From: a bacterium
GTDB lineage: Bacteria > SAR324 > NAC60-12
Direction: 5' to 3'
Assembly (NCBI GenBank): GCA_965205865.1
Contig: CBDBHR010000028.1
Location: 288,001 to 352,000, forward strand
Length of the DNA stretch: 64,000 nucleotides
Every line of letters begins with the position of its first letter. Positions within the stretch are counted from its first letter, which is position 1. The notes beneath the pieces were generated by a model. It made no database searches, was not told the DNA's origin, and was given only the letters and a program-made list of their open reading frames with translations. The translations under genes and the position numbers were made by a program. Below, in pieces: positions 1-64,000 of the stretch.

Positions 1-609
1 CGTGAGGAACGAGAGAAGAAAATCGATCAACTGCTGGAGACCGTGGAATTGCCTGCCAGTGCGAAAGATCGATATCCCCATGAATTTTCAGGGGGTCAAC
101 GTCAACGAATCGGGATCGCCCGCGCGATCGCATTGGACCCTGAATTAATCGTTTGTGATGAACCGGTCTCTGCTCTCGATGTTTCCATCCAGTCACAAAT
201 CCTCAATCTTTTGATCACCTTGCAAAAAAACCTGGGATTGACCTATCTTTTCATTGCTCACGATTTGTCGGTGGTGAAGCATATCTCGGATCGTATTATC
301 GTGATGTATTTAGGACAAATCGTGGAGGTGATTGAAGGCCATTCCATAGTCGAGAATCCGCTGCATCCTTACACCCAGGCTTTGGTTTCAGCAATTCCGA
401 TTGCTGATCCTACTCTGCGTAAAAAGAAAATAATCCTGCAAGGCGATGTCCCCTCTCCAATCCATCCTCCGAAGGGGTGCCGATTTCATACTCGTTGTCC
501 ACACGTCCGGGATATTTGCAAAACCGAGATACCCGAATTGAAGAATTATGCGGAAAAATCACCCCATTGGGCCGCTTGCCATTTTGCCGGAGAGGTAGGG
601 AGCATGTGA
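1..609 (+). CDS. Oligopeptide/dipeptide ABC transporter ATP-binding subunit (OppF/AppF-like), 5' end outside window
   Basis: [12 protein letters not shown] signature, CDEPVSALD Walker B, HPYT and [10 protein letters not shown]-terminal motifs; frame is open from base 1. Confidence 0.92.
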
Positions 610-741
610 ATGCTTGCATGACGGATGCGTCATTTTTGAATCTCCTGTTCAATCAAAACTCCAAGCATTAAAAAATCGGAAAGCGCGGCCCGGGTTTTGT
701 GTGTGAGATGCTCACTCTACTTTCAAGATGGTAAGATGCAA

Positions 742-2400
742 TCATTCTCGTTGTGGACCGGGCATGGGCCCAGGTTTGTAATGTCGCAATAAATAATGCA
801 GCGTGTTACCAAGCATTTTACGACTGAACCCGGGGAAAACGAGTTTAGAAACCGATCCCAGCCGTAATGCTTCTTCCGGATTGAGCAGTTCTCTTTCGTA
901 GCGTCTTGTCAACTCGGCCATAGCCTCGTCCTGCGGGACAGTAGCCTCTGCTTCGTCTTTTCCCTCTGCAAGGGCCTGCTGAAAGCGTTTTTGAATTTCA
1001 CGAATTTCATTTTTGTAAATGAATTGCCTGCCGGCAGGACCCATCACTGCAATACGCGCAGTGGGCAAGGCAAAAACAAAATCCGCGCCGACGTGGTAAC
1101 TGTTCCAGGACACATAGGCACCGCCAAAAGCATTGCGGACGATCAAAGTCAGGCGCGGGACTCTCAAATCCACGATGGCGTCCATCAGTTCCCGACCGGC
1201 CTGAATAATTCCCATCCGCTCTTGCTCGGAACCGGGAGCATAGCCCACTACGTCTTCTAAAAAAATAATGGGGATGTTGTAAATGTTGCAGAACCTTATG
1301 AACCGGGAAGCTTTCTGCGCTGCGTGCGCATCGATATTTCCCGATTGGTAGGCGCTGTTATTGGCTACAATCCCTACCACGTGCCCGCCTATGCGGCCAT
1401 AGGCTGTGATCATTTGCAGGGCCCTTGTAGCTTGGATCTCAAAATAATCGCCATAATCCACCAGTTGCTGTAAAAAAAGGCGCATGTCAAAGGGAGTATT
1501 GAACCCGGTGACAGGGTGCGTGAAATATTTCTCCAGAAGCACGGCTTCTTCTTCAACATAGCCATTCATGGAAGCCGATGAGGATTTATAGGGTGCCAAT
1601 GACTGGTTGTTGTCAGGAAGATAGCTCAGCAAATGCAAAGCCGTTCGTAGGGCATCGACCTCATCTGCCACTCTGAGATCCGCCACCCCGCTTTGCGTAT
1701 GAACACCCGGACCACCCAAATCATCCGGAGTGATCTCTTCCCCCATTGCTTCTTTGACAACGCCCGGGCCGGTCAATCCCATGAAAGTGTCCTCAGGCTG
1801 GATCACATAGGAGCCTTGCCGGGGCAGGTAAGATCCTCCTCCCGCATTGTAACCGAACATCAACATGATAGAAGGGACAATCCCGCTTATTTTTCTGATG
1901 GCGGCAAAGGCTTCTCCATAACCATCCAAACCTCCCACGCCGTCGGGGACAAAAGCGCCTGCAGAGTCGTTTATACCGATCAGAGGAATGCCATGTTCTC
2001 CTGCCATCAATATCTGCCGGGCGAGTTTAGCCCCATTGCTGGCGTTCATCGAGCCGGCCCGCAGAGTAAAGTCATGCCCGTAAACTGCCACGTCCCGACC
2101 CTCGATGTTGAGAATTCCCGTCACAATCGAAGCCCCGTCGAGTTCCCGGCCCCAGTTCTCATAAGTGATGTGGGGGGCTTCCTCTGTCAGCACGCGGATC
2201 CTTTCCCAGACTGTCATCCTGTTTTTTTGATGCTGAGTCCTTACTCGCGCCAGTCCTCCACCCTGACGGGGTTTCTCCCTCAGTTCTTTTCCTCTCTCGA
2301 GCATCTCATGGTAGATTTTGGCACGGGGATTGAAATCACTTGAAGAGGGGAGGTGAGTTTGTAAAGCAAAAGGATTTTTCAGTTGCACTGTTTTTTTCAT
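742..2400 (-). CDS. Acyl-CoA carboxylase carboxyltransferase subunit (PccB-like)
   Basis: [33 protein letters not shown] and VRNAFGGAY motifs. Confidence 0.88.
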
Positions 2401-2683
2401 CAGTGGCTTTCAAGGAATGGCGGTGTTTCCATACGATTGACGAGTTATTGCGGCCTCGGTTCTCATAGATAACATGATTCGAGCAGGCAAGAAAGAGTAT
2501 TGTGAAAGTGCGCATTCTGCTGAATTCGGAGAAAGGGGAAGATGGGTTAAACGAATAAGCAACTTGCGCCCCATGGCAGATTTTGCTAAGTTATTGAAAG
2601 GCTCTACTGGAAATACCAAGAGGGTGAAGTCGAATTGTATTTCACTATTCTTTTTGCGGGAAATCTTTTTGCGGGAATGTTCT

Positions 2684-3967
2684 ATGAGTGAAAAAGCGCG
2701 AATAGAAATAAGAGGTCAAGCGATTGAAGTTCCTTTGATCATTGGCAGTGAAAATGAGGTGGGAATGGACATTAGCAATCTGCGTAAAGCTACGAATGCC
2801 ATTACATTGGACCGGGGATTTGCCAATACGGGATCTTGTGAGAGCGGAATCACATTTCTCGATGGAGAAAACGGCATATTGAGATACCGGGGTTATCCCA
2901 TCGAGCAGCTTGCCGAACGCTCCAGTTTCCTGGAAGTGAGTTATTTGTTGATATACGGTGAGCTCCCCACTTCTGCCCAGTTGATGGAATTTGAAGATTC
3001 AATCACTCACCATACGATGCTGCATGAGGATTTGAAACATATCTACGATGCCTTTCCCCGTGATGCGCATCCAATGGCGGTTCTTTCTTGCATGGTATGC
3101 GCGCTTTCTACTCTTTATCCGGATGTGGGACTCGAAGATCAGGATAAACTCAATTTAGCCTTTGCCCGCTTACTTGGAAAATTGCCGACTATTGCTGCAT
3201 GGGCTTACAAAAAAAGCGTGGGACAACCATTGATTTATCCCGATAATCGATATGAATATTGCGAAAACTTCCTGCATATGATGTTTTCTCTTCCCCCCGC
3301 AGATTCAGACATCCCTGAAGATTATGTGAAGGCGATGAACGTCTTGTTTATACTTCATGCAGACCATGAGCAAAATTGTTCGACTTCCACCGTCCGTCTG
3401 GTGGGCAGCAGTATGGCGAACCTGTTTGCTTCTGTTTCTGCAGGAATTGCGGCCCTGTGGGGACCCTTGCATGGCGGCGCGAATCAAGCTGTTCTGGAAA
3501 TGTTGCAAGCAATCCATGCCGACAAAGGAGGCGTGCGGAATTTCATAGACAAAGCAAAAGACCGCAATTCCGGTTTCCGTTTAATGGGATTCGGCCATCG
3601 AGTTTATAAAAATTTCGACCCTCGCGCCAACATCATCAAAACATATTGCGACCGGATTTTGCAAATAACAGGGAAATCGGATCCGTTATTGGAAATTGCC
3701 AAAGAACTGGAAGAAACGGCGCTCCGTGATGAATTTTTTTTGGCGAGAAAACTATATCCCAACGTGGATTTTTATAGCGGAATTATTTATAAGGCTCTTG
3801 GATTTCCCACGCCCATGTTCACAGCGCTCTTTGCCATCGGACGCTTGCCCGGATGGATTGCCCATTGGGTCGAAATGAATAGCGCCCCTTTGAAAATTGG
3901 AAGACCACGTCAAATTTATAGAGGATCTCCTGAGCGCGCGTTTGTCCCTATCAATCAACGTCGCTGA
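2684..3967 (+). CDS. gltA: Citrate synthase
   Basis: LHADHEQNCSTS, GPLHGGANQ, LMGFGHRVYK and LYPNVDFYSG motifs; start moved to the ATG at 2684 (MSEKARI). Confidence 0.96.
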   Translation: MSEKARIEIRGQAIEVPLIIGSENEVGMDISNLRKATNAITLDRGFANTGSCESGITFLDGENGILRYRGYPIEQLAERSSFLEVSYLLIYGELPTSAQLMEFEDSITHHTMLHEDLKHIYDAFPRDAHPMAVLSCMVCALSTLYPDVGLEDQDKLNLAFARLLGKLPTIAAWAYKKSVGQPLIYPDNRYEYCENFLHMMFSLPPADSDIPEDYVKAMNVLFILHADHEQNCSTSTVRLVGSSMANLFASVSAGIAALWGPLHGGANQAVLEMLQAIHADKGGVRNFIDKAKDRNSGFRLMGFGHRVYKNFDPRANIIKTYCDRILQITGKSDPLLEIAKELEETALRDEFFLARKLYPNVDFYSGIIYKALGFPTPMFTALFAIGRLPGWIAHWVEMNSAPLKIGRPRQIYRGSPERAFVPINQRR

Positions 3968-4006
3968 AAGGCTGAGACGATACTGTCCGCACCCCTGAAA
4001 AAGCTT

Positions 4007-5440
4007 ATGGTTCGTTTACGATTCGCCCCTAGTCCCACTGGTAATCTGCATCTCGGAGGATTACGCACCGCCTTGTTCAGTTATTTGTTCGCCAGGCAAA
4101 AAAAAGGAACATTCATCTTTCGTTTGGAAGATACTGACCAACGGCGTTTTGTGGAGGGGGCGGAATCGAACTTGTTGAATATGCTCTCATGGGGAGGACT
4201 TCAAATTGATGAAGGAGGCGAATCAGGAGGGGCATATGGACCTTACCGGCAATCGGAAAGGCTTTCTCTCTATCATCGTCATGGCCAAAAGTTGTTGGAG
4301 TGCGGACATGCATACTATTGTTTCTGCACTCCTGAAACTTTAAAAGCCATCAAAGATGAGCAAAGTGCTGAGGGATTACCGACGCGTTATGACGGTCGTT
4401 GCCGGCATTTGTCGTATCATGTAGTGGAGCGACGCTTAGCGGAAGAAATTCCCCATGTGCTGCGCATGAAAGTTCCGCAAAATGAAACAATCGTAATGCC
4501 GGATCTGGTGCGAGGCACGGTAAGCATTGATAGCAGTCAACTCGACGACCAAGTGCTCATCAAAGCAAATGGCTTTCCAACCTACCACCTTGCCGTTGTG
4601 GTAGATGATCATCTCATGCGGATCAGCCATGTGATACGAGGAGAAGAATGGCTTCCTTCTTTTCCAAAACATCTTTTACTTTTTCGTTATTTCAACTGGA
4701 AGCCTCCTCGATTTGCCCACCTGCCCTTGATATTGAGTCAAGACCGCAGCAAATTGAGCAAACGTCAAGGAGACGTCGCCGTGGAGGATTATCAAAAAAA
4801 AGGATACCTTCCGGAAGCCCTTGTCAATTTCGTTGCCTTATTGGGTTGGAGCAGCGGAGACGATCAGGAATTCTTCACAAAGGAGGAATTGATTGAAAAA
4901 TTCAATTTTGAAGCAATAGGAAAATCAGCTGCCGTTTTTGATCGCGCAAAGCTGGATTGGATGAATCAGCAATATATCAAAAAATTACCTTTGCATGAAT
5001 TGTTTGTCCGTTTGATACCGTATATCCGGGAAACTCCCCATGCGGATCTGGAAGAAGGACAATTGAAGAAAATCTGCGCGATTCTTCAACCCCGACTGGT
5101 GGTTTTGGCTGATATAAAAAAAAGCCTTCCTCTTTTTTTTGAAGAAAAACCAATATTGACGAACACTCATCTGATTGAAGCCTTGCGGAGGGACCAATCC
5201 CGTATTGTGATGTCAGCCTTTCAAAAACAACTTGAAGCAATCGACGAAATTACGGAGGAAGGATTTTCCAAGATGATGAAGATCATACAAAAGACTACGG
5301 GTCTAAAAGGAAAAGATCTTTGGATGCCGATACGGTACGCGATTACATTGGAAGAACAGGGACCCGAACTTCCTGCAGTTGCCGCAATTTTTGGCAAGAA
5401 TAAGTGCCTCGGCATGATTGAACGGGCACTCCATCTCTAG
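4007..5440 (+). CDS. gltX: Glutamate--tRNA ligase
   Basis: RFAPSPTG, HLGG (HIGH) and KLSKR (KMSKS) motifs; full length with anticodon-binding domain. Confidence 0.95.
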   Translation: MVRLRFAPSPTGNLHLGGLRTALFSYLFARQKKGTFIFRLEDTDQRRFVEGAESNLLNMLSWGGLQIDEGGESGGAYGPYRQSERLSLYHRHGQKLLECGHAYYCFCTPETLKAIKDEQSAEGLPTRYDGRCRHLSYHVVERRLAEEIPHVLRMKVPQNETIVMPDLVRGTVSIDSSQLDDQVLIKANGFPTYHLAVVVDDHLMRISHVIRGEEWLPSFPKHLLLFRYFNWKPPRFAHLPLILSQDRSKLSKRQGDVAVEDYQKKGYLPEALVNFVALLGWSSGDDQEFFTKEELIEKFNFEAIGKSAAVFDRAKLDWMNQQYIKKLPLHELFVRLIPYIRETPHADLEEGQLKKICAILQPRLVVLADIKKSLPLFFEEKPILTNTHLIEALRRDQSRIVMSAFQKQLEAIDEITEEGFSKMMKIIQKTTGLKGKDLWMPIRYAITLEEQGPELPAVAAIFGKNKCLGMIERALHL

Positions 5441-5461
5441 AAGAAAAAAGCAAGGTTTTCA

Positions 5462-8218
5462 ATGACTCATAATTGGGCGCCACCAGTCAAACCATTGAAA
5501 TCGAATCTCGCGGCATTTGGTTTTTGTCTCCTCTGCATCGGGTCGATTTCTCTTACTTTCGCTCCTGTTCATGGGCAAAACATGAATGATCTGAAAGAGA
5601 CCGTCAACAAACTTGGAGAGACGATGATTGAAGAATCTCTCACGGAGCAGCGAAGGGAGCCGCTGCTTGTCGTCACGGGAATTGTCAACGAAAGTACCGG
5701 AAAAAGGGATCTTTTGAGTGAATTGGTAGAAATCCTCTTAGTTGAAGTTTTAGCCCGGGGGGAAAATTATCCCGTTGTTGATTATAGTCAAATCCAGTCG
5801 GTACGAGAAGAAGTGTTAGAAGCTTTTCCCGACTCTTCTGCGGAGCAGATCAGTCAGGACTTAGCCGGTCTTCTAGGAGCAGATTGGTCTGTGACAGGAT
5901 CTTATTTGATACATGAGGGTAAAATCGAATTGCAGTTGCAACTCTATGAATCAGAAATCGACCAGTTGATTTGGGAAGGACAAACTGATTCTTTTTTGGA
6001 ATTTGAGGAGGCTGAATCCGGAATCGCGGAAACCACCGTCTCCGAAAGCGAGGAATCGTCTGAATTGATCCCCGAATCCACCCCGCTCGAAACTGCTGTT
6101 GTTGAATCCGGGAGAACTTCTGAATTGATTCTCGAGAATGAGACCATCGAAGCCGAAGCGGGATCGGCCGTAGAGTCGGAACTTGAAGATACAACCATTG
6201 AAACGGCAGCTTCCGAAAGCGAGGAATCGTCTGAATTGATCCCCGAATCCACCCCGCTCGAAACTGCTGTTGTTGAATCCGGGAGAACTTCTGAATTGAT
6301 TCTCGAGAATGAGAGCATCGAAGCCGAAGCGGCATCGGCCGTAGAGTCGGAACTTGAAGATACAACCATTGAAACGGCAGTTTCCGAAAGCGAGGAATCG
6401 TCTGAATTGATCCCCGAAGCCACCCCGCTCGAAACTTCTGTTGTTGAATCCGGGAGAACTTCTGAATTGATTCTCGAGAATGAGACCATCGAAGCCGAAG
6501 CGGGATCGGCCGTAGAGTTGGAACTTGAAGATACAACCATTGAAACGGCAGTTTCCGAAAGCGAGGAATCGTCTGAATTGATCCCCGAAGCCACCCCGCT
6601 CGAAACTGCTGTTGTTGAATCCGGGAGAACTTCTGAATTGATTCTCGAGAAAGAGAGCATCGAAGCCGAAGCGGGATCGGCCGTAGAGTTGGAACTTGAA
6701 GATACAACCATTGAAACGGCAGCTTCCGAAAGCGAGGAATCGTCTGAATTGATCCCCGAAGCCACCCCGCTCGAAACTGCTGTTGTTGAATCCGGGAGAA
6801 CTTCTGAATTGATTCTCGAGAAAGAGAGCATCGAAGCCGAAGCGGCATCGGCCGTAGAGTTGGAACTTGAAGATACAACCATTGAAACGGCAGTTTCCGA
6901 AAGCGAGGAATCGTCTGAATTGATCCCCGAAGCCACCCCGCTCGAAACTGCTGTTGTTGAATCCGGGAGAACTTCTGAATTGATTCTTGAGAAAGAGAGC
7001 ATCGAAGCCGAAGCGGGATCGGCCGTAGAGTTGGAACTTGAAGATACAACCATTGAAACGGCAGTTTCCGAAAGCGAGGAATCGTCTGAATTGATCCCCG
7101 AAGCCACCCCGCTCGAAACTGCTATTGTTGAAACCGAAAAGACTTCCGCCTCTATTCCGGTATACGACATAGGTTCAACTTTAGAATTAGAAGAAGCCGG
7201 GAGTTCGGATCCAACTACGGAATTTTTCGATGCATTCGCATATATTGCTATCGACGCAATGAGGCCTCCCCGTGAAGAGGAAGAGATTATTGATGAAACG
7301 GTTTTGAAGTCGGAATCGGAACAGATCGACATTTCTCAAAAGAAGGACATGGTTTTAGTCTCAGAGGGAAGATTCTCGATGGGCAGTATCAATGGAGAGG
7401 CAAATGAACTGCCAGTGCATTCGGTTTATCTTCATCGTTATCTGATCGACGCGCATGAAGTCACCAATAGCGAATTTGCGCGTTGCGATATTTGTGAGAA
7501 GGGCAGCGGTGGATTTGACACAACGGAGCCCGACCAGCCTGTCGTTTACGTCGATTGGGAAAATGCTGATACTTATTGCCGTTTTGTCGGAAAAAGGCTG
7601 CCTACCGAGGCCGAATGGGAAAACAGCGCCCGGGCGGGAAGTAAAACGGAATATTCATTTGGAAACGTGCGACGACTCGACGCCTATGCATGGTATGAAG
7701 ACAACGCGGAGCAGAAGGGGGAACGGTATGCTCACAAGGTGGCAACAAAACAACCCAATGCCTGGAACATTTATGACATGCACGGCAATGTAATGGAATG
7801 GACCAACGACCTCTTTGTTGAGAATTATTATCAAAAATTAGAGGGCAACAAACCCTGGCATATTTTCGATTACTTCTATAACTCCGAGATCGACCACCCC
7901 TTCAAACCAAATATTTCCTCTGCAGTTGAAACTCCTTTGCGTGTCGTCAGGGGGGGGGCATGGGGAGGATTGTTTGGCACGGGAGACGCTCCCCAGTTGC
8001 GATCTGCAAAGCGTTTTCCGGTCAAGCCTTGGGTACAATCGTTTTTAATTGGATTTCGCTGTGCCGCAGATTGGAATCCACCCATGAATAAAAAGGAAGA
8101 ACGGGAAAATGCAACTACTGAGAATACGACTGAATTCAAGGAATTTGATTCTCGGCAGGAAAGGGTGGGTGCGCAGAATGCTGCCGGGCCGAATAGAAAT
8201 CAAAATCAAAATTTTTGA
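5462..8218 (+). CDS. Exported protein with an N-terminal FlgO/CsgG-like domain, an acidic 57-aa tandem repeat spacer and a C-terminal FGE-sulfatase (SUMF1) domain
   Basis: Hydrophobic N-terminus; F.MGS, RLPTEAEWE, DMHGNVMEW, RVVRGGAW and IGFRC motifs; the N-terminal domain call is tentative. Confidence 0.82.
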   Translation: MTHNWAPPVKPLKSNLAAFGFCLLCIGSISLTFAPVHGQNMNDLKETVNKLGETMIEESLTEQRREPLLVVTGIVNESTGKRDLLSELVEILLVEVLARGENYPVVDYSQIQSVREEVLEAFPDSSAEQISQDLAGLLGADWSVTGSYLIHEGKIELQLQLYESEIDQLIWEGQTDSFLEFEEAESGIAETTVSESEESSELIPESTPLETAVVESGRTSELILENETIEAEAGSAVESELEDTTIETAASESEESSELIPESTPLETAVVESGRTSELILENESIEAEAASAVESELEDTTIETAVSESEESSELIPEATPLETSVVESGRTSELILENETIEAEAGSAVELELEDTTIETAVSESEESSELIPEATPLETAVVESGRTSELILEKESIEAEAGSAVELELEDTTIETAASESEESSELIPEATPLETAVVESGRTSELILEKESIEAEAASAVELELEDTTIETAVSESEESSELIPEATPLETAVVESGRTSELILEKESIEAEAGSAVELELEDTTIETAVSESEESSELIPEATPLETAIVETEKTSASIPVYDIGSTLELEEAGSSDPTTEFFDAFAYIAIDAMRPPREEEEIIDETVLKSESEQIDISQKKDMVLVSEGRFSMGSINGEANELPVHSVYLHRYLIDAHEVTNSEFARCDICEKGSGGFDTTEPDQPVVYVDWENADTYCRFVGKRLPTEAEWENSARAGSKTEYSFGNVRRLDAYAWYEDNAEQKGERYAHKVATKQPNAWNIYDMHGNVMEWTNDLFVENYYQKLEGNKPWHIFDYFYNSEIDHPFKPNISSAVETPLRVVRGGAWGGLFGTGDAPQLRSAKRFPVKPWVQSFLIGFRCAADWNPPMNKKEERENATTENTTEFKEFDSRQERVGAQNAAGPNRNQNQNF
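6041..7131 (+). repeat. Intragenic 171-bp tandem repeat, 6 full copies plus a partial copy
   Basis: TCCGAAAGCGAGGAATCG recurs at 6041, 6212, 6383, 6554, 6725, 6896 and 7067. Confidence 0.97.
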
Positions 8219-8331
8219 ATGCGTCTCGATGGCTGTATATGTGAATTTTTGCTCTCCTTCCTTCAACGAGCATTTTCCTGCCATTGTGATTCCTCGTTGG
8301 ATATCTTGAAGAAAGTCGGGAAAAAGAAATT

Positions 8332-9672
8332 TCATTGCGCTTTCGCTTGGATGAGTTGGAAGCATTTTGCTGTCGCACCGCCTTGGGACTCAATAGTATG
8401 CGCAGCTTCTTTTCCCAGTTCATCACAGTATTCACGGTGCTGCAGTAAATGGAACAAGATTTCATGGAATTCTTCCTTGTGCTTTATTGAGAATGCCAGA
8501 TTTTTCTTTAAAAGATCAACTGCTTCCGGAGAGTTGTCATAAAGGGGGCCAAAGATGACTGGCAAACCCATCACGCACGGTTCCATCACGTTGTGCACTC
8601 CGGTGGTGAACGCGCCCCCTACATAAGCCAGATTCCCGATACGATACAGAGATGACAGCACGCCAAGCCTGTCTACCAGGATGATACGCGGCACTTCTCG
8701 TGGATTGTCATCCAGCCGACTGAACCGTTCTATTTTGAAATGCCGGAAAAATGTTTCCGTATGACCCAGATGTTCTTCGGTGGGTTCGTGAGGAACAATG
8801 ATCAGCAGTAAATCCGCAAATTTCCGCAACGCTTCCGCAAGCGCGGGGAAGATGCGCTTTTCCCCTGCAGGCCAACTACTTCCAGCAATAAAGACAAATT
8901 TGTCTTCAACATAACAAGGCAATTGAGTGAGCGGAAGCCGGTGTTTTCGTGCCAGTACGCTGTCAAAGCGGGTATCGCCCATTGTTTGAATATTGGGATG
9001 ATGCGGATCACAATTACGGAATCGTCGCGCATCTTCTTCCGAGACTGTAAAAATACCATCCAGACAAGTATAAACCATACCGTAAAACAATCGACCTATG
9101 GCAGACGTCACACGCAAAGAACGGGGCTGCAGGGTTGCCGAGATAAGGAATTGAGGCACTCCGGCAGCATGCGCGTGCCAGATTAAGTTTGGCCAAAGAT
9201 CGTACTTGACATAGACCAGCGCGGAAGGCTGCAAAATGGCCAACAAACGTCTCACGTTTCTTGGAAAGTCAAAAGGGAGATACTCCACGACAACCGGCTG
9301 GCATTGGACTGCGGAATCGGATCCGCTCGATTGAGCGCGTTTGGCCCATTGGTATCCTGAAACAGAACTGAATGTAACGGCACAATCAAAGCCTTCCCGC
9401 AGACATTGTTCCATCACCGGTTCCCCCTGCAAATATTCCCCTACGCTGACGACATGGAACCAGATTAGTGGTTTCCGCAGATTGCGATGCGCGATTTGTT
9501 CATCCAATCGCTTCCAGATTCCTTTTTTACCGGCAAGACTTTCTTTGATTTTTTGATCCTTGAAGGCGACAAAGCGCATGGCTGCCAAAAGTAGAGGGAG
9601 AATGAACCAGGTATAGCAGAAATTCCAAATTTGTCGTTCCATGGACGGGACGCTTTCAGGAATTTTCATCAA
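8332..9672 (-). CDS. waaA: Kdo transferase (3-deoxy-D-manno-octulosonate transferase)
   Basis: IWFHVVSVGE, YLPFD, DLWPN, GDTRFD, AGSSW and HNVMEP motifs. Confidence 0.88.
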   Translation of the reverse strand: MMKIPESVPSMERQIWNFCYTWFILPLLLAAMRFVAFKDQKIKESLAGKKGIWKRLDEQIAHRNLRKPLIWFHVVSVGEYLQGEPVMEQCLREGFDCAVTFSSVSGYQWAKRAQSSGSDSAVQCQPVVVEYLPFDFPRNVRRLLAILQPSALVYVKYDLWPNLIWHAHAAGVPQFLISATLQPRSLRVTSAIGRLFYGMVYTCLDGIFTVSEEDARRFRNCDPHHPNIQTMGDTRFDSVLARKHRLPLTQLPCYVEDKFVFIAGSSWPAGEKRIFPALAEALRKFADLLLIIVPHEPTEEHLGHTETFFRHFKIERFSRLDDNPREVPRIILVDRLGVLSSLYRIGNLAYVGGAFTTGVHNVMEPCVMGLPVIFGPLYDNSPEAVDLLKKNLAFSIKHKEEFHEILFHLLQHREYCDELGKEAAHTIESQGGATAKCFQLIQAKAQ

Positions 9673-9986
9673 ATGCGCTGGGAAGGATATTGAAGGGAAG
9701 GACTTTGATTAAAACCGCCAGTACTATCGCCCCTGCAGGAAAGGCAAAGATAGCCAGTGCGGGAATCGTTTTGGCGACGTCCAATAATTGCGCTTTCACT
9801 TTTCTTTTTTCTTCCTCCGTCAAAGGTTGGCAAGTCGAGTTGGCTAAAAGAGCGGAAAGTTCCCCGGTTTCCCGAATCCATTGATTGCCATTTTGACACC
9901 ATCTTTTGCGATTTGCAATGCGGCATCGATGTATTATTTTGTGGAAAATCTCCAAATTTCAGCAGCTTTCCCGTGATTTTAGACAT
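9656..9986 (-). pseudogene. LETM1-like small protein, apparently frameshifted
   Basis: C-terminus LTEEEKRKVKAQLLDVAKTIPALAIF...ILPSAF resembles bacterial LETM1-related proteins; the plausible N-terminus lies in other frames. Confidence 0.55.
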
Positions 9987-10003
9987 TGTTTTTTTTCTCG
10001 AAG

Positions 10004-10396
10004 TTACGAAAAATCATTACCGGAGCTTTCATGAAGCGCCAACAGTTTTTCCGGAGAAGGTAACTCCGGTGGTTTTTCAGTCCGTAGACCCCCTTGAAAA
10101 ACACCACCCCGGGCAACGAACAAACAACCTGGGGGAGTAAAGATTTTCCCCTCGATCTCTCCTTCAGAAAGCACCGCAATGCGTCCATTTGTGATCAAAT
10201 CACCTTCCACCCGTCCATTGACGATGAGATTTTGCGCTCGCACCGTCCCGAAGACCCGGGCAGAATTGCCAATCGTGATGCTGTCTTTGCTGTCTATCAC
10301 ACCCCGGCACGTTCCATCGATACGAATGGATCCCTCACAATCTATTTTGCCTTCGAATTCGACGTCGGGTGCAATATAATTCAAAGGTTCTTTCAT
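10004..10396 (-). CDS. Bactofilin (polymer-forming cytoskeletal protein)
   Basis: FEGKIDCEGSIRIDG...ITIG..ARVFG.V.AQNLIVNGRVEGDL beta-helix pattern; an upstream start at 10438 is possible. Confidence 0.88.
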   Translation of the reverse strand: MKEPLNYIAPDVEFEGKIDCEGSIRIDGTCRGVIDSKDSITIGNSARVFGTVRAQNLIVNGRVEGDLITNGRIAVLSEGEIEGKIFTPPGCLFVARGGVFQGGLRTEKPPELPSPEKLLALHESSGNDFS

Positions 10397-10558
10397 GGTT
10401 TTTTTCTCGAAAAATCTTCTATTCTTCTGCATCTTCACATCTTCTCCCTTTTCGAGTAGAATTTTGATCCTGGAGCAGAGGCGCCCATGTTTTCATCACA
10501 GGCCAGACATAACTCCTACATTTTATGGAATGAACCGGCAAGACAAAGGAGAAGGGGA

Positions 10559-11086
10559 ATGCAAGAAAAAGTGGAGATCGTTCAAGGCGATATCACCAAG
10601 TTGAATGTGAACGCCATTGTTAATGCCGCGAATAATTCTCTCATCGGAGGGGGTGGAGTCGATGGCGCTATTCATCGGGCTGCCGGACCGGAATTGCTGA
10701 AGGAATGTCGCCAATTGCACGGTTGTCCCACGGGAGAAGCAAAAATAACCAAAGGCTATGATTTGCCGGCTCGCTATGTCATCCACACCGTCGGACCTAT
10801 TTGGCGAGGAGGGATGGAGGGAGAGCCTTGCAAGCTGGCTTCTTGTTACCGCAATTGTTTTGCCCTGGTTCAACCGTACCATATCAAAACAATTGCCTTC
10901 CCTTCAATCAGTACAGGCGTGTATGGCTATCCGGTAGAACAATCATCGTGCCTTGCTCTGAAAGAGACGCAGCAGTTCTTAAAACAGGAATCACCCCTGC
11001 AAAAAGTGATTTTTGTTTGTTTTCTTCAAGATGTCTATGATTCGTACCTCAAAGCGATGAAATTATTCATCCGGGAAGCATCATAA
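10559..11086 (+). CDS. ymdB: Macro-domain O-acetyl-ADP-ribose deacetylase
   Basis: GDIT, AIVNAAN..L.GGGGVDGAIHRAAG, VIHTVGP and AFPSISTGVYGYP motifs. Confidence 0.9.
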   Translation: MQEKVEIVQGDITKLNVNAIVNAANNSLIGGGGVDGAIHRAAGPELLKECRQLHGCPTGEAKITKGYDLPARYVIHTVGPIWRGGMEGEPCKLASCYRNCFALVQPYHIKTIAFPSISTGVYGYPVEQSSCLALKETQQFLKQESPLQKVIFVCFLQDVYDSYLKAMKLFIREAS

Positions 11087-11130
11087 ATTCTTTTTCCAAA
11101 GAGGCTTGGCTGGAAAAATCGATGAGATTT

Positions 11131-11595
11131 CTAATTCCACAAAGAATTGGCAGACAGCGCTTCCTCCATTTGCAAGAGCTTCGCTTCGAATTCATCCAGA
11201 ACCCCTTCTATTTGTTCAGAATATTTTCGTAAATCCTGCAATTGGTTTAATAGGTTATCAACGGTTGTTTCAGAAGACGCATGTGAAGAATACTTTAAAG
11301 AAACCCGATTGAACAAATTCTCGCATTCCACGGTGATATCCGCGAGTTCATCTTTAATGGCAAGCAGAGAAAAGGTATTCAAATGGAGGTGTTCCGGAAA
11401 CCCCTCAGCAGGCAACGGACCATCTTTTTCAAAAGCATGGAGAGGTTTTTGGTGGTCCTGAAGGTAAGTTGAAATTTGCTTCAAGAGTGATTCAAACTTT
11501 GTGACCAACGCATTGTAAGCATTTTTATATGTTTTGATTTCCTCATAGCGAGAGGAAAAGAGGGTTTTGAACATTTTTTGCAAGGGATTGAACAT
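11131..11595 (-). CDS. Hypothetical helical protein
   Basis: 154-aa ORF directly downstream of tRNA-Thr; the longer predicted start overlaps the tRNA. Confidence 0.6.
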   Translation of the reverse strand: MFNPLQKMFKTLFSSRYEEIKTYKNAYNALVTKFESLLKQISTYLQDHQKPLHAFEKDGPLPAEGFPEHLHLNTFSLLAIKDELADITVECENLFNRVSLKYSSHASSETTVDNLLNQLQDLRKYSEQIEGVLDEFEAKLLQMEEALSANSLWN

Positions 11596-11646
11596 AGGCT
11601 CGCGTCTAAAATAAGGTGACGTATCAAAGTAATATTTGAAAGCGAT

Positions 11647-11722
11647 TGGAGCCCACGACGGGACTTGAACCTGCGACCTGCTCATTACGAATGAGCTGCT
11701 CTACCAGCTGAGCTACGTGGGC
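11647..11722 (-). tRNA. tRNA-Thr(CGT)
   Basis: Reverse complement GCCCACGTAGCTCAGCTGGTAGAGCAGCTCATTCGTAATGAGCAGGTCGCAGGTTCAAGTCCCGTCGTGGGCTCCA; anticodon loop TT-CGT-AA; encoded CCA. Confidence 0.96.
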
Positions 11723-11812
11723 GTCCGCAGAAACTCTACGTGCTTTAAAAAAATTAGTCAATTGACACAATGGCAGAATTGTTGATTCATCCTTAAAGGA
11801 AAAGAAATTCAT

Positions 11813-12688
11813 ATGGCAGTATCTATGACAGGGTTTGGGACAGGCAAAGTGAACCGGGAAAACTGGCAGTGCACGACAGAAATTCGAAGTGTCAACAATC
11901 GTTTCTTGGATGTCACCATTCGTCTGCCCAATGGGTTTCAACATTTTTCTTCTCCGCTCAAACTACTCATCCAAAATGTATGTCAACGCGGAAAAGTGGA
12001 TTGCAGCGTTACAATATCAGCCGCAGAGCAAGGTAGTGATTCCCTCTACTTGAATGCGGAACTCGCTGATAATTACGGAACCCTTTTGGAGGAATTCCGC
12101 GCCTTGACCCAGTTACCAGTCTCAGTCAGCTTGTCGGATCTTCTCAAGGTCCAAGACTTGATCCAATGTCTGCAACCGGACCCGGAATCTGATTTTTTTT
12201 CAGCACTGATCCATCAGTCGCTGGAAATTGCCCTGGCCCAATTGAAAAACATGCGGGTCAAAGAGGGCCTTGCGTTGTTGACGGATATTCAGAAACGATT
12301 GTCGACAAGCACGTCGCTATTGAATGAAGTGGACGCCATTGCGCAAGAATTGCCTTCCCAGCATTACCTGCGATTGTGCGAAAAATTGGCCTCCTTGGAT
12401 GGTCATTTGGAAATAAATGAAGATCGAGTCCATCAAGAAATCGCCCTTTTTGTCGAACGTGGAGACATAACTGAAGAAATTATCCGACTTCGTACCCATC
12501 TGGAGCATATGGAAAGTGTGCTTCTGGAAGAAGAGGTGGGTCGACGAGCCGATTTTTTGCTACAGGAATGCAATCGAGAAATCAATACGATTGCCTCAAA
12601 AAGCAACAATGCTCCCATCAGTCAGCTGGTTGTCGAGATCAAAGGACAATTTGAAAAAATACGCGAACAAGTTCAGAATATTGAGTGA
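11813..12688 (+). CDS. yicC: YicC/YloC family endoribonuclease
   Basis: SMTGFG, EIRSVNNRFLD, DITEE..RL..H, GRR.DFLLQE.NRE.NTIASK and IREQVQNIE motifs. Confidence 0.93.
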   Translation: MAVSMTGFGTGKVNRENWQCTTEIRSVNNRFLDVTIRLPNGFQHFSSPLKLLIQNVCQRGKVDCSVTISAAEQGSDSLYLNAELADNYGTLLEEFRALTQLPVSVSLSDLLKVQDLIQCLQPDPESDFFSALIHQSLEIALAQLKNMRVKEGLALLTDIQKRLSTSTSLLNEVDAIAQELPSQHYLRLCEKLASLDGHLEINEDRVHQEIALFVERGDITEEIIRLRTHLEHMESVLLEEEVGRRADFLLQECNREINTIASKSNNAPISQLVVEIKGQFEKIREQVQNIE

Positions 12689-12735
12689 TCTTCCTCGGGC
12701 GGTCCCGTATTGTCGTCGTATCATTAGGAAAGACC

Positions 12736-13293
12736 ATGAAAATCACACTGGCAGGAGTTCCGGGATCCGGGAAATCCACTCTTCGACGTCAACTAGCCAA
12801 ACGCTTTGATCTCACCATCAAAGGGACTGGTGATTTCATGAGAAGCATTGCACTCGAATATGGATATGACGACATTACAAAATTTTTAGTGGAGTATGTC
12901 TCCCGGCATCCGGAAATGGATCATGAAATCGATGAAGCGCAAAGACGATTTGGCGCAGAGCATCAGAACTTCGTTTTAGATGCTCATTTGGGATTTTTAT
13001 TTGTCCCGGATTCTATAAAAATTTTTCTGAAATGCGATCCACAAATCGCTGCCCAACGTATTTTAAGAGCCAAACGAAAAACAGAAGCTGCTCGAGATAC
13101 GCAGTCGGTCAGGAATGCCAATCAGCAACGAATGCAAACGATGAAAACCAATTTCAAGAAACTGTATGGCGTGGAAATCCATCATCAGGCCAATTTTGAT
13201 TTTGTTCTCGATACCACCAGACTGAGCCCTGCAGAGGTGATGAAACAAGTTGTAGATTATATCGAATCTCGCATGGAGATTCCCGAACGGTAG
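12736..13293 (+). CDS. cmk: Cytidylate kinase, short archaeal-type family
   Basis: MKITLAGVPGSGKST P-loop, GDFMR.IA, KIFL.CD and DFVLDTT motifs. Confidence 0.75.
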   Translation: MKITLAGVPGSGKSTLRRQLAKRFDLTIKGTGDFMRSIALEYGYDDITKFLVEYVSRHPEMDHEIDEAQRRFGAEHQNFVLDAHLGFLFVPDSIKIFLKCDPQIAAQRILRAKRKTEAARDTQSVRNANQQRMQTMKTNFKKLYGVEIHHQANFDFVLDTTRLSPAEVMKQVVDYIESRMEIPER

Positions 13294-13653
13294 CCATGCT
13301 TGCGCTCCTGCTTCCCACTTTGATAAATCGCGCATTTCAACGACATGAATTTAATGCGAGCTTGCGATCACAAAACCCTTCCTGAAAGGCGCCAGGGGCG
13401 AGTCTTAATGAGTGTTCGAGTAAATAAATTCATATTCCGGGACTTGACTTTGGACTCACGTCTGCATTAATTCGTTCCTACATTTTATGTGGCAACGCGA
13501 AAATGGACGTTTTGCGTCCTTTGTGACCGTAAAGCAGACATAGCCGGAAGTTCTCGATTCGTAAGCCCATTTTAGCAAATTTTTGTTTTGATCTCGAACC
13601 GACGTTTAATTAACTTGTATTTTAAAACACAAATGGTAGCATTTCACTCCAGT

Positions 13654-13731
13654 CGGGGTATAGCGCAGCCTGGCTAGCGCACCTGCTTTGGGAGCAGGGG
13701 GTCGCAGGTTCGAGTCCTGCTACCCCGACCA
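13654..13731 (+). tRNA. tRNA-Pro(TGG)
   Basis: CGGGGTATAGCGCAGCCTGGCTAGCGCACCTGCTTTGGGAGCAGGGGGTCGCAGGTTCGAGTCCTGCTACCCCGACCA. Confidence 0.96.
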
Positions 13732-14052
13732 ATAAAATCAATGTCTTTGCCCGATCGGGTAAAATTTCCAAGAGCCTTTAGTGTCAGTTGAGCAAGCGAT
13801 TGACTTCAATGCCAATCACCTAAGAAAGCGATACCTGACCTGATTTCATCGCCAATACAGATGCCTCGACAGGTGAATAGTGAACATAATTGACAACTTC
13901 ACTATTGCCTAGGTGAGCTCCTGCCTCATTTTATGCTAAGAAAAATGCGTGCTTAAATCGAAGAAATCTCTAAAGAAACCTGAATAGTCACGTTTCAGGA
14001 CAACATGTTGACTGGTTTGCCAGGGACTGCGATACCGAATTGCCGCCCGCTG

Positions 14053-15306
14053 TCAGTTGATATAATATCGCAGGATTTTTTCACTTTCCTCCCGTTTGAC
14101 CATCAAGGCAATCTCCCGTTCCGATTGCAATTTTTGCAGAAGCCCCATGGCTTTGGTCACATTGTCAATCATCGTTTCATTGATGGAGAGAATTATATCA
14201 TTCTTCTTCAGCCCCAAGACTTCGTACATGCTGCCTTTTTTAATGAATTTGAATTGAAAGAATGTTTGTTGATCGATGGTGACGGGCACCACTCGGGCAT
14301 CCTGCAGGATTTTAGCAAAATCAGACAGTTGCTCATCCACCCATTCGCGTTGCAAATGAAATGTTTCCTGATCTGCAGATATGGGAGCGCCACTGATTTG
14401 GTTCGACTCGGCAAGAATCACTACTTTTTTGACATCAGATTCCGGCTTCGATTTGGGTTTGGGTTTCAGTTGGGGTTTGGGTTTCGTTTTTAACGGGCTC
14501 GCTCGAGATTCCGTTTTTGCCTGTAACACGGGTTCCGGGATTTGTTTTTTCTCTTCCGCGCGCGTCAACTCAGTAGTCGTGGCTCCCGGCTCCTCCATTA
14601 TCAACCATTCTTCCATACCGTCTTTGAGAAGGGCTACTTTTCGGTTCATCACTTTTATAAGCTTTAAACTATCTGGGGGACAGTCCCGATTCTTTTTCAA
14701 ATCCATCAGTGAAAAACAATCACCTGTTGCCAATATCTTTTCATTTTTTTCATTTTTTTTAGCAATGAAGGAATAGGATGATTGCGGATATTTGGCAACT
14801 ATAGTCCCTCGTAACTCGAGGTCCAGTTGGTTAATTGAACCTTCTGAGATTGGTTCAGGAAAAGGCGCTGGCATGGGAGGTGGGGCCTTCACTATCTCCT
14901 GGGGGGGTGTTTTCTCTTCCTCTTTCTCTTTTGCAGCAATCTTTTCCACCTGGATCACTTTTGCTGATTGAGATTCGCCTTCCCGGATCACTCGCTCTTC
15001 CGGAGGCGGCAAAGGACGGGTTTCAGCGGGTAATTCCCTACGCTTAGCATCAAAAACATTCTGTTCGAGCACCAAAACAAATGCCTCTTTTTCGATTTCC
15101 GGATCCTCGGGGAGTGGTAACTTGGGCAGTACGACAGGTCTCCGTGATTGCGCAGGGTGATTAAGAATCTCCCTGCGAATCAATTGCCCTGCCAGCATAC
15201 CCAAAGCAAACATGGCTCCCAATGCGAGTAGCCAAGTTAAGCATAGGACAAGCAAGGATCCCGAAAATAGACGTTTGGAAATGATGCCGGGGATTGAATG
15301 TTTCAT
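14053..15306 (-). CDS. Type II secretion GspC-like protein with C-terminal PDZ domain
   Basis: N-terminal TM segment, LELRGTI homology region, ILQDARVVP and LGLKKNDIILSIN PDZ pattern; start uncertain. Confidence 0.75.
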   Translation of the reverse strand: MKHSIPGIISKRLFSGSLLVLCLTWLLALGAMFALGMLAGQLIRREILNHPAQSRRPVVLPKLPLPEDPEIEKEAFVLVLEQNVFDAKRRELPAETRPLPPPEERVIREGESQSAKVIQVEKIAAKEKEEEKTPPQEIVKAPPPMPAPFPEPISEGSINQLDLELRGTIVAKYPQSSYSFIAKKNEKNEKILATGDCFSLMDLKKNRDCPPDSLKLIKVMNRKVALLKDGMEEWLIMEEPGATTTELTRAEEKKQIPEPVLQAKTESRASPLKTKPKPQLKPKPKSKPESDVKKVVILAESNQISGAPISADQETFHLQREWVDEQLSDFAKILQDARVVPVTIDQQTFFQFKFIKKGSMYEVLGLKKNDIILSINETMIDNVTKAMGLLQKLQSEREIALMVKREESEKILRYYIN

Positions 15307-15526
15307 TAAGGAACAAACCTTAAATAACCTGTAATTATTCCAATGGTGTGAGCAAAATTGGGGGACATGTACACCGCTGCGCATCCCAACTCTACTGTTT
15401 TATGCCTGCTGTTACGTGTCCCCTAATTTTGCGTATCCATACTTCTAACTTATTTAAATTTCATTCCTAAAGGACTGGTTTTCCAATGGGGAGTGACCCG
15501 TTGGCAATCAAGGGACGGATTCCGTT

Positions 15527-15718
15527 TTACAGGATACGTTCATAGGATTTTTTGGCGGAATCCGGACTTCTCTCGAATTCGTCAGCCGGGTTTTGTTCCG
15601 GACTAAAGTTCCGTTCCCAGGGCAATTCATGGGTGTAAAGATAAACTATGGCTAATAGCAAAAGAGCAAAAAAGATGAGAATCGCCTTTTTTTCCTTAGG
15701 ATCAAAATTATCCAGCAT
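15527..15718 (-). CDS. Small single-pass membrane hypothetical protein
   Basis: 63 aa, one hydrophobic segment, GGAG RBS upstream. Confidence 0.55.
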   Translation of the reverse strand: MLDNFDPKEKKAILIFFALLLLAIVYLYTHELPWERNFSPEQNPADEFERSPDSAKKSYERIL

Positions 15719-16046
15719 AAACTCCCTATATTTTCCTGCACCTTCAAAATCTAATGAATAATGCGTCTCTGAAAGACGATCTTCAGTTTAGCAGAGGACT
15801 TACCACATGTCAGTATTTAACCTCCCGCAATCGCATACTCCGCAGTCTTGCCGCTTGTTTTCGGACAGATGTGGATTGGGCTGCCGTTCAATCTCACTTG
15901 TCCGGGGTAATGTAAACTTCGTATTTCTCTGATATACTGTGAAAAACCGGAACTTGGAAACCCGGGCCAAGTATCAAACTTGCGACGCCATGTCAATGTC
16001 GGCAGTTTGAATGCATCCTTCAATCGGATTGATAAGGAGATCTTAT

Positions 16047-17372
16047 ATGGAGCCGATTTTTGTTGTAGATAACGAACCAGCCATTTGCGAAACCGTGAAA
16101 GGGGTTTTGCAGGACGAGGGCTATTCGGCGATTTCTTGCCCGGACGCTGATACTTTGTTCAAAAAAATAGATTCCCAACACCCTTCCCTGGTCTTGCTCG
16201 ATATTTGGTTGCCTGGCACGGACGGGATGGAAATTCTACGCCAATTCAAAACCACTTTTCCTCACATTCCCGTGATCATGATGAGTGGGCATGCCGGGAT
16301 TGACGCAGCAGTCAATGCCATCAAGAGAGGGGCTTTTGATTTCCTGGAAAAACCACTCACCCTGGAAGTGTTGTTGGAGAAAGTCGCAGCGGCACTCACT
16401 ATCCAACCTCAGAAAGAAACCGGCAAACTACCATCCGAGTCACAAACTGCAAGGATGACCGGCCAAGCAATCTATGCAGACGCACTTTCCCTTGTAGAAT
16501 CCAAGCAACCACAGCGTACTTTGAAAAAAAACGTAGTGCTCAATGGTCATGGATTGTTGACTGGTCGCAATACAGGTATCATTGTCAGTCCGCTTGGCGT
16601 CAATGAGGGGATCGTTTTCCAAACCTTGGATGGCTACGCAATCCCGGCCCACATCACGTCCCTGGAAAATTTCTCCCAGATTGATACAACCTCCCGGACC
16701 TTTACCGTTAATTCCACGGTCTTGGCTCGTAACGGACATCGAGTACGAACGGTAGAACATTTGATGGGCGCCTTGTCAATGTTTGGTCTGACTAATGTTC
16801 AAATTAAGACAGATGAGGAAATTCCCAATATAGATAGTTCTGCAGAAGGATTTTGCCAGTTGATCCAAGAAGCTGGAGTTGTTGATCAATCGGCCCATGC
16901 AAAATGCATTGTAGTGCATGAAAAATTGGGGGTCGGCATTGAAAACCTAAAAGAAAAGCACTTGTTTGTGGAACCCTTTGATGGCTTTGAAATCCAAATG
17001 CGCGTCAACTACCCTCCTCCCATTCGTGTGCAATCCTTTACTTTCAATGGCAAGCAGCATTCTTTTGAGGAGGAAATCGCACCCGCCCGCACATTCAACA
17101 CCTTTGAAAACATTGACATGGCTCAAAAAATAGGAAAGATCGGAAGCGGATATTTGAATTCCCACATCATTATGCATGATGGCAAAGTGATCAACACGAA
17201 ACTGCGATATCCCGATGAGTTTGTGCGGCATAAAATTTTGGATTTGATTGGAGACCTCTACCTCATCGGCTTTCCTATCCAAGGTCGTTTTATTGCCAAC
17301 ATGACCTCCCACAGTTACAACCATTCATTGATAAAAAAAATACACGTGGCTCTTATGGGTAACTCTTCATGA
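16047..17372 (+). CDS. lpxC: Fusion of a response-regulator receiver domain and UDP-3-O-acyl-GlcNAc deacetylase
   Basis: Receiver: VVDNE, LLDIWLPGTDG, MSGH, FLEKP. LpxC: QRTL, TVEHLM.AL, EIAPARTF, DEFVRHKILDLIGDL. AAGGAG RBS before the ATG at 16047. Confidence 0.88.
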   Translation: MEPIFVVDNEPAICETVKGVLQDEGYSAISCPDADTLFKKIDSQHPSLVLLDIWLPGTDGMEILRQFKTTFPHIPVIMMSGHAGIDAAVNAIKRGAFDFLEKPLTLEVLLEKVAAALTIQPQKETGKLPSESQTARMTGQAIYADALSLVESKQPQRTLKKNVVLNGHGLLTGRNTGIIVSPLGVNEGIVFQTLDGYAIPAHITSLENFSQIDTTSRTFTVNSTVLARNGHRVRTVEHLMGALSMFGLTNVQIKTDEEIPNIDSSAEGFCQLIQEAGVVDQSAHAKCIVVHEKLGVGIENLKEKHLFVEPFDGFEIQMRVNYPPPIRVQSFTFNGKQHSFEEEIAPARTFNTFENIDMAQKIGKIGSGYLNSHIIMHDGKVINTKLRYPDEFVRHKILDLIGDLYLIGFPIQGRFIANMTSHSYNHSLIKKIHVALMGNSS

Positions 17373-17818
17373 ACTATTCTCGTCATAAATGCCGTGAACA
17401 CGCCTTGCAGTGCCTTTATCAGATTGAAATCCTCGAATCGGCTTCCCCCAAGGGAATTGATTATTTTCTGGAACAGCTCAACGTCATGGAAGAAGCCAGG
17501 CAATTCACGCGCAGCTTGATTGCGGGAACCCTGGAGCATGCGCCACAAATTGATGCGCTCTTAATTGCGATCATGGAAGAATGGCGCCTGGAACGGCTCT
17601 CTATCGTGGTGCGCAATTTATTGCGTCTTTCTGTTTATGAAATGAAATTCTCCCAAGAGACCCCTTATGAAGTTATTATCGACGAAGCAGTAATCATGGC
17701 AAAGGAATTTGTTGATGACGTGGCCCGTAGTTTTGTCAATAAAGTCTTACAAAATATTCACGATGCTTCCTCCTCGTCCCCGGACCTCTTCCCTTTCCCT
17801 GCAATTCCTGAAAGCTAA
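17369..17818 (+). CDS. nusB: Transcription antitermination factor NusB
   Basis: R...RE.ALQ.LYQ, WRLERL, VIIDEAV..AKEF and FVN.VL motifs. Confidence 0.92.
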   Translation: MNYSRHKCREHALQCLYQIEILESASPKGIDYFLEQLNVMEEARQFTRSLIAGTLEHAPQIDALLIAIMEEWRLERLSIVVRNLLRLSVYEMKFSQETPYEVIIDEAVIMAKEFVDDVARSFVNKVLQNIHDASSSSPDLFPFPAIPES

Positions 17819-17984
17819 CCCCATGCAGGCTCTCCCAACCATTATCGAGGGCCAATTTGCCGCTCTTGACGCAACTCACATTTATCCTGCAAAGTGGTGT
17901 CATTAAATTATGATTGATATTGAACTTTATTTGCCTGGAATGGTATATTCATAAGACTTTCAATCATCTTCGAGGTGGTGTTCC

Positions 17985-20900
17985 ATGGAAAATCGGTCTT
18001 TGTTTTTACAAGCAGAAGCCATGTCTAAAGACCTCTCTTTGCTTCCTGAAGAGAGGCTCCCTTTTTTTGATGAGTCCTCGCTACTTGGACTTGTTTCCCA
18101 AGAAGACATTAAAAAAAACATTGACCGCTTGCGGCGACTGGACGTCGACGAATACATTCGGCAGACGGTTCTTCCTACGGAGAATCCTAAACGCCGTAGT
18201 GCGCCGGAAGTGATTAAAAATCTGCGCGGCAAGTTGATCAAAGAGGAATTAGATGGCCCACTTTACGTGGCGGAGATTGAATTTTTTACTAACAATCGAC
18301 TGCGACGTTTTGGCGTAATTGCGCAAAATCGCAAAAATCAGGCAGGTGTTTGGTACCCCCAGCATCATCTGAAAGCAGCAGAGTACGCTCGATTTTTTGC
18401 ATCTCACGGCATGCCGCTCATTACATTCATGGACACCCCCGGTGCAGCAGCGGATACGGAAGCCAACCTGCGCAATCAGTCCCATAGCATCTCCTTTTTC
18501 ATTGCCGAAATGGCCAACCTCGAAATTCCGACACTGGGGATCGTATATGGACAAGGCTATAGCGGTGGCGCCATTCCTCTGGCCACTACCAATATCCTCT
18601 TGTCAGTGAGAGATGGGGTCTTCAACACCATTTATCCGAAAGGATTGAGCAACATTGCCCGCAAGTACAACTTATCCTGGGAGGAATGTGCCAAGTATAT
18701 TGGGGTTTCCGCCTTTGAATTGAATGCGGCAGGTTATTTTGACGGGATCATCGATTACACTCCGGAAGAGCCTCATCTGCTCGATAATTTGCAAAATGCG
18801 ATTTTGAGTGCCGTTGAGTGTATTGAAGACAACTCTAAAAAGCTCTTGAAAAGTCACAACCTGTTTTTTTGGGAACATTACCAGGAAAGTTTGAATCATT
18901 ACCTGAATCCTTCAGAGATGTTGATTGAGGATAATATTCTGACGGACAAGACCCCCACTGGGATTCTCAACATATTTGGCGATGTCAATCGTTTTTTGCG
19001 TTACTTGAAGCTCCGCCAAAAAATCACAAGTCAATCCGTACTTCATTATGCCAGGCTCAGTACGATGCCGCAAGGCCAACTCCAGGAACGATTAGCAAGA
19101 GAACAGCGCGAAAAATTTCAAAACTGGCTCAAATCCCCTGTGGAACTGCGTTACCATGACAATTTGTTCAGGAAATATAAACGTTTCAGAGAAGCCTGTC
19201 AAAATCGGGAAAATCAACGGAGGAGGTTGGTGACTTTTTTCATTGGGGATCCTAAAGAAAGGTTTGAAACAGCAACTAAAGAATTGACCTCCGAGGTGCT
19301 TTTGTTCCTTTATAATTACTGGAAGGAAAACGCCATTGAGAATCTCACCCAGTTGTATGAATACCTCAAGTATTTCAAATCGACCGTTACCTTGCCAGAT
19401 CAGAATGTGACGTTGTTGGAAGCATTGCAAAATGAGCATCTTTGCCACAGTTTTCAAAGAAATTTTCAAAACATCATTTTGTTTGATCATTTATATGATG
19501 GCGTGATGAATAACCTGACGATGATTGCAGGAGAATTGAATGGCACCAACCAGATTTCCCGGAAATCAGTGGAAAAATTATTTGAAAGTTCCTTCGATTC
19601 AGCTATTCAGGAATTTGAAAACCACTCTCCGGATCTTCAAACAACCGATGCCAAAGAACGTTTTTTCAAATGGCTGCAGCTTTTCATCACTCAAAAAAAC
19701 TGCGACGAAATCATGCATAATATCAGTGATTGGAAACAGCGTGCTTTTCCCCGTCTCAGTCAGCCCTTGTTCGGTTTGGTCCGCTATTATTTTGCTACCT
19801 TACTTCCGGCCTTGAATACCGCGGAGTCGGATAGCGATTCACGGAAGCAAAAAAAATTCAGCGGCAAGATCACTCCCCGCAATATCGGCATCAAGGACTT
19901 TTGGAACCGCCTGGACCGAGCATACAAAGATCTCCTCATTCAAGACCTGCTCCGGGAGTACAAAAAAAAGCCAATTACCCCAAAGCGCATCATTGATTAT
20001 TTTTTTGAAGACTTCGAAGAATTGTACCACGACCGCATTACCGTCGATCCGGTAAAATTTCCCGGGTTTCGCCAGTCGGTAGAGCAAGCTTTGCAGAAAG
20101 GAGTGACCCCATGTGGTATCATCACCGGTTTGGCAACGTTCGCGGATGAAAATCAGCGCAACCGGGTCGGGCTGGCCATAAGCAATACCAAATTTCAAGC
20201 AGGAGCCTTCGACATGGCAAGCAGTGAGAAAATTTGTCAACTGCTGGCCGAATGCACAAAGCATAAACTGCCACTCATTATGTTTATCTCCGCAGGAGGG
20301 ATGCAAACTAAAGAAGGGGCGGGGGCGCTTTTTTCCATGCCGGTGTTGAATGACCGCATGACTCGCTTCATCAAAGACAATGAATTGCCTGTGATTTGTT
20401 TCGGATTCCGGGATTGTATGGGAGGCGCCCAAGCCAGCTTCGTCACCCATCGCCTGGTCAAAACCTATTACTTTTCAGGGACCATCATGTCATTTGCCGG
20501 GCAATTGGTCGTGGAGAGTCACTTGCCCATGAATGCGATTTTGTCCAACTACCTTTCCAACACGCCGGGAAGTATGGAAGGTCTCGTTCACAATCCTTTT
20601 GATGAAGCCATCGATGCTAAACTGAAAGAAGCGGATCCTCAAATCCCTCTGGCCCAATTGACGGTGAGGGATGTGATTTCCAAAATTATGGCCGGCGAGT
20701 ATCGTCCGTATTTCAAACCCGAAGAAAACGCCATTGCTCAAATTTTCGAAGAAAAACTTCACTTGGGCCCCATTCAACGAATATTGATTCATGCGCGTGG
20801 CTGCACTGCAACACGCTTGATTTATGCAGCTCATGAGGCGGGTCTGGAAGTGGTACTTGTACAATCCGACCCGGATATGGATAGCTATCCGGCCAATTTA

Positions 20901-22529
20901 TTAAAAAAGAAAGATCGCCTTGTTTGCCTTGGAGGCAACACTGCGCAGGAGAGTTATCTCAATGCGGGAAGCATTATCCTGATTGCTGAACAGGAAGGAG
21001 CGGACGCGCTCCATCCCGGCATTGGTTTTCTTTCAGAATCATCCCAGTATGCCAGGATTTGCCGGGAACATGGACTCAATTTTATTGGCCCCAGCGCTCA
21101 TAGTATGGATTTGATGGGTAATAAATCCAATGCGTTGGCGACGGCAAAACGTCTGAAGATCCCAGTCGTTCCCGGAAGTGCAGGGGCCCTTGCAGATCCC
21201 GTTCAGGCAGAAACGGTTGCCCGGGAAATCGGATTTCCTGTCTTGATCAAAGCCACCCACGGTGGCGGAGGTAAAGGAATTCGCGTAGTTGAAGAATCGG
21301 AGTCTCTGGTCGATGTCTTTTCCCAAATGTCCCAGGAAGCCCTGAACGCTTTTGGCAATGGGGATTTGTATCTGGAAAAATATATTATTTCAATGCGACA
21401 TATCGAAGTCCAAATCTTGAGAGACAGCCATGGCAACACCAAAATACTGGGCATGAGGGATTGCACGGTACAGCGCAACTATCAAAAATTGATTGAAGAG
21501 TCGATTGGAGAGCATTTTCCAAAGTTAATCGTCAAGCAACTCTACCGTTATACTGAATCAATCATCAATGAAATCGATTACCTTGGGGCAGGCACAGTCG
21601 AATTCATTTATGATCGCCTCCATCAGAAAATCTATTTTATGGAAATGAACACCCGCTTGCAGGTGGAACATCCTGTTACCGAAATGGTATCTGGCCTGGA
21701 TCTCGTTCAAAAGCAATTGGAAATCGCCGAAGGCGGCAATATCGAGGACTTGTCCGTTGAACTCAACGGACATGCTATGGAATTACGGGTCAATGCGGAA
21801 AAAATTGAAATCAACCCGGATGGCACGCTTGTTTTTCTTCCCGACCCGGGAACTATCACAAAAGTAGAATTACCGGCATTCCAAAATATCCGCTTCGTTT
21901 CCGCCGTAAAAAGCGAAAGCGCGGTTCCTCCCTATTACGACGGCCTGATTGCCCAAATCATTGCTCATGGGCCAACCCGTGGAGAAGTGATTCAAACACT
22001 GTTGGATTATCTGAAAGAAATCCGCATCACTGGCATCTCCACAAACCTGGCGTTGGCTGAGGCGATTTTGGAAAATGAACTTTTCCAGTCAGGAGATTAC
22101 GATACCGGATTTCTGAAAACCTTCCTACAACAAATCGATATCCACCAATTGATCCGTGCCACTCAAAATCATGCCGGGGACACGGGGGCGGCAATCGACC
22201 AGAAGACCATTGCCATTCCGGACTCAAGGGAACTCAAGGTGCTTTCTCCCCAAACCGGCGCTTTCTATCGCTCTTCCTCTCCGAGTGACCCGGTATTTGT
22301 CGAAGAAGGACTACAAATTGGTAGCGGGCAAACCCTTTGTCTGCTGGAATCGATGAAAGTCTTCAACGAACTAAGGTTGAAAGCATACAAGGGAGGAGAT
22401 GGAGAACTGCTCTATCCGGAGGACACTTTTTACCGGATCAAAAAAATTATTCCCGAGGACAAGCAAACCGTCAGTCGAGGGGATCTATTATTTGTCATTG
22501 AACCGGAAGAAACCCTCCAATCTGCCTAG
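17985..22529 (+). CDS. Single-chain biotin-dependent carboxylase: CT-alpha, helical insert, CT-beta, biotin carboxylase, biotin carrier
   Basis: FMDTPGA/GQGYSGGA (AccA-like); FQAGAFD/SAGGMQTKEG (AccD-like); HPGIGFLSE, KATHGGGGKG and EMNTRLQVEHPVTE (BC); ESMKVFN (BCCP). Confidence 0.86.
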   Translation: MENRSLFLQAEAMSKDLSLLPEERLPFFDESSLLGLVSQEDIKKNIDRLRRLDVDEYIRQTVLPTENPKRRSAPEVIKNLRGKLIKEELDGPLYVAEIEFFTNNRLRRFGVIAQNRKNQAGVWYPQHHLKAAEYARFFASHGMPLITFMDTPGAAADTEANLRNQSHSISFFIAEMANLEIPTLGIVYGQGYSGGAIPLATTNILLSVRDGVFNTIYPKGLSNIARKYNLSWEECAKYIGVSAFELNAAGYFDGIIDYTPEEPHLLDNLQNAILSAVECIEDNSKKLLKSHNLFFWEHYQESLNHYLNPSEMLIEDNILTDKTPTGILNIFGDVNRFLRYLKLRQKITSQSVLHYARLSTMPQGQLQERLAREQREKFQNWLKSPVELRYHDNLFRKYKRFREACQNRENQRRRLVTFFIGDPKERFETATKELTSEVLLFLYNYWKENAIENLTQLYEYLKYFKSTVTLPDQNVTLLEALQNEHLCHSFQRNFQNIILFDHLYDGVMNNLTMIAGELNGTNQISRKSVEKLFESSFDSAIQEFENHSPDLQTTDAKERFFKWLQLFITQKNCDEIMHNISDWKQRAFPRLSQPLFGLVRYYFATLLPALNTAESDSDSRKQKKFSGKITPRNIGIKDFWNRLDRAYKDLLIQDLLREYKKKPITPKRIIDYFFEDFEELYHDRITVDPVKFPGFRQSVEQALQKGVTPCGIITGLATFADENQRNRVGLAISNTKFQAGAFDMASSEKICQLLAECTKHKLPLIMFISAGGMQTKEGAGALFSMPVLNDRMTRFIKDNELPVICFGFRDCMGGAQASFVTHRLVKTYYFSGTIMSFAGQLVVESHLPMNAILSNYLSNTPGSMEGLVHNPFDEAIDAKLKEADPQIPLAQLTVRDVISKIMAGEYRPYFKPEENAIAQIFEEKLHLGPIQRILIHARGCTATRLIYAAHEAGLEVVLVQSDPDMDSYPANLLKKKDRLVCLGGNTAQESYLNAGSIILIAEQEGADALHPGIGFLSESSQYARICREHGLNFIGPSAHSMDLMGNKSNALATAKRLKIPVVPGSAGALADPVQAETVAREIGFPVLIKATHGGGGKGIRVVEESESLVDVFSQMSQEALNAFGNGDLYLEKYIISMRHIEVQILRDSHGNTKILGMRDCTVQRNYQKLIEESIGEHFPKLIVKQLYRYTESIINEIDYLGAGTVEFIYDRLHQKIYFMEMNTRLQVEHPVTEMVSGLDLVQKQLEIAEGGNIEDLSVELNGHAMELRVNAEKIEINPDGTLVFLPDPGTITKVELPAFQNIRFVSAVKSESAVPPYYDGLIAQIIAHGPTRGEVIQTLLDYLKEIRITGISTNLALAEAILENELFQSGDYDTGFLKTFLQQIDIHQLIRATQNHAGDTGAAIDQKTIAIPDSRELKVLSPQTGAFYRSSSPSDPVFVEEGLQIGSGQTLCLLESMKVFNELRLKAYKGGDGELLYPEDTFYRIKKIIPEDKQTVSRGDLLFVIEPEETLQSA

Positions 22530-22555
22530 AAACAACTTTGTAGTGGATAACCACC

Positions 22556-23845
22556 ATGACGATTTCCTTTTTTCAAAAATGGGGGCGGCTCAGTATCGCA
22601 ATCCTCATCTTTGCCGCTTTGGTCAGCGTTGTCGTTTTTTTTAATGATATTTTGTTCCCCTTCATTCTCGCCTGCTTTTTGGCCTATCTGCTTGCTCCCG
22701 TCATCAGACGCATGCACCAGTGGAAACTAAAGGGGTACCAATTGCCTCGTGGACTGGCGGTGATGCTGGTTTATGTCGTTATCCTGGGCACTCTGATCGG
22801 TGGTGGTTCATATCTGATTCCCAATCTTTACAATGAGATCACCCAGATGCTCAAAGAGATGCCACGCGCTATCAATCAAACGTCACAGACTTGGTTGCCA
22901 TTCATCAACGAGAAATTGAACCAATGGGCGGCCCTGATGCCTGATCCGGTGGACATGGAAATCCCTTCTCAAGGTCCCTTGCCGGAATCATCGACGAACC
23001 GGAATATCAATTCAAACATCAACAGCCCTTATCTTGCAGCCCTGGAAGAATACACCTATGAAATCCGCACCCTGGATTCGGGTAAAATGGAAATCATTCC
23101 GCATCGTAAAATCTCCGGTCCTCCGGAAAAGCCAAAACCTCTGGACTTACGAGATCATTTTTCGTCGGCAATCCAACTTACGGTGGAACGCATTCAGCAA
23201 AACACGGTCAATTTTCTCAATTTCGGACGTCAAATTTTGACCAGAGTTGCCGGGTCGATCTTCACGCTTTTTCTGACCCTGATGATTTCGGCCTTCATTC
23301 TGATTGATATAGAGCGAGTTCTCCGATTTGGACGCTCGCTGTTCCTCCCCAAATACCACTCGGAGTATGAAAAATTTCTGCAACGTTTGGATCAGGGACT
23401 GAGTGGCGTCGTTCGTGGACAAGTCTTGATTTGCCTGATCAACGGCGCTCTCACAGGAATCGGATTACTCATCTTTGGAGTGCCTTTTGTTTTTACTTTG
23501 TCCCTGGTGGCGACAATTTGTTCCCTGATCCCTATTTTCGGTACCTTGCTTTCTTCTTTTCCAATTGTGATCATGGCTTTGACAGTTTCCTTCCCGACCA
23601 CTCTATTTATTGTTGGCTGGATCCTATTGATTCACTTCATTGAAGGCAACATCCTCAACCCCAGGATCATGGGTACCGCAGCCCGCATCCATCCGGCATT
23701 GATTGTCTTCGCCTTGGTTGCCGGAGAATTTGTTGCCGGGATTCCGGGTGCTCTCTTGGCCGTGCCAATTTTTTCGCTCCTTCAGAACACCTTTCTATTC
23801 CTCAAATCAATCATTGAAGAACTCGAACCCGCAGGACCGATTTAA
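22556..23845 (+). CDS. AI-2E family transporter
   Basis: PFILA.FLAYLL.P, VRGQ, LIPIFG, IEGNILNPRIMG and G.LLAVP motifs. Confidence 0.9.
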   Translation: MTISFFQKWGRLSIAILIFAALVSVVVFFNDILFPFILACFLAYLLAPVIRRMHQWKLKGYQLPRGLAVMLVYVVILGTLIGGGSYLIPNLYNEITQMLKEMPRAINQTSQTWLPFINEKLNQWAALMPDPVDMEIPSQGPLPESSTNRNINSNINSPYLAALEEYTYEIRTLDSGKMEIIPHRKISGPPEKPKPLDLRDHFSSAIQLTVERIQQNTVNFLNFGRQILTRVAGSIFTLFLTLMISAFILIDIERVLRFGRSLFLPKYHSEYEKFLQRLDQGLSGVVRGQVLICLINGALTGIGLLIFGVPFVFTLSLVATICSLIPIFGTLLSSFPIVIMALTVSFPTTLFIVGWILLIHFIEGNILNPRIMGTAARIHPALIVFALVAGEFVAGIPGALLAVPIFSLLQNTFLFLKSIIEELEPAGPI

Positions 23846-23895
23846 AAGAAACTCTTATGCGACAATACTACTAACAGTTTTGAAATAGCTATGAA

Positions 23896-24123
23896 GTATT
23901 CTTTAGTTATGTACACAGAATCAATGTCATTCCTGGCTTGCCCAGGAATCCAGGGGTCCTGCCAAAGAACACCTGGATGCCTGATCAAGTCATGCATGAG
24001 ACAGTCATCGTATTCTTTGTTATGTACACAGAATCAATGTCATTCCTGGCTTGCCCAGGAATCCAGGGGTCCTGCCAAAGAACACCTGGATGCCTGATCA
24101 AGTCATGCATGAGACAGTCATCG
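23896..24123. repeat. Two tandem ~113-bp copies of a REP-like palindromic unit
   Basis: GTCATTCCTGGCTTGCCCAGGAATCCA...TGGATGCCTGATCAAGTCATGCATGA duplicated head to tail with one indel. Confidence 0.9.
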
Positions 24124-24647
24124 GGATTGCTTGAATTATTTCAAACTGAGAAACTGACTCAGAATTGTAAATAATTCAGATACTTTTTCTAAGTATTTGA
24201 AATGATTTATTTTCAATTTATTAAGAATTAAAAAAAATGTCAGAACCATTGATGTGAATGACAATTTCAAATACGACGTTGAAAAAAACCAGGCACAAGA
24301 ATAATTGGAGAGATGGAACAATTCATTGTCCCCTGTAATTTTTAGATTGATACCAGCAGAAAAATCGCACCCTTCAATTAGAAAATGGCGCATCAATGTA
24401 CAAGACTGACAGACTCAAAAGTTGCAACGATGACAGCCGGAATCTACAACATCTGGTACAGCATGGCGCCCCTCCTGATGCTTTGCAACAAGAGTTGATT
24501 GAGGAAACGAAGCAAGTCAGCGATCTTGCTATCATGCAGATTGCTAATGATTGCATTTCTTGGACACAAAAATTGTCTTAAAAATCTGATTCTTTTCCAG
24601 AATCGCTCAATTCAGGTTAAATAAACGCAAAAACAAATGAGGAAAAA

Positions 24648-25301
24648 ATGGATGCAAAAACCTTTGTGCAGCAGTTGGAACAGCAAAACAACGTACTATT
24701 GGACAAATTGAAAAAACAGCCGCCGTTGGGAGAGGGAGATGACTTAAACATCAATCAATTATTGAAAATGGCTTTGAAAAACGAAATCGAAGCCACCGAA
24801 CTGGCAGCTTACTGGGTCCACTCGACTCCCGAGGTAGAAGTCAAACTGGGATTTTCACGACAAGTGGGAGATGAAGCGCGACATTATCGAATCATTGCCG
24901 AGCGTCTGCAGGAGCTTGGGGAAGATTTGAGGGATTTCGACCCACTTGCGGCAGGTTACAGTCCCTTGTTTGAATATCTCAAGACCCTGGAAAATACGGT
25001 GGAGCGCGTAGCAGCAGGGCAATTTACCCGAGAAGCCATTGCCTTGATCAAAAACGAGCAATTCATCGAATGCTGCCACGAGGCAGGAGATTCGGAAACC
25101 GCCCGATGTTATGAGGAAATCATACAACCTGACGAAACCTTTCACCATCAATTGGGTAAAAAGATTTTGGAACAATACGCCAATACCGATGCCTTACAGT
25201 TTCAAGCCAGACAAGCTGCCCAAAAGACCTTGGAGCTTGCTGAAGAACTTCAGGGGATCGTATTCAATAAAATGGGAATCCACCATGCGCCAGGATGTTG
25301 A
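24648..25301 (+). CDS. Ferritin-like (diiron four-helix bundle) protein
   Basis: E...DEARH and E...DETFH metal-ligand pattern. Confidence 0.75.
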   Translation: MDAKTFVQQLEQQNNVLLDKLKKQPPLGEGDDLNINQLLKMALKNEIEATELAAYWVHSTPEVEVKLGFSRQVGDEARHYRIIAERLQELGEDLRDFDPLAAGYSPLFEYLKTLENTVERVAAGQFTREAIALIKNEQFIECCHEAGDSETARCYEEIIQPDETFHHQLGKKILEQYANTDALQFQARQAAQKTLELAEELQGIVFNKMGIHHAPGC

Positions 25302-25504
25302 ATCAGAAATTTTTGATTCCGATTCAATACACTGTTAGAAAATTTTGTTTCAGAAGAAGAGTCTTCTTGCCTACCTGACAGGTGCGGTGACAGCCGCTCA
25401 AAAAAAAAATACTTGATTCTTTGTTTGGCATGCGCTATTCTGCTCTTTGATTTTGCATTAAATTTGAATTTTTACACATCAATTACCCGAACGAGAGTAT
25501 TTCA

Positions 25505-25561
25505 ATGCATCTGAATTTGCTGGCTTTATTATCTTTATTACTCTTGAGATCCATCGGATAA
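25505..25561 (+). promoter_or_regulatory. leuL: leu attenuator leader peptide MHLNLLALLSLLLLRSIG
   Basis: 9 Leu codons out of 18, upstream of leuA; sigma70-like TTGATT-17-TATTCT at 25413-25441. Confidence 0.82.
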
Positions 25562-25611
25562 CCGATTGCCAGCAATTGTTATATTTTATTAATTGTGGGC
25601 GTTGGGCCCAC

Positions 25612-25649
25612 AAAAAAGCCGTGGGCTTCCAAGTTCACGGCTTTTTTTT
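25612..25649 (+). terminator. Attenuator terminator hairpin
   Basis: AAAAAAGCCGTGGGCTT-CC-AAGTTCACGGCTTTTTTTT; the upstream GCCCAC can pair with GTGGGC as an antiterminator. Confidence 0.82.
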
Positions 25650-25712
25650 CGCCCTTTTTAATTCTTGTTGTAATCTTTGGCGTTTAAGAAATTCTCAAAA
25701 AAAGGAGATCCC

Positions 25713-27404
25713 ATGAAAACGATGCCTATTGAAAATTATCGTCCTTATCCCCTAGTGGATTTGCCCAATCGCCGATGGCCTTCGAAGGTGATTGATAAAG
25801 CACCCATCTGGTGCAGTGTGGACCTGCGTGATGGCAATCAGGCCCTGGTCAACCCCATGACCATCAAGAAGAAATTAGAGATGTTTCAACTGCTGGTTGA
25901 GATGGGATTCAAGGAAATCGAGGTTGGTTTTCCCTCAGCAGCAGAAGTTGAATTTCAATTTGTGAGAAAGTTGATTGAAGAGCAACTTGTTCCGGACGAT
26001 GTCGCCATTCAGGTGCTCACCCAAACCCGGGATCACTTGATTGAAAAAACCTGTCAAGCGATCGCTGGGGCGAAGCGTGCCATCGTGCATATCTACAATT
26101 CCACCTCCGAAGCGCAACGCCGTGTTGTTTTCCAGTCCGACCGGGCCGGTATCGTGGATATTGCCGTACGAGGGGCTGAACAGGCCCAAGAGTATGCAAA
26201 GGCTCTGAATGATACGGAAGTCGTGTTTCAATATTCCCCGGAAAGCTTCACCGGCACTGAACTGGATTTTGCTTTGGAAATTTCTGAAGCCGTCATCGAT
26301 GTCTGGCAGCCGACTACTGAGCAAAAAACGATCATCAACCTCCCCTCGACGGTTGAGTTGTCCACACCGAATGTCTTTGCAGACCGCATTGAGTGGTTTG
26401 CGCAAAACCTGCGTAACCGTGAGTCGGTCACTCTCAGCGTGCATACTCATAATGACCGGGGCACGGGAGTGGCAACCGGAGAATTCGCCGTAATGGCGGG
26501 TGCGGACCGGGTAGAAGGGACATTGTTCGGCAATGGAGAACGTACCGGAAACATGGATATCGTCACCATGGCCCTCAATCTCTTTTCCCAGGGAGTTGAT
26601 CCCGAATTGGACTGCAGCGATATTCAAAAAATGATTGATATCTATGAAAAATGCACTGGTATGCCGGTTCCCGCCAGACATCCTTATGCCGGAGAACTGG
26701 TGTACACGGCTTTTTCAGGTTCCCACCAGGATGCCATTCGCAAAGGGATGCTGGCACTCAACGATGCAGCGACTCCTTATTGGGATGTCCCCTACTTGCC
26801 AATCAATCCGGAACATGTCGGACGCAGCTACGAAGCCATCATTCGCATCAATAGTCAATCCGGCAAGGGAGGGGTGGCCTATGTGATGGAACAGGAATTT
26901 GGTTATCAACTCCCCAAGGAGATGCATCAGGAATTTGCCCGCATCATCCAAAAAGTGTCTGAAGAATCTGGAGAAGAAGTACCACCCAGCCGGATTTATC
27001 AGTGTTTTCAGGAAGAGTACTTGTGGCCCAGAGAGCCCTTTGAGTTGCAAAAATGCCACATTGAAACCGAGGCTTCCGAAGACGAGAATTCCATCCAAAC
27101 GAGAATCCACGCCAAAGTGGCGATATTTGGGGAAGAACAAATGATCGCAGGAGAAGGCAACGGTCCCATTGACGCGTTTTGTGGCGCACTACGCAGCAAC
27201 AAAAATATTCAGTTTGAGTTTGCCTCTTACCATGAACATGCCCTCGGGGAAGGCTCCAATGCTCAGGCAGTGGCATATGTACAACTCAAGGTGCGGAAAC
27301 ATTCCTTTTTCGGAGTGGGATTGGATTCCAATATCAGCCTGGCATCTATCAAAGCTTTGTGTAGCGCGCTGAACCGCGCTTTTAAAGAAAAAAGCGCTAC
27401 TTAA
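25713..27404 (+). CDS. leuA: 2-isopropylmalate synthase
   Basis: WCSVDLRDGNQAL, HTHNDRG, GNGERTGN, SGSHQDAI and GNGPIDA motifs; AAGGAG RBS. Confidence 0.96.
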   Translation: MKTMPIENYRPYPLVDLPNRRWPSKVIDKAPIWCSVDLRDGNQALVNPMTIKKKLEMFQLLVEMGFKEIEVGFPSAAEVEFQFVRKLIEEQLVPDDVAIQVLTQTRDHLIEKTCQAIAGAKRAIVHIYNSTSEAQRRVVFQSDRAGIVDIAVRGAEQAQEYAKALNDTEVVFQYSPESFTGTELDFALEISEAVIDVWQPTTEQKTIINLPSTVELSTPNVFADRIEWFAQNLRNRESVTLSVHTHNDRGTGVATGEFAVMAGADRVEGTLFGNGERTGNMDIVTMALNLFSQGVDPELDCSDIQKMIDIYEKCTGMPVPARHPYAGELVYTAFSGSHQDAIRKGMLALNDAATPYWDVPYLPINPEHVGRSYEAIIRINSQSGKGGVAYVMEQEFGYQLPKEMHQEFARIIQKVSEESGEEVPPSRIYQCFQEEYLWPREPFELQKCHIETEASEDENSIQTRIHAKVAIFGEEQMIAGEGNGPIDAFCGALRSNKNIQFEFASYHEHALGEGSNAQAVAYVQLKVRKHSFFGVGLDSNISLASIKALCSALNRAFKEKSAT

Positions 27405-27451
27405 CCTGAGTTCGACATAAATCTTCAATAATTTGAGTATCCTCGTGTATA

Positions 27452-27550
27452 TGTCATCCTCGCGAAGCTTGTCCCCGCGAAAGCGGGGAGCGGGGATCCG
27501 GATTTCAGTCTGGCTGCATATCTCCGGATTCCTGCTCCCTGCTTTCGCAG
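27452..27550. repeat. REP-like palindrome at the left edge of the accessory region
   Basis: TGTCATCCTCGCG...CCCCGCGAAAGCGGGG...ATCCGG...CCGGAT...GCTTTCGC. Confidence 0.7.
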
Positions 27551-27802
27551 GTTCTCTTGTTCCGGGTAGACCGACATGGTTTCCTCCAGCACCCATAGCA
27601 GTTCCAGAAATTCGGTGGTAAAGGCGCTGGTCCAGCGCAACGGATGGATGTCGTCCAAAGGCGACGATTTGCGCCCGGCTCCCTTCTTCATGCGGTACTT
27701 GAGCCACGATTGCACGACCTTGAGGCCGGAAACCTCGAACTCGTAGATTTCAGGCGCAACGGGCGCAAACGCACCGTCGCCGACGTGGAGCGTGCGGGTC
27801 AC
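27551..27802 (-). pseudogene. C-terminal fragment of a type ISP/IIG-like restriction-modification enzyme
   Basis: VAPEIYEFEVSGLKVVQSWLKYR pattern; GC-rich patch with no start or MTase motifs. Confidence 0.65.
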
Positions 27803-29046
27803 GGTGGTGCGAATCGGTAGACAATGGATAACTGCGCAGGATCAGTGACGCTTGAATCCGTATGGTGATAGATGTTGGTGCGCCCGGTGGCACAGTCGCC
27901 CATATTGTCACAAGAAAGCATACCAAGAATACCCTGAAAACCAGACGTCGCTGCAAGTTCCTGGCGCAGTGCGGCGCGATCTACATACAACTTTTCACCC
28001 TCTACCACCGCGACAGACTCAATTGCTTTGAGCAACAGCGTGGTTGCATCATAAGCATGCGCCCAATATGGAGACAAGGGTCCTCGACCATAAGAGGTTG
28101 CGAATGCGGAAAGGACGGCATCTGCATTCTTCCCGGTTGCAACATTGACGTTTGAACCGAAATCCGATTCTGGCCCCACAAAATAGATGTCTTCCGACAG
28201 AGACGTACCAAGAAAATCAGAAACCAATAGTGCTGCGCCAGTAATCAAGGTAACATCTGCGAGACTATCAAATTCTCGTGTTTGTTCGACAAAGGGGATA
28301 CCTTCAGCTTTAAAGATTGGGAAAAAGATACCATCCGGATTAGCAGCATCAAATTTTTTCAGGACGTCCCTCATATCCATGTCGGCCTTTTCAATACGGG
28401 CATATGCTACAATTAAACCACCAAAATCGCGAAATGCATTACTGAACGCACTAACAAGTAACGTTGTGTAAGGATCACCATCGTCAAGAGTCACCATTTT
28501 ACGCAATCCTAATTCACCATAAGCGAAGTCGGCAACAGCTTGCGATTGGTAGAGACCATTGATTGAAACCCTGAAATAGCCGGGATAATAATAAGAACTT
28601 GCATTTCCAGCAAGATCAGATGTGAGCAATGGGGAGGTATTAGATGGGGAGATCATCACCAAACCGGCTTCACTGATCACAGGCGAGGCCGCCACCGCAG
28701 CAGCTGAGCAAGACGTGCCGATGACGCCCAATACTTGTTGGTTAGCAATAATTTGCTCCGCAGCTTTATGACCTCCTTCAGGAGAGCACATGCTATCTAC
28801 AGATTCAGAAAGCATAATATCACGACCATGAATCTTGCCGAAGTCTTTTACTGCCAACTCGACGGCATAACGTTGTGTGTCACCTACTGACGGAGCACCT
28901 GTGTGTGAAAACAAGGAACGAATATGTATTGCTTCACCCACATCAAATTCAACTAATTGTTTGGCATAAACACCCAGAGGCAAGATGCAGGTAATCAAGA
29001 AAAACAAAGTGATTTTCATGGTATTTTTAGATTTTTCTTTATTCAT
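27799..29046 (-). CDS. Branched-chain amino acid ABC transporter substrate-binding protein (LivK-like)
   Basis: Signal peptide; VIGTSCS, MISPSNTSP and AHAYDAT motifs; GGAGGA RBS. Confidence 0.88.
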   Translation of the reverse strand: MNKEKSKNTMKITLFFLITCILPLGVYAKQLVEFDVGEAIHIRSLFSHTGAPSVGDTQRYAVELAVKDFGKIHGRDIMLSESVDSMCSPEGGHKAAEQIIANQQVLGVIGTSCSAAAVAASPVISEAGLVMISPSNTSPLLTSDLAGNASSYYYPGYFRVSINGLYQSQAVADFAYGELGLRKMVTLDDGDPYTTLLVSAFSNAFRDFGGLIVAYARIEKADMDMRDVLKKFDAANPDGIFFPIFKAEGIPFVEQTREFDSLADVTLITGAALLVSDFLGTSLSEDIYFVGPESDFGSNVNVATGKNADAVLSAFATSYGRGPLSPYWAHAYDATTLLLKAIESVAVVEGEKLYVDRAALRQELAATSGFQGILGMLSCDNMGDCATGRTNIYHHTDSSVTDPAQLSIVYRFAPP

Positions 29047-29216
29047 CGTATCCTCCATTGATTTTTTAATTTTACTGATGAAAAGGTTGGGAAATGTTAC
29101 TTCCTCAGCCTTCAGACATAAATGACCAAAAAAACGTCATAATTATTTTTATTAAAGATTCATGCGTTGATTAGATTAATATGTTTTTAAGAAAGTGCAA
29201 ACTTTTTTGCGTTAAT

Positions 29217-29445
29217 TTATAAGCCAGTGATTTTCTTGAAGAAAGGAAAATTCTTTTGCACTTTCGCGACAGGTGTTGATCGCCAGTGTATTTCCATTTT
29301 GAGGCTAATAAAAGCCAGGAGTCGATAGCAAGAGTTTTCCACGGCGACAATTTCCATTGGCCGAGTTCTTCTTTTGAACTTTTTATTCAATCGTTCAATG
29401 ACATTGGTTGTTCTCAGAGAAATCCATTCCTCTTTTTGAAACTGA
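29217..29445 (-). pseudogene. IS256-family transposase C-terminal fragment
   Basis: LRTTNVIERLNK.FKRRT motif. Confidence 0.75.
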
Positions 29446-29762
29446 TGATTTAATTTGAATGATGACGACAATCTTCGTATAAATCCCTGCATTAAACAGC
29501 AAAATCGAACAGAAACATATTTCATTACCAAGATCGCGCGTGGAATGCGCAAATCAAAAAAAGCAGGAGATCGCCATGAATGATAGAAATCCCATAGAAG
29601 AGTACAATGAAATTTCAAGATGCAAAAACATTTTTACTGCAGCCCTCTTGAAGCTGCCGCAAATATTCAAGTGGCACCAGTACATTGTTAAATTAGTTTT
29701 GTAATGGTTTATCAGATTATTGCATGAATTTTGCATTTTGTTTTTGCGAAAGGAGTCGCCTG

Positions 29763-30105
29763 CGCAAATTCATGGAAATGCCAGACTAACCATAAAGCAA
29801 AGAGAAGCAGTTCGTCGCTTACATCATGAGGATCGTCGTACGATAGCATCTCTTTCAAGAGACTTTGGAGTCTCGCCTGATACGATCCTGAAATGGGTTC
29901 ACCGAGAATCCTCTTTTGATCGCAAGATGCCTTCTTCAAAACGTAAAAGAATCGTTGAGGAAGACTACCGTCAGGCTATTATTGAGTATCGTAAGCAGCA
30001 CCCCAATCATGGTAAACTTCGTATTGCCCGGGAACTTCGGGAAGCCTTTCCTCATGCAAGACCCAGTACTATTTTGAGGGTTCTTCAACAAGCCGGTTTA
30101 ATCGT
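29763..30105 (+). pseudogene. IS481-like transposase N-terminal (HTH) fragment
   Basis: IHGNARLT...R...FGVS..TI.KWV.R pattern; no DDE domain follows. Confidence 0.65.
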
Positions 30106-30135
30106 TGCTATATCCTATTCAAATCATTTAGTTCG

Positions 30136-30245
30136 TTATCTCGAACTCAGCTTAATAAAAGCAATGATCTTCATTTCTTTACCACAATTTGGGCATAACA
30201 GGGGATCCGCCTCGAAGATTTTATGGATCAGCCGTGCCCGGCTCG
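30136..30245 (-). pseudogene. IS91-like transposase C-terminal fragment
   Basis: ARLIHKIFEADPLLCPNCGKEMKIIAFI. Confidence 0.65.
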
Positions 30246-30877
30246 CGCTTGCCTTAGTCCTTCCTTTGATCTTTTTTACCGGGTCCGGGGTAGCGGAGGC
30301 CGAGAGGGTCGAGGTGCTGCGCGAGGGCGACATCGCCGGCTGGGAAGAGAAGACGTTCAGCGGCAAGACTTTGTACGAGACCTTTCGTCTGGAGGACAGG
30401 TCGGTGGTGCGCGCGACGAGCCGTGGCACCGCCTCGGGGCTCTACTTCAGGCTTCGAATCGACCTCGACAAGACCCCGTTCCTGCGCTGGAGCTGGCGGG
30501 TCGATGGGACGCTCGGCGATATCGACGAGCGAACGAAGGCCGGCGACGACTACAGCGCGAGGGTTTACGTGATTCGCTCGCACCCGGTATTTCTCTGGCG
30601 GACGCGCGCCGTGAACTACGTCTGGGCAAGCGCGCGGACCGCGGGCGAGACGTGGCCGAATGCGTACACGGATCGTGCGCAGCACGTTGCGGTCCGCTCC
30701 GGCGACACGCAGGCCGGCCAGTGGGTGGCCGAACGCCGTGACGTGCGGGCCGATTTCCGGGAGCTGTTCGGGGAGTCCGTCCGATACGTCGACGCGGTCG
30801 CGATCATGACCGATACCGACGACACCGGCGGTACCGCGGTGGCGTACTACGGAGACATCACGTTCTCGAGCGAGTGA
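30246..30877 (+). CDS. DUF3047-like protein, GC-rich; native start lost and fused in frame to IS debris
   Basis: GWEEK.F, TPFLRWSWRV, GDDYSARVYV, NYVWAS and AIMTDTD motifs. Confidence 0.75.
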
Positions 30878-31416
30878 GCACCGGCGTCCATTTGCTCAGG
30901 TCGTGCCCTGTGCCCGGTGCTCGTCAACAAAAACTGAGAGTTACGGAAAGAACACTTTACAATGCTCAATGGGATGCATGGGTCGCTGTTGGAGAGACCT
31001 GGATCCTTTGTTTCACTCCAGTGCAAACGTTTTGCTGAGATGTCGATCCCCAAATCCAGGGAGAAGTACGTCTTGAATCTTGTGCCCGCGAAAGCGGGTA
31101 TCAGATCATCACAAAATATGACGATCTAATGGAGGGCGGAAAAACCTTTATGAGCAAGGACTGATGTAATTTCAACTCTCAAATCCTTTTTTTTAAAAAA
31201 ACCTGTCAAAGAGTGGGGGGAAACTCAATCAAAATATTCAATTGCAGGATTTAGGTTTTATTATTTCTTTTTAGAAATGCTTGACTTACCATTTTAATCC
31301 CTTTATTCTGTCTCTGAAAGAGGTCAGATTTTGTTACATTTGAGCAAGATTTTCACTGCGTTTCGTTAAAATATCGTTAGAGATTGGCAAGAAATTTTTT
31401 AACTTTATGCCCTGCA

Positions 31417-31730
31417 GATAGGACGAAAGAGCAATAAGGCGATCTTTCGATTTCACGTCGGCGGACCGTCAGCAAGAAGGTCTAAAATTAACCTGTTTCA
31501 AGTATAAAAGAATCTTGACAGTAAGGTAGCTATGGAGATAGGACGGAAAAGCAATAAGTATTTCCGAGTTCCCAGTTCCCAGTTCGGCAGTTCCCAGTTC
31601 CCAGTTCCCATAAGAAGTGTCTAAAATTAACCTGTTTCAAGAAAATCATGGACAGTAAGGTCCGCTATGAGAGTAAACTCGGAAGCGAAAACCAGTCCTC
31701 CCAGTTCCCAGTTCCCATTCCCTGTTCCCA
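31417..31730. repeat. Imperfect tandem duplication with CCCAGTT heptamer runs
   Basis: GATAGGACG..AGCAATAAG and GTCTAAAATTAACCTGTTTCAAG each occur twice; heptamer runs at ~31568-31610 and ~31700-31730. Confidence 0.75.
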
Positions 31731-32069
31731 TATTCTTATCAGGTCTATCCTTGTTTCCAGTCTCATCAGGAGAAGCCTATGGTGAAATCACGTAAGCAGA
31801 AAATGAATTTTTATTCCTTCAACCTAAATAACAAGAAAGGAAAAATTTTGGAGATGACCAAAAATAAGAGAAGCCATGGTAGGGGGACGAAATCCCTGTT
31901 TAATTCAATCGTATTTGGAAAGGAAATTATCATGAAAAAGATAAAAATGAAAAAAAGGTTCGGGCTGAACCGCCAAAAAAGTAGAAGCATCGTCGAGAAC
32001 ATGCTTTCGGGAATCAAAGCAGGTTTTAAAGCAATCCTTAATTTTGAACATGCAATCGAAAGGAAAAAG

Positions 32070-33842
32070 ATGAATAATCTAAAATGTAAATCAACCTTCA
32101 GTGCAACCCTGCTGGCCCTCTTCCTGATGGTGGCCGCATTTTGGGTCAGTTCAGCCGTCGCGGCTGAGAAAAAGATGGTCAAAGATCCCACCACTGGTAA
32201 AATGGTGAGTGCACCTGAGTATGGCGGGACACTGACCCATAGGACGGCTTTCAATTATACTGGGAGTCTTGACACTATAAATTATCATGTAGTGGGATTT
32301 ATTCTCAGTGGCGTTTTAGAGAAGCTGACCATCGCGGACTGGGCAATCGATAGAGACGAATATCCTTTTGTGGGCGGCTACCAGTTGCCTCTATACGCCA
32401 TGACGGGGGCGCTGGCTGAAAGCTGGGAAACGCCCGACCCACTGACTTACATCTTCCACATCCGCAAGGGCGTTCACTGGCATAACAAGGCACCTATGTT
32501 CGGTCGGGAGCTGACTGCCAAGGATATCGAATATAACTATCACCGCGTATTGGGTCTGGGCAGCGGCTTCACCGAACCGAGTATAGCCCCAGGTCAGTTC
32601 CAAACCCTGCCATTCGAGTCGATAACAGCCACCGACAATTGGACAGTGGTTTTTAAGATGAAAAAGCCATACCTTTCTGCCCCGATCCATATCCAGGACT
32701 CGAATATTTCGTATATATACCCCCCAGAGGTAATCGAGCAATACGGCGGTATGAATGATTGGAGGAACGTGGTCGGTACAGGCCCCTTTGAGCTGACTGA
32801 CCGTGTCGAGGGTAGCTCCTGGACCTGGACCAAGAATCCTGATTACTGGGGCCACGACGAAAAATACCCGGAGAACCGTCTGCCTTATATCGACGAGCTT
32901 AGGATGCTGATCATACCCGAGGAAGCAGCAGCTGTGGCGGCAATACGCTCCGGTAAGATTGACTTCATGGGCTGGCAGGGCTTCTCCCCAGTAAGAAATA
33001 TCGATTTGAAAGAGAGACTCAAGCAGACAAATCCCGAGCTTGTGATATACCCATGGGCGGAACGGTCGGAAAATAGTTTTGCTCTCAACACGAGTAGGCC
33101 GCCCTTTGACGACGTCAGGGTGCGAAAGGCCATGCAGATGGCACTGGACCTCGAGACAGTGAACGAGACCTTCCTTAAGGGTTTAGGAGACCCAATACCC
33201 AAGGGGACGGTAGGATTGCCAGGGTATTTCATCCCGTATGACGAGTGGCCTCAGCAAGTCAAGGATGGTTTTGCTTATAACCCTGAAGGTGCCAAAGCGT
33301 TGCTTGATGCGGCTGGATTAACTCGCGGCGCGGACGGAATTAGATTCACGGTCACGCTTCACTACAGCGGGGATGTGAGCTATAAAGAATTGGCCCAAGC
33401 ATACTGGAGTGATATTGGCGTCGATGTGAAGTTGAAGATGACTACAGGTACCGAACACCATGCTCTTGTTAGAGAAAGAAGTCATGACATGATTTCTACG
33501 GTATTGGGTATTAAGGCTGATCCATTTTATACTGTAAGTTTCGCTCACTCGGAAGACGTCGATAACAAACCTGCAGTCAATGACCCGGTGTATGACGCCA
33601 TGTACGAGGCAGCCGAGAACGCCACCTCCTTTGAGCAGCTGAAGGAGATGATAAAAGAGATGGATATGTACTCGATAGAGAGGTTCTGGCGAATATGGGG
33701 TCCTGAGGCCCCACTGTTTACTGTGACCCAGCCATGGGTCACAGGGTATGGCGGCGAAGGTGGTATGGGAGGACTGCAAGTGCAAACTATTTTCGCCCGC
33801 CTCTGGATTGATAGTGAGATGAAGAAAGAAATGGGTCATTAG
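32070..33842 (+). CDS. ABC transporter substrate-binding protein, family 5
   Basis: Signal peptide; PEYGGTL, LAESWE, VGTGPF, KNPDYW and PFDDVRVRKAM motifs; start chosen after the AAGGA RBS. Confidence 0.9.
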   Translation: MNNLKCKSTFSATLLALFLMVAAFWVSSAVAAEKKMVKDPTTGKMVSAPEYGGTLTHRTAFNYTGSLDTINYHVVGFILSGVLEKLTIADWAIDRDEYPFVGGYQLPLYAMTGALAESWETPDPLTYIFHIRKGVHWHNKAPMFGRELTAKDIEYNYHRVLGLGSGFTEPSIAPGQFQTLPFESITATDNWTVVFKMKKPYLSAPIHIQDSNISYIYPPEVIEQYGGMNDWRNVVGTGPFELTDRVEGSSWTWTKNPDYWGHDEKYPENRLPYIDELRMLIIPEEAAAVAAIRSGKIDFMGWQGFSPVRNIDLKERLKQTNPELVIYPWAERSENSFALNTSRPPFDDVRVRKAMQMALDLETVNETFLKGLGDPIPKGTVGLPGYFIPYDEWPQQVKDGFAYNPEGAKALLDAAGLTRGADGIRFTVTLHYSGDVSYKELAQAYWSDIGVDVKLKMTTGTEHHALVRERSHDMISTVLGIKADPFYTVSFAHSEDVDNKPAVNDPVYDAMYEAAENATSFEQLKEMIKEMDMYSIERFWRIWGPEAPLFTVTQPWVTGYGGEGGMGGLQVQTIFARLWIDSEMKKEMGH

Positions 33843-33959
33843 GCGTTTCACCCCTTCTGGCTTAGCTCAGGGAAAAAGGGGGTCGGGGGGTCCTTGGCGC
33901 GGGAGCTCAAGCTTCCCAGCTCCCATACTCCTCAACTAATGAGAGGAGCGCTTTCTCAC

Positions 33960-34039
33960 TGTCATTCCGGGCGGAGACCCGGAATCCAGGAAACGCAACC
34001 ATTTGAAATTTCGCTGGATTCCGCCTTTCGGCGGAATGA
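33960..34039. repeat. REP-like palindrome (GTCATTCC family), target of intron C
   Basis: TGTCATTCCGGGCGGAGACCCGGAATCCAG...CTGGATTCCGCCTTTCGGCGGAATGA. Confidence 0.8.
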
Positions 34040-34269
34040 GTGCGCCTGGGAAGGCGCTTAACCAGCACGGTGGAAATCCGTGCCATGGTAAACCACAGCC
34101 ATGTAGACGAAGGTAACTGCGTCGCCATGAGGCGGGGTGGAGAGCAACCGGAGGCGAAATGGTGGTCCGTAGGATAACGAACCCGATTCGGCGGCATGTT
34201 TGCGACGAGCTTGCTCATTCGTGGCGAAGTCTGAAACTCACTGATCCCGTTGCGGTGGTGGATAAAACG
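34040..34269 (+). mobile_element. Group II intron lineage C, 5' fragment only
   Basis: GTGCG 5' end; GCACGGTGGAAATCCGTGC hairpin; EBS1-like TCATTC (34215-34220) complementary to the 5' exon GAATGA; no domain V or VI. Confidence 0.75.
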
Positions 34270-34280
34270 AGGGTCAGGCC

Positions 34281-34972
34281 GTGCGCCAGGAAAGCTGGCA
34301 AGAAATAGAGAGTGAAAGTCTCTTACTCGGTAAGGCAGTAACGACCCGCCGAGTCCCCGAGTCATGAGTGGTTATTCGCAAGGATAGGCGCTAAGCGTTG
34401 ACAGGGGAGAACATAGGCTCGGTATTGAGCTCCGAAATCATAGTTTCAGGTGCTGACCTTGTAGTCTGGTGGGGAAGGCAACATCAACCGAAGGCGTTAG
34501 CGTGAGTCCCGGTCGAGCCTGGCGGAGTCAAAGACCCGGTGCATGTGTGGAAGTTTCTTGATCGGAACCTGGGAGATCCTGAAGACGACTGTCAACATTC
34601 TATTGGTAGTCGGATCGGGAAAATTAATAAATAACCCCGATATCTACGTCTTCAGGAAGTCGGACAAGTTCGTAGTAGCGATGAAGCGGCGAACAATGAG
34701 ATCATTTGTAGAGAGTAATAATGCAAAGGAAATCAACGGAGCCTGTGGAGCAAAGGGACTTGGCTGAGAGGAATTCTGCTTGCCCTCCTGTGTTCGGAAC
34801 TCAGAGGCCGGTAAAATCAGAGAGCGGTTTAAGCAGGGTGCGCCAAACGGCAACGTCTGAGCGTCTGACTCGAAGCAGGAGCCGGATGCGTTAGCAGCGC
34901 ATGTCCGGATCTGTACCGGAGGAATGACGAAAGGTGGCTGGAAACCACTATAAGTCAGTTCTTTACGGTGAC
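34281..34972 (+). mobile_element. RT-deleted group II intron lineage A, copy 1, inside palindrome 34270-35040
   Basis: GTGCG start; domain V GAGCCGGATGCGTTAGCAGCGCATGTCCGGATC; domain VI with bulged A; ends GAC. Confidence 0.9.
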
Positions 34973-35025
34973 TTTGATTAAATGAAAAGGGAGCAAAAAA
35001 ACTAGACTCGTTCCTAATCAAACAA

Positions 35026-35337
35026 TCAAAGGCCTGACCCTGTTTCAAATCCCATCCATTGCCCTCTGCGCGTATTGGATTGCCGATCTTTCCTCACGTC
35101 CTCGGCCATACAAAGAATACGGTTTGCACTTCCCTTGAGGACGTCTTCATAATCTCGTAACATGTATGAAGACGGAATAGGACCAGAATATGAAACCTCC
35201 TTGATAACCCGAACAATATCACTACGAAATTCCTCAGGCAAAGAGTCGACGACTTTTTGTTGTGTCAAACTCAGTTTTTTTTCAGGAAAGTTATTACTCT
35301 GTGGTGTTTTCTCGTGTTTTTTTGAATTGCTCATCAT
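35026..35337 (-). pseudogene. DUF2335-like membrane protein, 3'-truncated at the palindrome
   Basis: SYSGPIP....L..YE.V..GSANRIL.MAE motif; stops after RGQWMGF, where TM helices would start. Confidence 0.7.
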
Positions 35338-35736
35338 ATTTATGGATTGCTGTAAACATGTCTTTTCCTACTTGACCCCAAACATCAGATATATCTTCTT
35401 CCTTGGAAGCCGGGAAATAATTATTTATCTCAATAGCATTAAATCCCTCTACAGCCATTTAAGAATCCGGCCCAGAATGCATCCGGTGTATAACTAGATA
35501 ATTTTGCGCGATCCCATTTTATTTTTTCCATAACATCATCTCCAAGATTATTAATCTCCCTATTATATTATGAATAATTCAAGATCATGATTATACAATA
35601 TTTGTCAACAACGCAAAAGTTATGCCATCACATATTAGTGTAATGAATGCGAGAATAAATGTATTAATATTTAAATCCATTTTCATTAAAAAGCTTGAGG
35701 ATATTTACACTCCACACCCTCAAGCCTATTCATTAA

Positions 35737-36153
35737 TCAATCACACCAGGATTCTCGTTTACCACCATCATATTTTCTAGTATAGTCATTTTCCAATAAA
35801 ATATCGGAGAGGTTCTCACCATCAAGAAAAACATCACAGACCAAGCGAAAATATTTACCACGTTCGCAGTCTTTCAAATCGATCTTTGTTGCTTGAGAAT
35901 GTAATTCTTCGACAAAGTCCCTGACTTGTTTCGCACGTGATTTTTCAATATCACACTTTCCTCGTATTTCAGGAGTATCAATTCCCCTGATGCGGACACT
36001 GATTTTATCTCCAAAAATTGCAAGAATATTTGCAATACTATATGTACAAGTATCTCCATCATAACATCGGTGCCATCGAACGTCGTAAAAATCCGCGGCA
36101 TCAACCATTAATGGAAATGGAAGTGCTAGTAAAAATAAAAGGAACATTCTCAT
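35737..36153 (-). CDS. Secreted thermonuclease (SNase-like), paralog 1
   Basis: Signal peptide; YDGDT, VRIRGIDTPE and RGKYFRLV motifs. Confidence 0.9.
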   Translation of the reverse strand: MRMFLLFLLALPFPLMVDAADFYDVRWHRCYDGDTCTYSIANILAIFGDKISVRIRGIDTPEIRGKCDIEKSRAKQVRDFVEELHSQATKIDLKDCERGKYFRLVCDVFLDGENLSDILLENDYTRKYDGGKRESWCD

Positions 36154-36330
36154 AACACATCTTTGATTGGGGTTGCAATTTCGACGCGCTTCTTCCGAAG
36201 GGCGTCGGGTTATTGCAACATGACCTAATCATAGGCGAAATGTCCCGATTATTTGTCCGAACCAAAGTGGCCAAACTTCAGTTCGAAATTGGACTTTTCT
36301 ATTCATCAGGTAACCCGACAAACTGACTAA
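36154..36330 (-). ncRNA. Candidate structured leader RNA, copy A; its promoter part lies beyond the IS5, at 37257-37338
   Basis: Homologous to 57451-57707, with compensatory base changes. Confidence 0.6.
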
Positions 36331-37256
36331 GAACTTATCCTTTAATAACTTGAAAATTGGTATTTCCTGCATTATTTTTGTCATCATGTTCAACCATAAA
36401 CGCATGGAGGCTATATGGCAAAAGTACAGTCGTGGGAAGTATCTGATTCATTTTGGGCCAGAGTGGAGCCACTGATACCAAAACCCAAACGTGACCCGAA
36501 CAAGACCTACAAGCGCAAACCCGGTGGTGGTAGAAAGCCAATGCCTGCGCGCCAAATTTTCGAGGGAATTGTATATGTTTTGCGCACCGGTTGTCAATGG
36601 AGAGCCCTTCCCAAGGAAAAATATGGGAGTCCTAGTGCCATCCATGCTCATTTCATGCGTTGGAATGAAGCGGGTTTCTTTTTGTCGCTTTGGCAAGCCG
36701 GACTTGCCGAATATGATGAGATGGAAGGGATCTCCTGGAAATGGCAAAGCATAGACGGCACGACTGTCAAAGCCCCACTGGCTCAGGAAACCGTTGGTCG
36801 AAACCCGACTGACAGGGGAAAAAAAAGGGAGCAAGCGTCATTTGCTGGTTGACGGCCGTGGTGTCCCGCTGTCCCTCGTCGTAACCGGGGCGAACCGGCA
36901 TGATGTGACACAGTTGGAATTGGTCTTGGAGGAAATCGTCATTGCGCGGCCTGAGGGCATTGAACAACACCTGTGCGCAGACAAAGGCTACCACGGTGAG
37001 CCAGCATCACAGATCATTCGATCCAATGATTATGTGCCACATGTGAAAAAACGGGGTGAAGAGATTCAAGAAAAAAAAGCAAATCCCCAATACAGACCCA
37101 GAAGATGGGTCGTCGAGGTGAGCCATTCATGGTTCAACAGATTTCGCAAGATAATGGTCCGATTCGAAAAATATAATCAAACTTATCTCGCACTGCTTCA
37201 ATTGGCTGCAGCTATCATAACTTACAGGAAAGTTAATGTTATTTAAGGATAAGTTC
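36331..37256 (+). mobile_element. IS5-family element (IS427-like), 926 bp
   Basis: Terminal IRs GAACTTATCCTTTAATAAC / GTTATTTAAGGATAAGTTC; TAA duplicated on both sides. Confidence 0.92.
36415..37246 (+). CDS. IS5-family transposase in two ORFs joined by a probable -1 frameshift
   Basis: LRTGCQWRALP, IDGT, ADKGY and RWVVE motifs; GGGGAAAAAAAAGGG slippery run near 36815-36829. Confidence 0.88.
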
Positions 37257-37393
37257 TAAGTCATATTGCAATTTTAAACCTATGTTACGGACAGAGAGTG
37301 TCAAGGGATTATCTTCAGCAGGATACTAGAAGATATTCTGTAGGGATTCAGGTCTCTCCTACTGCGACCCATGCATTCCATTGAGCATTGTAA

Positions 37394-37627
37394 AGAGACT
37401 TGGGAATCACAAAAAAATCAGCTTGGCATCTTGCCCATCGACTCCGGAAGACGTGGCAGGAAGATCAAGCGTTGTTCAAAGGGCCAGTTGAAGTGGATGA
37501 ATCCTAAATTTGCGGCAAAGAAAAGAATAAGCATGCTTCCAAGAAATTGAAGAAAGGACGCGGCCCTGTTGGTAAAAGTGCCGTCGCGGGCATCAAAGAC
37601 CGGAGTACCAACAAAGTGACAGCCTAA
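37394..37627 (+). pseudogene. IS1595-family transposase fragment
   Basis: Manual translation RDLGITKKSAWHLAHRLR...GPVEVDES*ICGKEKNKH...GRGPVGKSAVAGIKDR, with an internal stop. Confidence 0.8.
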
Positions 37628-37680
37628 AAAACAGAAAGTTTATTGTTTGAAATTATTTATTTTTTGAAGGAGGATTTGAA

Positions 37681-38082
37681 ATGGATTTAAGGAAAATATG
37701 TCAAAAATTGTATCTCATAATTTTTTTTTCGCTCATATTTATTTATCCGGTTTATTCTAATGAGGGGTTTATCGATTATAAAAATGAAATAACTGAATTT
37801 TCTGTTGTTGTCACTGAAGAATCAGAATTTATTGAATTTCATGTTGAAAATGACAGTTATTTTATCAAACTGCCAATCTCTGAATTGAGAAAGACAGAAC
37901 TCACATTGAGTGAAAATGGAATATCTGATGAGAACTTATCGAAAGTTGTGGAATATATCCTGATACAAACCTTCGACTCGGTTCGTGAGGAGTCATGGGT
38001 GGGAGTCAATGATACCGAACGCTTTCAGTTTCATGTTGGTTATTTCATAGAATATGAAATACAAGGTAGGAAAGGAAATTAG
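37681..38082 (+). CDS. Hypothetical exported acidic protein; frame stays open after the stop up to the palindrome
   Basis: AGGAGG RBS and signal-peptide-like N-terminus. Confidence 0.55.
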   Translation: MDLRKICQKLYLIIFFSLIFIYPVYSNEGFIDYKNEITEFSVVVTEESEFIEFHVENDSYFIKLPISELRKTELTLSENGISDENLSKVVEYILIQTFDSVREESWVGVNDTERFQFHVGYFIEYEIQGRKGN

Positions 38083-38217
38083 AGGATTCAATTCATTGAA
38101 GCTTACACGAATGCGATTCTGATTGAGGATCATTCAATTGATAATTACGGAAATTTTGTTACGACTCCAGAAAAAAAGAGTCGTTATGATGCAAAATTAA
38201 AGAAAGGGAGTCAGGCC

Positions 38218-39823
38218 GTGCGCCAGGAAAGCTGGCAAGAAATAGAGAGTGAAAGTCTCTTACTCGGTAAGGCAGTAACGACCCGCCGAGTCCCCGAGTC
38301 ATGAGTGGTTATTCGCAAGGATAGGCGCTAAGCGTTGACAGGGGAGAACATAGGCTCGGTATTGAGCTCCGAAATCATAGTTTCAGGCGCTGACCTTGTG
38401 GTCTGGTGGGGAAGGCAATATCAACCGAAGGCGTTAGCGTGAGTCCCGGCTGAGCCTGGCGGAGTCAAAGACCCGGTGCATGTGTGGAAGTTTCTTGATC
38501 GGAACCTGGGAGATCCTGAAGACGACTGTCAACATTCTATTGGTAGTCGGATCGGGAAAATTAATAAATAACCCCGATATCTACGTCTTCAGGAAGTCGG
38601 ACGAGTTCGTAGTGCGCACTGGGCAGCGCATGATTCAGGTGGGTTCAAGTTCCACTCAGCCTGAGATCCCAGGCTGATATCCAAAAGCGGGGGTAATGCC
38701 TCGCTGGCCGGAATGTTTACCAGGGCGCCATCCTGGGCGCTTTAAGCACAATGGGAGGTCGAAAGGGCCAAATGCACCGAAGTGAACTTCCGGAGGACAG
38801 GGTGTCCACCGTGAGGTGGAATCTGAAGGGTTTGCGGAGAATCACCGGGTCGTAGTCAAGGAGGCTACTCCAGAGACGAACCGGTCGGCCAACAGCAGGG
38901 AATGGTTGAGCTTGCACTATGATGGCGAAAGCAGTTGGATTCCCCCCTGCAATACCAAGGTGTGTGCGGACGACACGGTGAGGAAGAATCATGAGTGACC
39001 CCAGGAGGACTCAGGGCGTTCTTAGGTGGCACTAGGATAAGGGACCCTATAAGCGAAAGCGAAGTGGAAACCGAAGCGTGTTGAGTAGTCGGACCATCGA
39101 ATAGTACCTGAAGCGTAGTGAGAGCTACGTGACCGAGGGATCGGCAGCAGAGTGAGCTGGGGAAGGCGATGGGCAGAGAAGGTTGGAATGAGAAAGGAAG
39201 TCAGATGAGTAAGGACAGTGAGGTGGAAAGTTCGGTAAGTGAAAGACCCAGAACTCATGGCCCGAGGAGACTGGCTGACTGGATCAATCTAACGGGAGCA
39301 AAGAAGGTTCACTCCTTAGTGGACAAGATTTACAAGAAGCTCTCCCCGAAACAAGATTATATGGGGAGTATCGGTTAGTAAATCTGATCTCACTAATTCC
39401 TTCGATTGGTCCCTTCGGCAAACGGACTTCTCTGTGAAAGCCGGATGCGGGAAAACTGCACGTCCGGTTTGGGCGGCGGACGGTGGCTAGCGGAAACGCG
39501 CCTCCTCCGACCCGACAGCGATGAAGCGGCGAACAATGAGATCATTTGTAGAGAGTAACAACGCAAAGGAAATCAACGGAGCCTGTGGAGCAAAGGGACT
39601 TGGCTGAGAGGAATTCTGCTTGCCTTCCTGTGTTCGGAACTCAGAGGCCGGTAAAATCAGAGAGCGGTTTAAGCAGGGTGCGCCAAACGGCGAATCCGAA
39701 TCAACGTTTGAGCGTCTGACTCGAAGCAGGAGCCGGATGCGTTAGCAGCGCACGTCCGGATCTGTACCGGAGGAATGACGAAAGGTGGCTGGAAACCACT
39801 ATAAGTCAGTTCTTTACGGTGAC
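38218..39823 (+). mobile_element. Group II intron lineage A, copy 2 (outer intron of a twintron), inside palindrome ~38207-39892
   Basis: Near-identical to copy 1 once the ~0.9-kb insert is removed. Confidence 0.9.
38612..39516 (+). mobile_element. RT-deleted group II intron lineage B, nested in copy A2
   Basis: GTGCG start; domain V AAGCCGGATGCGGGAAAACTGCACGTCCGGTTT; ends CCCGAC; RT relic KKVHSLVDKIYKK joined to LPETRLYGEYRLVNLISLIP. Confidence 0.88.
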
Positions 39824-40014
39824 TTTGATTAAATGAAAAGGGAGCAAAAAAACTAGACTCGTTCTTAATCAAATAATCAAAGGCCTGACCCCCTTCCTCA
39901 TAATTCCTCCTTGGAAATAATTTTACCCAAAGGGTTGACAAAGGAGGAAACTTATGAGATAATAGAAATTAGTTAATTATTTACCCGCTCGTCTTTCCCT
40001 TGAGCGTTAAAAGT

Positions 40015-40050
40015 AAACGCTATGAAATCTCCAAATTTCATAGCGTTTTT
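40015..40050 (+). terminator. Intrinsic terminator-like hairpin
   Basis: AAACGCTATGAAAT-CTCCAA-ATTTCATAGCGTTT followed by a T tract. Confidence 0.7.
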
Positions 40051-40189
40051 TATTTGTCCGGTCACTCTACAATAAAATACTGAACAATACGAGTCATTTC
40101 TTTATCCTGTTATTCAGCATCTTGTCCTTGTTCAATCGAAGTTGATGCAATCTTAGAGATAGTCAGGCAATGATTACGACCTCTAGCTA

Positions 40190-42059
40190 GACCCTAGCCG
40201 AAAAGGGTTTCGAGAAATAGTAAATGTAACCAATTTGATTCTATTTGATTCTCTATTTGATTCAATATGACGAGAATAACGATTTATTTTGTTTTTTATT
40301 CGCCCACATGAAACAGTTTTTATAGGGAAAAAATCTTTTTTTGGACATACTTTCCTCGCCCCTGCTCATATTTCACACTTCCCCCATTGAATATTCAGGC
40401 CGCTTGTTTGAGTTGTCTTTTTTTCAACTCAATCATTTTGCAAAAATTATAGGTTAAGAGCTTTTTCCAGCAACTCTGCCCGAACGTTTTCAATCCCTCT
40501 GCGCATAACTTGTCCGAAATGGAAACGATGCTTAAGATGAAACATCAACGACTCTGCAGCAGATCTTCCATTTCGTGATTCCAAATAGATTTCACTTTCC
40601 CATTCTTCAATCGGGGTCATCTTTTTTCCCAAACGCCCCACTAATACTAAAAACCTTAACGCCTTTGCCCATCCACTTTTCTCTGATCGCCTGATTGGCA
40701 TATCCATCATCAAGGCTCACTTCAGAGGGAATGGTGATGGTGCATCGCAAATGTTCAACAAGGGCAGGGTCGAGTTGCCCTGAATCAGCAGCATGGCCCT
40801 CCGGAGTAATTAACACGGAAATAAAACCATTTCCGCTCCTTCCTAATTGAGGCTTATATCCGATAAGCGCTTCTCGATCTCTTTTGAATATAAGCCGAGC
40901 TCTGATCGGAAAGACTCAATACTTTCTCAGTCGAAGGAACCTTCTTTTCTTCAAAAACTCTTTGATGACAGTAGATGATTCCGTTGCAAATTAGAAATAT
41001 CTTCATTCATCATTTCAATGAGGCGAATAACGCGTTTTCCGAGAAGGGGGGAGAAGAGCTTTTTGAGGCACGGTAATAAGGACAGTTTGCGATTTCTTTT
41101 AAAAATTTCCCAAAGCGCTATTGAGCTTTCTCAATAGCGGTCATTTGAAATGTTTTTAAAAGCTTCGTTTTACTGTCCTTTTTACCGTGTCTCAAAAGCC
41201 ATCATCCCCCCTTAGAAAAGCTTATTCATCTCCTTGATGAGGAAATCAAAATTTCTTTCACTGATCTCAGCGATTCCAAATGTATCAAGGGAACGCCCTC
41301 GATGGTAGCTTCGCTCCGATCGAGACGAGTCATATTCGAGGGAATCGAGTAGGCCAAGCTGATATTTCCTTTTACAGAGGTGCTATCCAGTTTTTAATAT
41401 CAAAATCGTCCAACTCTTCATCGAGAACCATTCTGAATTCAGAGCAATCGAAAATAAACTGTTGAACTCTCGTTGATGACAGCATTGACCATTATCTGAA
41501 GGAGCCTTGTACTCGATCCCGGCATTGCCAATCCACGGTTGAGCAAAAGCAGATGCAAAGTGTGATTGACTCTGAAAGAATTATTTGGGCCGTTTGGGAT
41601 TTGATACTTCCTAAATGATCCCCGAATCATGATAAAAAGGTAAACTAAAAAAGCCGAATCCGAGGACAGATCTATTTCCAGTCCTGAGTTCTTCGGCTTC
41701 AATTCCTCATCTTCCATTACGGGAAGATGAGGAAGCCATGGATTCCGGGCTTCCTGCCAGTTTATCCTCTAAACGCTCTTTCTTTTTATTTCTTGCGTAT
41801 TTCTCCAAATCCTGTTCAATTTTGTCCAATATCTCCGGCTCTCGCTCAGACAATTGATCAAGTTCTGATAAGAAATTTTCAAATTCTGTATCAGGAGCGC
41901 TTAAAATAAGATGTTTTTCTGCTCGAATGAATGGTTTCATTTTGGGTGCCATAATTCTTAATATTGAAGTTATTCACAGTCATTTCAATGAATTATGGCA
42001 CTTTCAATAACCTCAAGTTTAAAGATATAATTCTAAAAAATACCTTTTCGGCTAGGATC
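40190..42059 (-). mobile_element. Degenerate copy of the 1833-bp DDE IS, flanked by TAGCTA
   Basis: Same IRs as 48922-50754; transposase broken by many indels. Confidence 0.88.
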
Positions 42060-42267
42060 TAGCTAAGTAATCCCGTAGAACTTTATCACAATATCACGCA
42101 ATTTTCTGTGAATTGTTCCCAAGTATTAAGAAAAATGTAGGATCCCAGTCATTTCTTTACGATCTGGCACATATATTGCCTTGTTGACAACTCCTGTATA
42201 ATATTCTGCATTTGTAAACCCTCAAAAGGATAAAATATAAGGATCACAAAAAACTATAAGGGGTGAC

Positions 42268-42429
42268 ATGACAGAAAAAAAAATTACAAAAATTAAAATT
42301 CATAATATGCCATTCGGAGGATTTTGGATTGATCCCAAAGACATCATCTTAAGTGATGAAGGTCAAAAAATAATCAAGCAAATAGCAAAAATATCTATTA
42401 AAAAAACTAAAGATAAATCTGAAGATTAA
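42268..42429 (+). CDS. Small basic hypothetical protein (53 aa)
   Basis: AAGGGG RBS; MTEKKITKIKIHNMPFGGFWIDPKDIILS...; ends 5 bp before the next gene. Confidence 0.45.
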   Translation: MTEKKITKIKIHNMPFGGFWIDPKDIILSDEGQKIIKQIAKISIKKTKDKSED

Positions 42430-42434
42430 AACAA

Positions 42435-43133
42435 ATGGGATTCGGATTATTTTTTCTCTCTTTGCTGGGAGGATACATATTCAATAGATGGTGCAAACTA
42501 ACCTCTTACTTCATTTATCGAGATACCGGTTACAATCTACTTTTCAAATCAGCATCAACTGGTGCTATATTAGCAATTATTTCTTACTTCATAATTCAAG
42601 GCTTCAATTTATCTCAATATAATATTTATGAATTAGAAAGAAACTTAGACATACCCAAATATACAATACTCTCTCTTCTATCATTTTTATTAGGACCAAT
42701 TTTATCAACACTCATCAATTCATTGAGTAAAATTAAAGAGATTGAAAAAAAAGCAATCTACAAATCCGAAAATTGGTTAGAAATATTATTCAGAGAATCT
42801 TCTGAAAATGGATTATTAATTGAGGTAACTCTAGAAAACGAGAAAGTATATGTGGGATGGATAATAAAAACTACCGATCCACGATTTAACAGACAATATT
42901 TTCAAATGCAGCTCATCTTAAGTGGATACCGAAACGATGAACTCAAAATAGAATTCACCACCAATTATGCGAGTGTCTACAACAAATTAAATAAGTTGAT
43001 AGAAGAACAAAAAATACAAATCAATGAACAAATTCCAGACTTTAAAATAATTATCTCTATCTCATCCTTAAGAAGCGCCAGACCGTTCAACTACGAAATA
43101 TACGAATTATTTGAAAATTTACATAATGAATAA
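42435..43133 (+). CDS. AT-rich hypothetical membrane protein
   Basis: Three TM segments followed by an IEVTLENEKVYVGW beta-rich domain. Confidence 0.7.
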   Translation: MGFGLFFLSLLGGYIFNRWCKLTSYFIYRDTGYNLLFKSASTGAILAIISYFIIQGFNLSQYNIYELERNLDIPKYTILSLLSFLLGPILSTLINSLSKIKEIEKKAIYKSENWLEILFRESSENGLLIEVTLENEKVYVGWIIKTTDPRFNRQYFQMQLILSGYRNDELKIEFTTNYASVYNKLNKLIEEQKIQINEQIPDFKIIISISSLRSARPFNYEIYELFENLHNE

Positions 43134-43238
43134 ATCCCTAAATCTCCAACCGGCCGAAGCCATATAAGCCGTGAATTTCAAACTAACTCGACGCCTTCAA
43201 AAAGGCGCCATTGCAACCATAAATGTGAGCAATGTGCT

Positions 43239-43649
43239 ATGAAAAAGATTATTTTTTGTTTAACTATATTTGTGTGTTTTAATTTATTCTTTTCACCAGT
43301 TGTTTTATCGAACCCTAAAAAATTATGCTCAGATGTACTAGAGAGTCTTGGTTATAAACTGTTGTCCTATTCTTTTAAAAAAAAAGGTCTCGTCGCAAGA
43401 GAAAGACATACATTTAATGGCGATTTGTTTTGTTACATAGATAGTGGGGGGAATATTCACTCCATAAAAGACAATAAAATTTTAATTGCCGAGGATGGAT
43501 TCTATGGACAATCTGCTCTAGAAGAACGAGATATATTAGATGCCGCACGAGAAGTTGCCATTAAACTGGCAAAGGGAAAGATCAACCAGGAATATAAGAC
43601 AAAATTACAAGTTGTGAGAAAGAAGTCCAGACCTGAAAAATGGGATTAA
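43239..43649 (+). CDS. Hypothetical exported protein
   Basis: MKK plus hydrophobic signal peptide; 136 aa. Confidence 0.65.
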   Translation: MKKIIFCLTIFVCFNLFFSPVVLSNPKKLCSDVLESLGYKLLSYSFKKKGLVARERHTFNGDLFCYIDSGGNIHSIKDNKILIAEDGFYGQSALEERDILDAAREVAIKLAKGKINQEYKTKLQVVRKKSRPEKWD

Positions 43650-43777
43650 TATTATGGGAGCATCACAAAAAATATCCACCGCATATCGTAGGTGCTATGC
43701 GGTTCAGATAAGCCCCTAAATACATCATTCCGTTAAATTTTAACCTTTTTCAATTTGCGAGATATATTAGATGCAAG

Positions 43778-43990
43778 ATGTCTCGGAAAACGCGTTTGTA
43801 CGACCCTGGTACGCTTTGTCATGTGCTTCGAGGCAATGGGGACCAACGTATTTTTTTCGATGACAGCGACTCTCGTAGCCTTTATCAGTCTTCGATTGGA
43901 AATCTGCAACAATTCGGGAAGTGGCAAATGCTCTCAATCGAGATGATGCTACTTTCAGTCGTGGAGTGCATAAGTTGTGAGAAAGATTGA
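43778..43990 (+). pseudogene. Remnant of a REP-associated tyrosine (Y1/HUH) transposase
   Basis: MSRKTRLYDPGTLCHV-LRGNGDQRIFFDDSD matches the RAYT N-terminal pattern (M.R..R....G..YHV..RGN....IF..D.D); the catalytic part is missing. Confidence 0.7.
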
Positions 43991-44059
43991 AGGAATCCAC
44001 AAATCTCCAAAAGCGGTTAAAAAAACTTAACCTAAAAATGTTTTCTTAAATTCGCAAAC

Positions 44060-44075
44060 TTGCAAGCCTGACCCC
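44060..44075. repeat. Single arm of the GGGGTCAGG palindrome family
   Basis: TTGCAAGCCTGACCCC just downstream of the RAYT remnant. Confidence 0.65.
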
Positions 44076-44076
44076 C

Positions 44077-44268
44077 TCACAAAAATGCAGTTTTCAAACC
44101 ATTCTCAACCATTTCCCAATCATACTCGATTCCATCTATTTGATTAAGAGAGTTTCCCTGACTTTTAATCTTGTCATGAGAATCGACGGAATTAAATGGA
44201 TTGATGCAAACAATTGAGCCTACACCAGCAAGTATATGTTGAATAATAGCATTCATATTTGTCTCCAA
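44077..44268 (-). CDS. Small hypothetical protein ending at the palindrome arm
   Basis: ...DGIEYDWEMVENGLKTAFL; the stop codon abuts GGGGGTCAGG. Confidence 0.5.
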   Translation of the reverse strand: METNMNAIIQHILAGVGSIVCINPFNSVDSHDKIKSQGNSLNQIDGIEYDWEMVENGLKTAFL

Positions 44269-44327
44269 AGTTACTGAGTCTTATCTAACGATTTTTGAAG
44301 ATAGTCAATTTAACCTATTAATATTTA

Positions 44328-44891
44328 GTGATGGAAGCCATGCTCATTGATCATCAACGTGAAAAATTGATTAATCTAATCATATACTTTGCTACCCATA
44401 CTAAACGATTTCATAAAGTAAAGTTATTCAAACTTCTATATTTTTTAGATTTTGAACATTATTCTTTAACAGGCCGAAATGTCACTGGATTAGATTACTA
44501 TGCTTGGGATAATGGGCCATGTCCAAAAGATCTACATGAAGAAATTGATGATCCTCGATCAGATATGAAAGAGAGTATCACATTTAGTTCAATTTCATAC
44601 AAGAATGGAGATAGGTTAGATATCAAGCCACTTAAAAAATTTGACCCAAAACATTTCTCAAAGAGAGAGCTTCGCATTTTAGAAGGACTTGCAGAAGAAT
44701 ATAAAAATACCTTAGCAAAAGATATGATTGAAGAGACTCACTTAGAGAATCTTCCTTGGCATCAAATTTATAATGTGCAGAAAAATAAATATGCGCATAT
44801 CCCATATGAACTTACACTCAAAAGGCAAGAACAAGAGGAGATGAAACAATATATCGAGGGAACCCGTGATTTTTGGCAGGGATATGAATGA
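44328..44891 (+). CDS. Panacea-domain (DUF4065/SocA-like) antitoxin
   Basis: KL.KLLYFLDF.HY...G..VTG..Y.AW..GP and ETH...PW motifs. Confidence 0.85.
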   Translation: MMEAMLIDHQREKLINLIIYFATHTKRFHKVKLFKLLYFLDFEHYSLTGRNVTGLDYYAWDNGPCPKDLHEEIDDPRSDMKESITFSSISYKNGDRLDIKPLKKFDPKHFSKRELRILEGLAEEYKNTLAKDMIEETHLENLPWHQIYNVQKNKYAHIPYELTLKRQEQEEMKQYIEGTRDFWQGYE

Positions 44892-45304
44892 CACCGGGTT
44901 CAATTCTACTCGATAGAAAATATGCTTTCCAGTCAGGAGATTCTGGCCAGAAATTTGTTATTGTACTGAATGATGGAAGTGATTATCCTTACATTATAGT
45001 AAGAACTACCTCTCAACAAAAAAATAGAGGAACAATCTTTGGATGTCAGTCAAACGATAGATTCCCCAATTTTTTCCTTCCTCAAGGCAGTTGTTATTTT
45101 TCTAAACATACTTGGATACAATTAGAGGATTTTCGTGAGTTTCACATTGGTGACTTGCTTGATAAATTAAAGGCAGGTGAAATATTCAGAGCAGCAGAGC
45201 TTCCAAAAGACCTCACTATTAAGCTCTTAAGATGTGCTATATCATGTGATGATATTAGCCATGCACAAGCAGGAATTCTTCAAAAAATTCTAGCTATACT
45301 GTGA
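44888..45304 (+). CDS. Putative toxin, PemK/MazF-like fold
   Basis: ATGA overlap with the Panacea gene; PG.I......F......K..IVL......I...TTSQ pattern. Confidence 0.6.
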   Translation: MTPGSILLDRKYAFQSGDSGQKFVIVLNDGSDYPYIIVRTTSQQKNRGTIFGCQSNDRFPNFFLPQGSCYFSKHTWIQLEDFREFHIGDLLDKLKAGEIFRAAELPKDLTIKLLRCAISCDDISHAQAGILQKILAIL

Positions 45305-45325
45305 ACGGATGTTTTCTTCATTTTT

Positions 45326-45405
45326 TGTCATCCTGTGGGAACCGAATGATCTTCTTGATTCCCATGAGTTTCTTGCTTAGGTAGCCCCCTTAGCTCAGAA
45401 TGACA
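45326..45405. repeat. Degenerate REP-like palindrome
   Basis: TGTCATCCTG...CAGAATGACA termini. Confidence 0.5.
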
Positions 45406-45526
45406 GGTTTTTTGAAAAGTGAAATTTAAACCCGTTCAGAGTATAATCTTGAACAGTAATTTGAAATGTAATCAGAACAAAACGCTTCATCTGACTTACA
45501 CCAAGAATATAGAAAGGGGTCAGGCT

Positions 45527-46228
45527 GTGCGCCAGGAAAGCTGGCAAGAAATAGAGAGTGAAAGTCTCTTACTCGGTAAGGCAGTAACGACCCGCCGAGT
45601 CCCCGAGTCATGAGTGGTTATTCGCAAGGATAGGCGCTAAGCGTTGACAGGGGAGAACATAGGCTCGGTATTGAGCTCCGAAATCATAGTTTCAAGTGCT
45701 GACCTTGTAGTCTGGTGGGGAAGGCAACATCAACCGAAGGCGTTAGCGTGAGTCCCGGTCGAGCCTGGCGGAGTCAAAGACCCGGCGCATGTGTGGAAGT
45801 TTCTTGATCGGAACCTGGGAGATCCTGAAGACGACTGTCAACATTCTATTGGTAGTCGGATCGGGAAAATTAATAAATAACCCCGATATCTACGTCTTCA
45901 GGAAGTCGGACAAGTTCGTAGTAGCGATGAAGCGGCGAACAATGAGATCATTTGTAGAGAGTAACAATGCAAAGGAAATCAACGGAGCCTGTGGAGCAAA
46001 GGGACTTGGCTGAGAGGAATTCTGCTTGCCCTCCTGTGTTCGGAACTCAGAGGCCGGTAAAATCAGAGAGCGGTTCAAGCAGGGTGCGCCAAACGGCAAT
46101 CCGAATCAACGTTTGAGCGTCTGACTCGAAGCAGGAGCCGGATGCGTTAGCAGCGCACGTCCGGATCTGTACCGGAGGAATGACGAAAGGTGGCTGGAAA
46201 CCACTATAAATCAGTTCTTTACGGTGAC
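45527..46228 (+). mobile_element. Group II intron lineage A, copy 3, inside palindrome 45516-46296
   Basis: Near-identical to copy 1; GTGCG...GGTGAC. Confidence 0.9.
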
Positions 46229-46325
46229 TTTGATTAAATGAAAAGGGAGCAAAAAACTGGACTCGTTCCTAATCAAATAATTAAAGGCCTGACCCCTTTT
46301 CTGACCCCTTTTTAGGAGAGCAGTT

Positions 46326-47692
46326 ATGCGTAAGCCTAATTTGAATAAAGTACGGAATTATTCAAATCGATGTTTGTTTGCTCTTATTTTTCTATCAGTT
46401 TTGAGCAGTTGCGACAGACTTAAAAACTTGGCCGGGCAACCGGAATCCGTATATGTTCAGCAAATTGAAGCCCTCTCCGCTCGGTTGAACGCGCTCGAAA
46501 GCGTGATTCAGCAACAGATACCTGTCTTGCAACAGATACGTGAAAACGTTACCCCGGCCGAGATATCCCCGCAGTGGGAGAATCAGCTCGAGCAACTGGA
46601 AAGCCAGCTTGCAAGCAGCGATAAATGGCCAAAGGATGCTGGTGAAGCAGGACAATTTTTCGAACAAACATCCAAACTCGTCACCGGTCTGCCGGTTTGG
46701 GCCGAGGCGAAGTACCTCCCGCGGCTTTCCGTGGTCCGTTGGGCTGCGATGTCTTTCAACAGTCTCAATCACCCGCGAGATGATAGCCAGTCTCTGGATC
46801 AACTCGAACAACTCATCGACGGCATGCGCGATCTGGCTGATGTCAGTCCCGAGGGAGGTTCAGTGGATCTGGTTAGGCGATTGCGCGAAAATGCCGTAGA
46901 AATTGAGGACAAGACTACCAGACGGAGGGTCAAAGAAGTTGTTGAACAGGCGATTCAATACGTGGGAGATATCCCGGCTGACACTACAGATATTGCCGGC
47001 CTTTACGAGTTTCTGGAGTTGTATGAGAAGGACAATGATCATGCTGACGTCATCGATGTCGATGTCTCAGCCCTGCGGAAAAAGTTGTATGAAAAAATTG
47101 TAACACGTCAAGCCAATGACCGGGCAGCCAGTCTGCGCTCTCAATGGAAGAACGTAAAAGAATTGGCAAATGATCAACCTCAACCAGCGGTTTATGAAGT
47201 TGCCACCAGGACGCTGCTTCAACAGGTGATGTCAGCCCAGGCGGCCCTTGTTCTGGAAAGTATCGAGACACCAGTCTACAACGAGTTGCAGAAAGAACTA
47301 CGCGCTGCTGTGGAGACAATTGAATCCCAAGCTGAAGAGCGTCAAGCACTGGCCATGCGCGACTATCAACGCTGGGCCCTTGAGAAAATCAAGGTCTTTG
47401 AGGACCTCGAATATCAGGCGATCTCGGAAAAAGCGGACGATGAAGCCGATCGATGGCGCTGCGACGTGATGATGGCGGATGGATTGACTACTATCTGGAA
47501 GTTCAAGAAGCCATGATCAAGCATCTCCTGCCAATCAACGTTGTTTTATTGGATCTGCCCGTTCAAGAACGCTACCATCAAGCATTTCAAACAGGGTGGA
47601 AGAAATTGGATGGACGTGAAAATCAGACAACCGTGGCGGTATCTTCTGCTACCACCAAGAAGAAATCGCTCCGGGACATTCTGGAGGAATAA
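46326..47692 (+). CDS. Coiled-coil lipoprotein with an apparent frameshift near 47460
   Basis: AGGAG RBS and LSSC lipobox; the C-terminus continues in ORF 47453-47692, which ends 2 bp before the next gene. Confidence 0.6.
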
Positions 47693-48921
47693 TCATGAGA
47701 ATCCGTCAGATTACGAGCATCACGATCTTGTTGCTGTTGGCTGCAACGGCTTCTAATCTCGTTTGGGCTCTCACCCCCACTTCATCAATGGAGTTGCCCC
47801 TGACGCAGGGGGAGCAGGCCGCAAGACTCTGGCGGATTGCCAGTGCGGAGGTCGCTCGCAAGCTCTATCCGACTTTCGGTAGAGACGATCGAACCAAAGT
47901 TTTATTACCAGCGCAACTATCGCCTCCTGTGGATTGAAGCAACCCTCAATCAACGGATACTGTTGGCAGAAAAGATTGGTGTTACAAGGTGCCGCCAGGT
48001 TCGCTGCGGAACGAGGTTGGATTAAGATACTCGGTTTTCGGTATCGTGGCATCCAACAAGGGCCAGACTCCGTGTATTGGGATCAACGATCAGGTCGTCT
48101 CCGCGTACTGGAAGCGAAAGGAGGAACTGCCAAACCAATAAAGGCTTTCAATAGCTTGCAGGGTACGAATAAAAACGCGATCAGGTCTGCTAGATTTGTT
48201 CTTCGGTCATTAAAAGCAACCCTTATGGAAAAACATGCGGCTGCACTTGTAATTGTGGCTGCTCAGCAGGGTCGACTCGTTACAGGTGTAATAAATACTC
48301 TTCACAAGTTGGGAACTCCGGACACCCCCAAGCTGGCAGGCAATTGGGATTACGATTATGTAGGAAGGGAAGCAAGCACGATCGAGCAGAAATTAATCCG
48401 TAATAAACCCGAGGTTCGATCAGTCTTTCGGCATGCGCATAAGGAGCAATCATTTGCCATGCTGAAATACTGGGAAACCCGAAGACCGGCGAACATTGGA
48501 TTTGCTAGGAATGCGTACCAGCAGTCACTGATTGCCTGGTCCAAGTTCAACAATCCTCCCCTGAAAGGAAACGTTTTACCCTACATAAGGACTGGCTCGT
48601 CGATTCACAGAATAACACAGTCAACTACTCAACCAGGTATTTTGAGACTTTCCAAGGAGGGAGTTAGTAAGTTTGCCGGCAGATTGATTCTACCGGTCAT
48701 CCTTGGTGTGGAGGGATTACAATTTGCCATAGCATATCACCAATACGGCTTGGGTCGTATCAGTCAGCGTGATTTCTACCGTCGCACTACCGGACCCGCG
48801 ATCGTCGCGGTTTTCACAGTCGGCGGAGCTATAGTTGGTGGGATTATTGGAATGCAAGGCGGAGGGATCACGGCAATCCCAGTTGCCTACACTGGTGCCA
48901 AAATAGGCGCGATCCTAGCTA

Positions 48922-50754
48922 GACCCTAGCCGAAAAGGGTTTCGAAAATAGTAAATGTAACCAATTTGATTCTATTTGATTCTCTATTTGATTCAATATG
49001 ACGAGAAAACGATTTTTTTGTTTTTTATTCGCCCACAGCACAGTTTTTATAGGGAAAAAATCTTTTTTGGACATACTTTCCTCGCCCCTGCTCATATTTC
49101 ACACTCCCCCATTGAATATTCAGGCCGCTTGTTTGAGTTGTCTTTTTTTCAACTCAATCATTTTGCAAAAATTATAGGTTAATGCTTTTTCCAGCAACTC
49201 TGCCCGAACGTTTTCAATCCCTCTGCGCATAACTTGTCCGAAATGGAAACGATGCTTAAGATGAAACATCAACGACTCTGCAGCAGATCTTCCATTTCGT
49301 GATTCCAAATAGATTTCACTTTCCCATTCTTCAATCGGGGTCATCTTTTTTCCCTTTGCCCCACTAATACTAAAAACCTTAACGCCTTTGCCCATCCACT
49401 TTTCTCTGATCGCCTGATTGGCATATCCATCATCAAGGCTCACTTCAGAGGGAATGGTGATGGTGCATCGCAAATGTTCAACAAGGGCAGGGTCGAGTTG
49501 CCCTGAATCAGCAGCATTGCCCTCCGGAGTAATTAACACGGAAATAAAACCATTTCCGCTCCTTCCTAATTGAGGCTTATATCCGATAAGCGCTTCTCGA
49601 TCTCCCTTTTGAATATAAGCCGAGCTCTGATCGGAAAGACTCAATACTTTCTCAGTAGAAGGAACCTTCTTTTCTTCAAAAACTCTTTGATGACAGTAGA
49701 TGATTACCCGTTGCAAATTAGAAATATCTTCATTCATCATTTCAATGAGGCGAATCAAACGCGTTTTCCGAGAAGGGGGGAGAAGAGCTTTTTGGGCACG
49801 GATATCCACCTTTGCCATTTCTTTTAAAAATTTCCCATGAGCGCTTTGAGCTTTCTTCAATAGGGTTTTGTAATGTTTTTTTCGCTTCGTTTTACTGTCC
49901 TTTTTACCTGTCTCAAAAGCCATCATCTTAGAGAGCTTATTCATCTCCTTGATGAGGAAATCAAAATTTCTTTCACTGATCTCAGCGATTCCAAATGTAT
50001 CAAGGGAACGCCCTCGATGGTAGCTTCGCTCCACGAGACGAGTCAATATCGACGAATCAGTAGGCCAAGCTGTATTTCCTTTTACAGAGGTGCTATCCAG
50101 TTTTAAAATATCAAAATCGTCCAACTCTTCATCGAGAACCATTCGAATTTGAGCATCGAAAATAAACTGTCTGCTCTCGTTGCTGACAGCATTGACATTA
50201 TCAAGGATTGTACTCGCTCCCGGCATTTTCAATCCACGGTTGAGCAGAAGCAGATGCAGTGTGATTGACTCTGAAAGAAATATTTGGGCCGTTTGGGATT
50301 TGATACTTCCTAAATATCCCCGAATCATCATAAAAAGGTAGACTAAAAAAGCCGACATCCGAGGACACCCTATTTCCAGCCTCAGTTCTTCCGGCTTCAA
50401 TTCCTCATCTTCTACGGGAAGATGAGGAAGCCATGGATTCCGGGCTTCCTGCCATCGTTTATCCTCTAAACGCTCTTTCTTTTTATTTCTTGCGTATTTC
50501 TCCAAATCCTGTTCAATTTTGTCCAATATCTCCGGCTCTCGCTCAGACAATTGATCAAGTTCTGATAAGAAATTTTCAAATTCTGTATCAGGAGCGCTTA
50601 AAATAAGATGTTTTTCTGCTCGAATGAATGGTTTCATTTTGGGTGCCATAATTCTTAATATTGAAGTTATTCACAGTTATTTCAATGAATTATGGCACTT
50701 TTTAACCTCAAGTTTAAAGATATAATTCTAAAAAATACCTTTTCGGCTAGGATC
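48922..50754 (-). mobile_element. DDE IS (ISNCY/IS5-like), 1833 bp, tandem copy 1
   Basis: IRs GACCCTAGCCGAAAAGG / CCTTTTCGGCTAGGATC; TAGCTA on both sides. Confidence 0.93.
49120..50649 (-). CDS. DDE transposase, 509 aa
   Basis: LDST...N..WPTDS, LDDGY and RSAAES motifs. Confidence 0.88.
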   Translation of the reverse strand: MAPKMKPFIRAEKHLILSAPDTEFENFLSELDQLSEREPEILDKIEQDLEKYARNKKKERLEDKRWQEARNPWLPHLPVEDEELKPEELRLEIGCPRMSAFLVYLFMMIRGYLGSIKSQTAQIFLSESITLHLLLLNRGLKMPGASTILDNVNAVSNESRQFIFDAQIRMVLDEELDDFDILKLDSTSVKGNTAWPTDSSILTRLVERSYHRGRSLDTFGIAEISERNFDFLIKEMNKLSKMMAFETGKKDSKTKRKKHYKTLLKKAQSAHGKFLKEMAKVDIRAQKALLPPSRKTRLIRLIEMMNEDISNLQRVIIYCHQRVFEEKKVPSTEKVLSLSDQSSAYIQKGDREALIGYKPQLGRSGNGFISVLITPEGNAADSGQLDPALVEHLRCTITIPSEVSLDDGYANQAIREKWMGKGVKVFSISGAKGKKMTPIEEWESEIYLESRNGRSAAESLMFHLKHRFHFGQVMRRGIENVRAELLEKALTYNFCKMIELKKRQLKQAA

Positions 50755-50760
50755 TAGCTA

Positions 50761-52593
50761 GACCCTAGCCGAAAAGGGTTTCGAAAATAGTAAATGTAAC
50801 CAATTTGATTCTATTTGATTCTCTATTTGATTCAATATGACGAGAAAACGATTTTTTTGTTTTTTATTCGCCCACAGCACAGTTTTTATAGGGAAAAAAT
50901 CTTTTTTGGACATACTTTCCTCGCTCCTGCTCATATTTCACACTCCCCCATTGAATATTCAGGCCGCTTGTTTGAGTTGTCTTTTTTTCAACTCAATCAT
51001 TTTGCAAAAATTATAGGTTAATGCTTTTTCCAGCAACTCTGCCCGAACGTTTTCAATCCCTCTGCGCATAACTTGTCCGAAATGGAAACGATGCTTAAGA
51101 TGAAACATCAACGACTCTGCAGCAGATCTTCCATTTCGTGATTCCAAATAGATTTCACTTTCCCATTCTTCAATCGGGGTCATCTTTTTTCCCTTTGCCC
51201 CACTAATACTAAAAACCTTAACGCCTTTGCCCATCCACTTTTCTCTGATCGCCTGATTGGCATATCCATCATCAAGGCTCACTTCAGAGGGAATGGTGAT
51301 GGTGCATCGCAAATGTTCAACAAGGGCAGGGTCGAGTTGCCCTGAATCAGCAGCATTGCCCTCCGGAGTAATTAACACGGAAATAAAACCATTTCCGCTC
51401 CTTCCTAATTGAGGCTTATATCCGATAAGCGCTTCTCGATCTCCCTTTTGAATATAAGCCGAGCTCTGATCGGAAAGACTCAATACTTTCTCAGTAGAAG
51501 GAACCTTCTTTTCTTCAAAAACTCTTTGATGACAGTAGATGATTACCCGTTGCAAATTAGAAATATCTTCATTCATCATTTCAATGAGGCGAATCAAACG
51601 CGTTTTCCGAGAAGGGGGGAGAAGAGCTTTTTGGGCACGGATATCCACCTTTGCCATTTCTTTTAAAAATTTCCCATGAGCGCTTTGAGCTTTCTTCAAT
51701 AGGGTTTTGTAATGTTTTTTTCGCTTCGTTTTACTGTCCTTTTTACCTGTCTCAAAAGCCATCATCTTAGAGAGCTTATTCATCTCCTTGATGAGGAAAT
51801 CAAAATTTCTTTCACTGATCTCAGCGATTCCAAATGTATCAAGGGAACGCCCTCGATGGTAGCTTCGCTCCACGAGACGAGTCAATATCGACGAATCAGT
51901 AGGCCAAGCTGTATTTCCTTTTACAGAGGTGCTATCCAGTTTTAAAATATCAAAATCGTCCAACTCTTCATCGAGAACCATTCGAATTTGAGCATCGAAA
52001 ATAAACTGTCTGCTCTCGTTGCTGACAGCATTGACATTATCAAGGATTGTACTCGCTCCCGGCATTTTCAATCCACGGTTGAGCAGAAGCAGATGCAGTG
52101 TGATTGACTCTGAAAGAAATATTTGGGCCGTTTGGGATTTGATACTTCCTAAATATCCCCGAATCATCATAAAAAGGTAGACTAAAAAAGCCGACATCCG
52201 AGGACACCCTATTTCCAGCCTCAGTTCTTCCGGCTTCAATTCCTCATCTTCCACGGGAAGATGAGGAAGCCATGGATTCCGGGCTTCCTGCCATCGTTTA
52301 TCCTCTAAACGCTCTTTCTTTTTATTTCTTGCGTATTTCTCCAAATCCTGTTCAATTTTGTCCAATATCTCCGGCTCTCGCTCAGACAATTGATCAAGTT
52401 CTGATAAGAAATTTTCAAATTCTGTATCAGGAGCGCTTAAAAAAAGATGTTTTTCTGCTCGAATGAATGGTTTCATTTTGGGTGCCATAATTCTTAATAT
52501 TGAAGTTATTCACAGTGATTTCAATGAATTATGGCACTTTTTAACCTCAAGTTTAAAGATATAATTCTAAAAAATACCTTTTCGGCTAGGATC
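50761..52593 (-). mobile_element. DDE IS, 1833 bp, tandem copy 2
   Basis: Almost identical to copy 1; flanked by TAGCTA / GAGCTA. Confidence 0.93.
50959..52488 (-). CDS. DDE transposase, 509 aa
   Basis: Differs from 49120-50649 at one visible residue (I15F). Confidence 0.88.
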   Translation of the reverse strand: MAPKMKPFIRAEKHLFLSAPDTEFENFLSELDQLSEREPEILDKIEQDLEKYARNKKKERLEDKRWQEARNPWLPHLPVEDEELKPEELRLEIGCPRMSAFLVYLFMMIRGYLGSIKSQTAQIFLSESITLHLLLLNRGLKMPGASTILDNVNAVSNESRQFIFDAQIRMVLDEELDDFDILKLDSTSVKGNTAWPTDSSILTRLVERSYHRGRSLDTFGIAEISERNFDFLIKEMNKLSKMMAFETGKKDSKTKRKKHYKTLLKKAQSAHGKFLKEMAKVDIRAQKALLPPSRKTRLIRLIEMMNEDISNLQRVIIYCHQRVFEEKKVPSTEKVLSLSDQSSAYIQKGDREALIGYKPQLGRSGNGFISVLITPEGNAADSGQLDPALVEHLRCTITIPSEVSLDDGYANQAIREKWMGKGVKVFSISGAKGKKMTPIEEWESEIYLESRNGRSAAESLMFHLKHRFHFGQVMRRGIENVRAELLEKALTYNFCKMIELKKRQLKQAA

Positions 52594-52770
52594 GAGCTAT
52601 TCCTGTTCATTTTGCAGCCGATTATATGTTGGATTGGCATTACCGGGAATTCGATGAACATCAACGTCTGGTCGTTAATGCGGCAGTTGAAAAACACTAT
52701 GGCTTGAACCCCGGATCATAGTTCAACACTGACTCGTGATCATACCTTTACCCTGAAACGGGGACAGGCC

Positions 52771-53462
52771 GTGCGCCAGGAAAGCTGGCAAGAAATAGAG
52801 AGTGAAAGTCTCTTACTCGGTAAGGCAGTAACGACCCGCCGAGTCCCCGAGTCATGAGTGGTTATTCGCAAGGATAGGCGCTAAGCGTTGACAGGGGAGA
52901 ACATAGGCTCGGTATTGAGCTCCGAAATCATAGTTTCAGGCGCTGACCTTGTGGTCTGGTGGGGAAGGCAATATCAACCGAAGGCGTTAGCGTGAGTCTC
53001 GGCTGAGCCTGGCGCAGTCAAAGACCCGGTGCATGTGTGGAAGTTTCTTGATCGGAACCTGGGAGATCCTGAAGACGACTGTCAACATTCTATTGGTAGT
53101 CGGATCGGGAAAATTAATAAATAACCCCGATATCTACGTCTTCAGGAAGTCGGACAAGTTCGTAGTAGCGATGAAGCGGCGAACAATGAGATCATTTGCA
53201 GAGAGTAACAATGCAAAGGAAATCAACGGAGCCTGTGGAGCAAAAGGACTTGGCTGAGAGGAATTCTGCTTGCCCTCCTGTGTTCGGAACTCAGAGGCCG
53301 GTAAAATCAGAGAGCGGTTTAAGCAGGGTGCGCCAAACGGCAACGTTTGAGCGTCTGACTCGAAGCAGGAGCCGGATGCGTTAGCAGCGCACGTCCGGAT
53401 CTGTACCGGAGGAATGACGAAAGGTGGCTGGAAACCACTATAAGTCAGTTTTTTACGGTGAC
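52771..53462 (+). mobile_element. Group II intron lineage A, copy 4, inside palindrome 52760-53531
   Basis: Near-identical to copy 1; GTGCG...GGTGAC. Confidence 0.9.
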
Positions 53463-53775
53463 TTTGATTAAATGAAAAGGGAGCAAAAAAATTGGACTCG
53501 TTCCTAATCAAATAATCAATGGCCTGACCCCCTTCCAAGTTCGTGAAAGTTTGGGTCAAATATTTTCTCATCTTTTCGATCAGAAGGAAAAGATGAAGAT
53601 AAGTTTTAGGAATTTGAATCGAGAAGATTTTCATTTTTTACCACGTTGACATCCATTGCCTCCCCTTTGAATGCCGGTCGTCTTTTCAGGCGGCCGGGTT
53701 TAGGTTATTCTTTTTTTGGTGATATAGTAAACTCTCCTGTTCTTTAAGAGTCAAGTCGTAATTTGTTTGTAAGGA

Positions 53776-54114
53776 ATGCCTTTGAAGAATTTAACAAATA
53801 GCGCCGTCATTTTGCTGTTTGTCATGCTGGCCTGCTTTGCTTGCTCAGGGGAGACGGTGAGCGATGCGTGCCGCGTTGATAGGTTTTCCTGGTATGTTGT
53901 CCAAGAATATTTTTTCCAAGACGCCATACGGGTGGCCGGTTCCACAACATGCAAAGAAGGTTACGTCACCTTTCGATTTTTCGATGCGGGAAATGGGAAT
54001 TATTTGGGACGCTTGATCGTTGAAATTGACAATTATACTTTTGACGGTACCGATCGTGACATCATTTATATTCCTGAAGATTTGTCTATTGAGTACGGAA
54101 TTGAGGAGACGTGA
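53776..54114 (+). CDS. Hypothetical lipoprotein
   Basis: Hydrophobic signal ending FAC-SG. Confidence 0.6.
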   Translation: MPLKNLTNSAVILLFVMLACFACSGETVSDACRVDRFSWYVVQEYFFQDAIRVAGSTTCKEGYVTFRFFDAGNGNYLGRLIVEIDNYTFDGTDRDIIYIPEDLSIEYGIEET

Positions 54115-54194
54115 GAATGGGAATTGGAGGTTCAATTTCAAATGGAGACACTACCAGCCATTACATCCAGTGGTTATTGACCTTTGAGCACCTG

Positions 54195-57100
54195 TCACTG
54201 CGGTAATTCTTTGATCAGCTTGACGGTTTCCAGACTGACGGTGATTACCTTGCCAATCAGTTTGACGATATACTGCGGGTCGTCCGGGCGGTTTGGGTCG
54301 TTGGTGATGCCGCTTCGTTTGTCGGTCTTGACGCGGTACTGATCGATCACCCATGCCAAGGCTGAGCGATTGCCCAGCCGGTAGTCAAACGCATCGGGTG
54401 GGATGCCAGCCAGGGTGAGGAAATCATTGTAGCGGATGCAAGTCTTGTCTTTGGAGAGTCTCATCTTTTCGACGCGCCAATCGAGGGACATACCGGGAGT
54501 CTCGATGAAGTCGAGGTGGTATTCAGGTTGGTCTTCGTAGGAAACATGGATGTCCCCCAAGCGCCTTCCTGTTTTGACGAAGCTCCAAAAATCCAGGAGG
54601 AGGGGGACACGAGGCAATTCCCGTTTGAGATTCGCCTTATACTTTTCACAATAGTCGGTTTGGTGTAATACCGCGTAAACGTAGTGAAAAATATCCCACT
54701 TGCTGATGGTCTCGTCCTGATACTGTGAACGGAATGCCTGCAAAGCCCAACCGGTGATGTTCTCCCGCCGGTTCGTCCCACCTTCTGTGTAAGTGTAGAA
54801 GGGGAAGCATTGGGAATCTCCAGTAAGGTGAAAATCCGATAGCAGATTTGTCATCAAGCAATGAAATGGCTTTTTATTTCCCACAGCAGTGACGCAAATA
54901 ACCCGATTTTCGATTTCCGTCTCCGGTGTGGGAAAAATGACCGGGAAGCTACCTCTTATATCGATCATAAGATGATCAAAGAAGAGGTTTGATTTGGTAA
55001 AGGGACGATAGATAGAATTTCGCACCTTATGTTCCGTGTATTCGGCACTTTTGTTTCGCTTCAATTTCAATTTTAAGTCACGACTCCAACTAATTTTCGT
55101 GTCATCGTAAACCGCAAAATCATCAACGTTGGTATTGAGATATTCGGATCGTTCCCATTTGAACACTTGTTCATTGTAGCACTCGATCGTCCGCTGCATG
55201 TTTTCGGCGAGCATGTTCCGGTTGAAATTGTATGCCCAAGCATCACGATTGGTTTTGACCCCATTACTATAGTGTTTGAAGATCACCTCCATCGTTTTAT
55301 CTTTTCCCCGTCTTGAGTCTTTGCTTCCCATAGGGATAAAGTTCTCGAATTCGGTGCGCAGTCCCTCCGTGAGCCATGTATGATTTTTATCCGGTCTCAG
55401 TTCCTGCCACTGCATTCCATCAACTGTACGGGCATTTTCGATCAGGTTGAATTTATCTCGTCTTGTGGCTCTCCAATACACGTCGCTATAATAAATTTTA
55501 TGGTCTTGATTTTGGGGGTTTTTCACAAAGAAGGTCACAGCAATCCCAACCATCGCCGCAAGACCGAAAACGGTATGCTTTTCTCCAATGGGGATCCCCT
55601 CTCTCATCGAGTCCTTACGTACGTTGCCTTTCAAATCCAGAACATAGACACGGTTAAAATCCTGATAAAGATGTTTCCGCATGCCATCAAAGGCGATACC
55701 TTCAAGGAAACTGTTGTTGGTGACGAAAGCGACAATTCCCTGATCTCCAATGCGGTCGCATGCCCAGCGTATGGCTTTCACGTATGGATCAGACAATTGG
55801 GCTTTCAAGGTCGCTCGTGAATCTCTGGCAAAGGTTCCCGAAACCCGTTGATCCAACGTCTCGTATTTTCGATTCTTATTATTGTCGTTCTCGTTTACCT
55901 GACCGACGTTGTAGGGAGGATTGCCGATAATCACAAACATCGGCGTCTCCTTTTGTTTTTCTACGCGCTTAGTGTTTTCAGGGGCAAAAAAATCAGTTTG
56001 TTCGTTGTTTTTCACTTTCGCCAGGTCGAAAGTATCCACGAGGCAGATGCCTTCGAAGGGCTGGTAAGAGCCCGTTGCCTGGTAAAACTCGTGTTCGATG
56101 TTCATCGAAGCAACGTAATAAGGCAGCAGCATCACCTCATTGCAGTGAAGCTCGCAAGCATACTTGTCCGGCAGCGCTGTCCTGCGGATCTCCCGCATGA
56201 TGCGGACGATGAAATTGCCGGTGCCCACGAAGGGGTCGATGATGTGTACTCCCTCGTCTGAAAGTGACGTATCAAATTCGCTCTGCAGGATCTGCTCCAC
56301 GCTTTTGACCATGAAATCCACAATGGGTTGCGGCGTGTAGACGATGCCGTGCGTATCGGCGACCTTGACTGAAAATCCCTGGAAAAACTGCTCGTAGACC
56401 GTGTTGAGGAAATGCTGTTTCTGTGAAAAATTGTTGATGGTTGCCGCCGTTCTTTCGATTGCGAGATAGAAGTGATCAAGACTACTTAGAAACTCATGAC
56501 GATTGAAGGATTGCGAGGTAAGAGCTTGGATCACTATTTCTATTTCCCTGGCAATGACGTTACGGTTAGTGAAATCAGGATTGTTGAAGACCCTGCGGAA
56601 GATCCGTTCTGTCAAAAGGTGTTGTATCAGCATCTCCTCAACTGCCGACTCAGAGAGGTTGGGATTGATCGAGGCGTGACATTTCTCCAGAAAGACTGCA
56701 AAGGCATTCTTAAAATGGTTGTTGTTTTTTCGTTCCCTTTGGATTAACTGAGCCACTTCACGTCCGATTTCGGGAACTTTGTCTTTGAACTGCGCAACCG
56801 CATCCTGCCATTCGGCGTATTCTTGCGGACGGTAGGAAAAAAAGGTCTGCAGCGTCTCGATCAATTGTTTCGGGTCGTTCAAGTCTTTATCGAGCACCCG
56901 CTGCTCATTTTGCCAGAGAATAGCTCGTTTTGGGGTTTGGAAGAGGATGTTCGTCTGTGGATACCCTGCCTCGAATTTGCGAAGCGCTTCTTTAGGTAAA
57001 TCGTCGTGGATGTCCTTGGCCTCCCAGTAGCCCTGCGGCAATTTGAATTTGTCGATCAAGGCGCCATCGACGACAATCCGTTTGTTCCGACCGAGGTTGA

Positions 57101-57275
57101 TGGAATCTTCAGGAATAAGCTTCCAGCCGCGCTGTTTTCCACACCCTTCGAGCAACGATTGAAATGCCGACCTCACTGCGCTTTCATGGGTAACGCCAAA
57201 ATGATCAAATTGCGCCAGGGAATGATAGTAATCTTTGATGACCTTGTGGCTGGGTTTGAGATTGAGTGCAAGCAT
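54195..57275 (-). CDS. Single-chain restriction-modification enzyme (type IIG / ISP-like without helicase)
   Basis: N-terminal VDG...WEAK nuclease motif; GIVYTP, DPFVGTGNF and GNPPY N6-MTase motifs; YRPF and SALAWVIDQY ISP-type C-terminus; an upstream start at 57341 is possible. Confidence 0.88.
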   Translation of the reverse strand: MLALNLKPSHKVIKDYYHSLAQFDHFGVTHESAVRSAFQSLLEGCGKQRGWKLIPEDSINLGRNKRIVVDGALIDKFKLPQGYWEAKDIHDDLPKEALRKFEAGYPQTNILFQTPKRAILWQNEQRVLDKDLNDPKQLIETLQTFFSYRPQEYAEWQDAVAQFKDKVPEIGREVAQLIQRERKNNNHFKNAFAVFLEKCHASINPNLSESAVEEMLIQHLLTERIFRRVFNNPDFTNRNVIAREIEIVIQALTSQSFNRHEFLSSLDHFYLAIERTAATINNFSQKQHFLNTVYEQFFQGFSVKVADTHGIVYTPQPIVDFMVKSVEQILQSEFDTSLSDEGVHIIDPFVGTGNFIVRIMREIRRTALPDKYACELHCNEVMLLPYYVASMNIEHEFYQATGSYQPFEGICLVDTFDLAKVKNNEQTDFFAPENTKRVEKQKETPMFVIIGNPPYNVGQVNENDNNKNRKYETLDQRVSGTFARDSRATLKAQLSDPYVKAIRWACDRIGDQGIVAFVTNNSFLEGIAFDGMRKHLYQDFNRVYVLDLKGNVRKDSMREGIPIGEKHTVFGLAAMVGIAVTFFVKNPQNQDHKIYYSDVYWRATRRDKFNLIENARTVDGMQWQELRPDKNHTWLTEGLRTEFENFIPMGSKDSRRGKDKTMEVIFKHYSNGVKTNRDAWAYNFNRNMLAENMQRTIECYNEQVFKWERSEYLNTNVDDFAVYDDTKISWSRDLKLKLKRNKSAEYTEHKVRNSIYRPFTKSNLFFDHLMIDIRGSFPVIFPTPETEIENRVICVTAVGNKKPFHCLMTNLLSDFHLTGDSQCFPFYTYTEGGTNRRENITGWALQAFRSQYQDETISKWDIFHYVYAVLHQTDYCEKYKANLKRELPRVPLLLDFWSFVKTGRRLGDIHVSYEDQPEYHLDFIETPGMSLDWRVEKMRLSKDKTCIRYNDFLTLAGIPPDAFDYRLGNRSALAWVIDQYRVKTDKRSGITNDPNRPDDPQYIVKLIGKVITVSLETVKLIKELPQ

Positions 57276-57450
57276 GAAACGATTATGCTGAAACGGGAAA
57301 AGCAATGAATAAATTTTACCATAGCGTTTGTAATCCCTCATTTCAATAAATTTGGCTCAAATGACCCGACGGGAGGAATCAAGATCTCACAGTCCTCTCT
57401 CTGGTTTTTCAAAGCCAGAACGAAATTCCTCTAAAAGACGCGCCGTCATG

Positions 57451-57707
57451 GAATATCTGCTTGCATCCTGCTGAAGTTAATCTCTTGACACTCTCCAGTC
57501 CCTAACATAGGTTTAAAAACGCAATAAAACTTACGTCAATTTGTCGGGTTACCCGATGAATAGAAAAGTCCAATTTCGAACCGAAGTTTGGCCACTTTGG
57601 TTCGGGCAAATAATCGGGACATTTTCACGTCCTTGATGTGAGTTTTGTTGCAACAACCCGACGCCTTAAAAAGGCGTCATGCAACACACATCAAAGAGGA
57701 GAATGTC
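57451..57707 (+). ncRNA. Promoter plus candidate structured leader RNA, copy B (intact)
   Basis: TTGACA(57485)-17-TAGGTT; 19-bp pairing of 57521-57539 with 57633-57651; further hairpins; AGAGGAG RBS. Confidence 0.62.
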
Positions 57708-58121
57708 ATGAAAAAGATTATTTGCGTTTTACTGTTTTTGTTCCCATTTTTACTTCTTGCAACCGAATTCAAAGACGTGATATGGCATCGTTGCTATGAT
57801 GGCGATACCTGCACCTACACTATTGCAAATGTTCCAGATATTTTTGGATACAAAATCCCTGTCCGAGTCAGAGGGATTGATACTCCTGAAATACGAGGAA
57901 AGTGTGATATTGAAAAATCACGTGCAAAACAAGTCAGAGACTTCGTCAGGGATTTACATTCACAAGCAACAACAATCGAATTGAAAAACTGCGAACGTGG
58001 TAAATATTTTCGCTTGGTTTGCAATGTGATTCTTGATGGAGAAAATTTATCTGAAATTCTAATCGAACGAGCTTATGCCAGAAAGTATGATGGTGGCAAA
58101 CGAGAATCCTGGTGTAACTGA
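57708..58121 (+). CDS. Secreted thermonuclease (SNase-like), paralog 2
   Basis: Signal peptide; YDGDT, VRVRGIDTPE and RGKYFRLV motifs. Confidence 0.9.
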   Translation: MKKIICVLLFLFPFLLLATEFKDVIWHRCYDGDTCTYTIANVPDIFGYKIPVRVRGIDTPEIRGKCDIEKSRAKQVRDFVRDLHSQATTIELKNCERGKYFRLVCNVILDGENLSEILIERAYARKYDGGKRESWCN

Positions 58122-58698
58122 ATAATCACTTAGCATGTGCTGATGTAAAAATGGAAATCGCATATCCATCCTCCCATTGGCACATGGCTACTTTGGGTAT
58201 GAAAATTGATGATCGTGCAGATCAAACTGACCATAATGTTTGCCACAATTAGCAGAACATCGAAAAGAAATGAACCAAAAATTATCTGACTTTCGTAAAG
58301 AAATTATTACAGGTTCAACATCATAAATTTGTAGTAACTATGGTACTAAAACTTAGTTGTAAAATGTCACCAAACAGTTTAACTGAACCAATTCAGATTG
58401 CTGTGCTTATTTCAAAAAATGGTGGACTTTGCGCTTTTAGACTTAGTGAAAATGAACTTTCAGAATATATAAAAAATTTCGCTGATTCTATTAAATATTT
58501 AAAGGAATACTTCCACAATTTACAATCCAGTAATTAAATTCTCATACTTGAATCATTTCCAATCATTCTTCTGGTAATCTCTGCCTTCTGATCAATCGTA
58601 TCTTTTTCACGCATATTTTTAAGATCTGCAAATATCGTCACCGCGCTCGTCGCTAAATGCACCCTCACCGATTTCATCGTGTTCTTCCTCATCGTCGT

Positions 58699-58935
58699 AT
58701 GAAAAAGGTAAGCAAACCCCGAGAAAGAAGCAAAGCGAAAGATCGAGTGGAGGCGTATAAAGAATTAGTGCAGGGCGATTTTGAGTTTTAGCAGGGAAAT
58801 CACCCGGTTAACATTGATTCAACAGTTGATACCTTCAGGACTGATGGCAGTCGAGCAGATACTGCAAGAAGAAGTGACTCACTTAGCCAGGGAACCCCAC
58901 AACCGCGGGAGGACACGACAACGCGGGGTGGCAAC
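58699..58935 (+). pseudogene. IS256-like transposase N-terminal fragment
   Basis: Manual translation LIQQLIPSGLMAVEQILQEEVTHLA. Confidence 0.5.
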
Positions 58936-59476
58936 TGCTTTATAGGAGATTGAAGGTAATCCCAGGAGAGTGAAGGAATATAAACATCTCGTTCAACTCA
59001 TCTCCGAACCCTTCCCGGTTACCTAAATTATCATGTAATGAGCACGCTTCAATCCTATAAAAGCCCCTCGAACAAAATATATACCAATATGCAAACCCGA
59101 CCTTCAACCTTCGGAGCGAAGTTTGCGATTTTCTAAAGAGTTGAAATAATTTTCTTTTTTTTTTCGTCCATGCAATAAATAGAGACGGAACTGGATGCGG
59201 CAAGGGTCAATGAAAACCTTGGCTTTGAAATGAGGAAGCAGTCACGATAAGCAAAATTTGAGCCATCATAGAAAAATAGTTGATCTTTTCAGAAATTTGT
59301 GTATTATAAGTTATCAATTCTTATGATCGAGATAAGAATGCCGGTAAAAAACCGGGGAACCCGTTGCAATACTGCGAAATTCATTGCAGGAGTGGAGTGG
59401 GACGAAAGACAGACGAATGGATGAAAAGTTTGAAGTTTCCCTGGTAGTATATGAATTTTTTTAAGGAAGAAAAAAC

Positions 59477-59899
59477 ATGGCACGAAATTCGAAATTGACC
59501 CTGTACTTGCAAAAAAATATTTGCGAAGGTTTGAAGCGAGGACACTATCTGAAGACCGCGGCTCCGTTGGCCGGCGTGTCCGCGAGGAGCGCGCAATGCT
59601 GGCTGGCGAGAGGACGTGACGAGGAAAAAAGTCAGGAGAGGGGGAAAGCGGCGAACAAAAGAGAAGCAATCTATCTGAATTTTCTGCACGCGACCGAAGA
59701 AGCCACTTCGCATGCGGTGGATAGAGCCCTACAGACATTGGAATCCGAGATTTCGCAAAGTGCCAGGGCGGCACAATGGTATTTGTCCCACCGTTTCTCC
59801 GGAAGCTGGGGTGGGAACGAAGAGTTGGAGGAGCGGATTGAGGCGCTCGAAGAGGTTTTAGCGAAGATGGAAGAAGAAAACAATGGCAAAAAAACATGA
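59477..59899 (+). CDS. Phage-like HTH protein (terminase small subunit-like)
   Basis: MAR.SKLT......IC..L..G.Y..TAA..AGVS......WL.RG...AAQWYL..RF...WG pattern. Confidence 0.6.
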   Translation: MARNSKLTLYLQKNICEGLKRGHYLKTAAPLAGVSARSAQCWLARGRDEEKSQERGKAANKREAIYLNFLHATEEATSHAVDRALQTLESEISQSARAAQWYLSHRFSGSWGGNEELEERIEALEEVLAKMEEENNGKKT

Positions 59900-60431
59900 A
59901 TTGTTAAAGCGCGTGAAATTGCTGGAAGAGAAGATTGCGACAAAGACGGAACCGCAATCAATAATTTTATGAAAATGAAGTGCTATCATGCCGACGTCGA
60001 GTGTGAATGTACCTGCGATAAACATGATTCGCTGAGTGAAGAAGAGGTCTTTGCGGGAGCGGAAAAGTGCATTTGTAGGCAATTTCACAAACCCCCAAAA
60101 ATACCTTGCGGATGCCTGAGTGAGGAAGACCTGAAAAGTATTAAAGAAATTTTTAATCCCGCAGTCACATTTGATTTTCATAGTGGCATGTCGCCGAAGA
60201 TGTTTCGAAAGGTACCGGGTATGTTCAAGCTTGTATGCAGTCAAGGGAAACAAAAATTTGAGATATTGAAAAGGGGTGAGCAGATAGTAAGATCGAGTGA
60301 AGAAACTGAAGAAATAATCGGCATTGCTCATGCTTCAACTCAAGACTCGAGAGAAGCGAAAAGGACAACGCATCGGACCGGTGGGGACGGGTCTCTTGAA
60401 ATAGTGATAGAATCTCCATTAGGAGTCATCC

Positions 60432-61685
60432 ATGAAAATACAAGACGCAAAAACATTCATCGTCGGCAATCCTCCGCCTTCCCGGGGAGGTCCTTATTTT
60501 GTTTTCGTCAAACTCATTACGGACAATAATATCGCAGGGTACGGCGAAGTTTACGGAGTCCCTTTCCATCCTTCAAAGGTGGCCATGCTGGTGGAGGACG
60601 TGGTGGCGCGACACGTGATCGATTGGGACCCTTTCAACATTGAACGCCTGTGGCGCATTATCTATTCGGATGGGTACACCCAGCATCCCGACCTGACAAC
60701 GTCAGGGATATTGAGCGGTATCGAGATGGCATGTTGGGACATTGTGGGAAAAGCGCTGGTACAGCCCGTCTACAACTTACTTGGGGGGAAAGCCCATGAA
60801 AAACTGAGATCGTACACTTATTTGTATGACGACGCATTGGATGAAGGGCAGTCTGAAGCGGCGGGTGTGAGTTCGAAAGAAATGATCCTCCAGCATTCGA
60901 GATTTTTCCAGGACCCGGCACGAGCATGCGCAAGGGCTTTGAAATACGTGAAGCAGGGATTCACGGCAGTCAAATTCGATCCGGTAATGCCCATGACCGT
61001 TTACGATCCAAGGCAATTGACTCTGGAGGAACTTGAAACCGCTGAAATAGTTACGCGCAGTCTGAGAGAGGCGGTTGGCAGTAAATGTGATCTGTTGTTC
61101 GGCACTCACGGACAGATGACCACTGCCAGCGCAATCCGCCTCGCCAGACGATTGGAACCCTTTGATCCGCTATGGTTTGAAGAACCGGTACCACCGGAGA
61201 ATCGAACCGAAATGGCCCGCGTTGCGCATGCCACGAGCATCCCGGTAGCCTGTGGGGAACGACTGGCAACCAAGTACGATTTTGCCGAGGTGCTGGAGAA
61301 AAAGTCAGCAGCAATCCTGCAACCGGCGCTGGGAAGAGTGGGGGGCATCCTGGAAGCGAAGAAGATCGCCGGTATGGCCGAAGCCCATTACGCGCAGTTG
61401 GCGCCGCATTTGTATTGCGGTCCTCTGGAAGCGGCCGCCAACATCCAAGTGGCAACCTGCAGCCCTAATTTTCTGATCCTGGAGAGCATCGAACGCTTCG
61501 GAGGGATGCACGCGAAGCTCTTGAAAAAACCGATTCTCTGGCAAGACGGCTATGTTATTCCGTCAACAGAGCCCGGGCTCGGGTATGAACTGGACGAAAG
61601 CGTTGCGCTCGAATACGCCTATGATATTTCAGACAATACGGTGTGGCCGCCTCTTATGGATGAGCCGCTGATCCGAGAAAGATAA
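60432..61685 (+). CDS. Mandelate racemase/muconate lactonizing enzyme family dehydratase
   Basis: IEMACWDIVGK, KFD, WFEEP, GERL and APH motifs. Confidence 0.9.
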   Translation: MKIQDAKTFIVGNPPPSRGGPYFVFVKLITDNNIAGYGEVYGVPFHPSKVAMLVEDVVARHVIDWDPFNIERLWRIIYSDGYTQHPDLTTSGILSGIEMACWDIVGKALVQPVYNLLGGKAHEKLRSYTYLYDDALDEGQSEAAGVSSKEMILQHSRFFQDPARACARALKYVKQGFTAVKFDPVMPMTVYDPRQLTLEELETAEIVTRSLREAVGSKCDLLFGTHGQMTTASAIRLARRLEPFDPLWFEEPVPPENRTEMARVAHATSIPVACGERLATKYDFAEVLEKKSAAILQPALGRVGGILEAKKIAGMAEAHYAQLAPHLYCGPLEAAANIQVATCSPNFLILESIERFGGMHAKLLKKPILWQDGYVIPSTEPGLGYELDESVALEYAYDISDNTVWPPLMDEPLIRER

Positions 61686-61688
61686 CTT

Positions 61689-62759
61689 TCAATCCTCCCA
61701 GGGATGGAGGACGATTTTTCCGCATTCTCCACGTGATTGCAGCTCGAAGGCATCCGGGGTACGGGACATGGGCAGACGGTGGGTGATTTGCCTGTCCAGT
61801 AACGGGCTGCAATCGCGGATCACCTGCATCAGTTTCGGGGCGTCGTATATATTGTACATCCAGGCACCACACAGAGTCAGACCCTTAAAGATAAAATTGG
61901 GTTCGACTGCCAGCTTTATGTAATCTTTGTCTTTGTTAAAATACTGGCCTCCCAACAATGCCAGTTTTCCCAGACGGCGGAGGGCGTCGAGGGCCAGTTG
62001 CAACCCCTCGGGATTGTTTGAACTGCAATCGATTGCAGCATCCACTCCTCTCCCTTTCGTGAGATCCATAATTTGCTCCAATGCGCCCTCACGGGTAGGA
62101 TCGAGCGCTGCCATTGCTCCCAAATCGGAAGCCAACCGTCTTCGATAGGGATGGGGTTCCAAGGCGATGGCATGAGCACGGCGATGCGTGGCGTTGACAA
62201 CCGCTCCGAGACCCACGGCGCCTGCTCCGATGACCAGCACCGTCTCCCCTTCGTTCAATTCGATGCGTTGCATGGCTCCGAAAGAAGGTCCCAATCCGCA
62301 ACACATCATGCCGCCATGATCGATGGAGACGTCCTCGGGAATGGGGGTCAGCATCCAATCTTCTTTGAGCATGTACTGGGCCCAGGTCCCGCTTACATCG
62401 TTTGCCTCAGAGTTCCCATCCTCATCAAAGTTGATGACTTTCCGGATGTGATCCACGTTATTTTGACAGTAAAGAACATCACCGGATCGACAATATTCGC
62501 AAGTTCCACATAAATTTGCGCTCGCTAGGATGGCCACCCGATCTCCCACCTTCACTTTAGCAGAGCGGTCGACCTCCACCACTTCACCCGCCGCCTCGTG
62601 TCCCAACGAAGCAAGTTTGAGTCCGGCTTTAAACGTTCTGTGTTCGGAGCACATGGGGGCGCTGAGCACTTTCACCACCACCCATTCATCTTTTGCCCGG
62701 GGGTCGGGTTGATTCACCAACTCGAATTGATAGGGTTCGGTAATTTTCGCGACTTTCAT
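61689..62759 (-). CDS. Zinc-binding (medium-chain) dehydrogenase
   Basis: GHE, CGTCEYC..G....C and GAGAVG motifs. Confidence 0.9.
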   Translation of the reverse strand: MKVAKITEPYQFELVNQPDPRAKDEWVVVKVLSAPMCSEHRTFKAGLKLASLGHEAAGEVVEVDRSAKVKVGDRVAILASANLCGTCEYCRSGDVLYCQNNVDHIRKVINFDEDGNSEANDVSGTWAQYMLKEDWMLTPIPEDVSIDHGGMMCCGLGPSFGAMQRIELNEGETVLVIGAGAVGLGAVVNATHRRAHAIALEPHPYRRRLASDLGAMAALDPTREGALEQIMDLTKGRGVDAAIDCSSNNPEGLQLALDALRRLGKLALLGGQYFNKDKDYIKLAVEPNFIFKGLTLCGAWMYNIYDAPKLMQVIRDCSPLLDRQITHRLPMSRTPDAFELQSRGECGKIVLHPWED

Positions 62760-63751
62760 TATTTCTCCTTTTTTTTGTGGAGTACCTCGGGATTGACTGC
62801 AGTGGGCAGTTTTTCACCGAGGACTCCGTTCAACAGGTTTTTGACAGCCAACTCACGCATGGCCCGGCGGGTTTCATGAGTAGCGCTGCCTATATGGGGG
62901 AAACAGACCACATTTGGCAACCGCACGATGGGATCGTCCGGATCATGTGGTTCCCTTTCAAAGACGTCGAGTGCCGCTCCGGAAATCTGACCGCTTTCCA
63001 GTGCTTTGGTCAAGGCGCCTTGATCTACCAATCCTCCCCGTGCCGTATTGACCAGGAAGGCGCTGGGTTTCATCTTACTCAATTCTGCTGCTCCAATGAG
63101 GTGACGGGTCGATTCGTCCAGGTTGGTATGCAGGCTGACAAAGTCGGACTCAGCCAACAAATCGTCCAAGGATCTGTATTCACTTTCGGGAGCGCCCGTC
63201 GGTAAACTATCAAACACGTCGTACCAGATGGTGCGCATTTTCAACGCCTGCATGCGACGAGTGACCTCTTGTCCGATACGGCCAAAGCCAATTACTCCCA
63301 GGGTTTTCCCTTGAATATCGATTCCGAGGCTTGGAGGGGTTTCGTTGCGAGCCCAACTCCCACTGCGCACGAAGGGTTCGTGCTGAAACAGTTTTTGAGC
63401 CAGACCGAGAATCATCGTCATGGTTAAATTCGCCACCGCGTCATTGAGCACGCCCGGCGTGTGACCGATAACCACCCCGCGACGGGTTGCCTCGGGGACG
63501 TCGACGGGGTCATATCCTACGCTTTGGGTGGAAAAGACTTTTAATTCAGGCGCGGCGTCCAAAAATTCGGCATTGACGGTGATCCGGGGCGTGCCCAGCA
63601 CCCCTACGACATCCTGAATTGCTGCCAGCAATTCGGCGCGTGGCGCCCGGATATCGACATAATTGACTTCGCAGACTTCCTCAATTTGAGACTTGAGGTC
63701 ATCTTCGAGGGGCAACGAAACAACTACCTTTGGTTTTTCCTTCGAACTCAT
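62759..63751 (-). CDS. D-2-hydroxyacid dehydrogenase (glyoxylate reductase-like)
   Basis: VGYD, GFGRIG, NTARG, LDVFE.EP and PHIGSAT motifs. Confidence 0.92.
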   Translation of the reverse strand: MSSKEKPKVVVSLPLEDDLKSQIEEVCEVNYVDIRAPRAELLAAIQDVVGVLGTPRITVNAEFLDAAPELKVFSTQSVGYDPVDVPEATRRGVVIGHTPGVLNDAVANLTMTMILGLAQKLFQHEPFVRSGSWARNETPPSLGIDIQGKTLGVIGFGRIGQEVTRRMQALKMRTIWYDVFDSLPTGAPESEYRSLDDLLAESDFVSLHTNLDESTRHLIGAAELSKMKPSAFLVNTARGGLVDQGALTKALESGQISGAALDVFEREPHDPDDPIVRLPNVVCFPHIGSATHETRRAMRELAVKNLLNGVLGEKLPTAVNPEVLHKKKEK

Positions 63752-64000
63752 TGATTCCTTTCTTCTTTCGTTAATAAATTTTTTGTGAGAATTTTCTTAT
63801 CGACTCTGACAAACATCCCAATCAACTCTGACAAAAACGACAATCCCGCTTCCCTGGCCGTTCCATTGACGAATCGTTGGGCAAACTCAATTTTATTTCT
63901 ATTTTATGGCGGTTTCACTATACCACTCTGCTCCTTCCTGGCCTGGTTCCGGTAATATCTTTCCATCTTCCATCGACCAGGAAGCAGGGCCTTCGGAAAT

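Follow-up and report, generated by a model that had tools for sequence, protein, structure and literature searches.

The 64,000-nucleotide stretch of DNA analysed here (the window) carries group II intron segments set against short repeats and, in one case, inside another intron, and the question that the locus raises is what brought introns of different kinds to these places. A preliminary description had proposed three intron lineages (A, B and C), each with an EBS1 guide matching a repeated target. Very probably, bacterial group II intron retroelements have piled up in the region by homing into multicopy DNA; judging from what is established for the family, each would have reverse-spliced into DNA and then been reverse transcribed. 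Rfam models and junction comparisons agree with the proposal that three different group II intron lineages are present, that the guides are EBS1 loops pairing with the last 6–7 nt of the 5' exon, and that the targets (two REP families and another intron) are multicopy. The positions given for GGTCTG, TCATTC, GAATGA, ACTATGA and TCGTAGT were rechecked in the sequence and are all correct. The features are listed in Table 1.

Table 1. Intron and REP features in the window, with positions counted from its first nucleotide
Feature	Position	Strand	Basis
REP unit of the C-target family, inverted orientation (TCATTCC..GGAATCC)	33962..33987	-	regex match
REP unit GGATTCC-hairpin-GGAATGA; last 6 nt (34034-34039) are the lineage C IBS1	34016..34039	+	regex
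Lineage C intron, 5' fragment (nt 1-240 of ~811); EBS1 TCATTC at 34215-34220	34040..34279	+	97.5% identity to full copies over nt 1-240
A-family REP motif GGGTCAGGCC, 5' exon and IBS of A copy 1	34271..34280	+	
Lineage A copy 1, ORF-less, 692 nt; EBS1 loop AGTCTG at 34463-34468	34281..34972	+	RF02005 164.2 bits
Rest of small palindromic REP element hosting A copy 1; right inverted end GGCCTGACCC at 35031-35040	34973..35040	+	
Lineage A copy 2, 5' part (nt 1-396); EBS1 GGTCTG at 38400-38405	38218..38613	+	RF02005 164.6 bits
TCGTAGT, lineage B IBS1, in loop of short A hairpin (A nt 390-416)	38607..38613	+	copy comparison, fold
Lineage B, ORF-deleted, 903 nt; EBS1 ACTATGA at 38916-38922	38614..39516	+	strict comparison against 33 A copies lacking an insert
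Lineage A copy 2, 3' part (nt 397 to end)	39517..39823	+	RF00029 31 bits at 39728-39823
Rest of REP element hosting A copy 2; right end 39882-39891	39824..39891	+	
Lineage A copy 3, ORF-less, after GGGTCAGGCT	45527..46228	+	
Lineage A copy 4, ORF-less, after GGGACAGGCC; EBS1 GGTCTG at 52953-52958	52771..53462	+	

Lineage A is present as four ORF-less copies (692 nt) in the window and at 41 5' junctions in the genome, and its boundaries were set from these together with 37 3' junctions. The domain I–IV structure is recognised at four window sites by RF02005 (158–165 bits, gathering score 49), while for domain V/VI RF00029 gives a sub-threshold match in the expected place at 30–32 bits (E 0.007–0.02; gathering score 40), that in copy 1 lying at 34877–34972 with 30.1 bits. 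The 5' junctions follow GGGTCAGGCY in 27 of 41 cases and GGGNCAGGCY in 31, with sequence upstream of the motif that is unique at nearly every junction, and the first base of the 3' exon is T in 31 of 37. Lineage A would thereby home to the terminal motif GGGNCAGGCY↓T (arrow, insertion point) of a REP family forming small palindromic elements, its EBS1 loop (R-GUCUG) pairing with CAGGCY. This motif occurs 164 times in the genome, 28 of the occurrences being occupied and about 136 empty. A sister genome contains only about 4 copies of A, which suggests that the burst seen here is recent.

The repeats used by lineage A belong to a REP/REPIN family with a RAYT-like gene, since their short palindromic units lie, inverted relative to each other, on either side of a Y1 transposase gene. 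A 330-aa ORF with Y1_Tnp and Bac_DnaA_C domains is flanked by inverted copies of the A-family motif, the motif is within reach of at least 10 of the 15 Y1_Tnp loci, and at no fewer than three of these loci an intron 5' end was seen on the 5' side of the Y1 gene. We infer that the targets, that is, the two REP families and intron A, are neutral. On this point of neutrality, the A-family motif is also found flanking transposase genes.

Most copies of A, all four window copies included, have lost the reverse-transcriptase ORF of domain IV, and the deletion breakpoint differs between copies 1 and 2. By analogy, such copies would presumably depend for splicing and mobility on reverse transcriptase supplied in trans by the five or six full-length copies found elsewhere in the genome. 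Six RVT_1 loci lie inside A-type introns, five with open frames of 371–477 aa and one cut to 304 aa. The A protein (475 aa) had no match to the maturase Pfam model. Class names were sought for A and B from the best matches to proteins of solved structure, and both matches (E 7.8e-45 and 1e-61, respectively) were too distant for this use.

Placement of the guides was examined with domain I covariance models, which put all three in the EBS1 hairpin loop, at sub-threshold scores for B and C. In the RF02005 alignment (164.6 bits, gathering score 49) the A hexamer occupies a 9-nt terminal loop, GUGGUCUGG, and the loop context of the copy 2 guide, TGTGGTCTGGTGG, recurs around GGTCTG at 52953–52958; the RF02001 alignments place the guides of B (27.5 bits) and C (23.9 bits) in the corresponding loop, both short of the gathering score (32). 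When each loop was folded thermodynamically by itself as a single piece, the result was no better than for shuffled sequences (z-scores −0.65 to +0.54), and in two of five pieces part of the guide was paired at lowest energy, so that these folds neither support nor refute the placement. Full pairing is possible at only a small share of window positions (0.0058 for the A guide, 0.00044 for B and 0.0022 for C), against which each guide's match falls exactly at the 5' junction. The guide GGTCTG described for lineage A holds for the copies at 38400–38405 and 52953–52958, the former with a 5' exon ending in GTCAGGCC (last base 38217), but copy 1 carries AGTCTG beside an exon whose last base is C, which puts an A·C mismatch at the junction. 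Within A, covariation of this single EBS1/IBS1 base pair was not significant (Fisher p = 0.71), loops starting with A being found at 7 T and 3 C sites and loops starting with G at 15 T and 10 C sites. A partner of the EBS2/EBS3 kind for the conserved GGG at −8 to −10 was sought by eye in domain I of A, and none was unpaired in the model.

Across homologues, the comparison that the preliminary description had proposed as a check, the guide does covary with its own exon, as introns from other genomes carry other guides, each matching the exon beside it. In-register contiguous pairs number 7 and 7 for B in two genomes, 6 for C, 4 for a homologue in another genus, and 5, 4, 5 and 3 for four homologues from other phyla. 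All eight own guide-exon combinations thus have 3–7 pairs, while among 206 mismatched combinations 3 or more pairs occur in four and 4 or more in one; the comparison left out A2 and a further intron, F, whose 5' ends were not fixed well enough. By eye, the stem closing the guide loop covaries as well: B and C have GCUU/UGGC, F has GCAA/UUGC, and the homologue from the other genus has GCCU/UGGC. Lineage C and that homologue are 76% identical over 131 nt, with guide UCAU.. and exon ..AUGA in the former and guide GUAG.. and exon ..CUAC in the latter, and it is between these two that true within-lineage retargeting shows.

For lineage C, the preliminary description missed that only nucleotides 1–240 of about 811 remain in the window. 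This fragment is not a complete six-domain ribozyme: domains II–VI are lacking and its RF02001 score is 23.9 bits (gathering score 32). The REP motif GGGTCAGGCC overlaps a native 9-nt look-alike that ends the fragment, and the copy is a truncated, dead 5' piece joined at this look-alike to the A-bearing REP element. Full copies elsewhere in the genome have a domain V/VI match to RF00029 of 54.3 bits. All five C junctions follow ..GGAATGA, ..GGGATGA or ..AGGATGA, and one of these loci has a tandem duplicate carrying the empty site. REP units of the form GGATYCC..GGRATGA↓CA number 178 in the genome by regular expression, nearly all followed by CA, and three of them are followed by a C intron; within 1200 nt of the 15 Y1_Tnp loci no such unit was found, RAYT genes having been sought near Y1 genes only. 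At five of six C-like sites a hairpin ends 3–5 nt before the insertion point, which is the class C arrangement of a stem-loop followed by a short IBS1. Lineage C would accordingly home 3 nt past the hairpin of a second REP family, EBS1 UCAUUC pairing with GRAUGA, in a choice of target resembling that of class C introns, by DNA stem-loop and short IBS1. It differs from class C introns in a domain V that starts with AGC, in a sub-threshold RF02001 match (23.9–25 bits, gathering score 32) and in the loss of its protein. A CGC start of domain V is a class C feature and is found in intron F, a true class C intron of this genome whose protein matches the GsI-IIC reverse transcriptase (E 2e-120).

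Lineage B lies within A copy 2, and comparison with 33 uninterrupted A copies gives the order A(1–396), B, A(397–end), the boundaries of a twintron. B would home into a hairpin loop of intron A by pairing of EBS1 ACUAUGA with UCGUAGU. Its domain V/VI is recognised by RF00029 at 39436–39516 (44.2 bits, gathering score 40). The 5' end of the window copy reads GCGCA rather than GUGCG, an alteration missed in the preliminary description, while the GUGCG start is kept in another copy in this genome and in the sister-genome copy; having also lost its ORF, the window copy is probably impaired. In the sister genome, which is closed and from the same genus, B is full-length, encodes a 458-aa reverse transcriptase and occupies the same site in an A-type intron, where the exon is TTCATAGT and the guide ACTATGG. 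A fourth lineage, D, is inserted in A 3–4 nt from the B site, so that among 40 A copies examined at this place 33 are empty, three contain B and four contain D. The junction between D and A departs by one base from that of a clean insertion, domain V of D was not recognised by Rfam, and a fold of its 3' end was uninformative.

A more elaborate view of the same material would be a layered community of parasites, in which A occupies the REP ends of a RAYT system and the unrelated, ORF-less B and D have one hairpin loop of A as essentially their only home, D perhaps being driven by the A protein; separately, C might represent a clade outside class C that converged on stem-loop targeting, with REP hairpins serving as the stem-loop. 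As a whole this seems unlikely to us. Taken alone, the component in which the protein of A, an abundant lineage unrelated to them, mobilises ORF-less D and perhaps also B and C is in our view quite unlikely; D and B would then parasitise A twice, as home and as engine. It would account for the apparent recent movement of D, whose four copies are identical (911/911) in diverged A hosts, in an assembly in which no reverse transcriptase belonging to B, C or D was found and with no D in 40 related genomes searched. However, this assembly is 91.9% complete in 30 contigs and repeats often go unassembled, so that a D-type ORF may just have escaped assembly, as the ORF of B is absent here and present in the sister genome. 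D and A do have domain I motifs and a GACC..GGGGAAGGC scaffold in common, but they showed no similarity in the neighbourhood of the protein-binding part of domain IV, and a search of D, B and C for words shared with A, as a borrowed protein-binding site, returned only class-level motifs of domains I and V. The failure of Rfam to recognise domain V of D also weighs against this proposal.

Homing guided at each site also has to be set against spread of the copies mainly as passengers of duplicating or recombining REP elements, RAYT units or larger segments, in which case guide and flank would agree because a single founding insertion was inherited, and not because the pairing was renewed at every site. 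Some copies do look as if they had moved in this way: two A junctions (C28:358767 and C29:409363) have an identical 45-nt upstream sequence, three A copies in the sister genome have one flank in common, several A 3' flanks are the same REP element (that of copy 1 recurs among other 3' junctions), and the junction of C with A in the window is best read as recombination rather than homing. B, with three copies only 95–96% alike, could have travelled with A. As a general account it is nevertheless very unlikely, given that nearly all 41 upstream flanks of A are unique, that the occupied sites span several REP sub-families with about 136 sites still empty, and that one C locus stands beside its own empty duplicate. 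The four identical copies of D sit in A hosts that differ at 3–10 of 399 positions, which fits separate recent insertions.

That B and C are close relatives, one ribozyme chassis recently retargeted by a guide swap alone, is hardly credible even with GAGCTTGC and TGGCGAA identical on both sides of a 7-nt guide and RF02001 as the best domain I match of each, because these flanks largely follow the RF02001 consensus (gAGcuuGC...gCgAA) and recur with other guides in introns of unrelated phyla, the only blastn match between B and C is 42 nt of domain V, the B protein has no significant match in C DNA (best E 0.25), and the guide lies about 300 nt from the 5' end in B and about 175 nt in C. The scaffold had been correctly described in both introns; the consensus flanks, the 42-nt match and the lack of a protein match point to old, separate lineages of one structural type, and the recent retargeting read from it fails. 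A scan of a collection of genome contigs for GAGCTTGC-N7-TGGCGAA gave at least 120 matches, and by the 5' motif test 4 of the 120 among the matches listed are introns, the remainder looking like chance matches to a 15-base pattern. A tetraloop-hairpin filter passed 7 of the 120 listed, missed true introns and was dropped.

The locus is a clear natural example of an already well-known mechanism and leaves the accepted mechanism unchanged; the principles seen here were all described by Mohr et al. (2010, PMC2882425). The TeI3/TeI4 introns of Thermosynechococcus elongatus (Mohr, Ghanem and Lambowitz 2010), as that text presents them, are likewise present in many copies in one genome, mostly ORF-less deletion derivatives with ORF remnants, in families with different EBS sequences each at matching IBS sites, and with inner introns that are identical in diverged outer ones, as D is here. 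However, those 28 introns have one ancestor and the present genome has at least five unrelated lineages (A, B, C, D and F); their inner intron lies in the ORF start in domain IV, whereas B and D lie in a small hairpin before domain IV; their homes are insertion sequences or genes and the main homes here are REP elements; and their mobility was assayed, while the present introns are known as sequences. The nested introns of Methanosarcina acetivorans (Dai and Zimmerly 2003, as summarised in PMC4424553 and PMC2882425) similarly reflect repeated site-specific homing of group II introns into group II introns, with flanking exons that have no host gene and an outer intron that is a perpetual homing site. 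According to these summaries, the sites are in the ORFs of related introns and nesting reaches five deep; the present nesting has two levels, and the outer intron, which is unrelated to the inner one, receives it in a non-coding hairpin.

Class C (IIC) introns inserted after terminator or attC stem-loops, in the account excerpted from PMC4424553, resemble lineage C and its homologues, which lie 3–5 nt past a hairpin with an exon pairing of 3–6 nt, although the hairpin of lineage C is a REP unit and not a terminator. In Pseudomonas putida KT2440 a group II intron is REP-associated in 2 of 9 copies according to the table of Tobes and Pareja (2006, PMC1525189), which also lists insertion sequences targeting REPs. 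The association reported here is far tighter (27–31 of 41 junctions for A, 5 of 5 for C), it is base-precise and explained by guide pairing, and one of the REP families is tied to RAYT-like genes. The group II twintron of Trichodesmium (Pfreundt and Hess 2015, PMC4649490) likewise belongs to a bacterium whose genome has much non-coding DNA, and sequential splicing is stated for it; the twintron described here was recognised by comparison of copies.

One genome thus offers a compact natural collection of cases showing how group II introns choose homes that are safe and self-renewing: 41 A junctions lie at a REP motif, a second lineage is found at the hairpin of another REP family, and two lineages occupy an intron of another lineage. 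Intron proliferation is linked here to REP/RAYT systems as suppliers of hundreds of equivalent sites, the genome includes a recent burst of A that could be dated, and it provides material for the study of trans-mobilisation and target choice in ORF-less introns.

Contigs from RNA runs (two metatranscriptome and two other runs) covering 37600–40100 contained no joint across A, B or the twintron. One contig joint skips 38614–39516; it comes from a run that is not recorded as RNA and corresponds to the uninterrupted copies of A. Contig depth over A tracks its copy number.

Searches of the window against Rfam gave strong matches to group II domain I-IV (158-165 bits), and at looser thresholds each RF02005 element is closed by a weaker domain V/VI match. 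Boundaries of the elements were fixed by whole-genome comparison (4.74 Mb in 30 contigs, 91.9% complete). The intron lineages, named A, B, C, D and F, are collected in the table.

Coordinates of intron-related features in the window and, where a contig is named, elsewhere in the same genome (G000)
Feature	Position	Basis or remark
RF02005 match	34315-34537	Rfam
RF02005 match	38252-38474	Rfam
RF02005 match	45561-45783	Rfam
RF02005 match	52805-53027	Rfam
Domain V/VI match, the only one above threshold	39436-39516	Rfam
RF02001 match, sub-threshold, marking a further intron	34121-34302	looser Rfam thresholds
RF02001 match, sub-threshold, marking a further intron	38805-38994	looser Rfam thresholds
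Lineage A, copy 1	34281-34972	whole-genome comparison
Lineage A, copy 2, interrupted	38218-39823	whole-genome comparison
Lineage A, copy 3	45527-46228	whole-genome comparison
Lineage A, copy 4	52771-53462	whole-genome comparison
Lineage B, within A copy 2	38614-39516	whole-genome comparison
Lineage C, 240-nt 5' fragment	34040-34279	whole-genome comparison
Lineage D copy	G000:C28:263296-264206	plus three more copies
330-aa ORF, Y1_Tnp (IS200-like) and DnaA C-terminal HTH	G000:C29:722037-723082	between inverted A-family motif copies
Lineage F, full copy	G000:C15:7059-9014	after T-rich end
Lineage F, full copy	G000:C25:23743-25704	after T-rich end
Lineage F, full copy	G000:C26:165809-167761	after T-rich end

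Across the genome, 41 5' junctions and 37 3' junctions of lineage A were found. By our count, GGGTCAGGCY precedes 27 of the 41 5' junctions and GGGNCAGGCY, the A-family motif, precedes 31. Beyond the motif, nearly every junction has an upstream flank of its own, and in 31/37 cases the 3' exon begins with T. The motif occurs 164 times in the genome, followed by an intron in 28 instances and empty in the remainder. It stands at the head of several short-repeat sub-families, and in many of these the repeat folds back through an inverted motif copy. The four A copies of the window each occupy the left end of a copy of one small element; the right end of this element, GGCCTGACCC, is found 59-68 nt past the intron. 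Inverted motif pairs approximately 1046 nt apart enclose a 330-aa ORF with Y1_Tnp and DnaA C-terminal domains, a gene resembling a REP-associated Y1 transposase (RAYT) and present in about 10 copies. There are 15 Y1_Tnp matches in the genome, at least 10 of them with the A-family motif nearby, and at several of these loci an A intron sits in the short palindromic repeat (REP) on the 5' side of the gene, in the gene's orientation. Because motif pairs enclose or flank Y1_Tnp genes, in several cases together with an A intron, we read the A target as a REP/REPIN family with a RAYT-like transposase.

The preliminary description had proposed that the EBS1 guides of lineages A, B and C, which pair with the last nucleotides of the 5' exon (IBS1), each match a repeated target, and its coordinates and strings all agree with the window sequence. 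The RF02005 alignment places the A guide in an EBS1-type loop, as a hexamer in the terminal loop (9 nt) of a hairpin that carries conserved GA/GAA flanks, and the sub-threshold RF02001 alignments place the B and C guides in the equivalent loop. By our own reading of the alignments, the stem closing this loop differs on both sides among lineages: B and C both have GCUU/UGGC; the genome's own class C intron, F, has GCAA/UUGC; and a homologue of another genus has GCCU/UGGC. Thermodynamic folds of the isolated loop pieces were not better than shuffles, and the best fold paired part of the guide in two of five pieces. The shares of window positions able to pair fully with the guide are 0.0058 (A), 0.00044 (B) and 0.0022 (C), low enough that the three exact junction matches are far from chance. 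Genome-wide, the guide of lineage A begins with A or G and its exon ends with T or C; within the lineage these two bases are not associated (7/3 vs 15/10, p = 0.71), and copy 1 carries an A·C mismatch. EBS2 and EBS3 were not found, domain I of A having been searched by eye for a partner of the conserved GGG at -8 to -10. In an isolated hairpin refold at 38388-38408, the GGUC of G-starting guides can pair with the stem GACC; the A-starting variant refolds less well, and the refold energy is not better than that of shuffles.

Full copies of lineage C elsewhere are approximately 811 nt long (GTGCGCC...CCCCTAT), still contain vestiges from either end of a lost ORF, and have boundaries fixed by a tandem duplicate with an empty site at one locus. 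A REP unit precedes all five C 5' junctions; it ends in GGAATGA at three of them and in GGGATGA or AGGATGA at the others, and the 3' exon starts with CA. A regular expression found 178 such target units in the genome, with CA after nearly all of them and an intron after only three. A scaffold scan of public genomes gave mostly noise. C-like introns were recognized independently of the exon, by GTGCG[CT]C[CT] 166-173 nt upstream; 4/120 of the scaffold matches listed qualified, and a diverged homologue in another genus came from a search of 40 relatives. Guide-exon covariation in homologues, suggested earlier as a check, was borne out: each guide forms with its own exon 7 and 7 (B, two genomes), 6 (C), 4 (the homologue in another genus) and 5, 4, 5 and 3 (four homologues from other phyla) contiguous pairs in register; mismatched guide-exon controls gave at least three pairs in 4/206 combinations. 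Between C and the homologue from the other genus, three of the first four guide-exon pairs are changed on both sides. A hairpin ends 3-5 nt before the insertion point in five of six C-like sites, much as class C introns are described, in PMC4424553, as choosing sites after a hairpin. Stem-loop targeting by lineage C appears class C-like, with class C membership itself only a candidate assignment. Lineage F, also present in about seven shortened copies, encodes a protein matching the GsI-IIC reverse transcriptase (E 2e-120) and has a domain V starting CGC; judged by sequence, it is a true class C intron.

The suggestion that B and C are related ribozymes that were retargeted did not hold. blastn shares only 42 nt of domain V and the proteins are unrelated; the common scaffold is a class consensus, and retargeting of related ribozymes therefore fails for this pair. 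Nor do we regard the adjoining C and A of the window as a true twintron. The C fragment breaks off at nt 240, within a 9-nt look-alike of the A-family motif that is native to C; an A-bearing REP element follows, with the rest of C not found downstream. We read the junction as probable recombination at the shared motif. Lineage C natively holds GGGTCAGGC, a near-perfect A-target REP motif, at 34231-34240 and in all full copies, and the look-alike is kept in C copies of two other genomes (G001, the sister genome, and G017). In C, GGGTCAGGC is followed by GCATA, reminiscent of one REP sub-family (..GGCTTGCATAC), either by chance or because the intron segment and the REP end have common ancestry.

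Lineage B interrupts A after nt 396 (..TTCGTAGT), a site in the loop of a short hairpin. This hairpin, which we infer to be domain III, is located between A's long domain II-like stem and the start of the ORF. In 40 A copies this site is empty in 33, holds B in three and holds D in four. Of its reverse transcriptase, B retains codons 1-56 and 426-458. In the sister genome an A-type intron is interrupted at the same position by a full-length B, whose ORF has 458 aa. That copy has the exon TTCATAGT and the guide ACTATGG, which gives a U-A pair where the window has U·G. The 5' end of B is GCGCA in the window copy and one other, and GTGCG in the third copy and the sister-genome copy; from the usual 5' consensus, the window copy is expected to splice poorly. 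Lineage D, which resembles an intron and has no ORF, is 908-911 nt long and starts 3-4 nt beyond B's site. Its guide, GCUACU, can pair with A nt 394-399 over all six positions and lies in a scaffold (GACC..GGGGAAGGC) that D and A share. The four D copies are 911/911 identical and their A hosts differ at 3-10/399 positions, a pattern that Mohr et al. (PMC2882425) take as a sign of recent separate insertions. The D junction deviates by a single base from a clean insertion, one base of the lineage A sequence being absent or replaced; D has no domain V recognisable by Rfam and was not found in any of the 40 relatives searched. A 197-nt 5' fragment of D lies outside any A copy, at C29:45404.

The general principles seen here are all already described for Thermosynechococcus elongatus. 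PMC2882425 reports intron families that differ in their guides, derivatives without an ORF, homing that targets other mobile elements, and twintrons whose inner copies are identical. Nested homing in Methanosarcina is summarised in PMC4424553, and PMC1525189 tabulates a Pseudomonas putida group II intron loosely associated with REPs. Our searches of open-access literature found no paper that links an intron lineage with base precision to a REP motif flanking RAYT genes, and a prior description may still exist.

Domain IV of full-length A contains an insert of 1264 nt that codes for a reverse transcriptase of 473-477 aa. The copies in the window have arisen by deletion, and at least two different breakpoints occur among them. 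The ORF-deletion joint of copy 2 (39690-39710) is approximately 11 nt longer than that of copy 1 (34840-34850), hence either at least two losses of the ORF took place or the joint was reworked. Genome-wide, A copies occur in two size forms, of about 692 nt and 702-706 nt. The expansion of A is recent, since no more than about four copies (guide AGCCUG) are present in the closed sister genome, which belongs to the same genus. Three of the sister-genome copies lie within about 10 kb (G001:C1:1099443-1109907) with identical 30-nt upstream flanks, and therefore sit in a local repeat; the exon CTGGCT there makes one U·U mismatch with the guide. Two A copies are arranged head to tail at G000:C26:239009-240180, with no gap between the end of the first and the start of the second. 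Between the two intron nests of the window, two overlapping plus-strand ORFs (145 and 150 aa, 36415-37246) join at a run of A residues and look like a frameshifted insertion-sequence transposase.

Follow-up and report, generated by a model that had tools for sequence, protein, structure and literature searches.

Four palindromes interrupted by group II introns in one bacterial locus: probable intron homing into the terminal-repeat clamp of a Y1 transposon family

In the window analyzed in the present study, a stretch of DNA of 64,000 nt, four ~80-bp palindromes are each interrupted by a group II intron, which raises the question of whether palindrome and intron travel as one composite mobile unit that may define cassette-like boundaries, as proposed by a sequence-only reading of this DNA, or whether the introns entered the palindromes separately. 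Counts made across the whole genome reveal the ordinary homing of introns into a common target of 11 bases and not a new composite mobile unit. We consider it highly probable (approximately 85%) that the four units represent independent, trans-mobilised retrohoming events into the ends of TIRtrons, a class of Y1 (HUH) transposons, and into their miniature derivatives.

Anatomy of the four units

The window contains four full-length Rfam matches to RF02005 (group-II-D1D4-6), which score 158-165 bits (cut-off 49) and all lie on the + strand; the four RT-less introns of the same orientation are real. They begin with GTGCGCC at 34281, 38218, 45527, and 52771, and end with ...CGGTGAC at 34972, 39823, 46228, and 53462. 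In unit 1, the 5' exon consists of the 11 outermost nt of the arm (34270-34280, AGGGTCAGGCC), which contains the IBS1 sequence CAGGCC, and is followed by the ORF-less intron copy 1 (34281-34972, 692 nt, 164.2 bits, haplotype I, EBS1 loop GUAGUCUGG) and the other 69 nt of the 80-bp palindrome, namely, the inner arm, spacer, and right arm (34973-35041). The same arrangement on the + strand was found in unit 2 (arm 38207-38217, GGAGTCAGGCC; intron copy 2 38218-39823, 164.6 bits, haplotype II, EBS1 loop GUGGUCUGG; remaining palindrome 39824-39892), unit 3 (arm 45516-45526, GGGGTCAGGCT; intron copy 3 45527-46228, 158.4 bits, haplotype I; remaining palindrome 46229-46296), and unit 4 (arm 52760-52770, GGGGACAGGCC; intron copy 4 52771-53462, 163.1 bits, haplotype II; remaining palindrome 53463-53531).

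The size of ~0.7 kb originally assigned to all four introns is correct for copies 1, 3, and 4 (692, 702, and 692 nt, respectively), but not for copy 2, the 1606 nt of which form a twintron with an ORF-less group II intron of another family (905 nt, 38612-39516, + strand) in domain IV of the outer intron. The nested intron was recognized by RF00029 at 39436-39516 (44.2 bits, cut-off 40), together with a weak RF02001 match (27.5 bits, below the cut-off of 32), and occurs three times in the genome, each time at the identical position inside the outer intron. Copy 3 carries a 10-nt insertion near the ORF-deletion joint, and these 10 letters, at 46097, are missing from some short-read contigs.

The insertion point in all four palindromes is GGGGTCAGGCY^TTTGATTA, and removal of the intron restores, as previously claimed, the same palindrome in every unit: [A/G]G[G/A]G[T/A]CAGGC[C/T] joined to TTTGATTAAATG...TAATCAA[A/T]GGCCTGACCC[C/T], with a one-base mismatch between the intron-side arm and the complement of the far arm in three of the four units. 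It follows from this anatomy that splicing would restore the hairpin in RNA. The flanks differ between units and no target duplication was seen at the four loci, in agreement with the first description. The 5' flank of unit 1 is a truncated 5' piece, ~265 nt in length, of a third ORF-less group II intron family (34015-34279, + strand), with four full-length matches (248-268 nt, 94-96% identity) and two partial matches in the genome; a full copy elsewhere has a domain V of 54.3 bits (cut-off 40), while the local RF02001 match at 34121-34281 is weak (21.7 bits, below 32). All homology of this piece stops at 34279, inside the left arm of unit 1, and its relatives diverge after ...AGGGTCAGGC. The fragment was joined within this 10-mer, indicating that at least one unit has a rearranged history.

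The intron is present in ~40 copies with 96-99% identity, and short-read contigs break at its edges, none bridges a unit, and no joints were seen in them; such a high-copy repeat may be misassembled in a manner that multiplies one or two true loci. Nevertheless, we regard this as very improbable because the sequence on either side of each unit is unique, each unit has its own substitutions, the four units fall into two haplotypes, and unit 2 has the nested intron and unit 3 the 10-nt insertion. In an independent sequencing run, word depth was ~84 over the intron and ~5 over the flanks, as expected for a multi-copy element.

The palindrome as a miniature TIRtron

An intact gene for a 328-aa protein with Y1_Tnp and Bac_DnaA_C domains lies between inverted repeats in this genome (G000:C26, locus L061, 155-1360), and the two ends of this element, over their outermost 22 nt each, are identical to those of the 80-bp palindrome. 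The suggestion that the palindrome is REPIN-like and tied to a HUH/Y1 transposase, together with the proposed search for an intact matching gene, was thereby borne out, although the transposase scores below the NCBI RayT cut-off (71.1 vs 80 bits). The homing site, GGGGTCAGGCY, is 11 nt long and corresponds to the clamp at the outer edge of the terminal inverted repeats in a family of Y1 (HUH) tyrosine-transposase elements of the TIRYT/TIRtron class, and the palindrome is a gene-less miniature derivative that has kept the left and right ends of such a TIRtron. Since both ends are retained, the target is offered once per strand.

Fifteen Y1_Tnp matches were found in the genome, and the ends of ten of them carry either the clamp or an intron inserted at it; in five of these ten, the intron lies directly upstream of the transposase gene. 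One contig (C29) carries five near-identical TIRtron copies, three empty, one with an ORF-less intron, and one with a full-length intron. The association is also found in a sister species (G001), in which an intron of 90% identity likewise occupies the left end of TIRtrons as well as a mini-hairpin with the same clamp.

These elements resemble published TIRYT transposases with the same type of helix-turn-helix (HTH) tail and GGGGWSAS repeats (Di Nocera et al., 2013, PMC3733652), classified as TIRYT/TIRtron subclass 2.1 (Quentin et al., 2018, PMC6006769). The two share a Y1_Tnp core with the HUH motif and catalytic Tyr, a Bac_DnaA_C-like HTH tail, a gene flanked by inverted repeats with GGGGWSAS (here GGGGTCAG), and the occurrence of the repeats as gene-less monomers and dimers. 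In contrast to the published examples, the family in this genome is multi-copy, with 15 Y1 matches and 164 clamp sites, and contains several inner-arm families with one common clamp. These sources do not connect introns with TIRtrons: the word 'intron' is absent from PMC3733652, and the phrase 'group II intron' is absent from PMC6006769. The present palindromes also resemble REPINs (Bertels and Rainey, 2011, PMC3116915) in that two inverted repeats and a spacer form a dispersed, gene-less hairpin, and in that the same repeats flank a Y1 transposase gene; however, the arms are not self-palindromic and lack a GTAG tag, and the transposase does not reach the RayT cut-off. The repeats may serve as landing sites for other mobile elements, as REPs do: in Pseudomonas putida KT2440, a group II intron is described as REP-associated in two of nine copies (Tobes and Pareja, 2006, PMC1525189).

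An intron-free palindrome from elsewhere in the genome folds into a hairpin with a 19-bp stem (-23.2 kcal/mol, z = -8.4), the arms of which pair perfectly. The genes around the ~80-bp palindromes are small and unrelated, and a toxin-antitoxin-like pair (SocA_Panacea) is among them, an arrangement that may call to mind integron attC sites, or a cluster of them without an integrase, with attC-targeting introns marking gene cassettes; IIC introns that target attC (PMC3001079) and IIB introns in integrons (PMC7923331) have been described. We consider this explanation extremely unlikely. Against the integron integrase model, which has a cut-off of 265 bits, the highest score was 43 bits, such sub-threshold matches were present in 14 of 14 control genomes, and the model search found no integron integrase reaching the cut-off in the genome, which also removes support for the units as cassette boundaries. 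Furthermore, 30 palindromes are scattered over 10 contigs, their ends are Y1 transposon ends, and the extrahelical bases of attC sites are absent.

Intron homing and the probable independence of the units

This bacterial group II intron has proliferated strongly: the genome contains 41 of its 5' ends and 38 of its 3' ends. The copies in the window are RT-less internal-deletion derivatives, typically 692 nt in length. At least four intact copies of 1957 nt have an open 470-aa RT/maturase frame (RVT_1, 126 bits; TIGR04416, 339.8 bits, cut-off 300) without an endonuclease-sized tail, which provides the intact cognate RT that had been sought; the ORF-less form equals the full intron minus 1265 nt. 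The domain V/VI of copy 1 scores 30.1 bits, under the Rfam cut-off of 40, and the RT-bearing copies are similar (28.8 bits). With a few substitutions, every one of the 41 5' exons conforms to (A)AAGGGGTCAGGCY, while the 3' exons belong to several unrelated families. The genome contains 164 sites of GGGTCAGGCY against ~18 expected, of which 28 are occupied and 136 empty. In the window, the arm 11-mer with up to one mismatch occurs nine times against 0.65 expected, a number reached in none of 100 shuffles.

A candidate EBS1 in a D1 hairpin loop, placed with the Rfam alignment, reads [A/G]GUCUG and is complementary to IBS1 (CAGGC[U/C]) in the terminal repeat. The loop and target covary between this genome (AGUCUG and CAGGCU) and that of a related genus, G008 (UGGCUG and CAGCCA). 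Pairing at position -1 is possible in 32 of 36 intron copies; within the genome, the A/G variant of the loop did not covary with the -1 base (Fisher p = 1.0), and EBS2 was not confidently identified in the intron. The ORF-less RNAs are probably spliced and mobilised in trans by the RT/maturase of the intact copies, with the lariat RNP locating its target by EBS1-IBS1 pairing, reverse splicing after GGCY, and then being copied into DNA. The cluster of four units would then reflect several palindrome copies in close proximity, because this stretch appears to be a junkyard of mobile DNA.

Class C introns target terminators and attC sites. The present introns are similar to them in lying in palindromic DNA between genes in one orientation, and the target is part of a stable hairpin bordered by A-rich and T-rich runs, as may be expected if a terminator-like stem-loop were recognized as a structure and not as a sequence. 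Such structure-directed homing is, in our opinion, a very doubtful explanation. Class C introns, including the group IIC-attC introns of PMC3001079, have a reduced EBS and insert beside or after the stem-loop, whereas this intron enters within the 5' arm by sequence pairing and also uses hairpin-less sites; no partner arm is present within 90 nt of most occupied sites, the sequences of the EBS1 loop and the target covary, and the ribozyme, ~545 nt excluding the ORF, has a full EBS1 of 6-7 nt.

The proposal that the intron and palindrome are copied or recombined as one by the Y1/HUH transposase, delimiting cassette-like blocks, has several observations in its favor. The four occupied units lie within 19 kb in one orientation, intact matching Y1 transposase genes are present, occupancy is four of four palindromes locally but 13 of 30 over the whole genome (hypergeometric ~0.026), and occupied palindromes more often have the spacer variant GGGAGC (9/13 vs 4/17 in empty ones; Fisher p = 0.025, uncorrected for the four columns examined). 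Three TIRtron::intron units in the sister species share an identical 45-nt upstream flank; however, this flank reaches past the repeat, and, thus, represents a segmental duplication. Full occupancy in the window and the GGGAGC enrichment are both consistent with a local or lineage effect of some kind, which would not be expected from simple independent homing.

The composite model was largely refuted by the census, and we now judge it to be very unlikely. Seventeen of the 30 palindromes are empty and none is occupied in both arms, the two arms are used seven and six times, and 25 of 38 intron 3' ends lie outside the palindrome; empty palindromes, use of both arms, and introns at other sites are the very signs of simple retrohoming that the sequence-only reading had named. 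In the window, copies 1 and 3 have intron haplotype I and copies 2 and 4 haplotype II, whereas the palindrome variants group the units differently: spacer column 33 is A in units 1 and 2 but G in the other two. All four combinations of intron haplotype and palindrome variant occur; therefore, the units are not copies of one composite. A tree of 35 intron copies, although poorly resolved (1 of 32 inner branches well supported), required as many changes of site type as shuffled labels, so that copies do not cluster by the type of site. The near-identical TIRtrons on C29 differ in their occupancy, as described above. In addition, the ~22-nt repeat is split by the intron after its outermost 11 nt, which should hinder recognition of the hairpin or end. 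The observation that the right arm is never occupied holds within the window only. Each of the nine copies of the intron carried by this contig lies on the + strand, suggesting a strand bias of the region and not a preference for one arm.

Related introns and neighboring mobile debris

Independent homing of this type has parallels. In RmInt1 of Sinorhizobium meliloti, an endonuclease-less intron with a homing site in ISRm2011-2 (PMC1802570, PMC4075523), the RT/maturase also lacks D/En domains, targeting is by EBS-IBS pairing, and the homing site is inside another mobile element; in both cases, the intron therefore multiplies wherever that element does. The host element in RmInt1 is a DDE insertion sequence, whereas here it is a Y1 (HUH) TIRtron with its miniature palindromes, and the position of the target in a terminal repeat makes it available on both strands of every element.

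In Thermosynechococcus elongatus, Mohr, Ghanem and Lambowitz (2010) reportedly described twintrons and families of ORF-less group II introns that are mobilised in trans. These introns are said to share with the present family dozens of near-identical copies per genome, of which a few bear an RT and many are ORF-deleted and must use an RT in trans, as well as nesting in domain IV of other introns and EBS loop variants. The present ribozyme family, in contrast, is RF02005, the host is non-cyanobacterial, and a single target, which the terminal repeats of a DNA transposon family provide, serves most of the copies.

The blocks between the units had been described as unrelated gene blocks, which is correct as far as it goes; however, they also hold IS elements (one at 36415-37246, and a 1.84-kb IS in three copies) and a dead TIRtron, and are not ordered cassettes. 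This decayed TIRtron (43725-44075, + strand; tblastn to the TIRYT gene, 53-80% identity) retains the first 47 and the last ~55 codons of the TIRYT gene. Its left terminal repeat is absent and its right terminal repeat is kept (44048-44075), with an empty target on the - strand (clamp 44065-44075).

The four introns and the palindromes that they split

RF02005 (group-II-D1D4-6 in Rfam) was matched four times on the + strand of the window, each time over the full model (1-225) and at 158.4-164.6 bits against a cut-off of 49, which confirms the four RT-less introns whose start positions had been picked out in a sequence-only reading of this DNA. The copies lie at 34281-34972 (copy 1), 38218-39823 (copy 2), 45527-46228 (copy 3), and 52771-53462 (copy 4). 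All of them begin with GTGCGCC and finish with ...CGGTGAC, and group II boundaries (5' GUGCG, 3' AY) are present in four of four (GTGCGCC... and ...GGTGAC). The size of ~0.7 kb given in that reading applies to copies 1, 3, and 4, but not to copy 2, which extends over 1606 nt because an ORF-less intron of 905 nt and of another family (38612-39516) is nested in its domain IV. This inner intron, the boundaries of which were set by comparing copy 2 with copy 1, has a domain V of its own (44.2 bits vs. a cut-off of 40 for RF00029) and a D1-D4 match of just 27.5 bits (cut-off 32); copy 2, with a second complete intron inside the first, is a twintron. Regarding domain V/VI, copy 1 reached 30.1 bits with RF00029 (cut-off 40), a low score due to its long domain VI, and the AGC-bearing domain V helix is visible in the alignment. 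Copies that carry an RT scored similarly (28.8 bits vs. 40).

An intron-encoded RT/maturase is absent from all four window copies. The 692-nt form corresponds to a 1957-nt sequence minus 1265 nt of ORF, and four 1957-nt copies elsewhere in the source genome (G000) retain an open 470-aa frame for a group II RT/maturase (RVT_1, 126 bits; TIGR04416, 339.8 bits vs. a cut-off of 300), which is the intact cognate RT that the earlier reading had proposed to look for. In a fifth ORF-bearing copy of 2039 nt, the frame is broken. Since the 1265-nt deletion removes the RT, the window copies are non-autonomous members or derivatives of this family. Both the ribozyme (~545 nt) and the RT (470 aa) are short, and RVT_1 is the only Pfam domain matched by the RT; IIE/IIF introns are described, in one section of the literature, as measuring 450-700 nt without the IEP (PMC3753933).

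An 11-mer precedes each window intron and, apart from one substitution per copy, reads GGGGTCAGGCC. The 68-69 nt that follow each intron end with the reverse complement of this 11-mer joined to TTTGATTA; in unit 3 (45516-46296), for example, the exon ends are ...GGGGTCAGGCT and TTTGATTA.... An intron-free 80-bp copy from elsewhere in G000 folds into a hairpin with a 19-bp stem (-23.2 kcal/mol, z = -8.4). Outside the arms, the flanks of the units are unique or part of other repeats, and no target duplication was seen at the four units. The claims that intron removal restores the palindrome, that the flanks are unrelated, and that the target is not duplicated were, thus, borne out in all four units.

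The units may also be considered as artifacts of a misassembled repeat. This is unlikely because the flanks are unique and the differences are copy-specific, and word depth in one public run was ~84 over the intron and ~5 over the flanks, as expected of a multi-copy element. Among the public runs listed, 20 out of 24 contained part of the window. The short contigs of two runs of unrecorded type and two RNA-labelled runs included no splice joints or unit-bridging pieces; one RNA-labelled run included a loose end of 27 letters that resembles an empty arm next to intron sequence.

The earlier description of the gene blocks between the units holds overall, but omitted several mobile elements, namely, IS copies and a decayed Y1 element. 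An IS4/IS5-type transposase pair is located at 36415-37246, and a 1.84-kb insertion sequence is present in three copies (40202-42065, 48915-50753, and 50754-52599). The latter two are in direct tandem and encode, on the - strand, a transposase of 509 aa that matched DDE_Tnp_1 at 31.7 bits; the copy at 40202-42065 has no long open frame. A 151-nt dispersed repeat (45295-45447), which is unrelated to the palindrome, lies 70 nt upstream of unit 3 and has ~20 other copies in G000 at 90-96% identity; word depth in the public runs was also higher there. A gene at 54195-57341 (-) encodes a 1048-aa Type ISP restriction-modification protein with a coupler, an N6 methylase, and C-terminal specificity domains, the nuclease/helicase part of which seems to be missing because just ~180 aa precede the coupler.

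The ~265 nt upstream of unit 1 (34015-34279) contain the 5' part only of a third ORF-less group II intron family, for which G000 holds four full-length matches (248-268 nt, 94-96% identity) and two partial ones. A full copy of ~0.86 kb on contig C29 scores 54.3 bits for domain V, and its 3' part is duplicated. Domain I of this family contains AGGGTCAGGC. The join to unit 1 falls within that 10-mer and the homology reaches the base before the splice site, and the join may be read as the product of recombination or microhomology. The history of unit 1 includes a rearrangement.

The palindrome as a miniature of a Y1 transposase element

A Pfam search detected 15 Y1_Tnp matches in G000, and the outer 11 nt of the palindrome arm (GGGGTCAGGCY, hereafter the clamp), or an intron at the clamp, were found at the ends of 10 of these 15 loci. 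The sequence GGGGTCAG stands at both ends of one element on contig C26 (locus L061, 155-1360) and of four further Y1 genes; in five more loci, the clamp of one side carries an intron, which immediately precedes the gene. The proteins (276-328 aa) matched Y1_Tnp PF01797 at 53.8 and 46.8 bits (cut-off 23) and, at their C-terminus, the helix-turn-helix Bac_DnaA_C (PF08299) at 32.7 and 34.9 bits (cut-off 31.5). Their translations contain HVH and FQGRY, which we take to be the HUH and tyrosine motifs of Y1 transposases, respectively. The C26 element is intact, with an ORF at 246-1232; it begins with GGGGTCAGGCCTTTGATTAAAT and finishes with ATAATCAAAGGCCTGACCCC. The palindrome has the same left and right ends and is, therefore, a gene-less miniature of this element with its polarity kept.

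Elements of this type have been described previously. In the relevant sections of the defining paper, TIRYTs are RAYT-like genes flanked by terminal inverted repeats, forming units called TIRtrons, and their repeats share a GGGGWSAS motif and also occur as gene-less monomers and dimers (Di Nocera et al., 2013, PMC3733652). Most TIRYTs were assigned to subclass 2.1, with Bac_DnaA_C or HTH tails (HTH_23, HTH_28), in the corresponding part of a later classification (Quentin et al., 2018, PMC6006769). The elements in G000 have the Y1 core, the C-terminal HTH, and flanking GGGGWSAS repeats, a motif into which GGGGTCAG fits. Five near-identical TIRtrons on C29 with different flanks suggest that these elements moved in the past. 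In the window, a TIRtron at 43725-44075, which is internally deleted and 5'-truncated, retains 47 N-terminal and ~55 C-terminal TIRYT codons and the right terminal repeat, and resembles a stage in the formation of miniature derivatives.

The sequence-only reading had placed the palindrome in a REP/REPIN-like class served by an HUH enzyme. The match to the ends of a Y1 element supports the enzymatic part of this assignment, but membership in the REP/RAYT group does not hold. A REP is defined, in the part of the source concerned, as a short imperfect palindrome tagged with GTAG or CGTC (PMC3733652), whereas the arms GGGGTCAGGCCTTTGATTA have neither a GTAG end nor self-complementarity, and the NCBI RayT model NF047646 gave 71.1 bits, below its cut-off of 80. 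Like a REPIN, the palindrome consists of two inverted repeats and a spacer that fold as a hairpin, and it is dispersed (30 copies); it works like a REPIN without being one. Next to the arms, the clamp is echoed in short tandem form at 46297-46320 in the window and in several further flanks of palindromes in G000, for example as ...TGACCCCTTTTCTGACCCCTTTTT or GGGGTCAGAAGGGGGTCAGGCC; these echoes may be footprints of the insertion or excision of Y1 elements.

Probable homing into the clamp and the relationship between intron and palindrome

A BLAST search with copy 1 against the G000 assembly (4.74 Mb, 30 contigs) revealed 41 5' ends and 38 3' ends of the main intron, as the RF02005 family of copies 1-4 is called here. 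Every 5' exon in G000 fits (A)AAGGGGTCAGGCY with few substitutions; the 3' exons belong to several unrelated families (TTTGATTA..., TGCATA..., TGCAAG..., TGAAAG..., and TCGTTA...), with some singletons. GGGTCAGGCY occurs at 164 sites in G000, as opposed to ~18 expected from length alone, and 28 of these sites are occupied and 136 empty. In the Rfam alignment, a domain I hairpin has the loop GU[A/G]GUCUGG, in which [A/G]GUCUG may pair with the six bases at the 3' end of the 5' exon, CAGGC[U/C]. The homologous loop in G008, a genome of the same family, is UGGCUG, and both insertion sites in that genome end with CA[G/A]CCA; we take the loop as EBS1 because of these compensatory changes at two positions between G000 and G008. 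Pairing at position -1 is possible in 32 of 36 copies in G000, and the A/G variant of EBS1 did not covary there with the base at -1, which is T in 7 and C in 4 copies with A, and T in 15 and C in 10 copies with G (Fisher p = 1.0). GACCUU (intron nt 172-177) is a possible EBS2. Another EBS1 candidate, AGCCUG (intron nt 236-241), was rejected because it lies in a stem in the Rfam alignment and cannot pair with the G008 target.

The mechanism predicted from these sequences is standard retrohoming, in which the RT would be supplied in trans from the RT-bearing copies and the target is offered by the terminal repeats of TIRtrons and the miniature palindromes derived from them. The hairpin at the target brings to mind class C (IIC) introns, which insert just downstream of a stem-loop. 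Structure-directed targeting of this style does not fit because the main intron enters 11 nt into the 5' arm, that is, inside the arm, and was also inserted at sites without a partner arm.

A census of G000 with the 58-nt core of the palindrome as the query yielded 30 copies on 10 contigs. Seventeen are empty (11 with both arms intact and 6 decayed or truncated), seven hold an intron in the arm used in the window, six hold it in the other arm on the other strand, and none hold introns in both arms. Furthermore, only 13 out of 38 intron 3' ends are in a palindrome, with the remaining 25 being outside. The earlier reading, in which the intron hitch-hikes in the palindrome as a composite unit, had named many empty palindromes, use of either arm, and introns at other sites as observations that would contradict it, and all three were made (17/30 empty, 7 + 6 in the two arms, and 25/38 elsewhere). 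The intron haplotypes in the window, which are at least three linked differences apart, group copies 1 and 3 vs. copies 2 and 4, and column 33 of the palindrome spacer splits units 1 and 2 from units 3 and 4, across that grouping. Considering the census and these crossed haplotypes, what had been proposed as a mobile composite or cassette boundary is instead a landing site and its occupant. Among the five C29 TIRtrons, three are empty, one has an ORF-less intron, and one has a full-length intron. On a tree of 35 intron copies (6 of 41 were excluded as truncated), clustering of site types did not exceed that of shuffled labels; the resolution of this tree is poor.

Integron-type cassettes, with the palindromes as attC sites, offer another explanation for units that alternate with unrelated gene blocks. 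This is unlikely because no integrase in G000 reaches the cut-off (TIGR02249, best 43 bits vs. 265) and the palindromes are not arrayed, but dispersed, with only four of the 30 in this stretch.

The observations are mostly against intron and palindrome traveling together, and a few point in the opposite direction. The local palindromes are all occupied (four of four) vs. 13 of 30 overall (~0.026 in a hypergeometric calculation by hand), one spacer variant is more common in occupied (9/13) than in empty palindromes (4/17; p = 0.025, four columns tested), and the rearranged history of unit 1 was also counted on this side. Complementarity between the intron-side and far arms, which if lower in occupied palindromes would suggest that the intron and its 3' exon enter new sites together, did not differ between occupied and empty palindromes (Mann-Whitney p = 0.57, with one row alignment-shifted). 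We consider it quite improbable that the intron lineage specializes in parasitizing TIRtron ends and, in addition, spreads at the DNA level, either because the Y1 enzyme moves occupied elements or because the intron and its 3'-exon hairpin are retro-copied. If this is the case, the local run of four and the excess of the spacer variant would result from composite spread in addition to homing at the RNA level and, as a corollary, an intron between the clamp and the transposase gene would make expression or end recognition dependent on splicing.

Landing-site retrohoming may also be considered in terms of strand. On C28, the contig of the window (which spans 288001-352000 on it), nine out of nine intron 5' ends share the + strand irrespective of palindrome polarity, which suggests that the shared orientation is a regional strand bias. 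Such a bias has been reported for introns that lack an endonuclease and use replication forks. GC skew along the G000 contigs is weak and revealed no replichore pattern. With introns masked, the sense strand is G-rich around 28 (+/-10 kb, p = 0.03), 29 (+/-30 kb, p = 0.012), and only 18 (+/-100 kb, p = 0.53) of the 41 copies, and 25 of 41 introns have the orientation of most long ORFs nearby (p = 0.21).

Relatives, nested introns, and significance

The intron was detected in three of 31 genomes of the same order, namely, G000, G001 (same genus; 10 matches, ~90% identity), and G008 (9 matches). Three ORF-less copies in G001 are inserted at GGGGGTCTGGCT, where TIRtron genes have their left end, and are a segmental duplication because their 45-nt upstream flanks are identical; a full-length copy (OZ242383.1, locus L025) lies in a mini-hairpin with the same clamp. 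The intron's association with TIRtron ends, therefore, extends at least across the genus. G001 also has two decayed copies of the 80-bp palindrome, the one examined being empty, and no counterpart of the island, with only the upstream solute-binding-protein gene (98% identity) and scattered repeats matching. The expansion of the 80-bp family is, thus, specific to G000.

ORF-less intron families, twintrons, and introns homing into other mobile elements are already known, and neither a new composite mobile element nor a cassette system was revealed in the present study. The host element, i.e., TIRtron ends, may be newly described for such introns. Introns are not mentioned in the two papers that define TIRYTs and TIRtrons (PMC3733652 and PMC6006769), and the only association of group II introns with RAYTs or REPs found in the literature searched was that of two out of nine with REPs in P. 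putida (PMC1525189); the pairing of intron and TIRtron end may, thus, be undescribed. It represents a natural case of layered parasitism, from the Y1 TIRtron to its miniature palindromes, the clamp-homing intron, RT-less derivatives, and nested introns. G000, with ~40 introns, two haplotypes, and 164 targets (136 empty), also provides a natural data set on target choice by endonuclease-less introns and on how TIR repeat families grow.

At the innermost layer, G000 contains two nested ORF-less intron types of 905 nt (three copies) and 906 nt (four copies), both of which were found only inside domain IV of the main intron, at insertion points 4 nt apart; positions include 38612-39516 in the window, 263300-264205 on C28, and three more. 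At 239009-240180 on C26, two main introns stand head to tail with no base between the end of one and the start of the next, which reflects either a tandem duplication or homing beside an intron end. Another, denser hot spot of TIRtrons and introns is found at 717000-746000 on C29, with the five near-identical TIRtrons and five introns in 30 kb.

Follow-up and report, generated by a model that had tools for sequence, protein, structure and literature searches.

A covarying leader RNA family with alternative long-range pairings precedes exported-protein genes in a SAR324 genus

Introduction

Several described bacterial RNAs control a gene through mutually exclusive pairings in the transcript. 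Riboswitches of the SAM-II and preQ1 type act on translation by sequestering the Shine-Dalgarno sequence (SD), and contain pseudoknots. In hok-type mRNAs, known from the Gerdes laboratory, the 5′ end is held in a long-range helix and the fbi/tac and ucb/dcb elements form alternative pairings. Attenuators of the trp type follow a 1:2 / 2:3 / 3:4 segment logic. The c4 system has two short boxes, a′ and b′, together with upstream a1 and b1 boxes, and Citron and Schuster are said to have recognised an arrangement of upstream target, antisense segment and downstream target in the phage P1 c4 and P4 CI RNAs. In phage P1 the genes c4, icd and ant belong to a single operon, and the blocking of ant requires C4 RNA (PMC8198154).

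Here we analyse a leader RNA in a 64,000-nucleotide stretch of a SAR324 genome, referred to below as the window. A preliminary description had placed a covarying, structured leader upstream of two thermonuclease genes (copies A and B), likened its layout to the c4 and CI RNAs, and proposed that it regulates translation of a secreted nuclease. We find that the leader RNA family is real, strand-specific, covarying and uncatalogued, and that within the genomes searched it occurs in a single genus. In the literature on SAR324 and riboswitches, and on thermonuclease riboswitch-candidate motifs, the portions of text accessible to us contain nothing on such an RNA, and in the literature searched, as far as its text was accessible, we found no RNA regulator described for sponge-associated SAR324.

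Results

Layout of the copy B leader

The features of both leaders in the window are collected in Table 1. The aligned copies of the leader share the same order of parts. A promoter is followed by the 5′ arm of a long helix (helix L), UUU, the conserved block GUCGGGUUACCCGAUGAAUAnAAnAGUCC, the variable hairpin P3, the conserved block AAAUAAUCGGGAC, a pyrimidine-rich linker and the 3′ arm of helix L. Beyond this arm come GCAAUAACCCGRCGYC, which runs into hairpin P4, often UUGCAAC, and then the SD and AUG. The linker and the L 3′ arm together form the hub of the leader, for which two different partners are available. Copy B lies in a neighbourhood that Pfam searches resolve into a Type ISP restriction-modification gene upstream and the SNase gene downstream, with IS elements and introns around them.

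Table 1. Coordinates of leader features and adjoining genes for copies B and A in the window
Feature	Coordinates	Strand	Basis
Copy B promoter	57485..57513	+	Sequence reading, score 9/12
Copy B helix L 5′ arm, predicted 5′-terminal transcript segment	57521..57539	+	Pairs 57633-51
Conserved block UUUGUCGGGUUACCCGAUGAAUA with half-sites a (GUCGGGU) and b (ACCCGAU)	57540..57562	+	Near-invariant, 12/14 copies
P3, variable-sequence hairpin on a conserved GUCC/GGRC base	57568..57607	+	RNAalifold
Conserved block AAAUAAUCGGGAC, half-site c	57608..57620	+	P2 3′ strand or partner of 57657-61
Hub: pyrimidine-rich anti-SD linker (57619-32) plus L 3′ arm (57633-51)	57619..57651	+	Pairs 57521-39 or 57679-57707
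PK 3′ strand CAACCCGAC (57654-62, half-site d), overlapping P4	57654..57678	+	RNAalifold, half-site comparison
Downstream target of the hub: UGCAACACACAUCAA (57680-94), SD GAGGAG (57696-57701), start codon (57708-10)	57680..57710	+	MFE structure, duplex energy
Nuclease gene B, SNase-like, 137 aa, N-terminal signal-like segment	57708..58121	+	Pfam SNase PF00565, 29.4 bits, E = 1.1e-6
Copy A promoter and outer 14 nt of the L 5′ arm	37256..37304	-	TTGACA 37304-37299, TAGGTT 37282-77, arm 37269-37256
IS5-family element	36331..37255		Inverted ends; transposase frames 36415-36852 and 36794-37246 (+); Pfam DUF4096, DDE_Tnp_1
Copy A leader remainder: last 3 nt of the L 5′ arm, core, P3, hub (L 3′ arm 36231-36215), PK 3′ strand, P4, SD	36154..36326	-
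Nuclease gene A, SNase-like, 138 aa, ORF still open	35737..36153	-	Pfam SNase, 24.2 bits

The promoter proposed for copy B is present as described, with a −35 element TTGACA (57485-90), a 17-nt spacer and a −10 element TAGGTT (57508-13). Consensus matching gives it 9 of 12 positions and a predicted start 0–2 nt before 57521. Its −10 element matches at three of six positions, which explains its absence from the list of our consensus scanner. The same promoter is kept in copy A and in L024, the orthologue of copy B in a sister genome. The long helix claimed for copy B is likewise borne out: GCAAUAAAACUUACGUCAA (57521-39) pairs with UUGAUGUGAGUUUUGUUGC (57633-51) over 19 of 19 positions, including three G-U pairs, with a duplex energy of −25.5 kcal/mol in RNAduplex. 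The 206-nt leader as a whole folds with z = −5.58, and none of 200 shuffles folds as well.

Two further sets of pairings compete with or cross helix L. The centroid fold of copy B contains helix L, whereas the minimum free energy (MFE) fold instead pairs the central segment with the ribosome-binding site (RBS) region. In this alternative, 57633-51 and the preceding linker pair with 57680-94 and onward through the SD and start codon; the hub:RBS duplex reaches −26.6 kcal/mol, a value matched by none of 300 shuffles of the region. A second helix, GUCGGGUUA (57543-51) with CAACCCGAC (57654-62), crosses helix L, which confirms the crossing pairing GUCGGGUU/AACCCGAC noted earlier for the long helix of this copy. 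The block at 57540..57562 can form either a local hairpin, H1, or the 5′ strands of both PK and P2. Hairpin P4 of copy B is formed by GACGCC (57660-65) and GGCGUC (57673-78).

An IS5-family insertion splits copy A

Copy A had been described as forming a 17/17 helix, a claim that holds for the restored leader and fails for the window as it stands. The 17-mer GCAATATGACTTAGTCA is not contiguous there: its first 14 nt lie at 37269-37256 on the reverse strand and its last 3 nt at 36326-36324. The two pieces are separated by a 925-bp IS5-family element (36331-37255), flanked by a target duplication TTA(G). After removal of the element in silico, the 17-mer pairs 17/17 with 36231-36215 at −26.1 kcal/mol. 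The remainder of the copy A leader scores 133.6 bits against the covariance model, and its SD has decayed to GAUGUG.

The IS5-family element has at least ten copies in the genome, at 97.5–99.9% identity. These genomic copies share 36328-37257 and carry none of the leader sequence. An origin of the leader as an IS end or MITE was considered and is rejected: among the leaders the element is found only inside copy A, and copy B and the other leader copies are without it.

The leader belongs to a multi-copy family confined to one genus

A BLAST search of copy B against its own genome revealed diverged copies of the core at other loci. A covariance model of the core, R1, finds nine full and two partial copies in this genome and five copies in a single genome of the same genus, that of a sister species. 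The other 99 relatives searched with R1 have no copy (two of 101 genomes are positive overall, this one included), and among 88 genomes of the phylum, again including this one, the model finds the same two only; both searches (100 relatives; 88 phylum genomes) used the stricter filters of Infernal, and many of the genomes are incomplete. The family is known from two genomes, and its copies are paralogues rather than independent lineages.

Larger collections were scanned with a degenerate 23-nt pattern, TTTGTCGGGTYNYNNNRTGAATA. This pattern matches 10 of the 15 known copies, so diverged relatives may escape such scans. A collection of species-representative genomes yielded 25 loci, of which the model supports three, all in the sister genome. 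In a metagenome collection the pattern matched 24 loci, none of them real (the best reached 23.8 and 23.4 bits). The two scans together thus gave 49 candidate loci, three of them genuine.

No catalogued RNA family accounts for the leader. When the whole window was searched with Rfam in cmscan at the gathering score, the only matches were to group II introns and tRNAs. A second search in E-value mode (E ≤ 10), covering 57300-57800 and 11 leader loci, returned no leader match, and the unrelated hits had E values of 0.8 or higher.

Leaders precede varied exported-protein genes

The statement that the leader stands before both thermonuclease genes is true for copies A and B, but this genome has nine full and two partial copies, and several copies in it and in the sister species precede genes for other exported proteins. 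Intact ORFs lie behind 7 of the 16 copies. They encode an SNase-like nuclease behind copies A, B and L026, lipoproteins of 235 aa behind L015 and of more than 487 aa behind L016, a Cys/His-rich secreted protein of 63 aa behind L017, and a hydrophobic membrane peptide of 37 aa behind L023. Judged by eye, all intact downstream ORFs start with a signal-like or membrane segment; among the downstream genes, a Pfam family could be assigned to the SNase genes only. The leader is a multi-copy family before varied exported-protein genes rather than a nuclease-specific device.

The remaining copies precede little or no coding sequence. L024 stands before a 28-codon stump of the sister-species nuclease B orthologue, and L018 before 39 codons. 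Seven of the 16 copies are without a usable ORF (L014, L019, L020, L025, L027 and the partial copies L021 and L022), which, with the two remnants, indicates that many copies may be decaying.

Helix L and its neighbours covary on the transcribed strand

We assessed helix L with a test that requires no alignment, in which the 34 nt upstream of the core in each copy were paired with the linker region of every copy. Cognate arms are the best partners in 10 of 14 copies. The energies of cognate duplexes range from −13 to −31 kcal/mol, whereas non-cognate duplexes average about −10 kcal/mol. Of the four copies for which another partner scores better, L016 and L017 have imperfect helices, and L019 and L020 are twins of each other.

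A second covariance model, R2, covers L, P2, P3 and P4. The corresponding alignment, A8, contains 13 copies; copy A was left out because of its IS. Pairing is found in 86.9% of the cells of A8, compared with 70.1% in shuffles, and double changes occur in 32 of 45 pairs, although these pair counts are inflated by the fitting of A8 to the model structure, a bias from which the alignment-free test of L is free. None of the 500 shuffles reaches the observed value of any of five covariation measures. As a control, sliding the partner by 1–3 columns lowers pairing to 33–46%. The covariation claimed in the preliminary description is upheld: helix L covaries strongly, and 16 of its 19 pairs carry double changes across the 13 copies. 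At the base of P3 (the outer four pairs), two of four pairs have double changes and 92.3% of cells are paired. All ten inner P3 pairs have double changes, yet only 67.6% of their cells are paired because the alignment is imperfect there. In P4 the figures are three of six pairs and 89.7% of cells. L, P3 and P4 vary freely, whereas the junctions and half-sites are nearly invariant.

The same data assign the structure to one strand, as had been proposed from G-U pairs in the individual helices. G-U combinations outnumber A-C combinations 67:13 overall (among them 38 to 8 in L, 11 to 0 in P2 and 15 to 4 in P4), which identifies the structure as a sense-strand RNA. The reverse strand of two loci scores 23–24 bits, compared with 55–178 bits for forward strands.

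Helix L is predicted to begin at the transcript start

Seven of 13 copies have a sigma-70-like promoter that matches the consensus at 9 or more of 12 positions and whose end lies 8–10 nt before the first base of L, and weaker promoter candidates occur at the same distance in L023, L014, L027 and L019. This position implies that helix L would involve the very 5′ end of the mRNA, transcription being predicted to begin with the first nucleotide of L.

Matches to RNA were sought by comparing 57200-58400 with four metatranscriptome runs. Contigs of one run, 95–99% alike, cover the nuclease B ORF. A second run contributes one contig of 159 nt, 90–95% alike, which spans 57607-57755, from the second half of P3 past the SD into the first codons; 17 loose letters before it resemble another P3 variant. 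The third run covers just 57205-57266, upstream of the leader, and the fourth gives no cover; a lack of cover carries no information here. These contigs carry no strand or end information, their depth is about 2 and DNA carry-over is possible; read in that light, they fit co-transcription of the leader and the nuclease gene in a related strain. Some of the RNA runs that match parts of the window are labelled sponge metagenome.

Four conserved half-sites allow alternative core folds

Within the core lie four complementary half-sites, a (GUCGGGU), b (ACCCGAU), c (AUCGGGA) and d (AACCCGRC), bordering the variable hairpin P3 and junctions that are conserved and rich in purines. Four helices can be drawn between them, namely H1 (a:b), P2 (b:c), the pseudoknot PK (a:d) and c:d. 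All four are compatible with nearly all of the 14 copies, and compensatory double changes number one in H1 (L026), one in P2 (L018, C-G to U-A), one in PK (L019) and none in c:d. Since the core sequences barely vary, these helices cannot be told apart by covariation. RNAalifold favours PK stacked on P2, and folding of single sequences favours H1. In seven of eight copies the PK-enforced fold is 6–15 kcal/mol worse than the alternatives, as calculated by nested folding that gives no credit for tertiary contacts. P4 overlaps half-site d by 3–4 nt. The connection between the L 3′ arm and d is just 2 nt long, and on these geometric grounds a full helix L of 16–19 bp and PK should sterically exclude each other.

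The half-sites could also be read as DNA. According to this explanation, the palindrome TCGGGTTACCCGA and the two extra half-sites are operators and the RNA pairings of the core are incidental. The palindrome is a near-perfect one of 13 bp placed about 25 bp downstream of the predicted start, and TCGGG and CCCGA half-sites appear again at distances of about 70 and 115 bp beyond it, which speaks for operators. We nevertheless consider this explanation very hard to credit. The palindrome is essentially confined to leaders: of 11 genome matches to the 15-mer spanning a and b at up to two mismatches, seven fall inside leader copies, and this near-restriction argues against a general DNA operator. 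It is moreover embedded between covarying, G-U-biased RNA helices, and in P2 (L018) and PK (L019) compensatory changes connect half-sites whose independence an operator model assumes.

The hub can pair with the ribosome-binding region

The proposed alternative pairing of the central segment with 57680-94 is the MFE fold in copy B, but is clearly above shuffles in four of nine copies only. In B, L024, L017 and L023 the hub:RBS pairing beats all 300 shuffles. The fraction of shuffles doing as well is 0.04 in L018, 0.06–0.09 in A, L015 and L016, and 0.43 in L026; the pairing is only marginal in A, L015 and L016 and no better than shuffles in L026. Cognate and non-cognate hub:RBS energies differ little, because these segments are conserved between copies.

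Constrained folding of the eight intact leaders compares this state with helix L directly. For B, L016, L017 and L018 the SD-sequestering fold either is the MFE fold or differs from the L fold by no more than 1 kcal/mol, and the L fold is better by 5–12 kcal/mol in the other four. Where the two folds are this close in energy, switching between them is plausible. The alternative partner of the hub covers both the SD and the start codon, which makes translational control the most economical reading.

The main rival to translational control holds that the 5′-end helix serves mRNA stability or processing alone. Here L would bury the 5′ end against 5′-end-dependent decay, or would offer a 17–19-bp RNase III site stacked on H1, and the conserved core would be the recognition site of a protein or RNase. 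In favour of this role, the first base of L coincides with the predicted +1 in most copies, L stacks on the 9-bp H1 to give about 28 contiguous pairs in the predicted L fold of B and L024, and L is thermodynamically preferred in four of eight copies. The role offers no account of the complementarity between the hub and the SD/start region, which far exceeds chance in B, L024, L017 and L023, or of the retention of four half-sites whose pairings exclude one another. We judge it improbable.

Other elements in the leader were examined and set aside. Transcription attenuation is rejected: there is a single terminator-like hit, in copy B (57624-42 followed by TTTTGTTGCA), and its U-tract and hairpin are not conserved. 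A leader peptide is also rejected on reading the sequences, in which the AUG in GAUGAAUA has no SD and the frames end at differing points between copies. A hairpin in the linker is no better than shuffles in most copies when compared across the family.

Discussion

We propose that these leaders are lineage-restricted, cis-acting translational riboregulators of approximately 165–190 nt from transcript start to start codon. Their most likely function is to control how mRNAs for exported proteins are translated, with a possible further effect on the stability of these mRNAs. In one state the hub would pair with the 5′ end of the transcript to form helix L (16–19 bp), leaving the SD free in a presumed ON state. 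In the other, the hub would pair with the segment that starts directly behind P4 and extends across the SD and start codon, giving a presumed OFF state. Between the arms of L, the core may pair as a:b, or as b:c together with a:d. A trans-acting factor, which might be a small ligand, a protein or a physical cue, would bind the core and shift the balance between the two states. Both the direction of regulation and the existence of such a trigger we infer from the arrangement of the pairings. That the 5′-terminal arm and the RBS region compete for the hub, with a trans factor reading the conserved core to set the balance, is a model that we favour with moderate confidence. The idea of a riboregulator controlling translation of a secreted nuclease thus survives as the most economical reading of the mechanism, in that the alternative pairing covers the SD and start codon, but not in its specificity for nuclease genes.

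A sharper form of this explanation, and one that does not conflict with it, is that the core is the aptamer of a new riboswitch class. A metabolite or second messenger bound to the b:c plus a:d fold would then release or capture the hub. Conservation of half-sites and junctions between covarying flanking helices is the usual signature of a riboswitch, the expression platform covers the SD and is mutually exclusive with part of the sensor fold, and the presence of many copies per genome before different genes resembles a regulon. Against it, the family occurs in a single genus (2 of 101 relatives, 2 of 88 phylum genomes, 3 of 25 collection loci and 0 of 24 metagenome loci), the downstream genes point to no metabolite, and the PK-enforced fold carries the energetic cost in seven of eight copies noted above from nested folding. 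We therefore hold an aptamer core to be a minority possibility. Somewhat more speculative still is the full picture of a ligand-sensing riboswitch class in sponge-associated SAR324-type bacteria, in which the 5′ arm, a core pseudoknot and the RBS contend for the hub and control a small secreted-protein regulon. The ligand of such a class might be a nucleotide second messenger, or else a signal that comes from the host or the surrounding community.

If competition for the hub does operate as we propose, the leaders would constitute an uncatalogued family of structured regulatory RNAs, with clear covariation, in sponge-associated SAR324. One shared sensor would link a secreted nuclease with other exported proteins in a small secretome regulon of an uncultured symbiont. 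The design is compact, since a 5′-terminal arm and the ribosome-binding region would compete for one hub beside a core of four half-sites. Its generality is limited by the narrow distribution of the family and by the many decayed copies, and the remnants and ORF-less copies also suggest that leader-gene modules turn over rapidly.

The comparison with the P1 c4 and P4 CI RNAs is fair with respect to layout, but fails at the C4 model match and the genomic context. As in those RNAs, a central segment of the leader has two complements on the same transcript, one lying upstream of it and the other in the RBS region of the gene that follows. A mechanism of that kind would have a small antisense RNA cut from the leader and acting on the downstream RBS target, with the upstream copy serving as a decoy, and the order of upstream partner, central segment and downstream partner that it needs is real. 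Unlike the phage systems, the leader has no match to the C4 model (no Rfam model, C4 included, matches any copy) and no prophage immunity context, as Pfam analysis of the neighbours finds no phage immunity genes of the icd or ant kind nearby. There is also no sign of processing sites. The complementary segments of the leader are copy-specific, are 16–19 nt in length and form one long helix; because the arms differ between copies, any c4-like RNA could act only on its own transcript, which counts further against this mechanism. Membership of the C4 antisense RNA family is not supported, and we regard a c4-like mode of action as very unlikely.

Competition between the 5′ arm and the RBS region, the reading that we prefer, shares features with other systems. 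With hok-type mRNAs the leader has in common a 5′ end placed in a long-range helix and mutually exclusive folds that set access to the SD. The 5′ end of the leader pairs with an internal hub, whereas that of hok pairs with the 3′ end of the mRNA. The genes behind the leaders encode nucleases and lipoproteins, and a short hydrophobic ORF follows just one of the 16 copies (L023, 37 aa). We know of no antisense gene for the leader family. As in trp-type attenuators, four consecutive segments can pair either as a:b and c:d or as b:c (with a:d in addition), but the leader has no conserved leader peptide or conserved intrinsic terminator.

RNA thermometers of the ROSE and fourU types were also considered as counterparts and rejected, as there is no Rfam match and the predicted structure goes far beyond one simple hairpin at the SD. 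Temperature is a possible cue.

The closest resemblance is to translational riboswitches of the SAM-II and preQ1 type, with which the leader shares a conserved core, covarying peripheral helices, a pseudoknot-type pairing and an alternative helix covering the SD and start codon. It differs from them in having no Rfam match, in being confined to one genus, and in possessing an extra helix of 16–19 bp at the 5′ end that provides a third competitor for the switching strand. By analogy, the leader would appear to work most like a translational riboswitch or riboregulator to which a 5′-end competitor has been added.

Variation among leader copies

The sister-genome copy L024 stands in front of an orthologue of nuclease gene B that has shrunk to a 28-codon stump. 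The promoter and leader of this copy are intact, and helix L, which joins the 5' end to the central hub, is compensated with 17/17 pairs. Copy B itself has a C at position 57654, where 11 of the 13 other leader copies have a U. This base disrupts the last pair of the predicted pseudoknot in copy B (A-C), and an RNA-library contig of a related strain has a T at the matching position.

Some other copies in the window's own genome look degenerate or rearranged. L019 and L020 are nearly identical and share a much shortened P3, the variable hairpin between the arms of helix L. A comparison of the two shows that the 32-nt 5' flank and approximately 60 downstream bases are also identical, and no ORF lies directly 3' of either. 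The pair appears to stem from a recent segmental duplication of a degenerate leader copy. L014 and L022 match in their 5' flank and in the leader's first half. The L022 sequence 3' of P3 is unrelated, marking a recombination or rearrangement breakpoint inside the leader.

Mobile elements and neighboring genes

The IS5-family element in copy A has at least 10 genomic copies at 97.5–99.9% identity and appears active. Copies at C16:15296-16233 and C1:3653-4584 lie within a few kb of leader copies L015 and L018, respectively.

The region from 33 to 60 kb is an island with introns, IS elements and defence genes. Its four group II intron D1-D4 matches score 158–165 bits, and are accompanied by one Intron_gpII domain match. 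The two DDE transposase ORFs have equal Pfam scores, are separated by 310 bp, and are probably one IS in tandem. The SocA/Panacea gene is overlapped at its 3' end by a 138-aa ORF without a Pfam family, and the two possibly form a toxin-antitoxin pair.

The Type ISP-like gene and the copy B promoter are divergently transcribed. The gene product has Pfam coupler, N6-methylase and C-terminal specificity domains. Its first match starts at residue 184, and the listed Pfam matches include neither a nuclease nor a helicase domain. The protein may have lost its N-terminal part or may be a methylase-only form.

Coordinates of mobile elements, neighboring genes and leader copies
Feature	Position	Strand	Remarks
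IS5-family element	36331-37255		925 bp; splits copy A leader
Group II intron D1-D4	34315-34537	+	
Group II intron D1-D4	38252-38474	+	
Group II intron D1-D4	45561-45783	+	
Group II intron D1-D4	52805-53027	+	
Intron_gpII domain	39436-39516	+	
DDE transposase ORF	49120-50649	-	509 aa
DDE transposase ORF	50959-52488	-	509 aa
SocA/Panacea antitoxin-domain protein	44328-44891	+	72 bits
Type ISP restriction-modification-like protein	54195-57341	-	1048 aa
L014	G000:C29:96907		leader copy
L019	G000:C29:726919-727027		leader copy
L020	G000:C29:763181-763290		leader copy
L022	G000:C30:787094-787243		partial leader copy
L024	G001:C1:3598213-3601342		leader copy; about 1668-1755 within the locus
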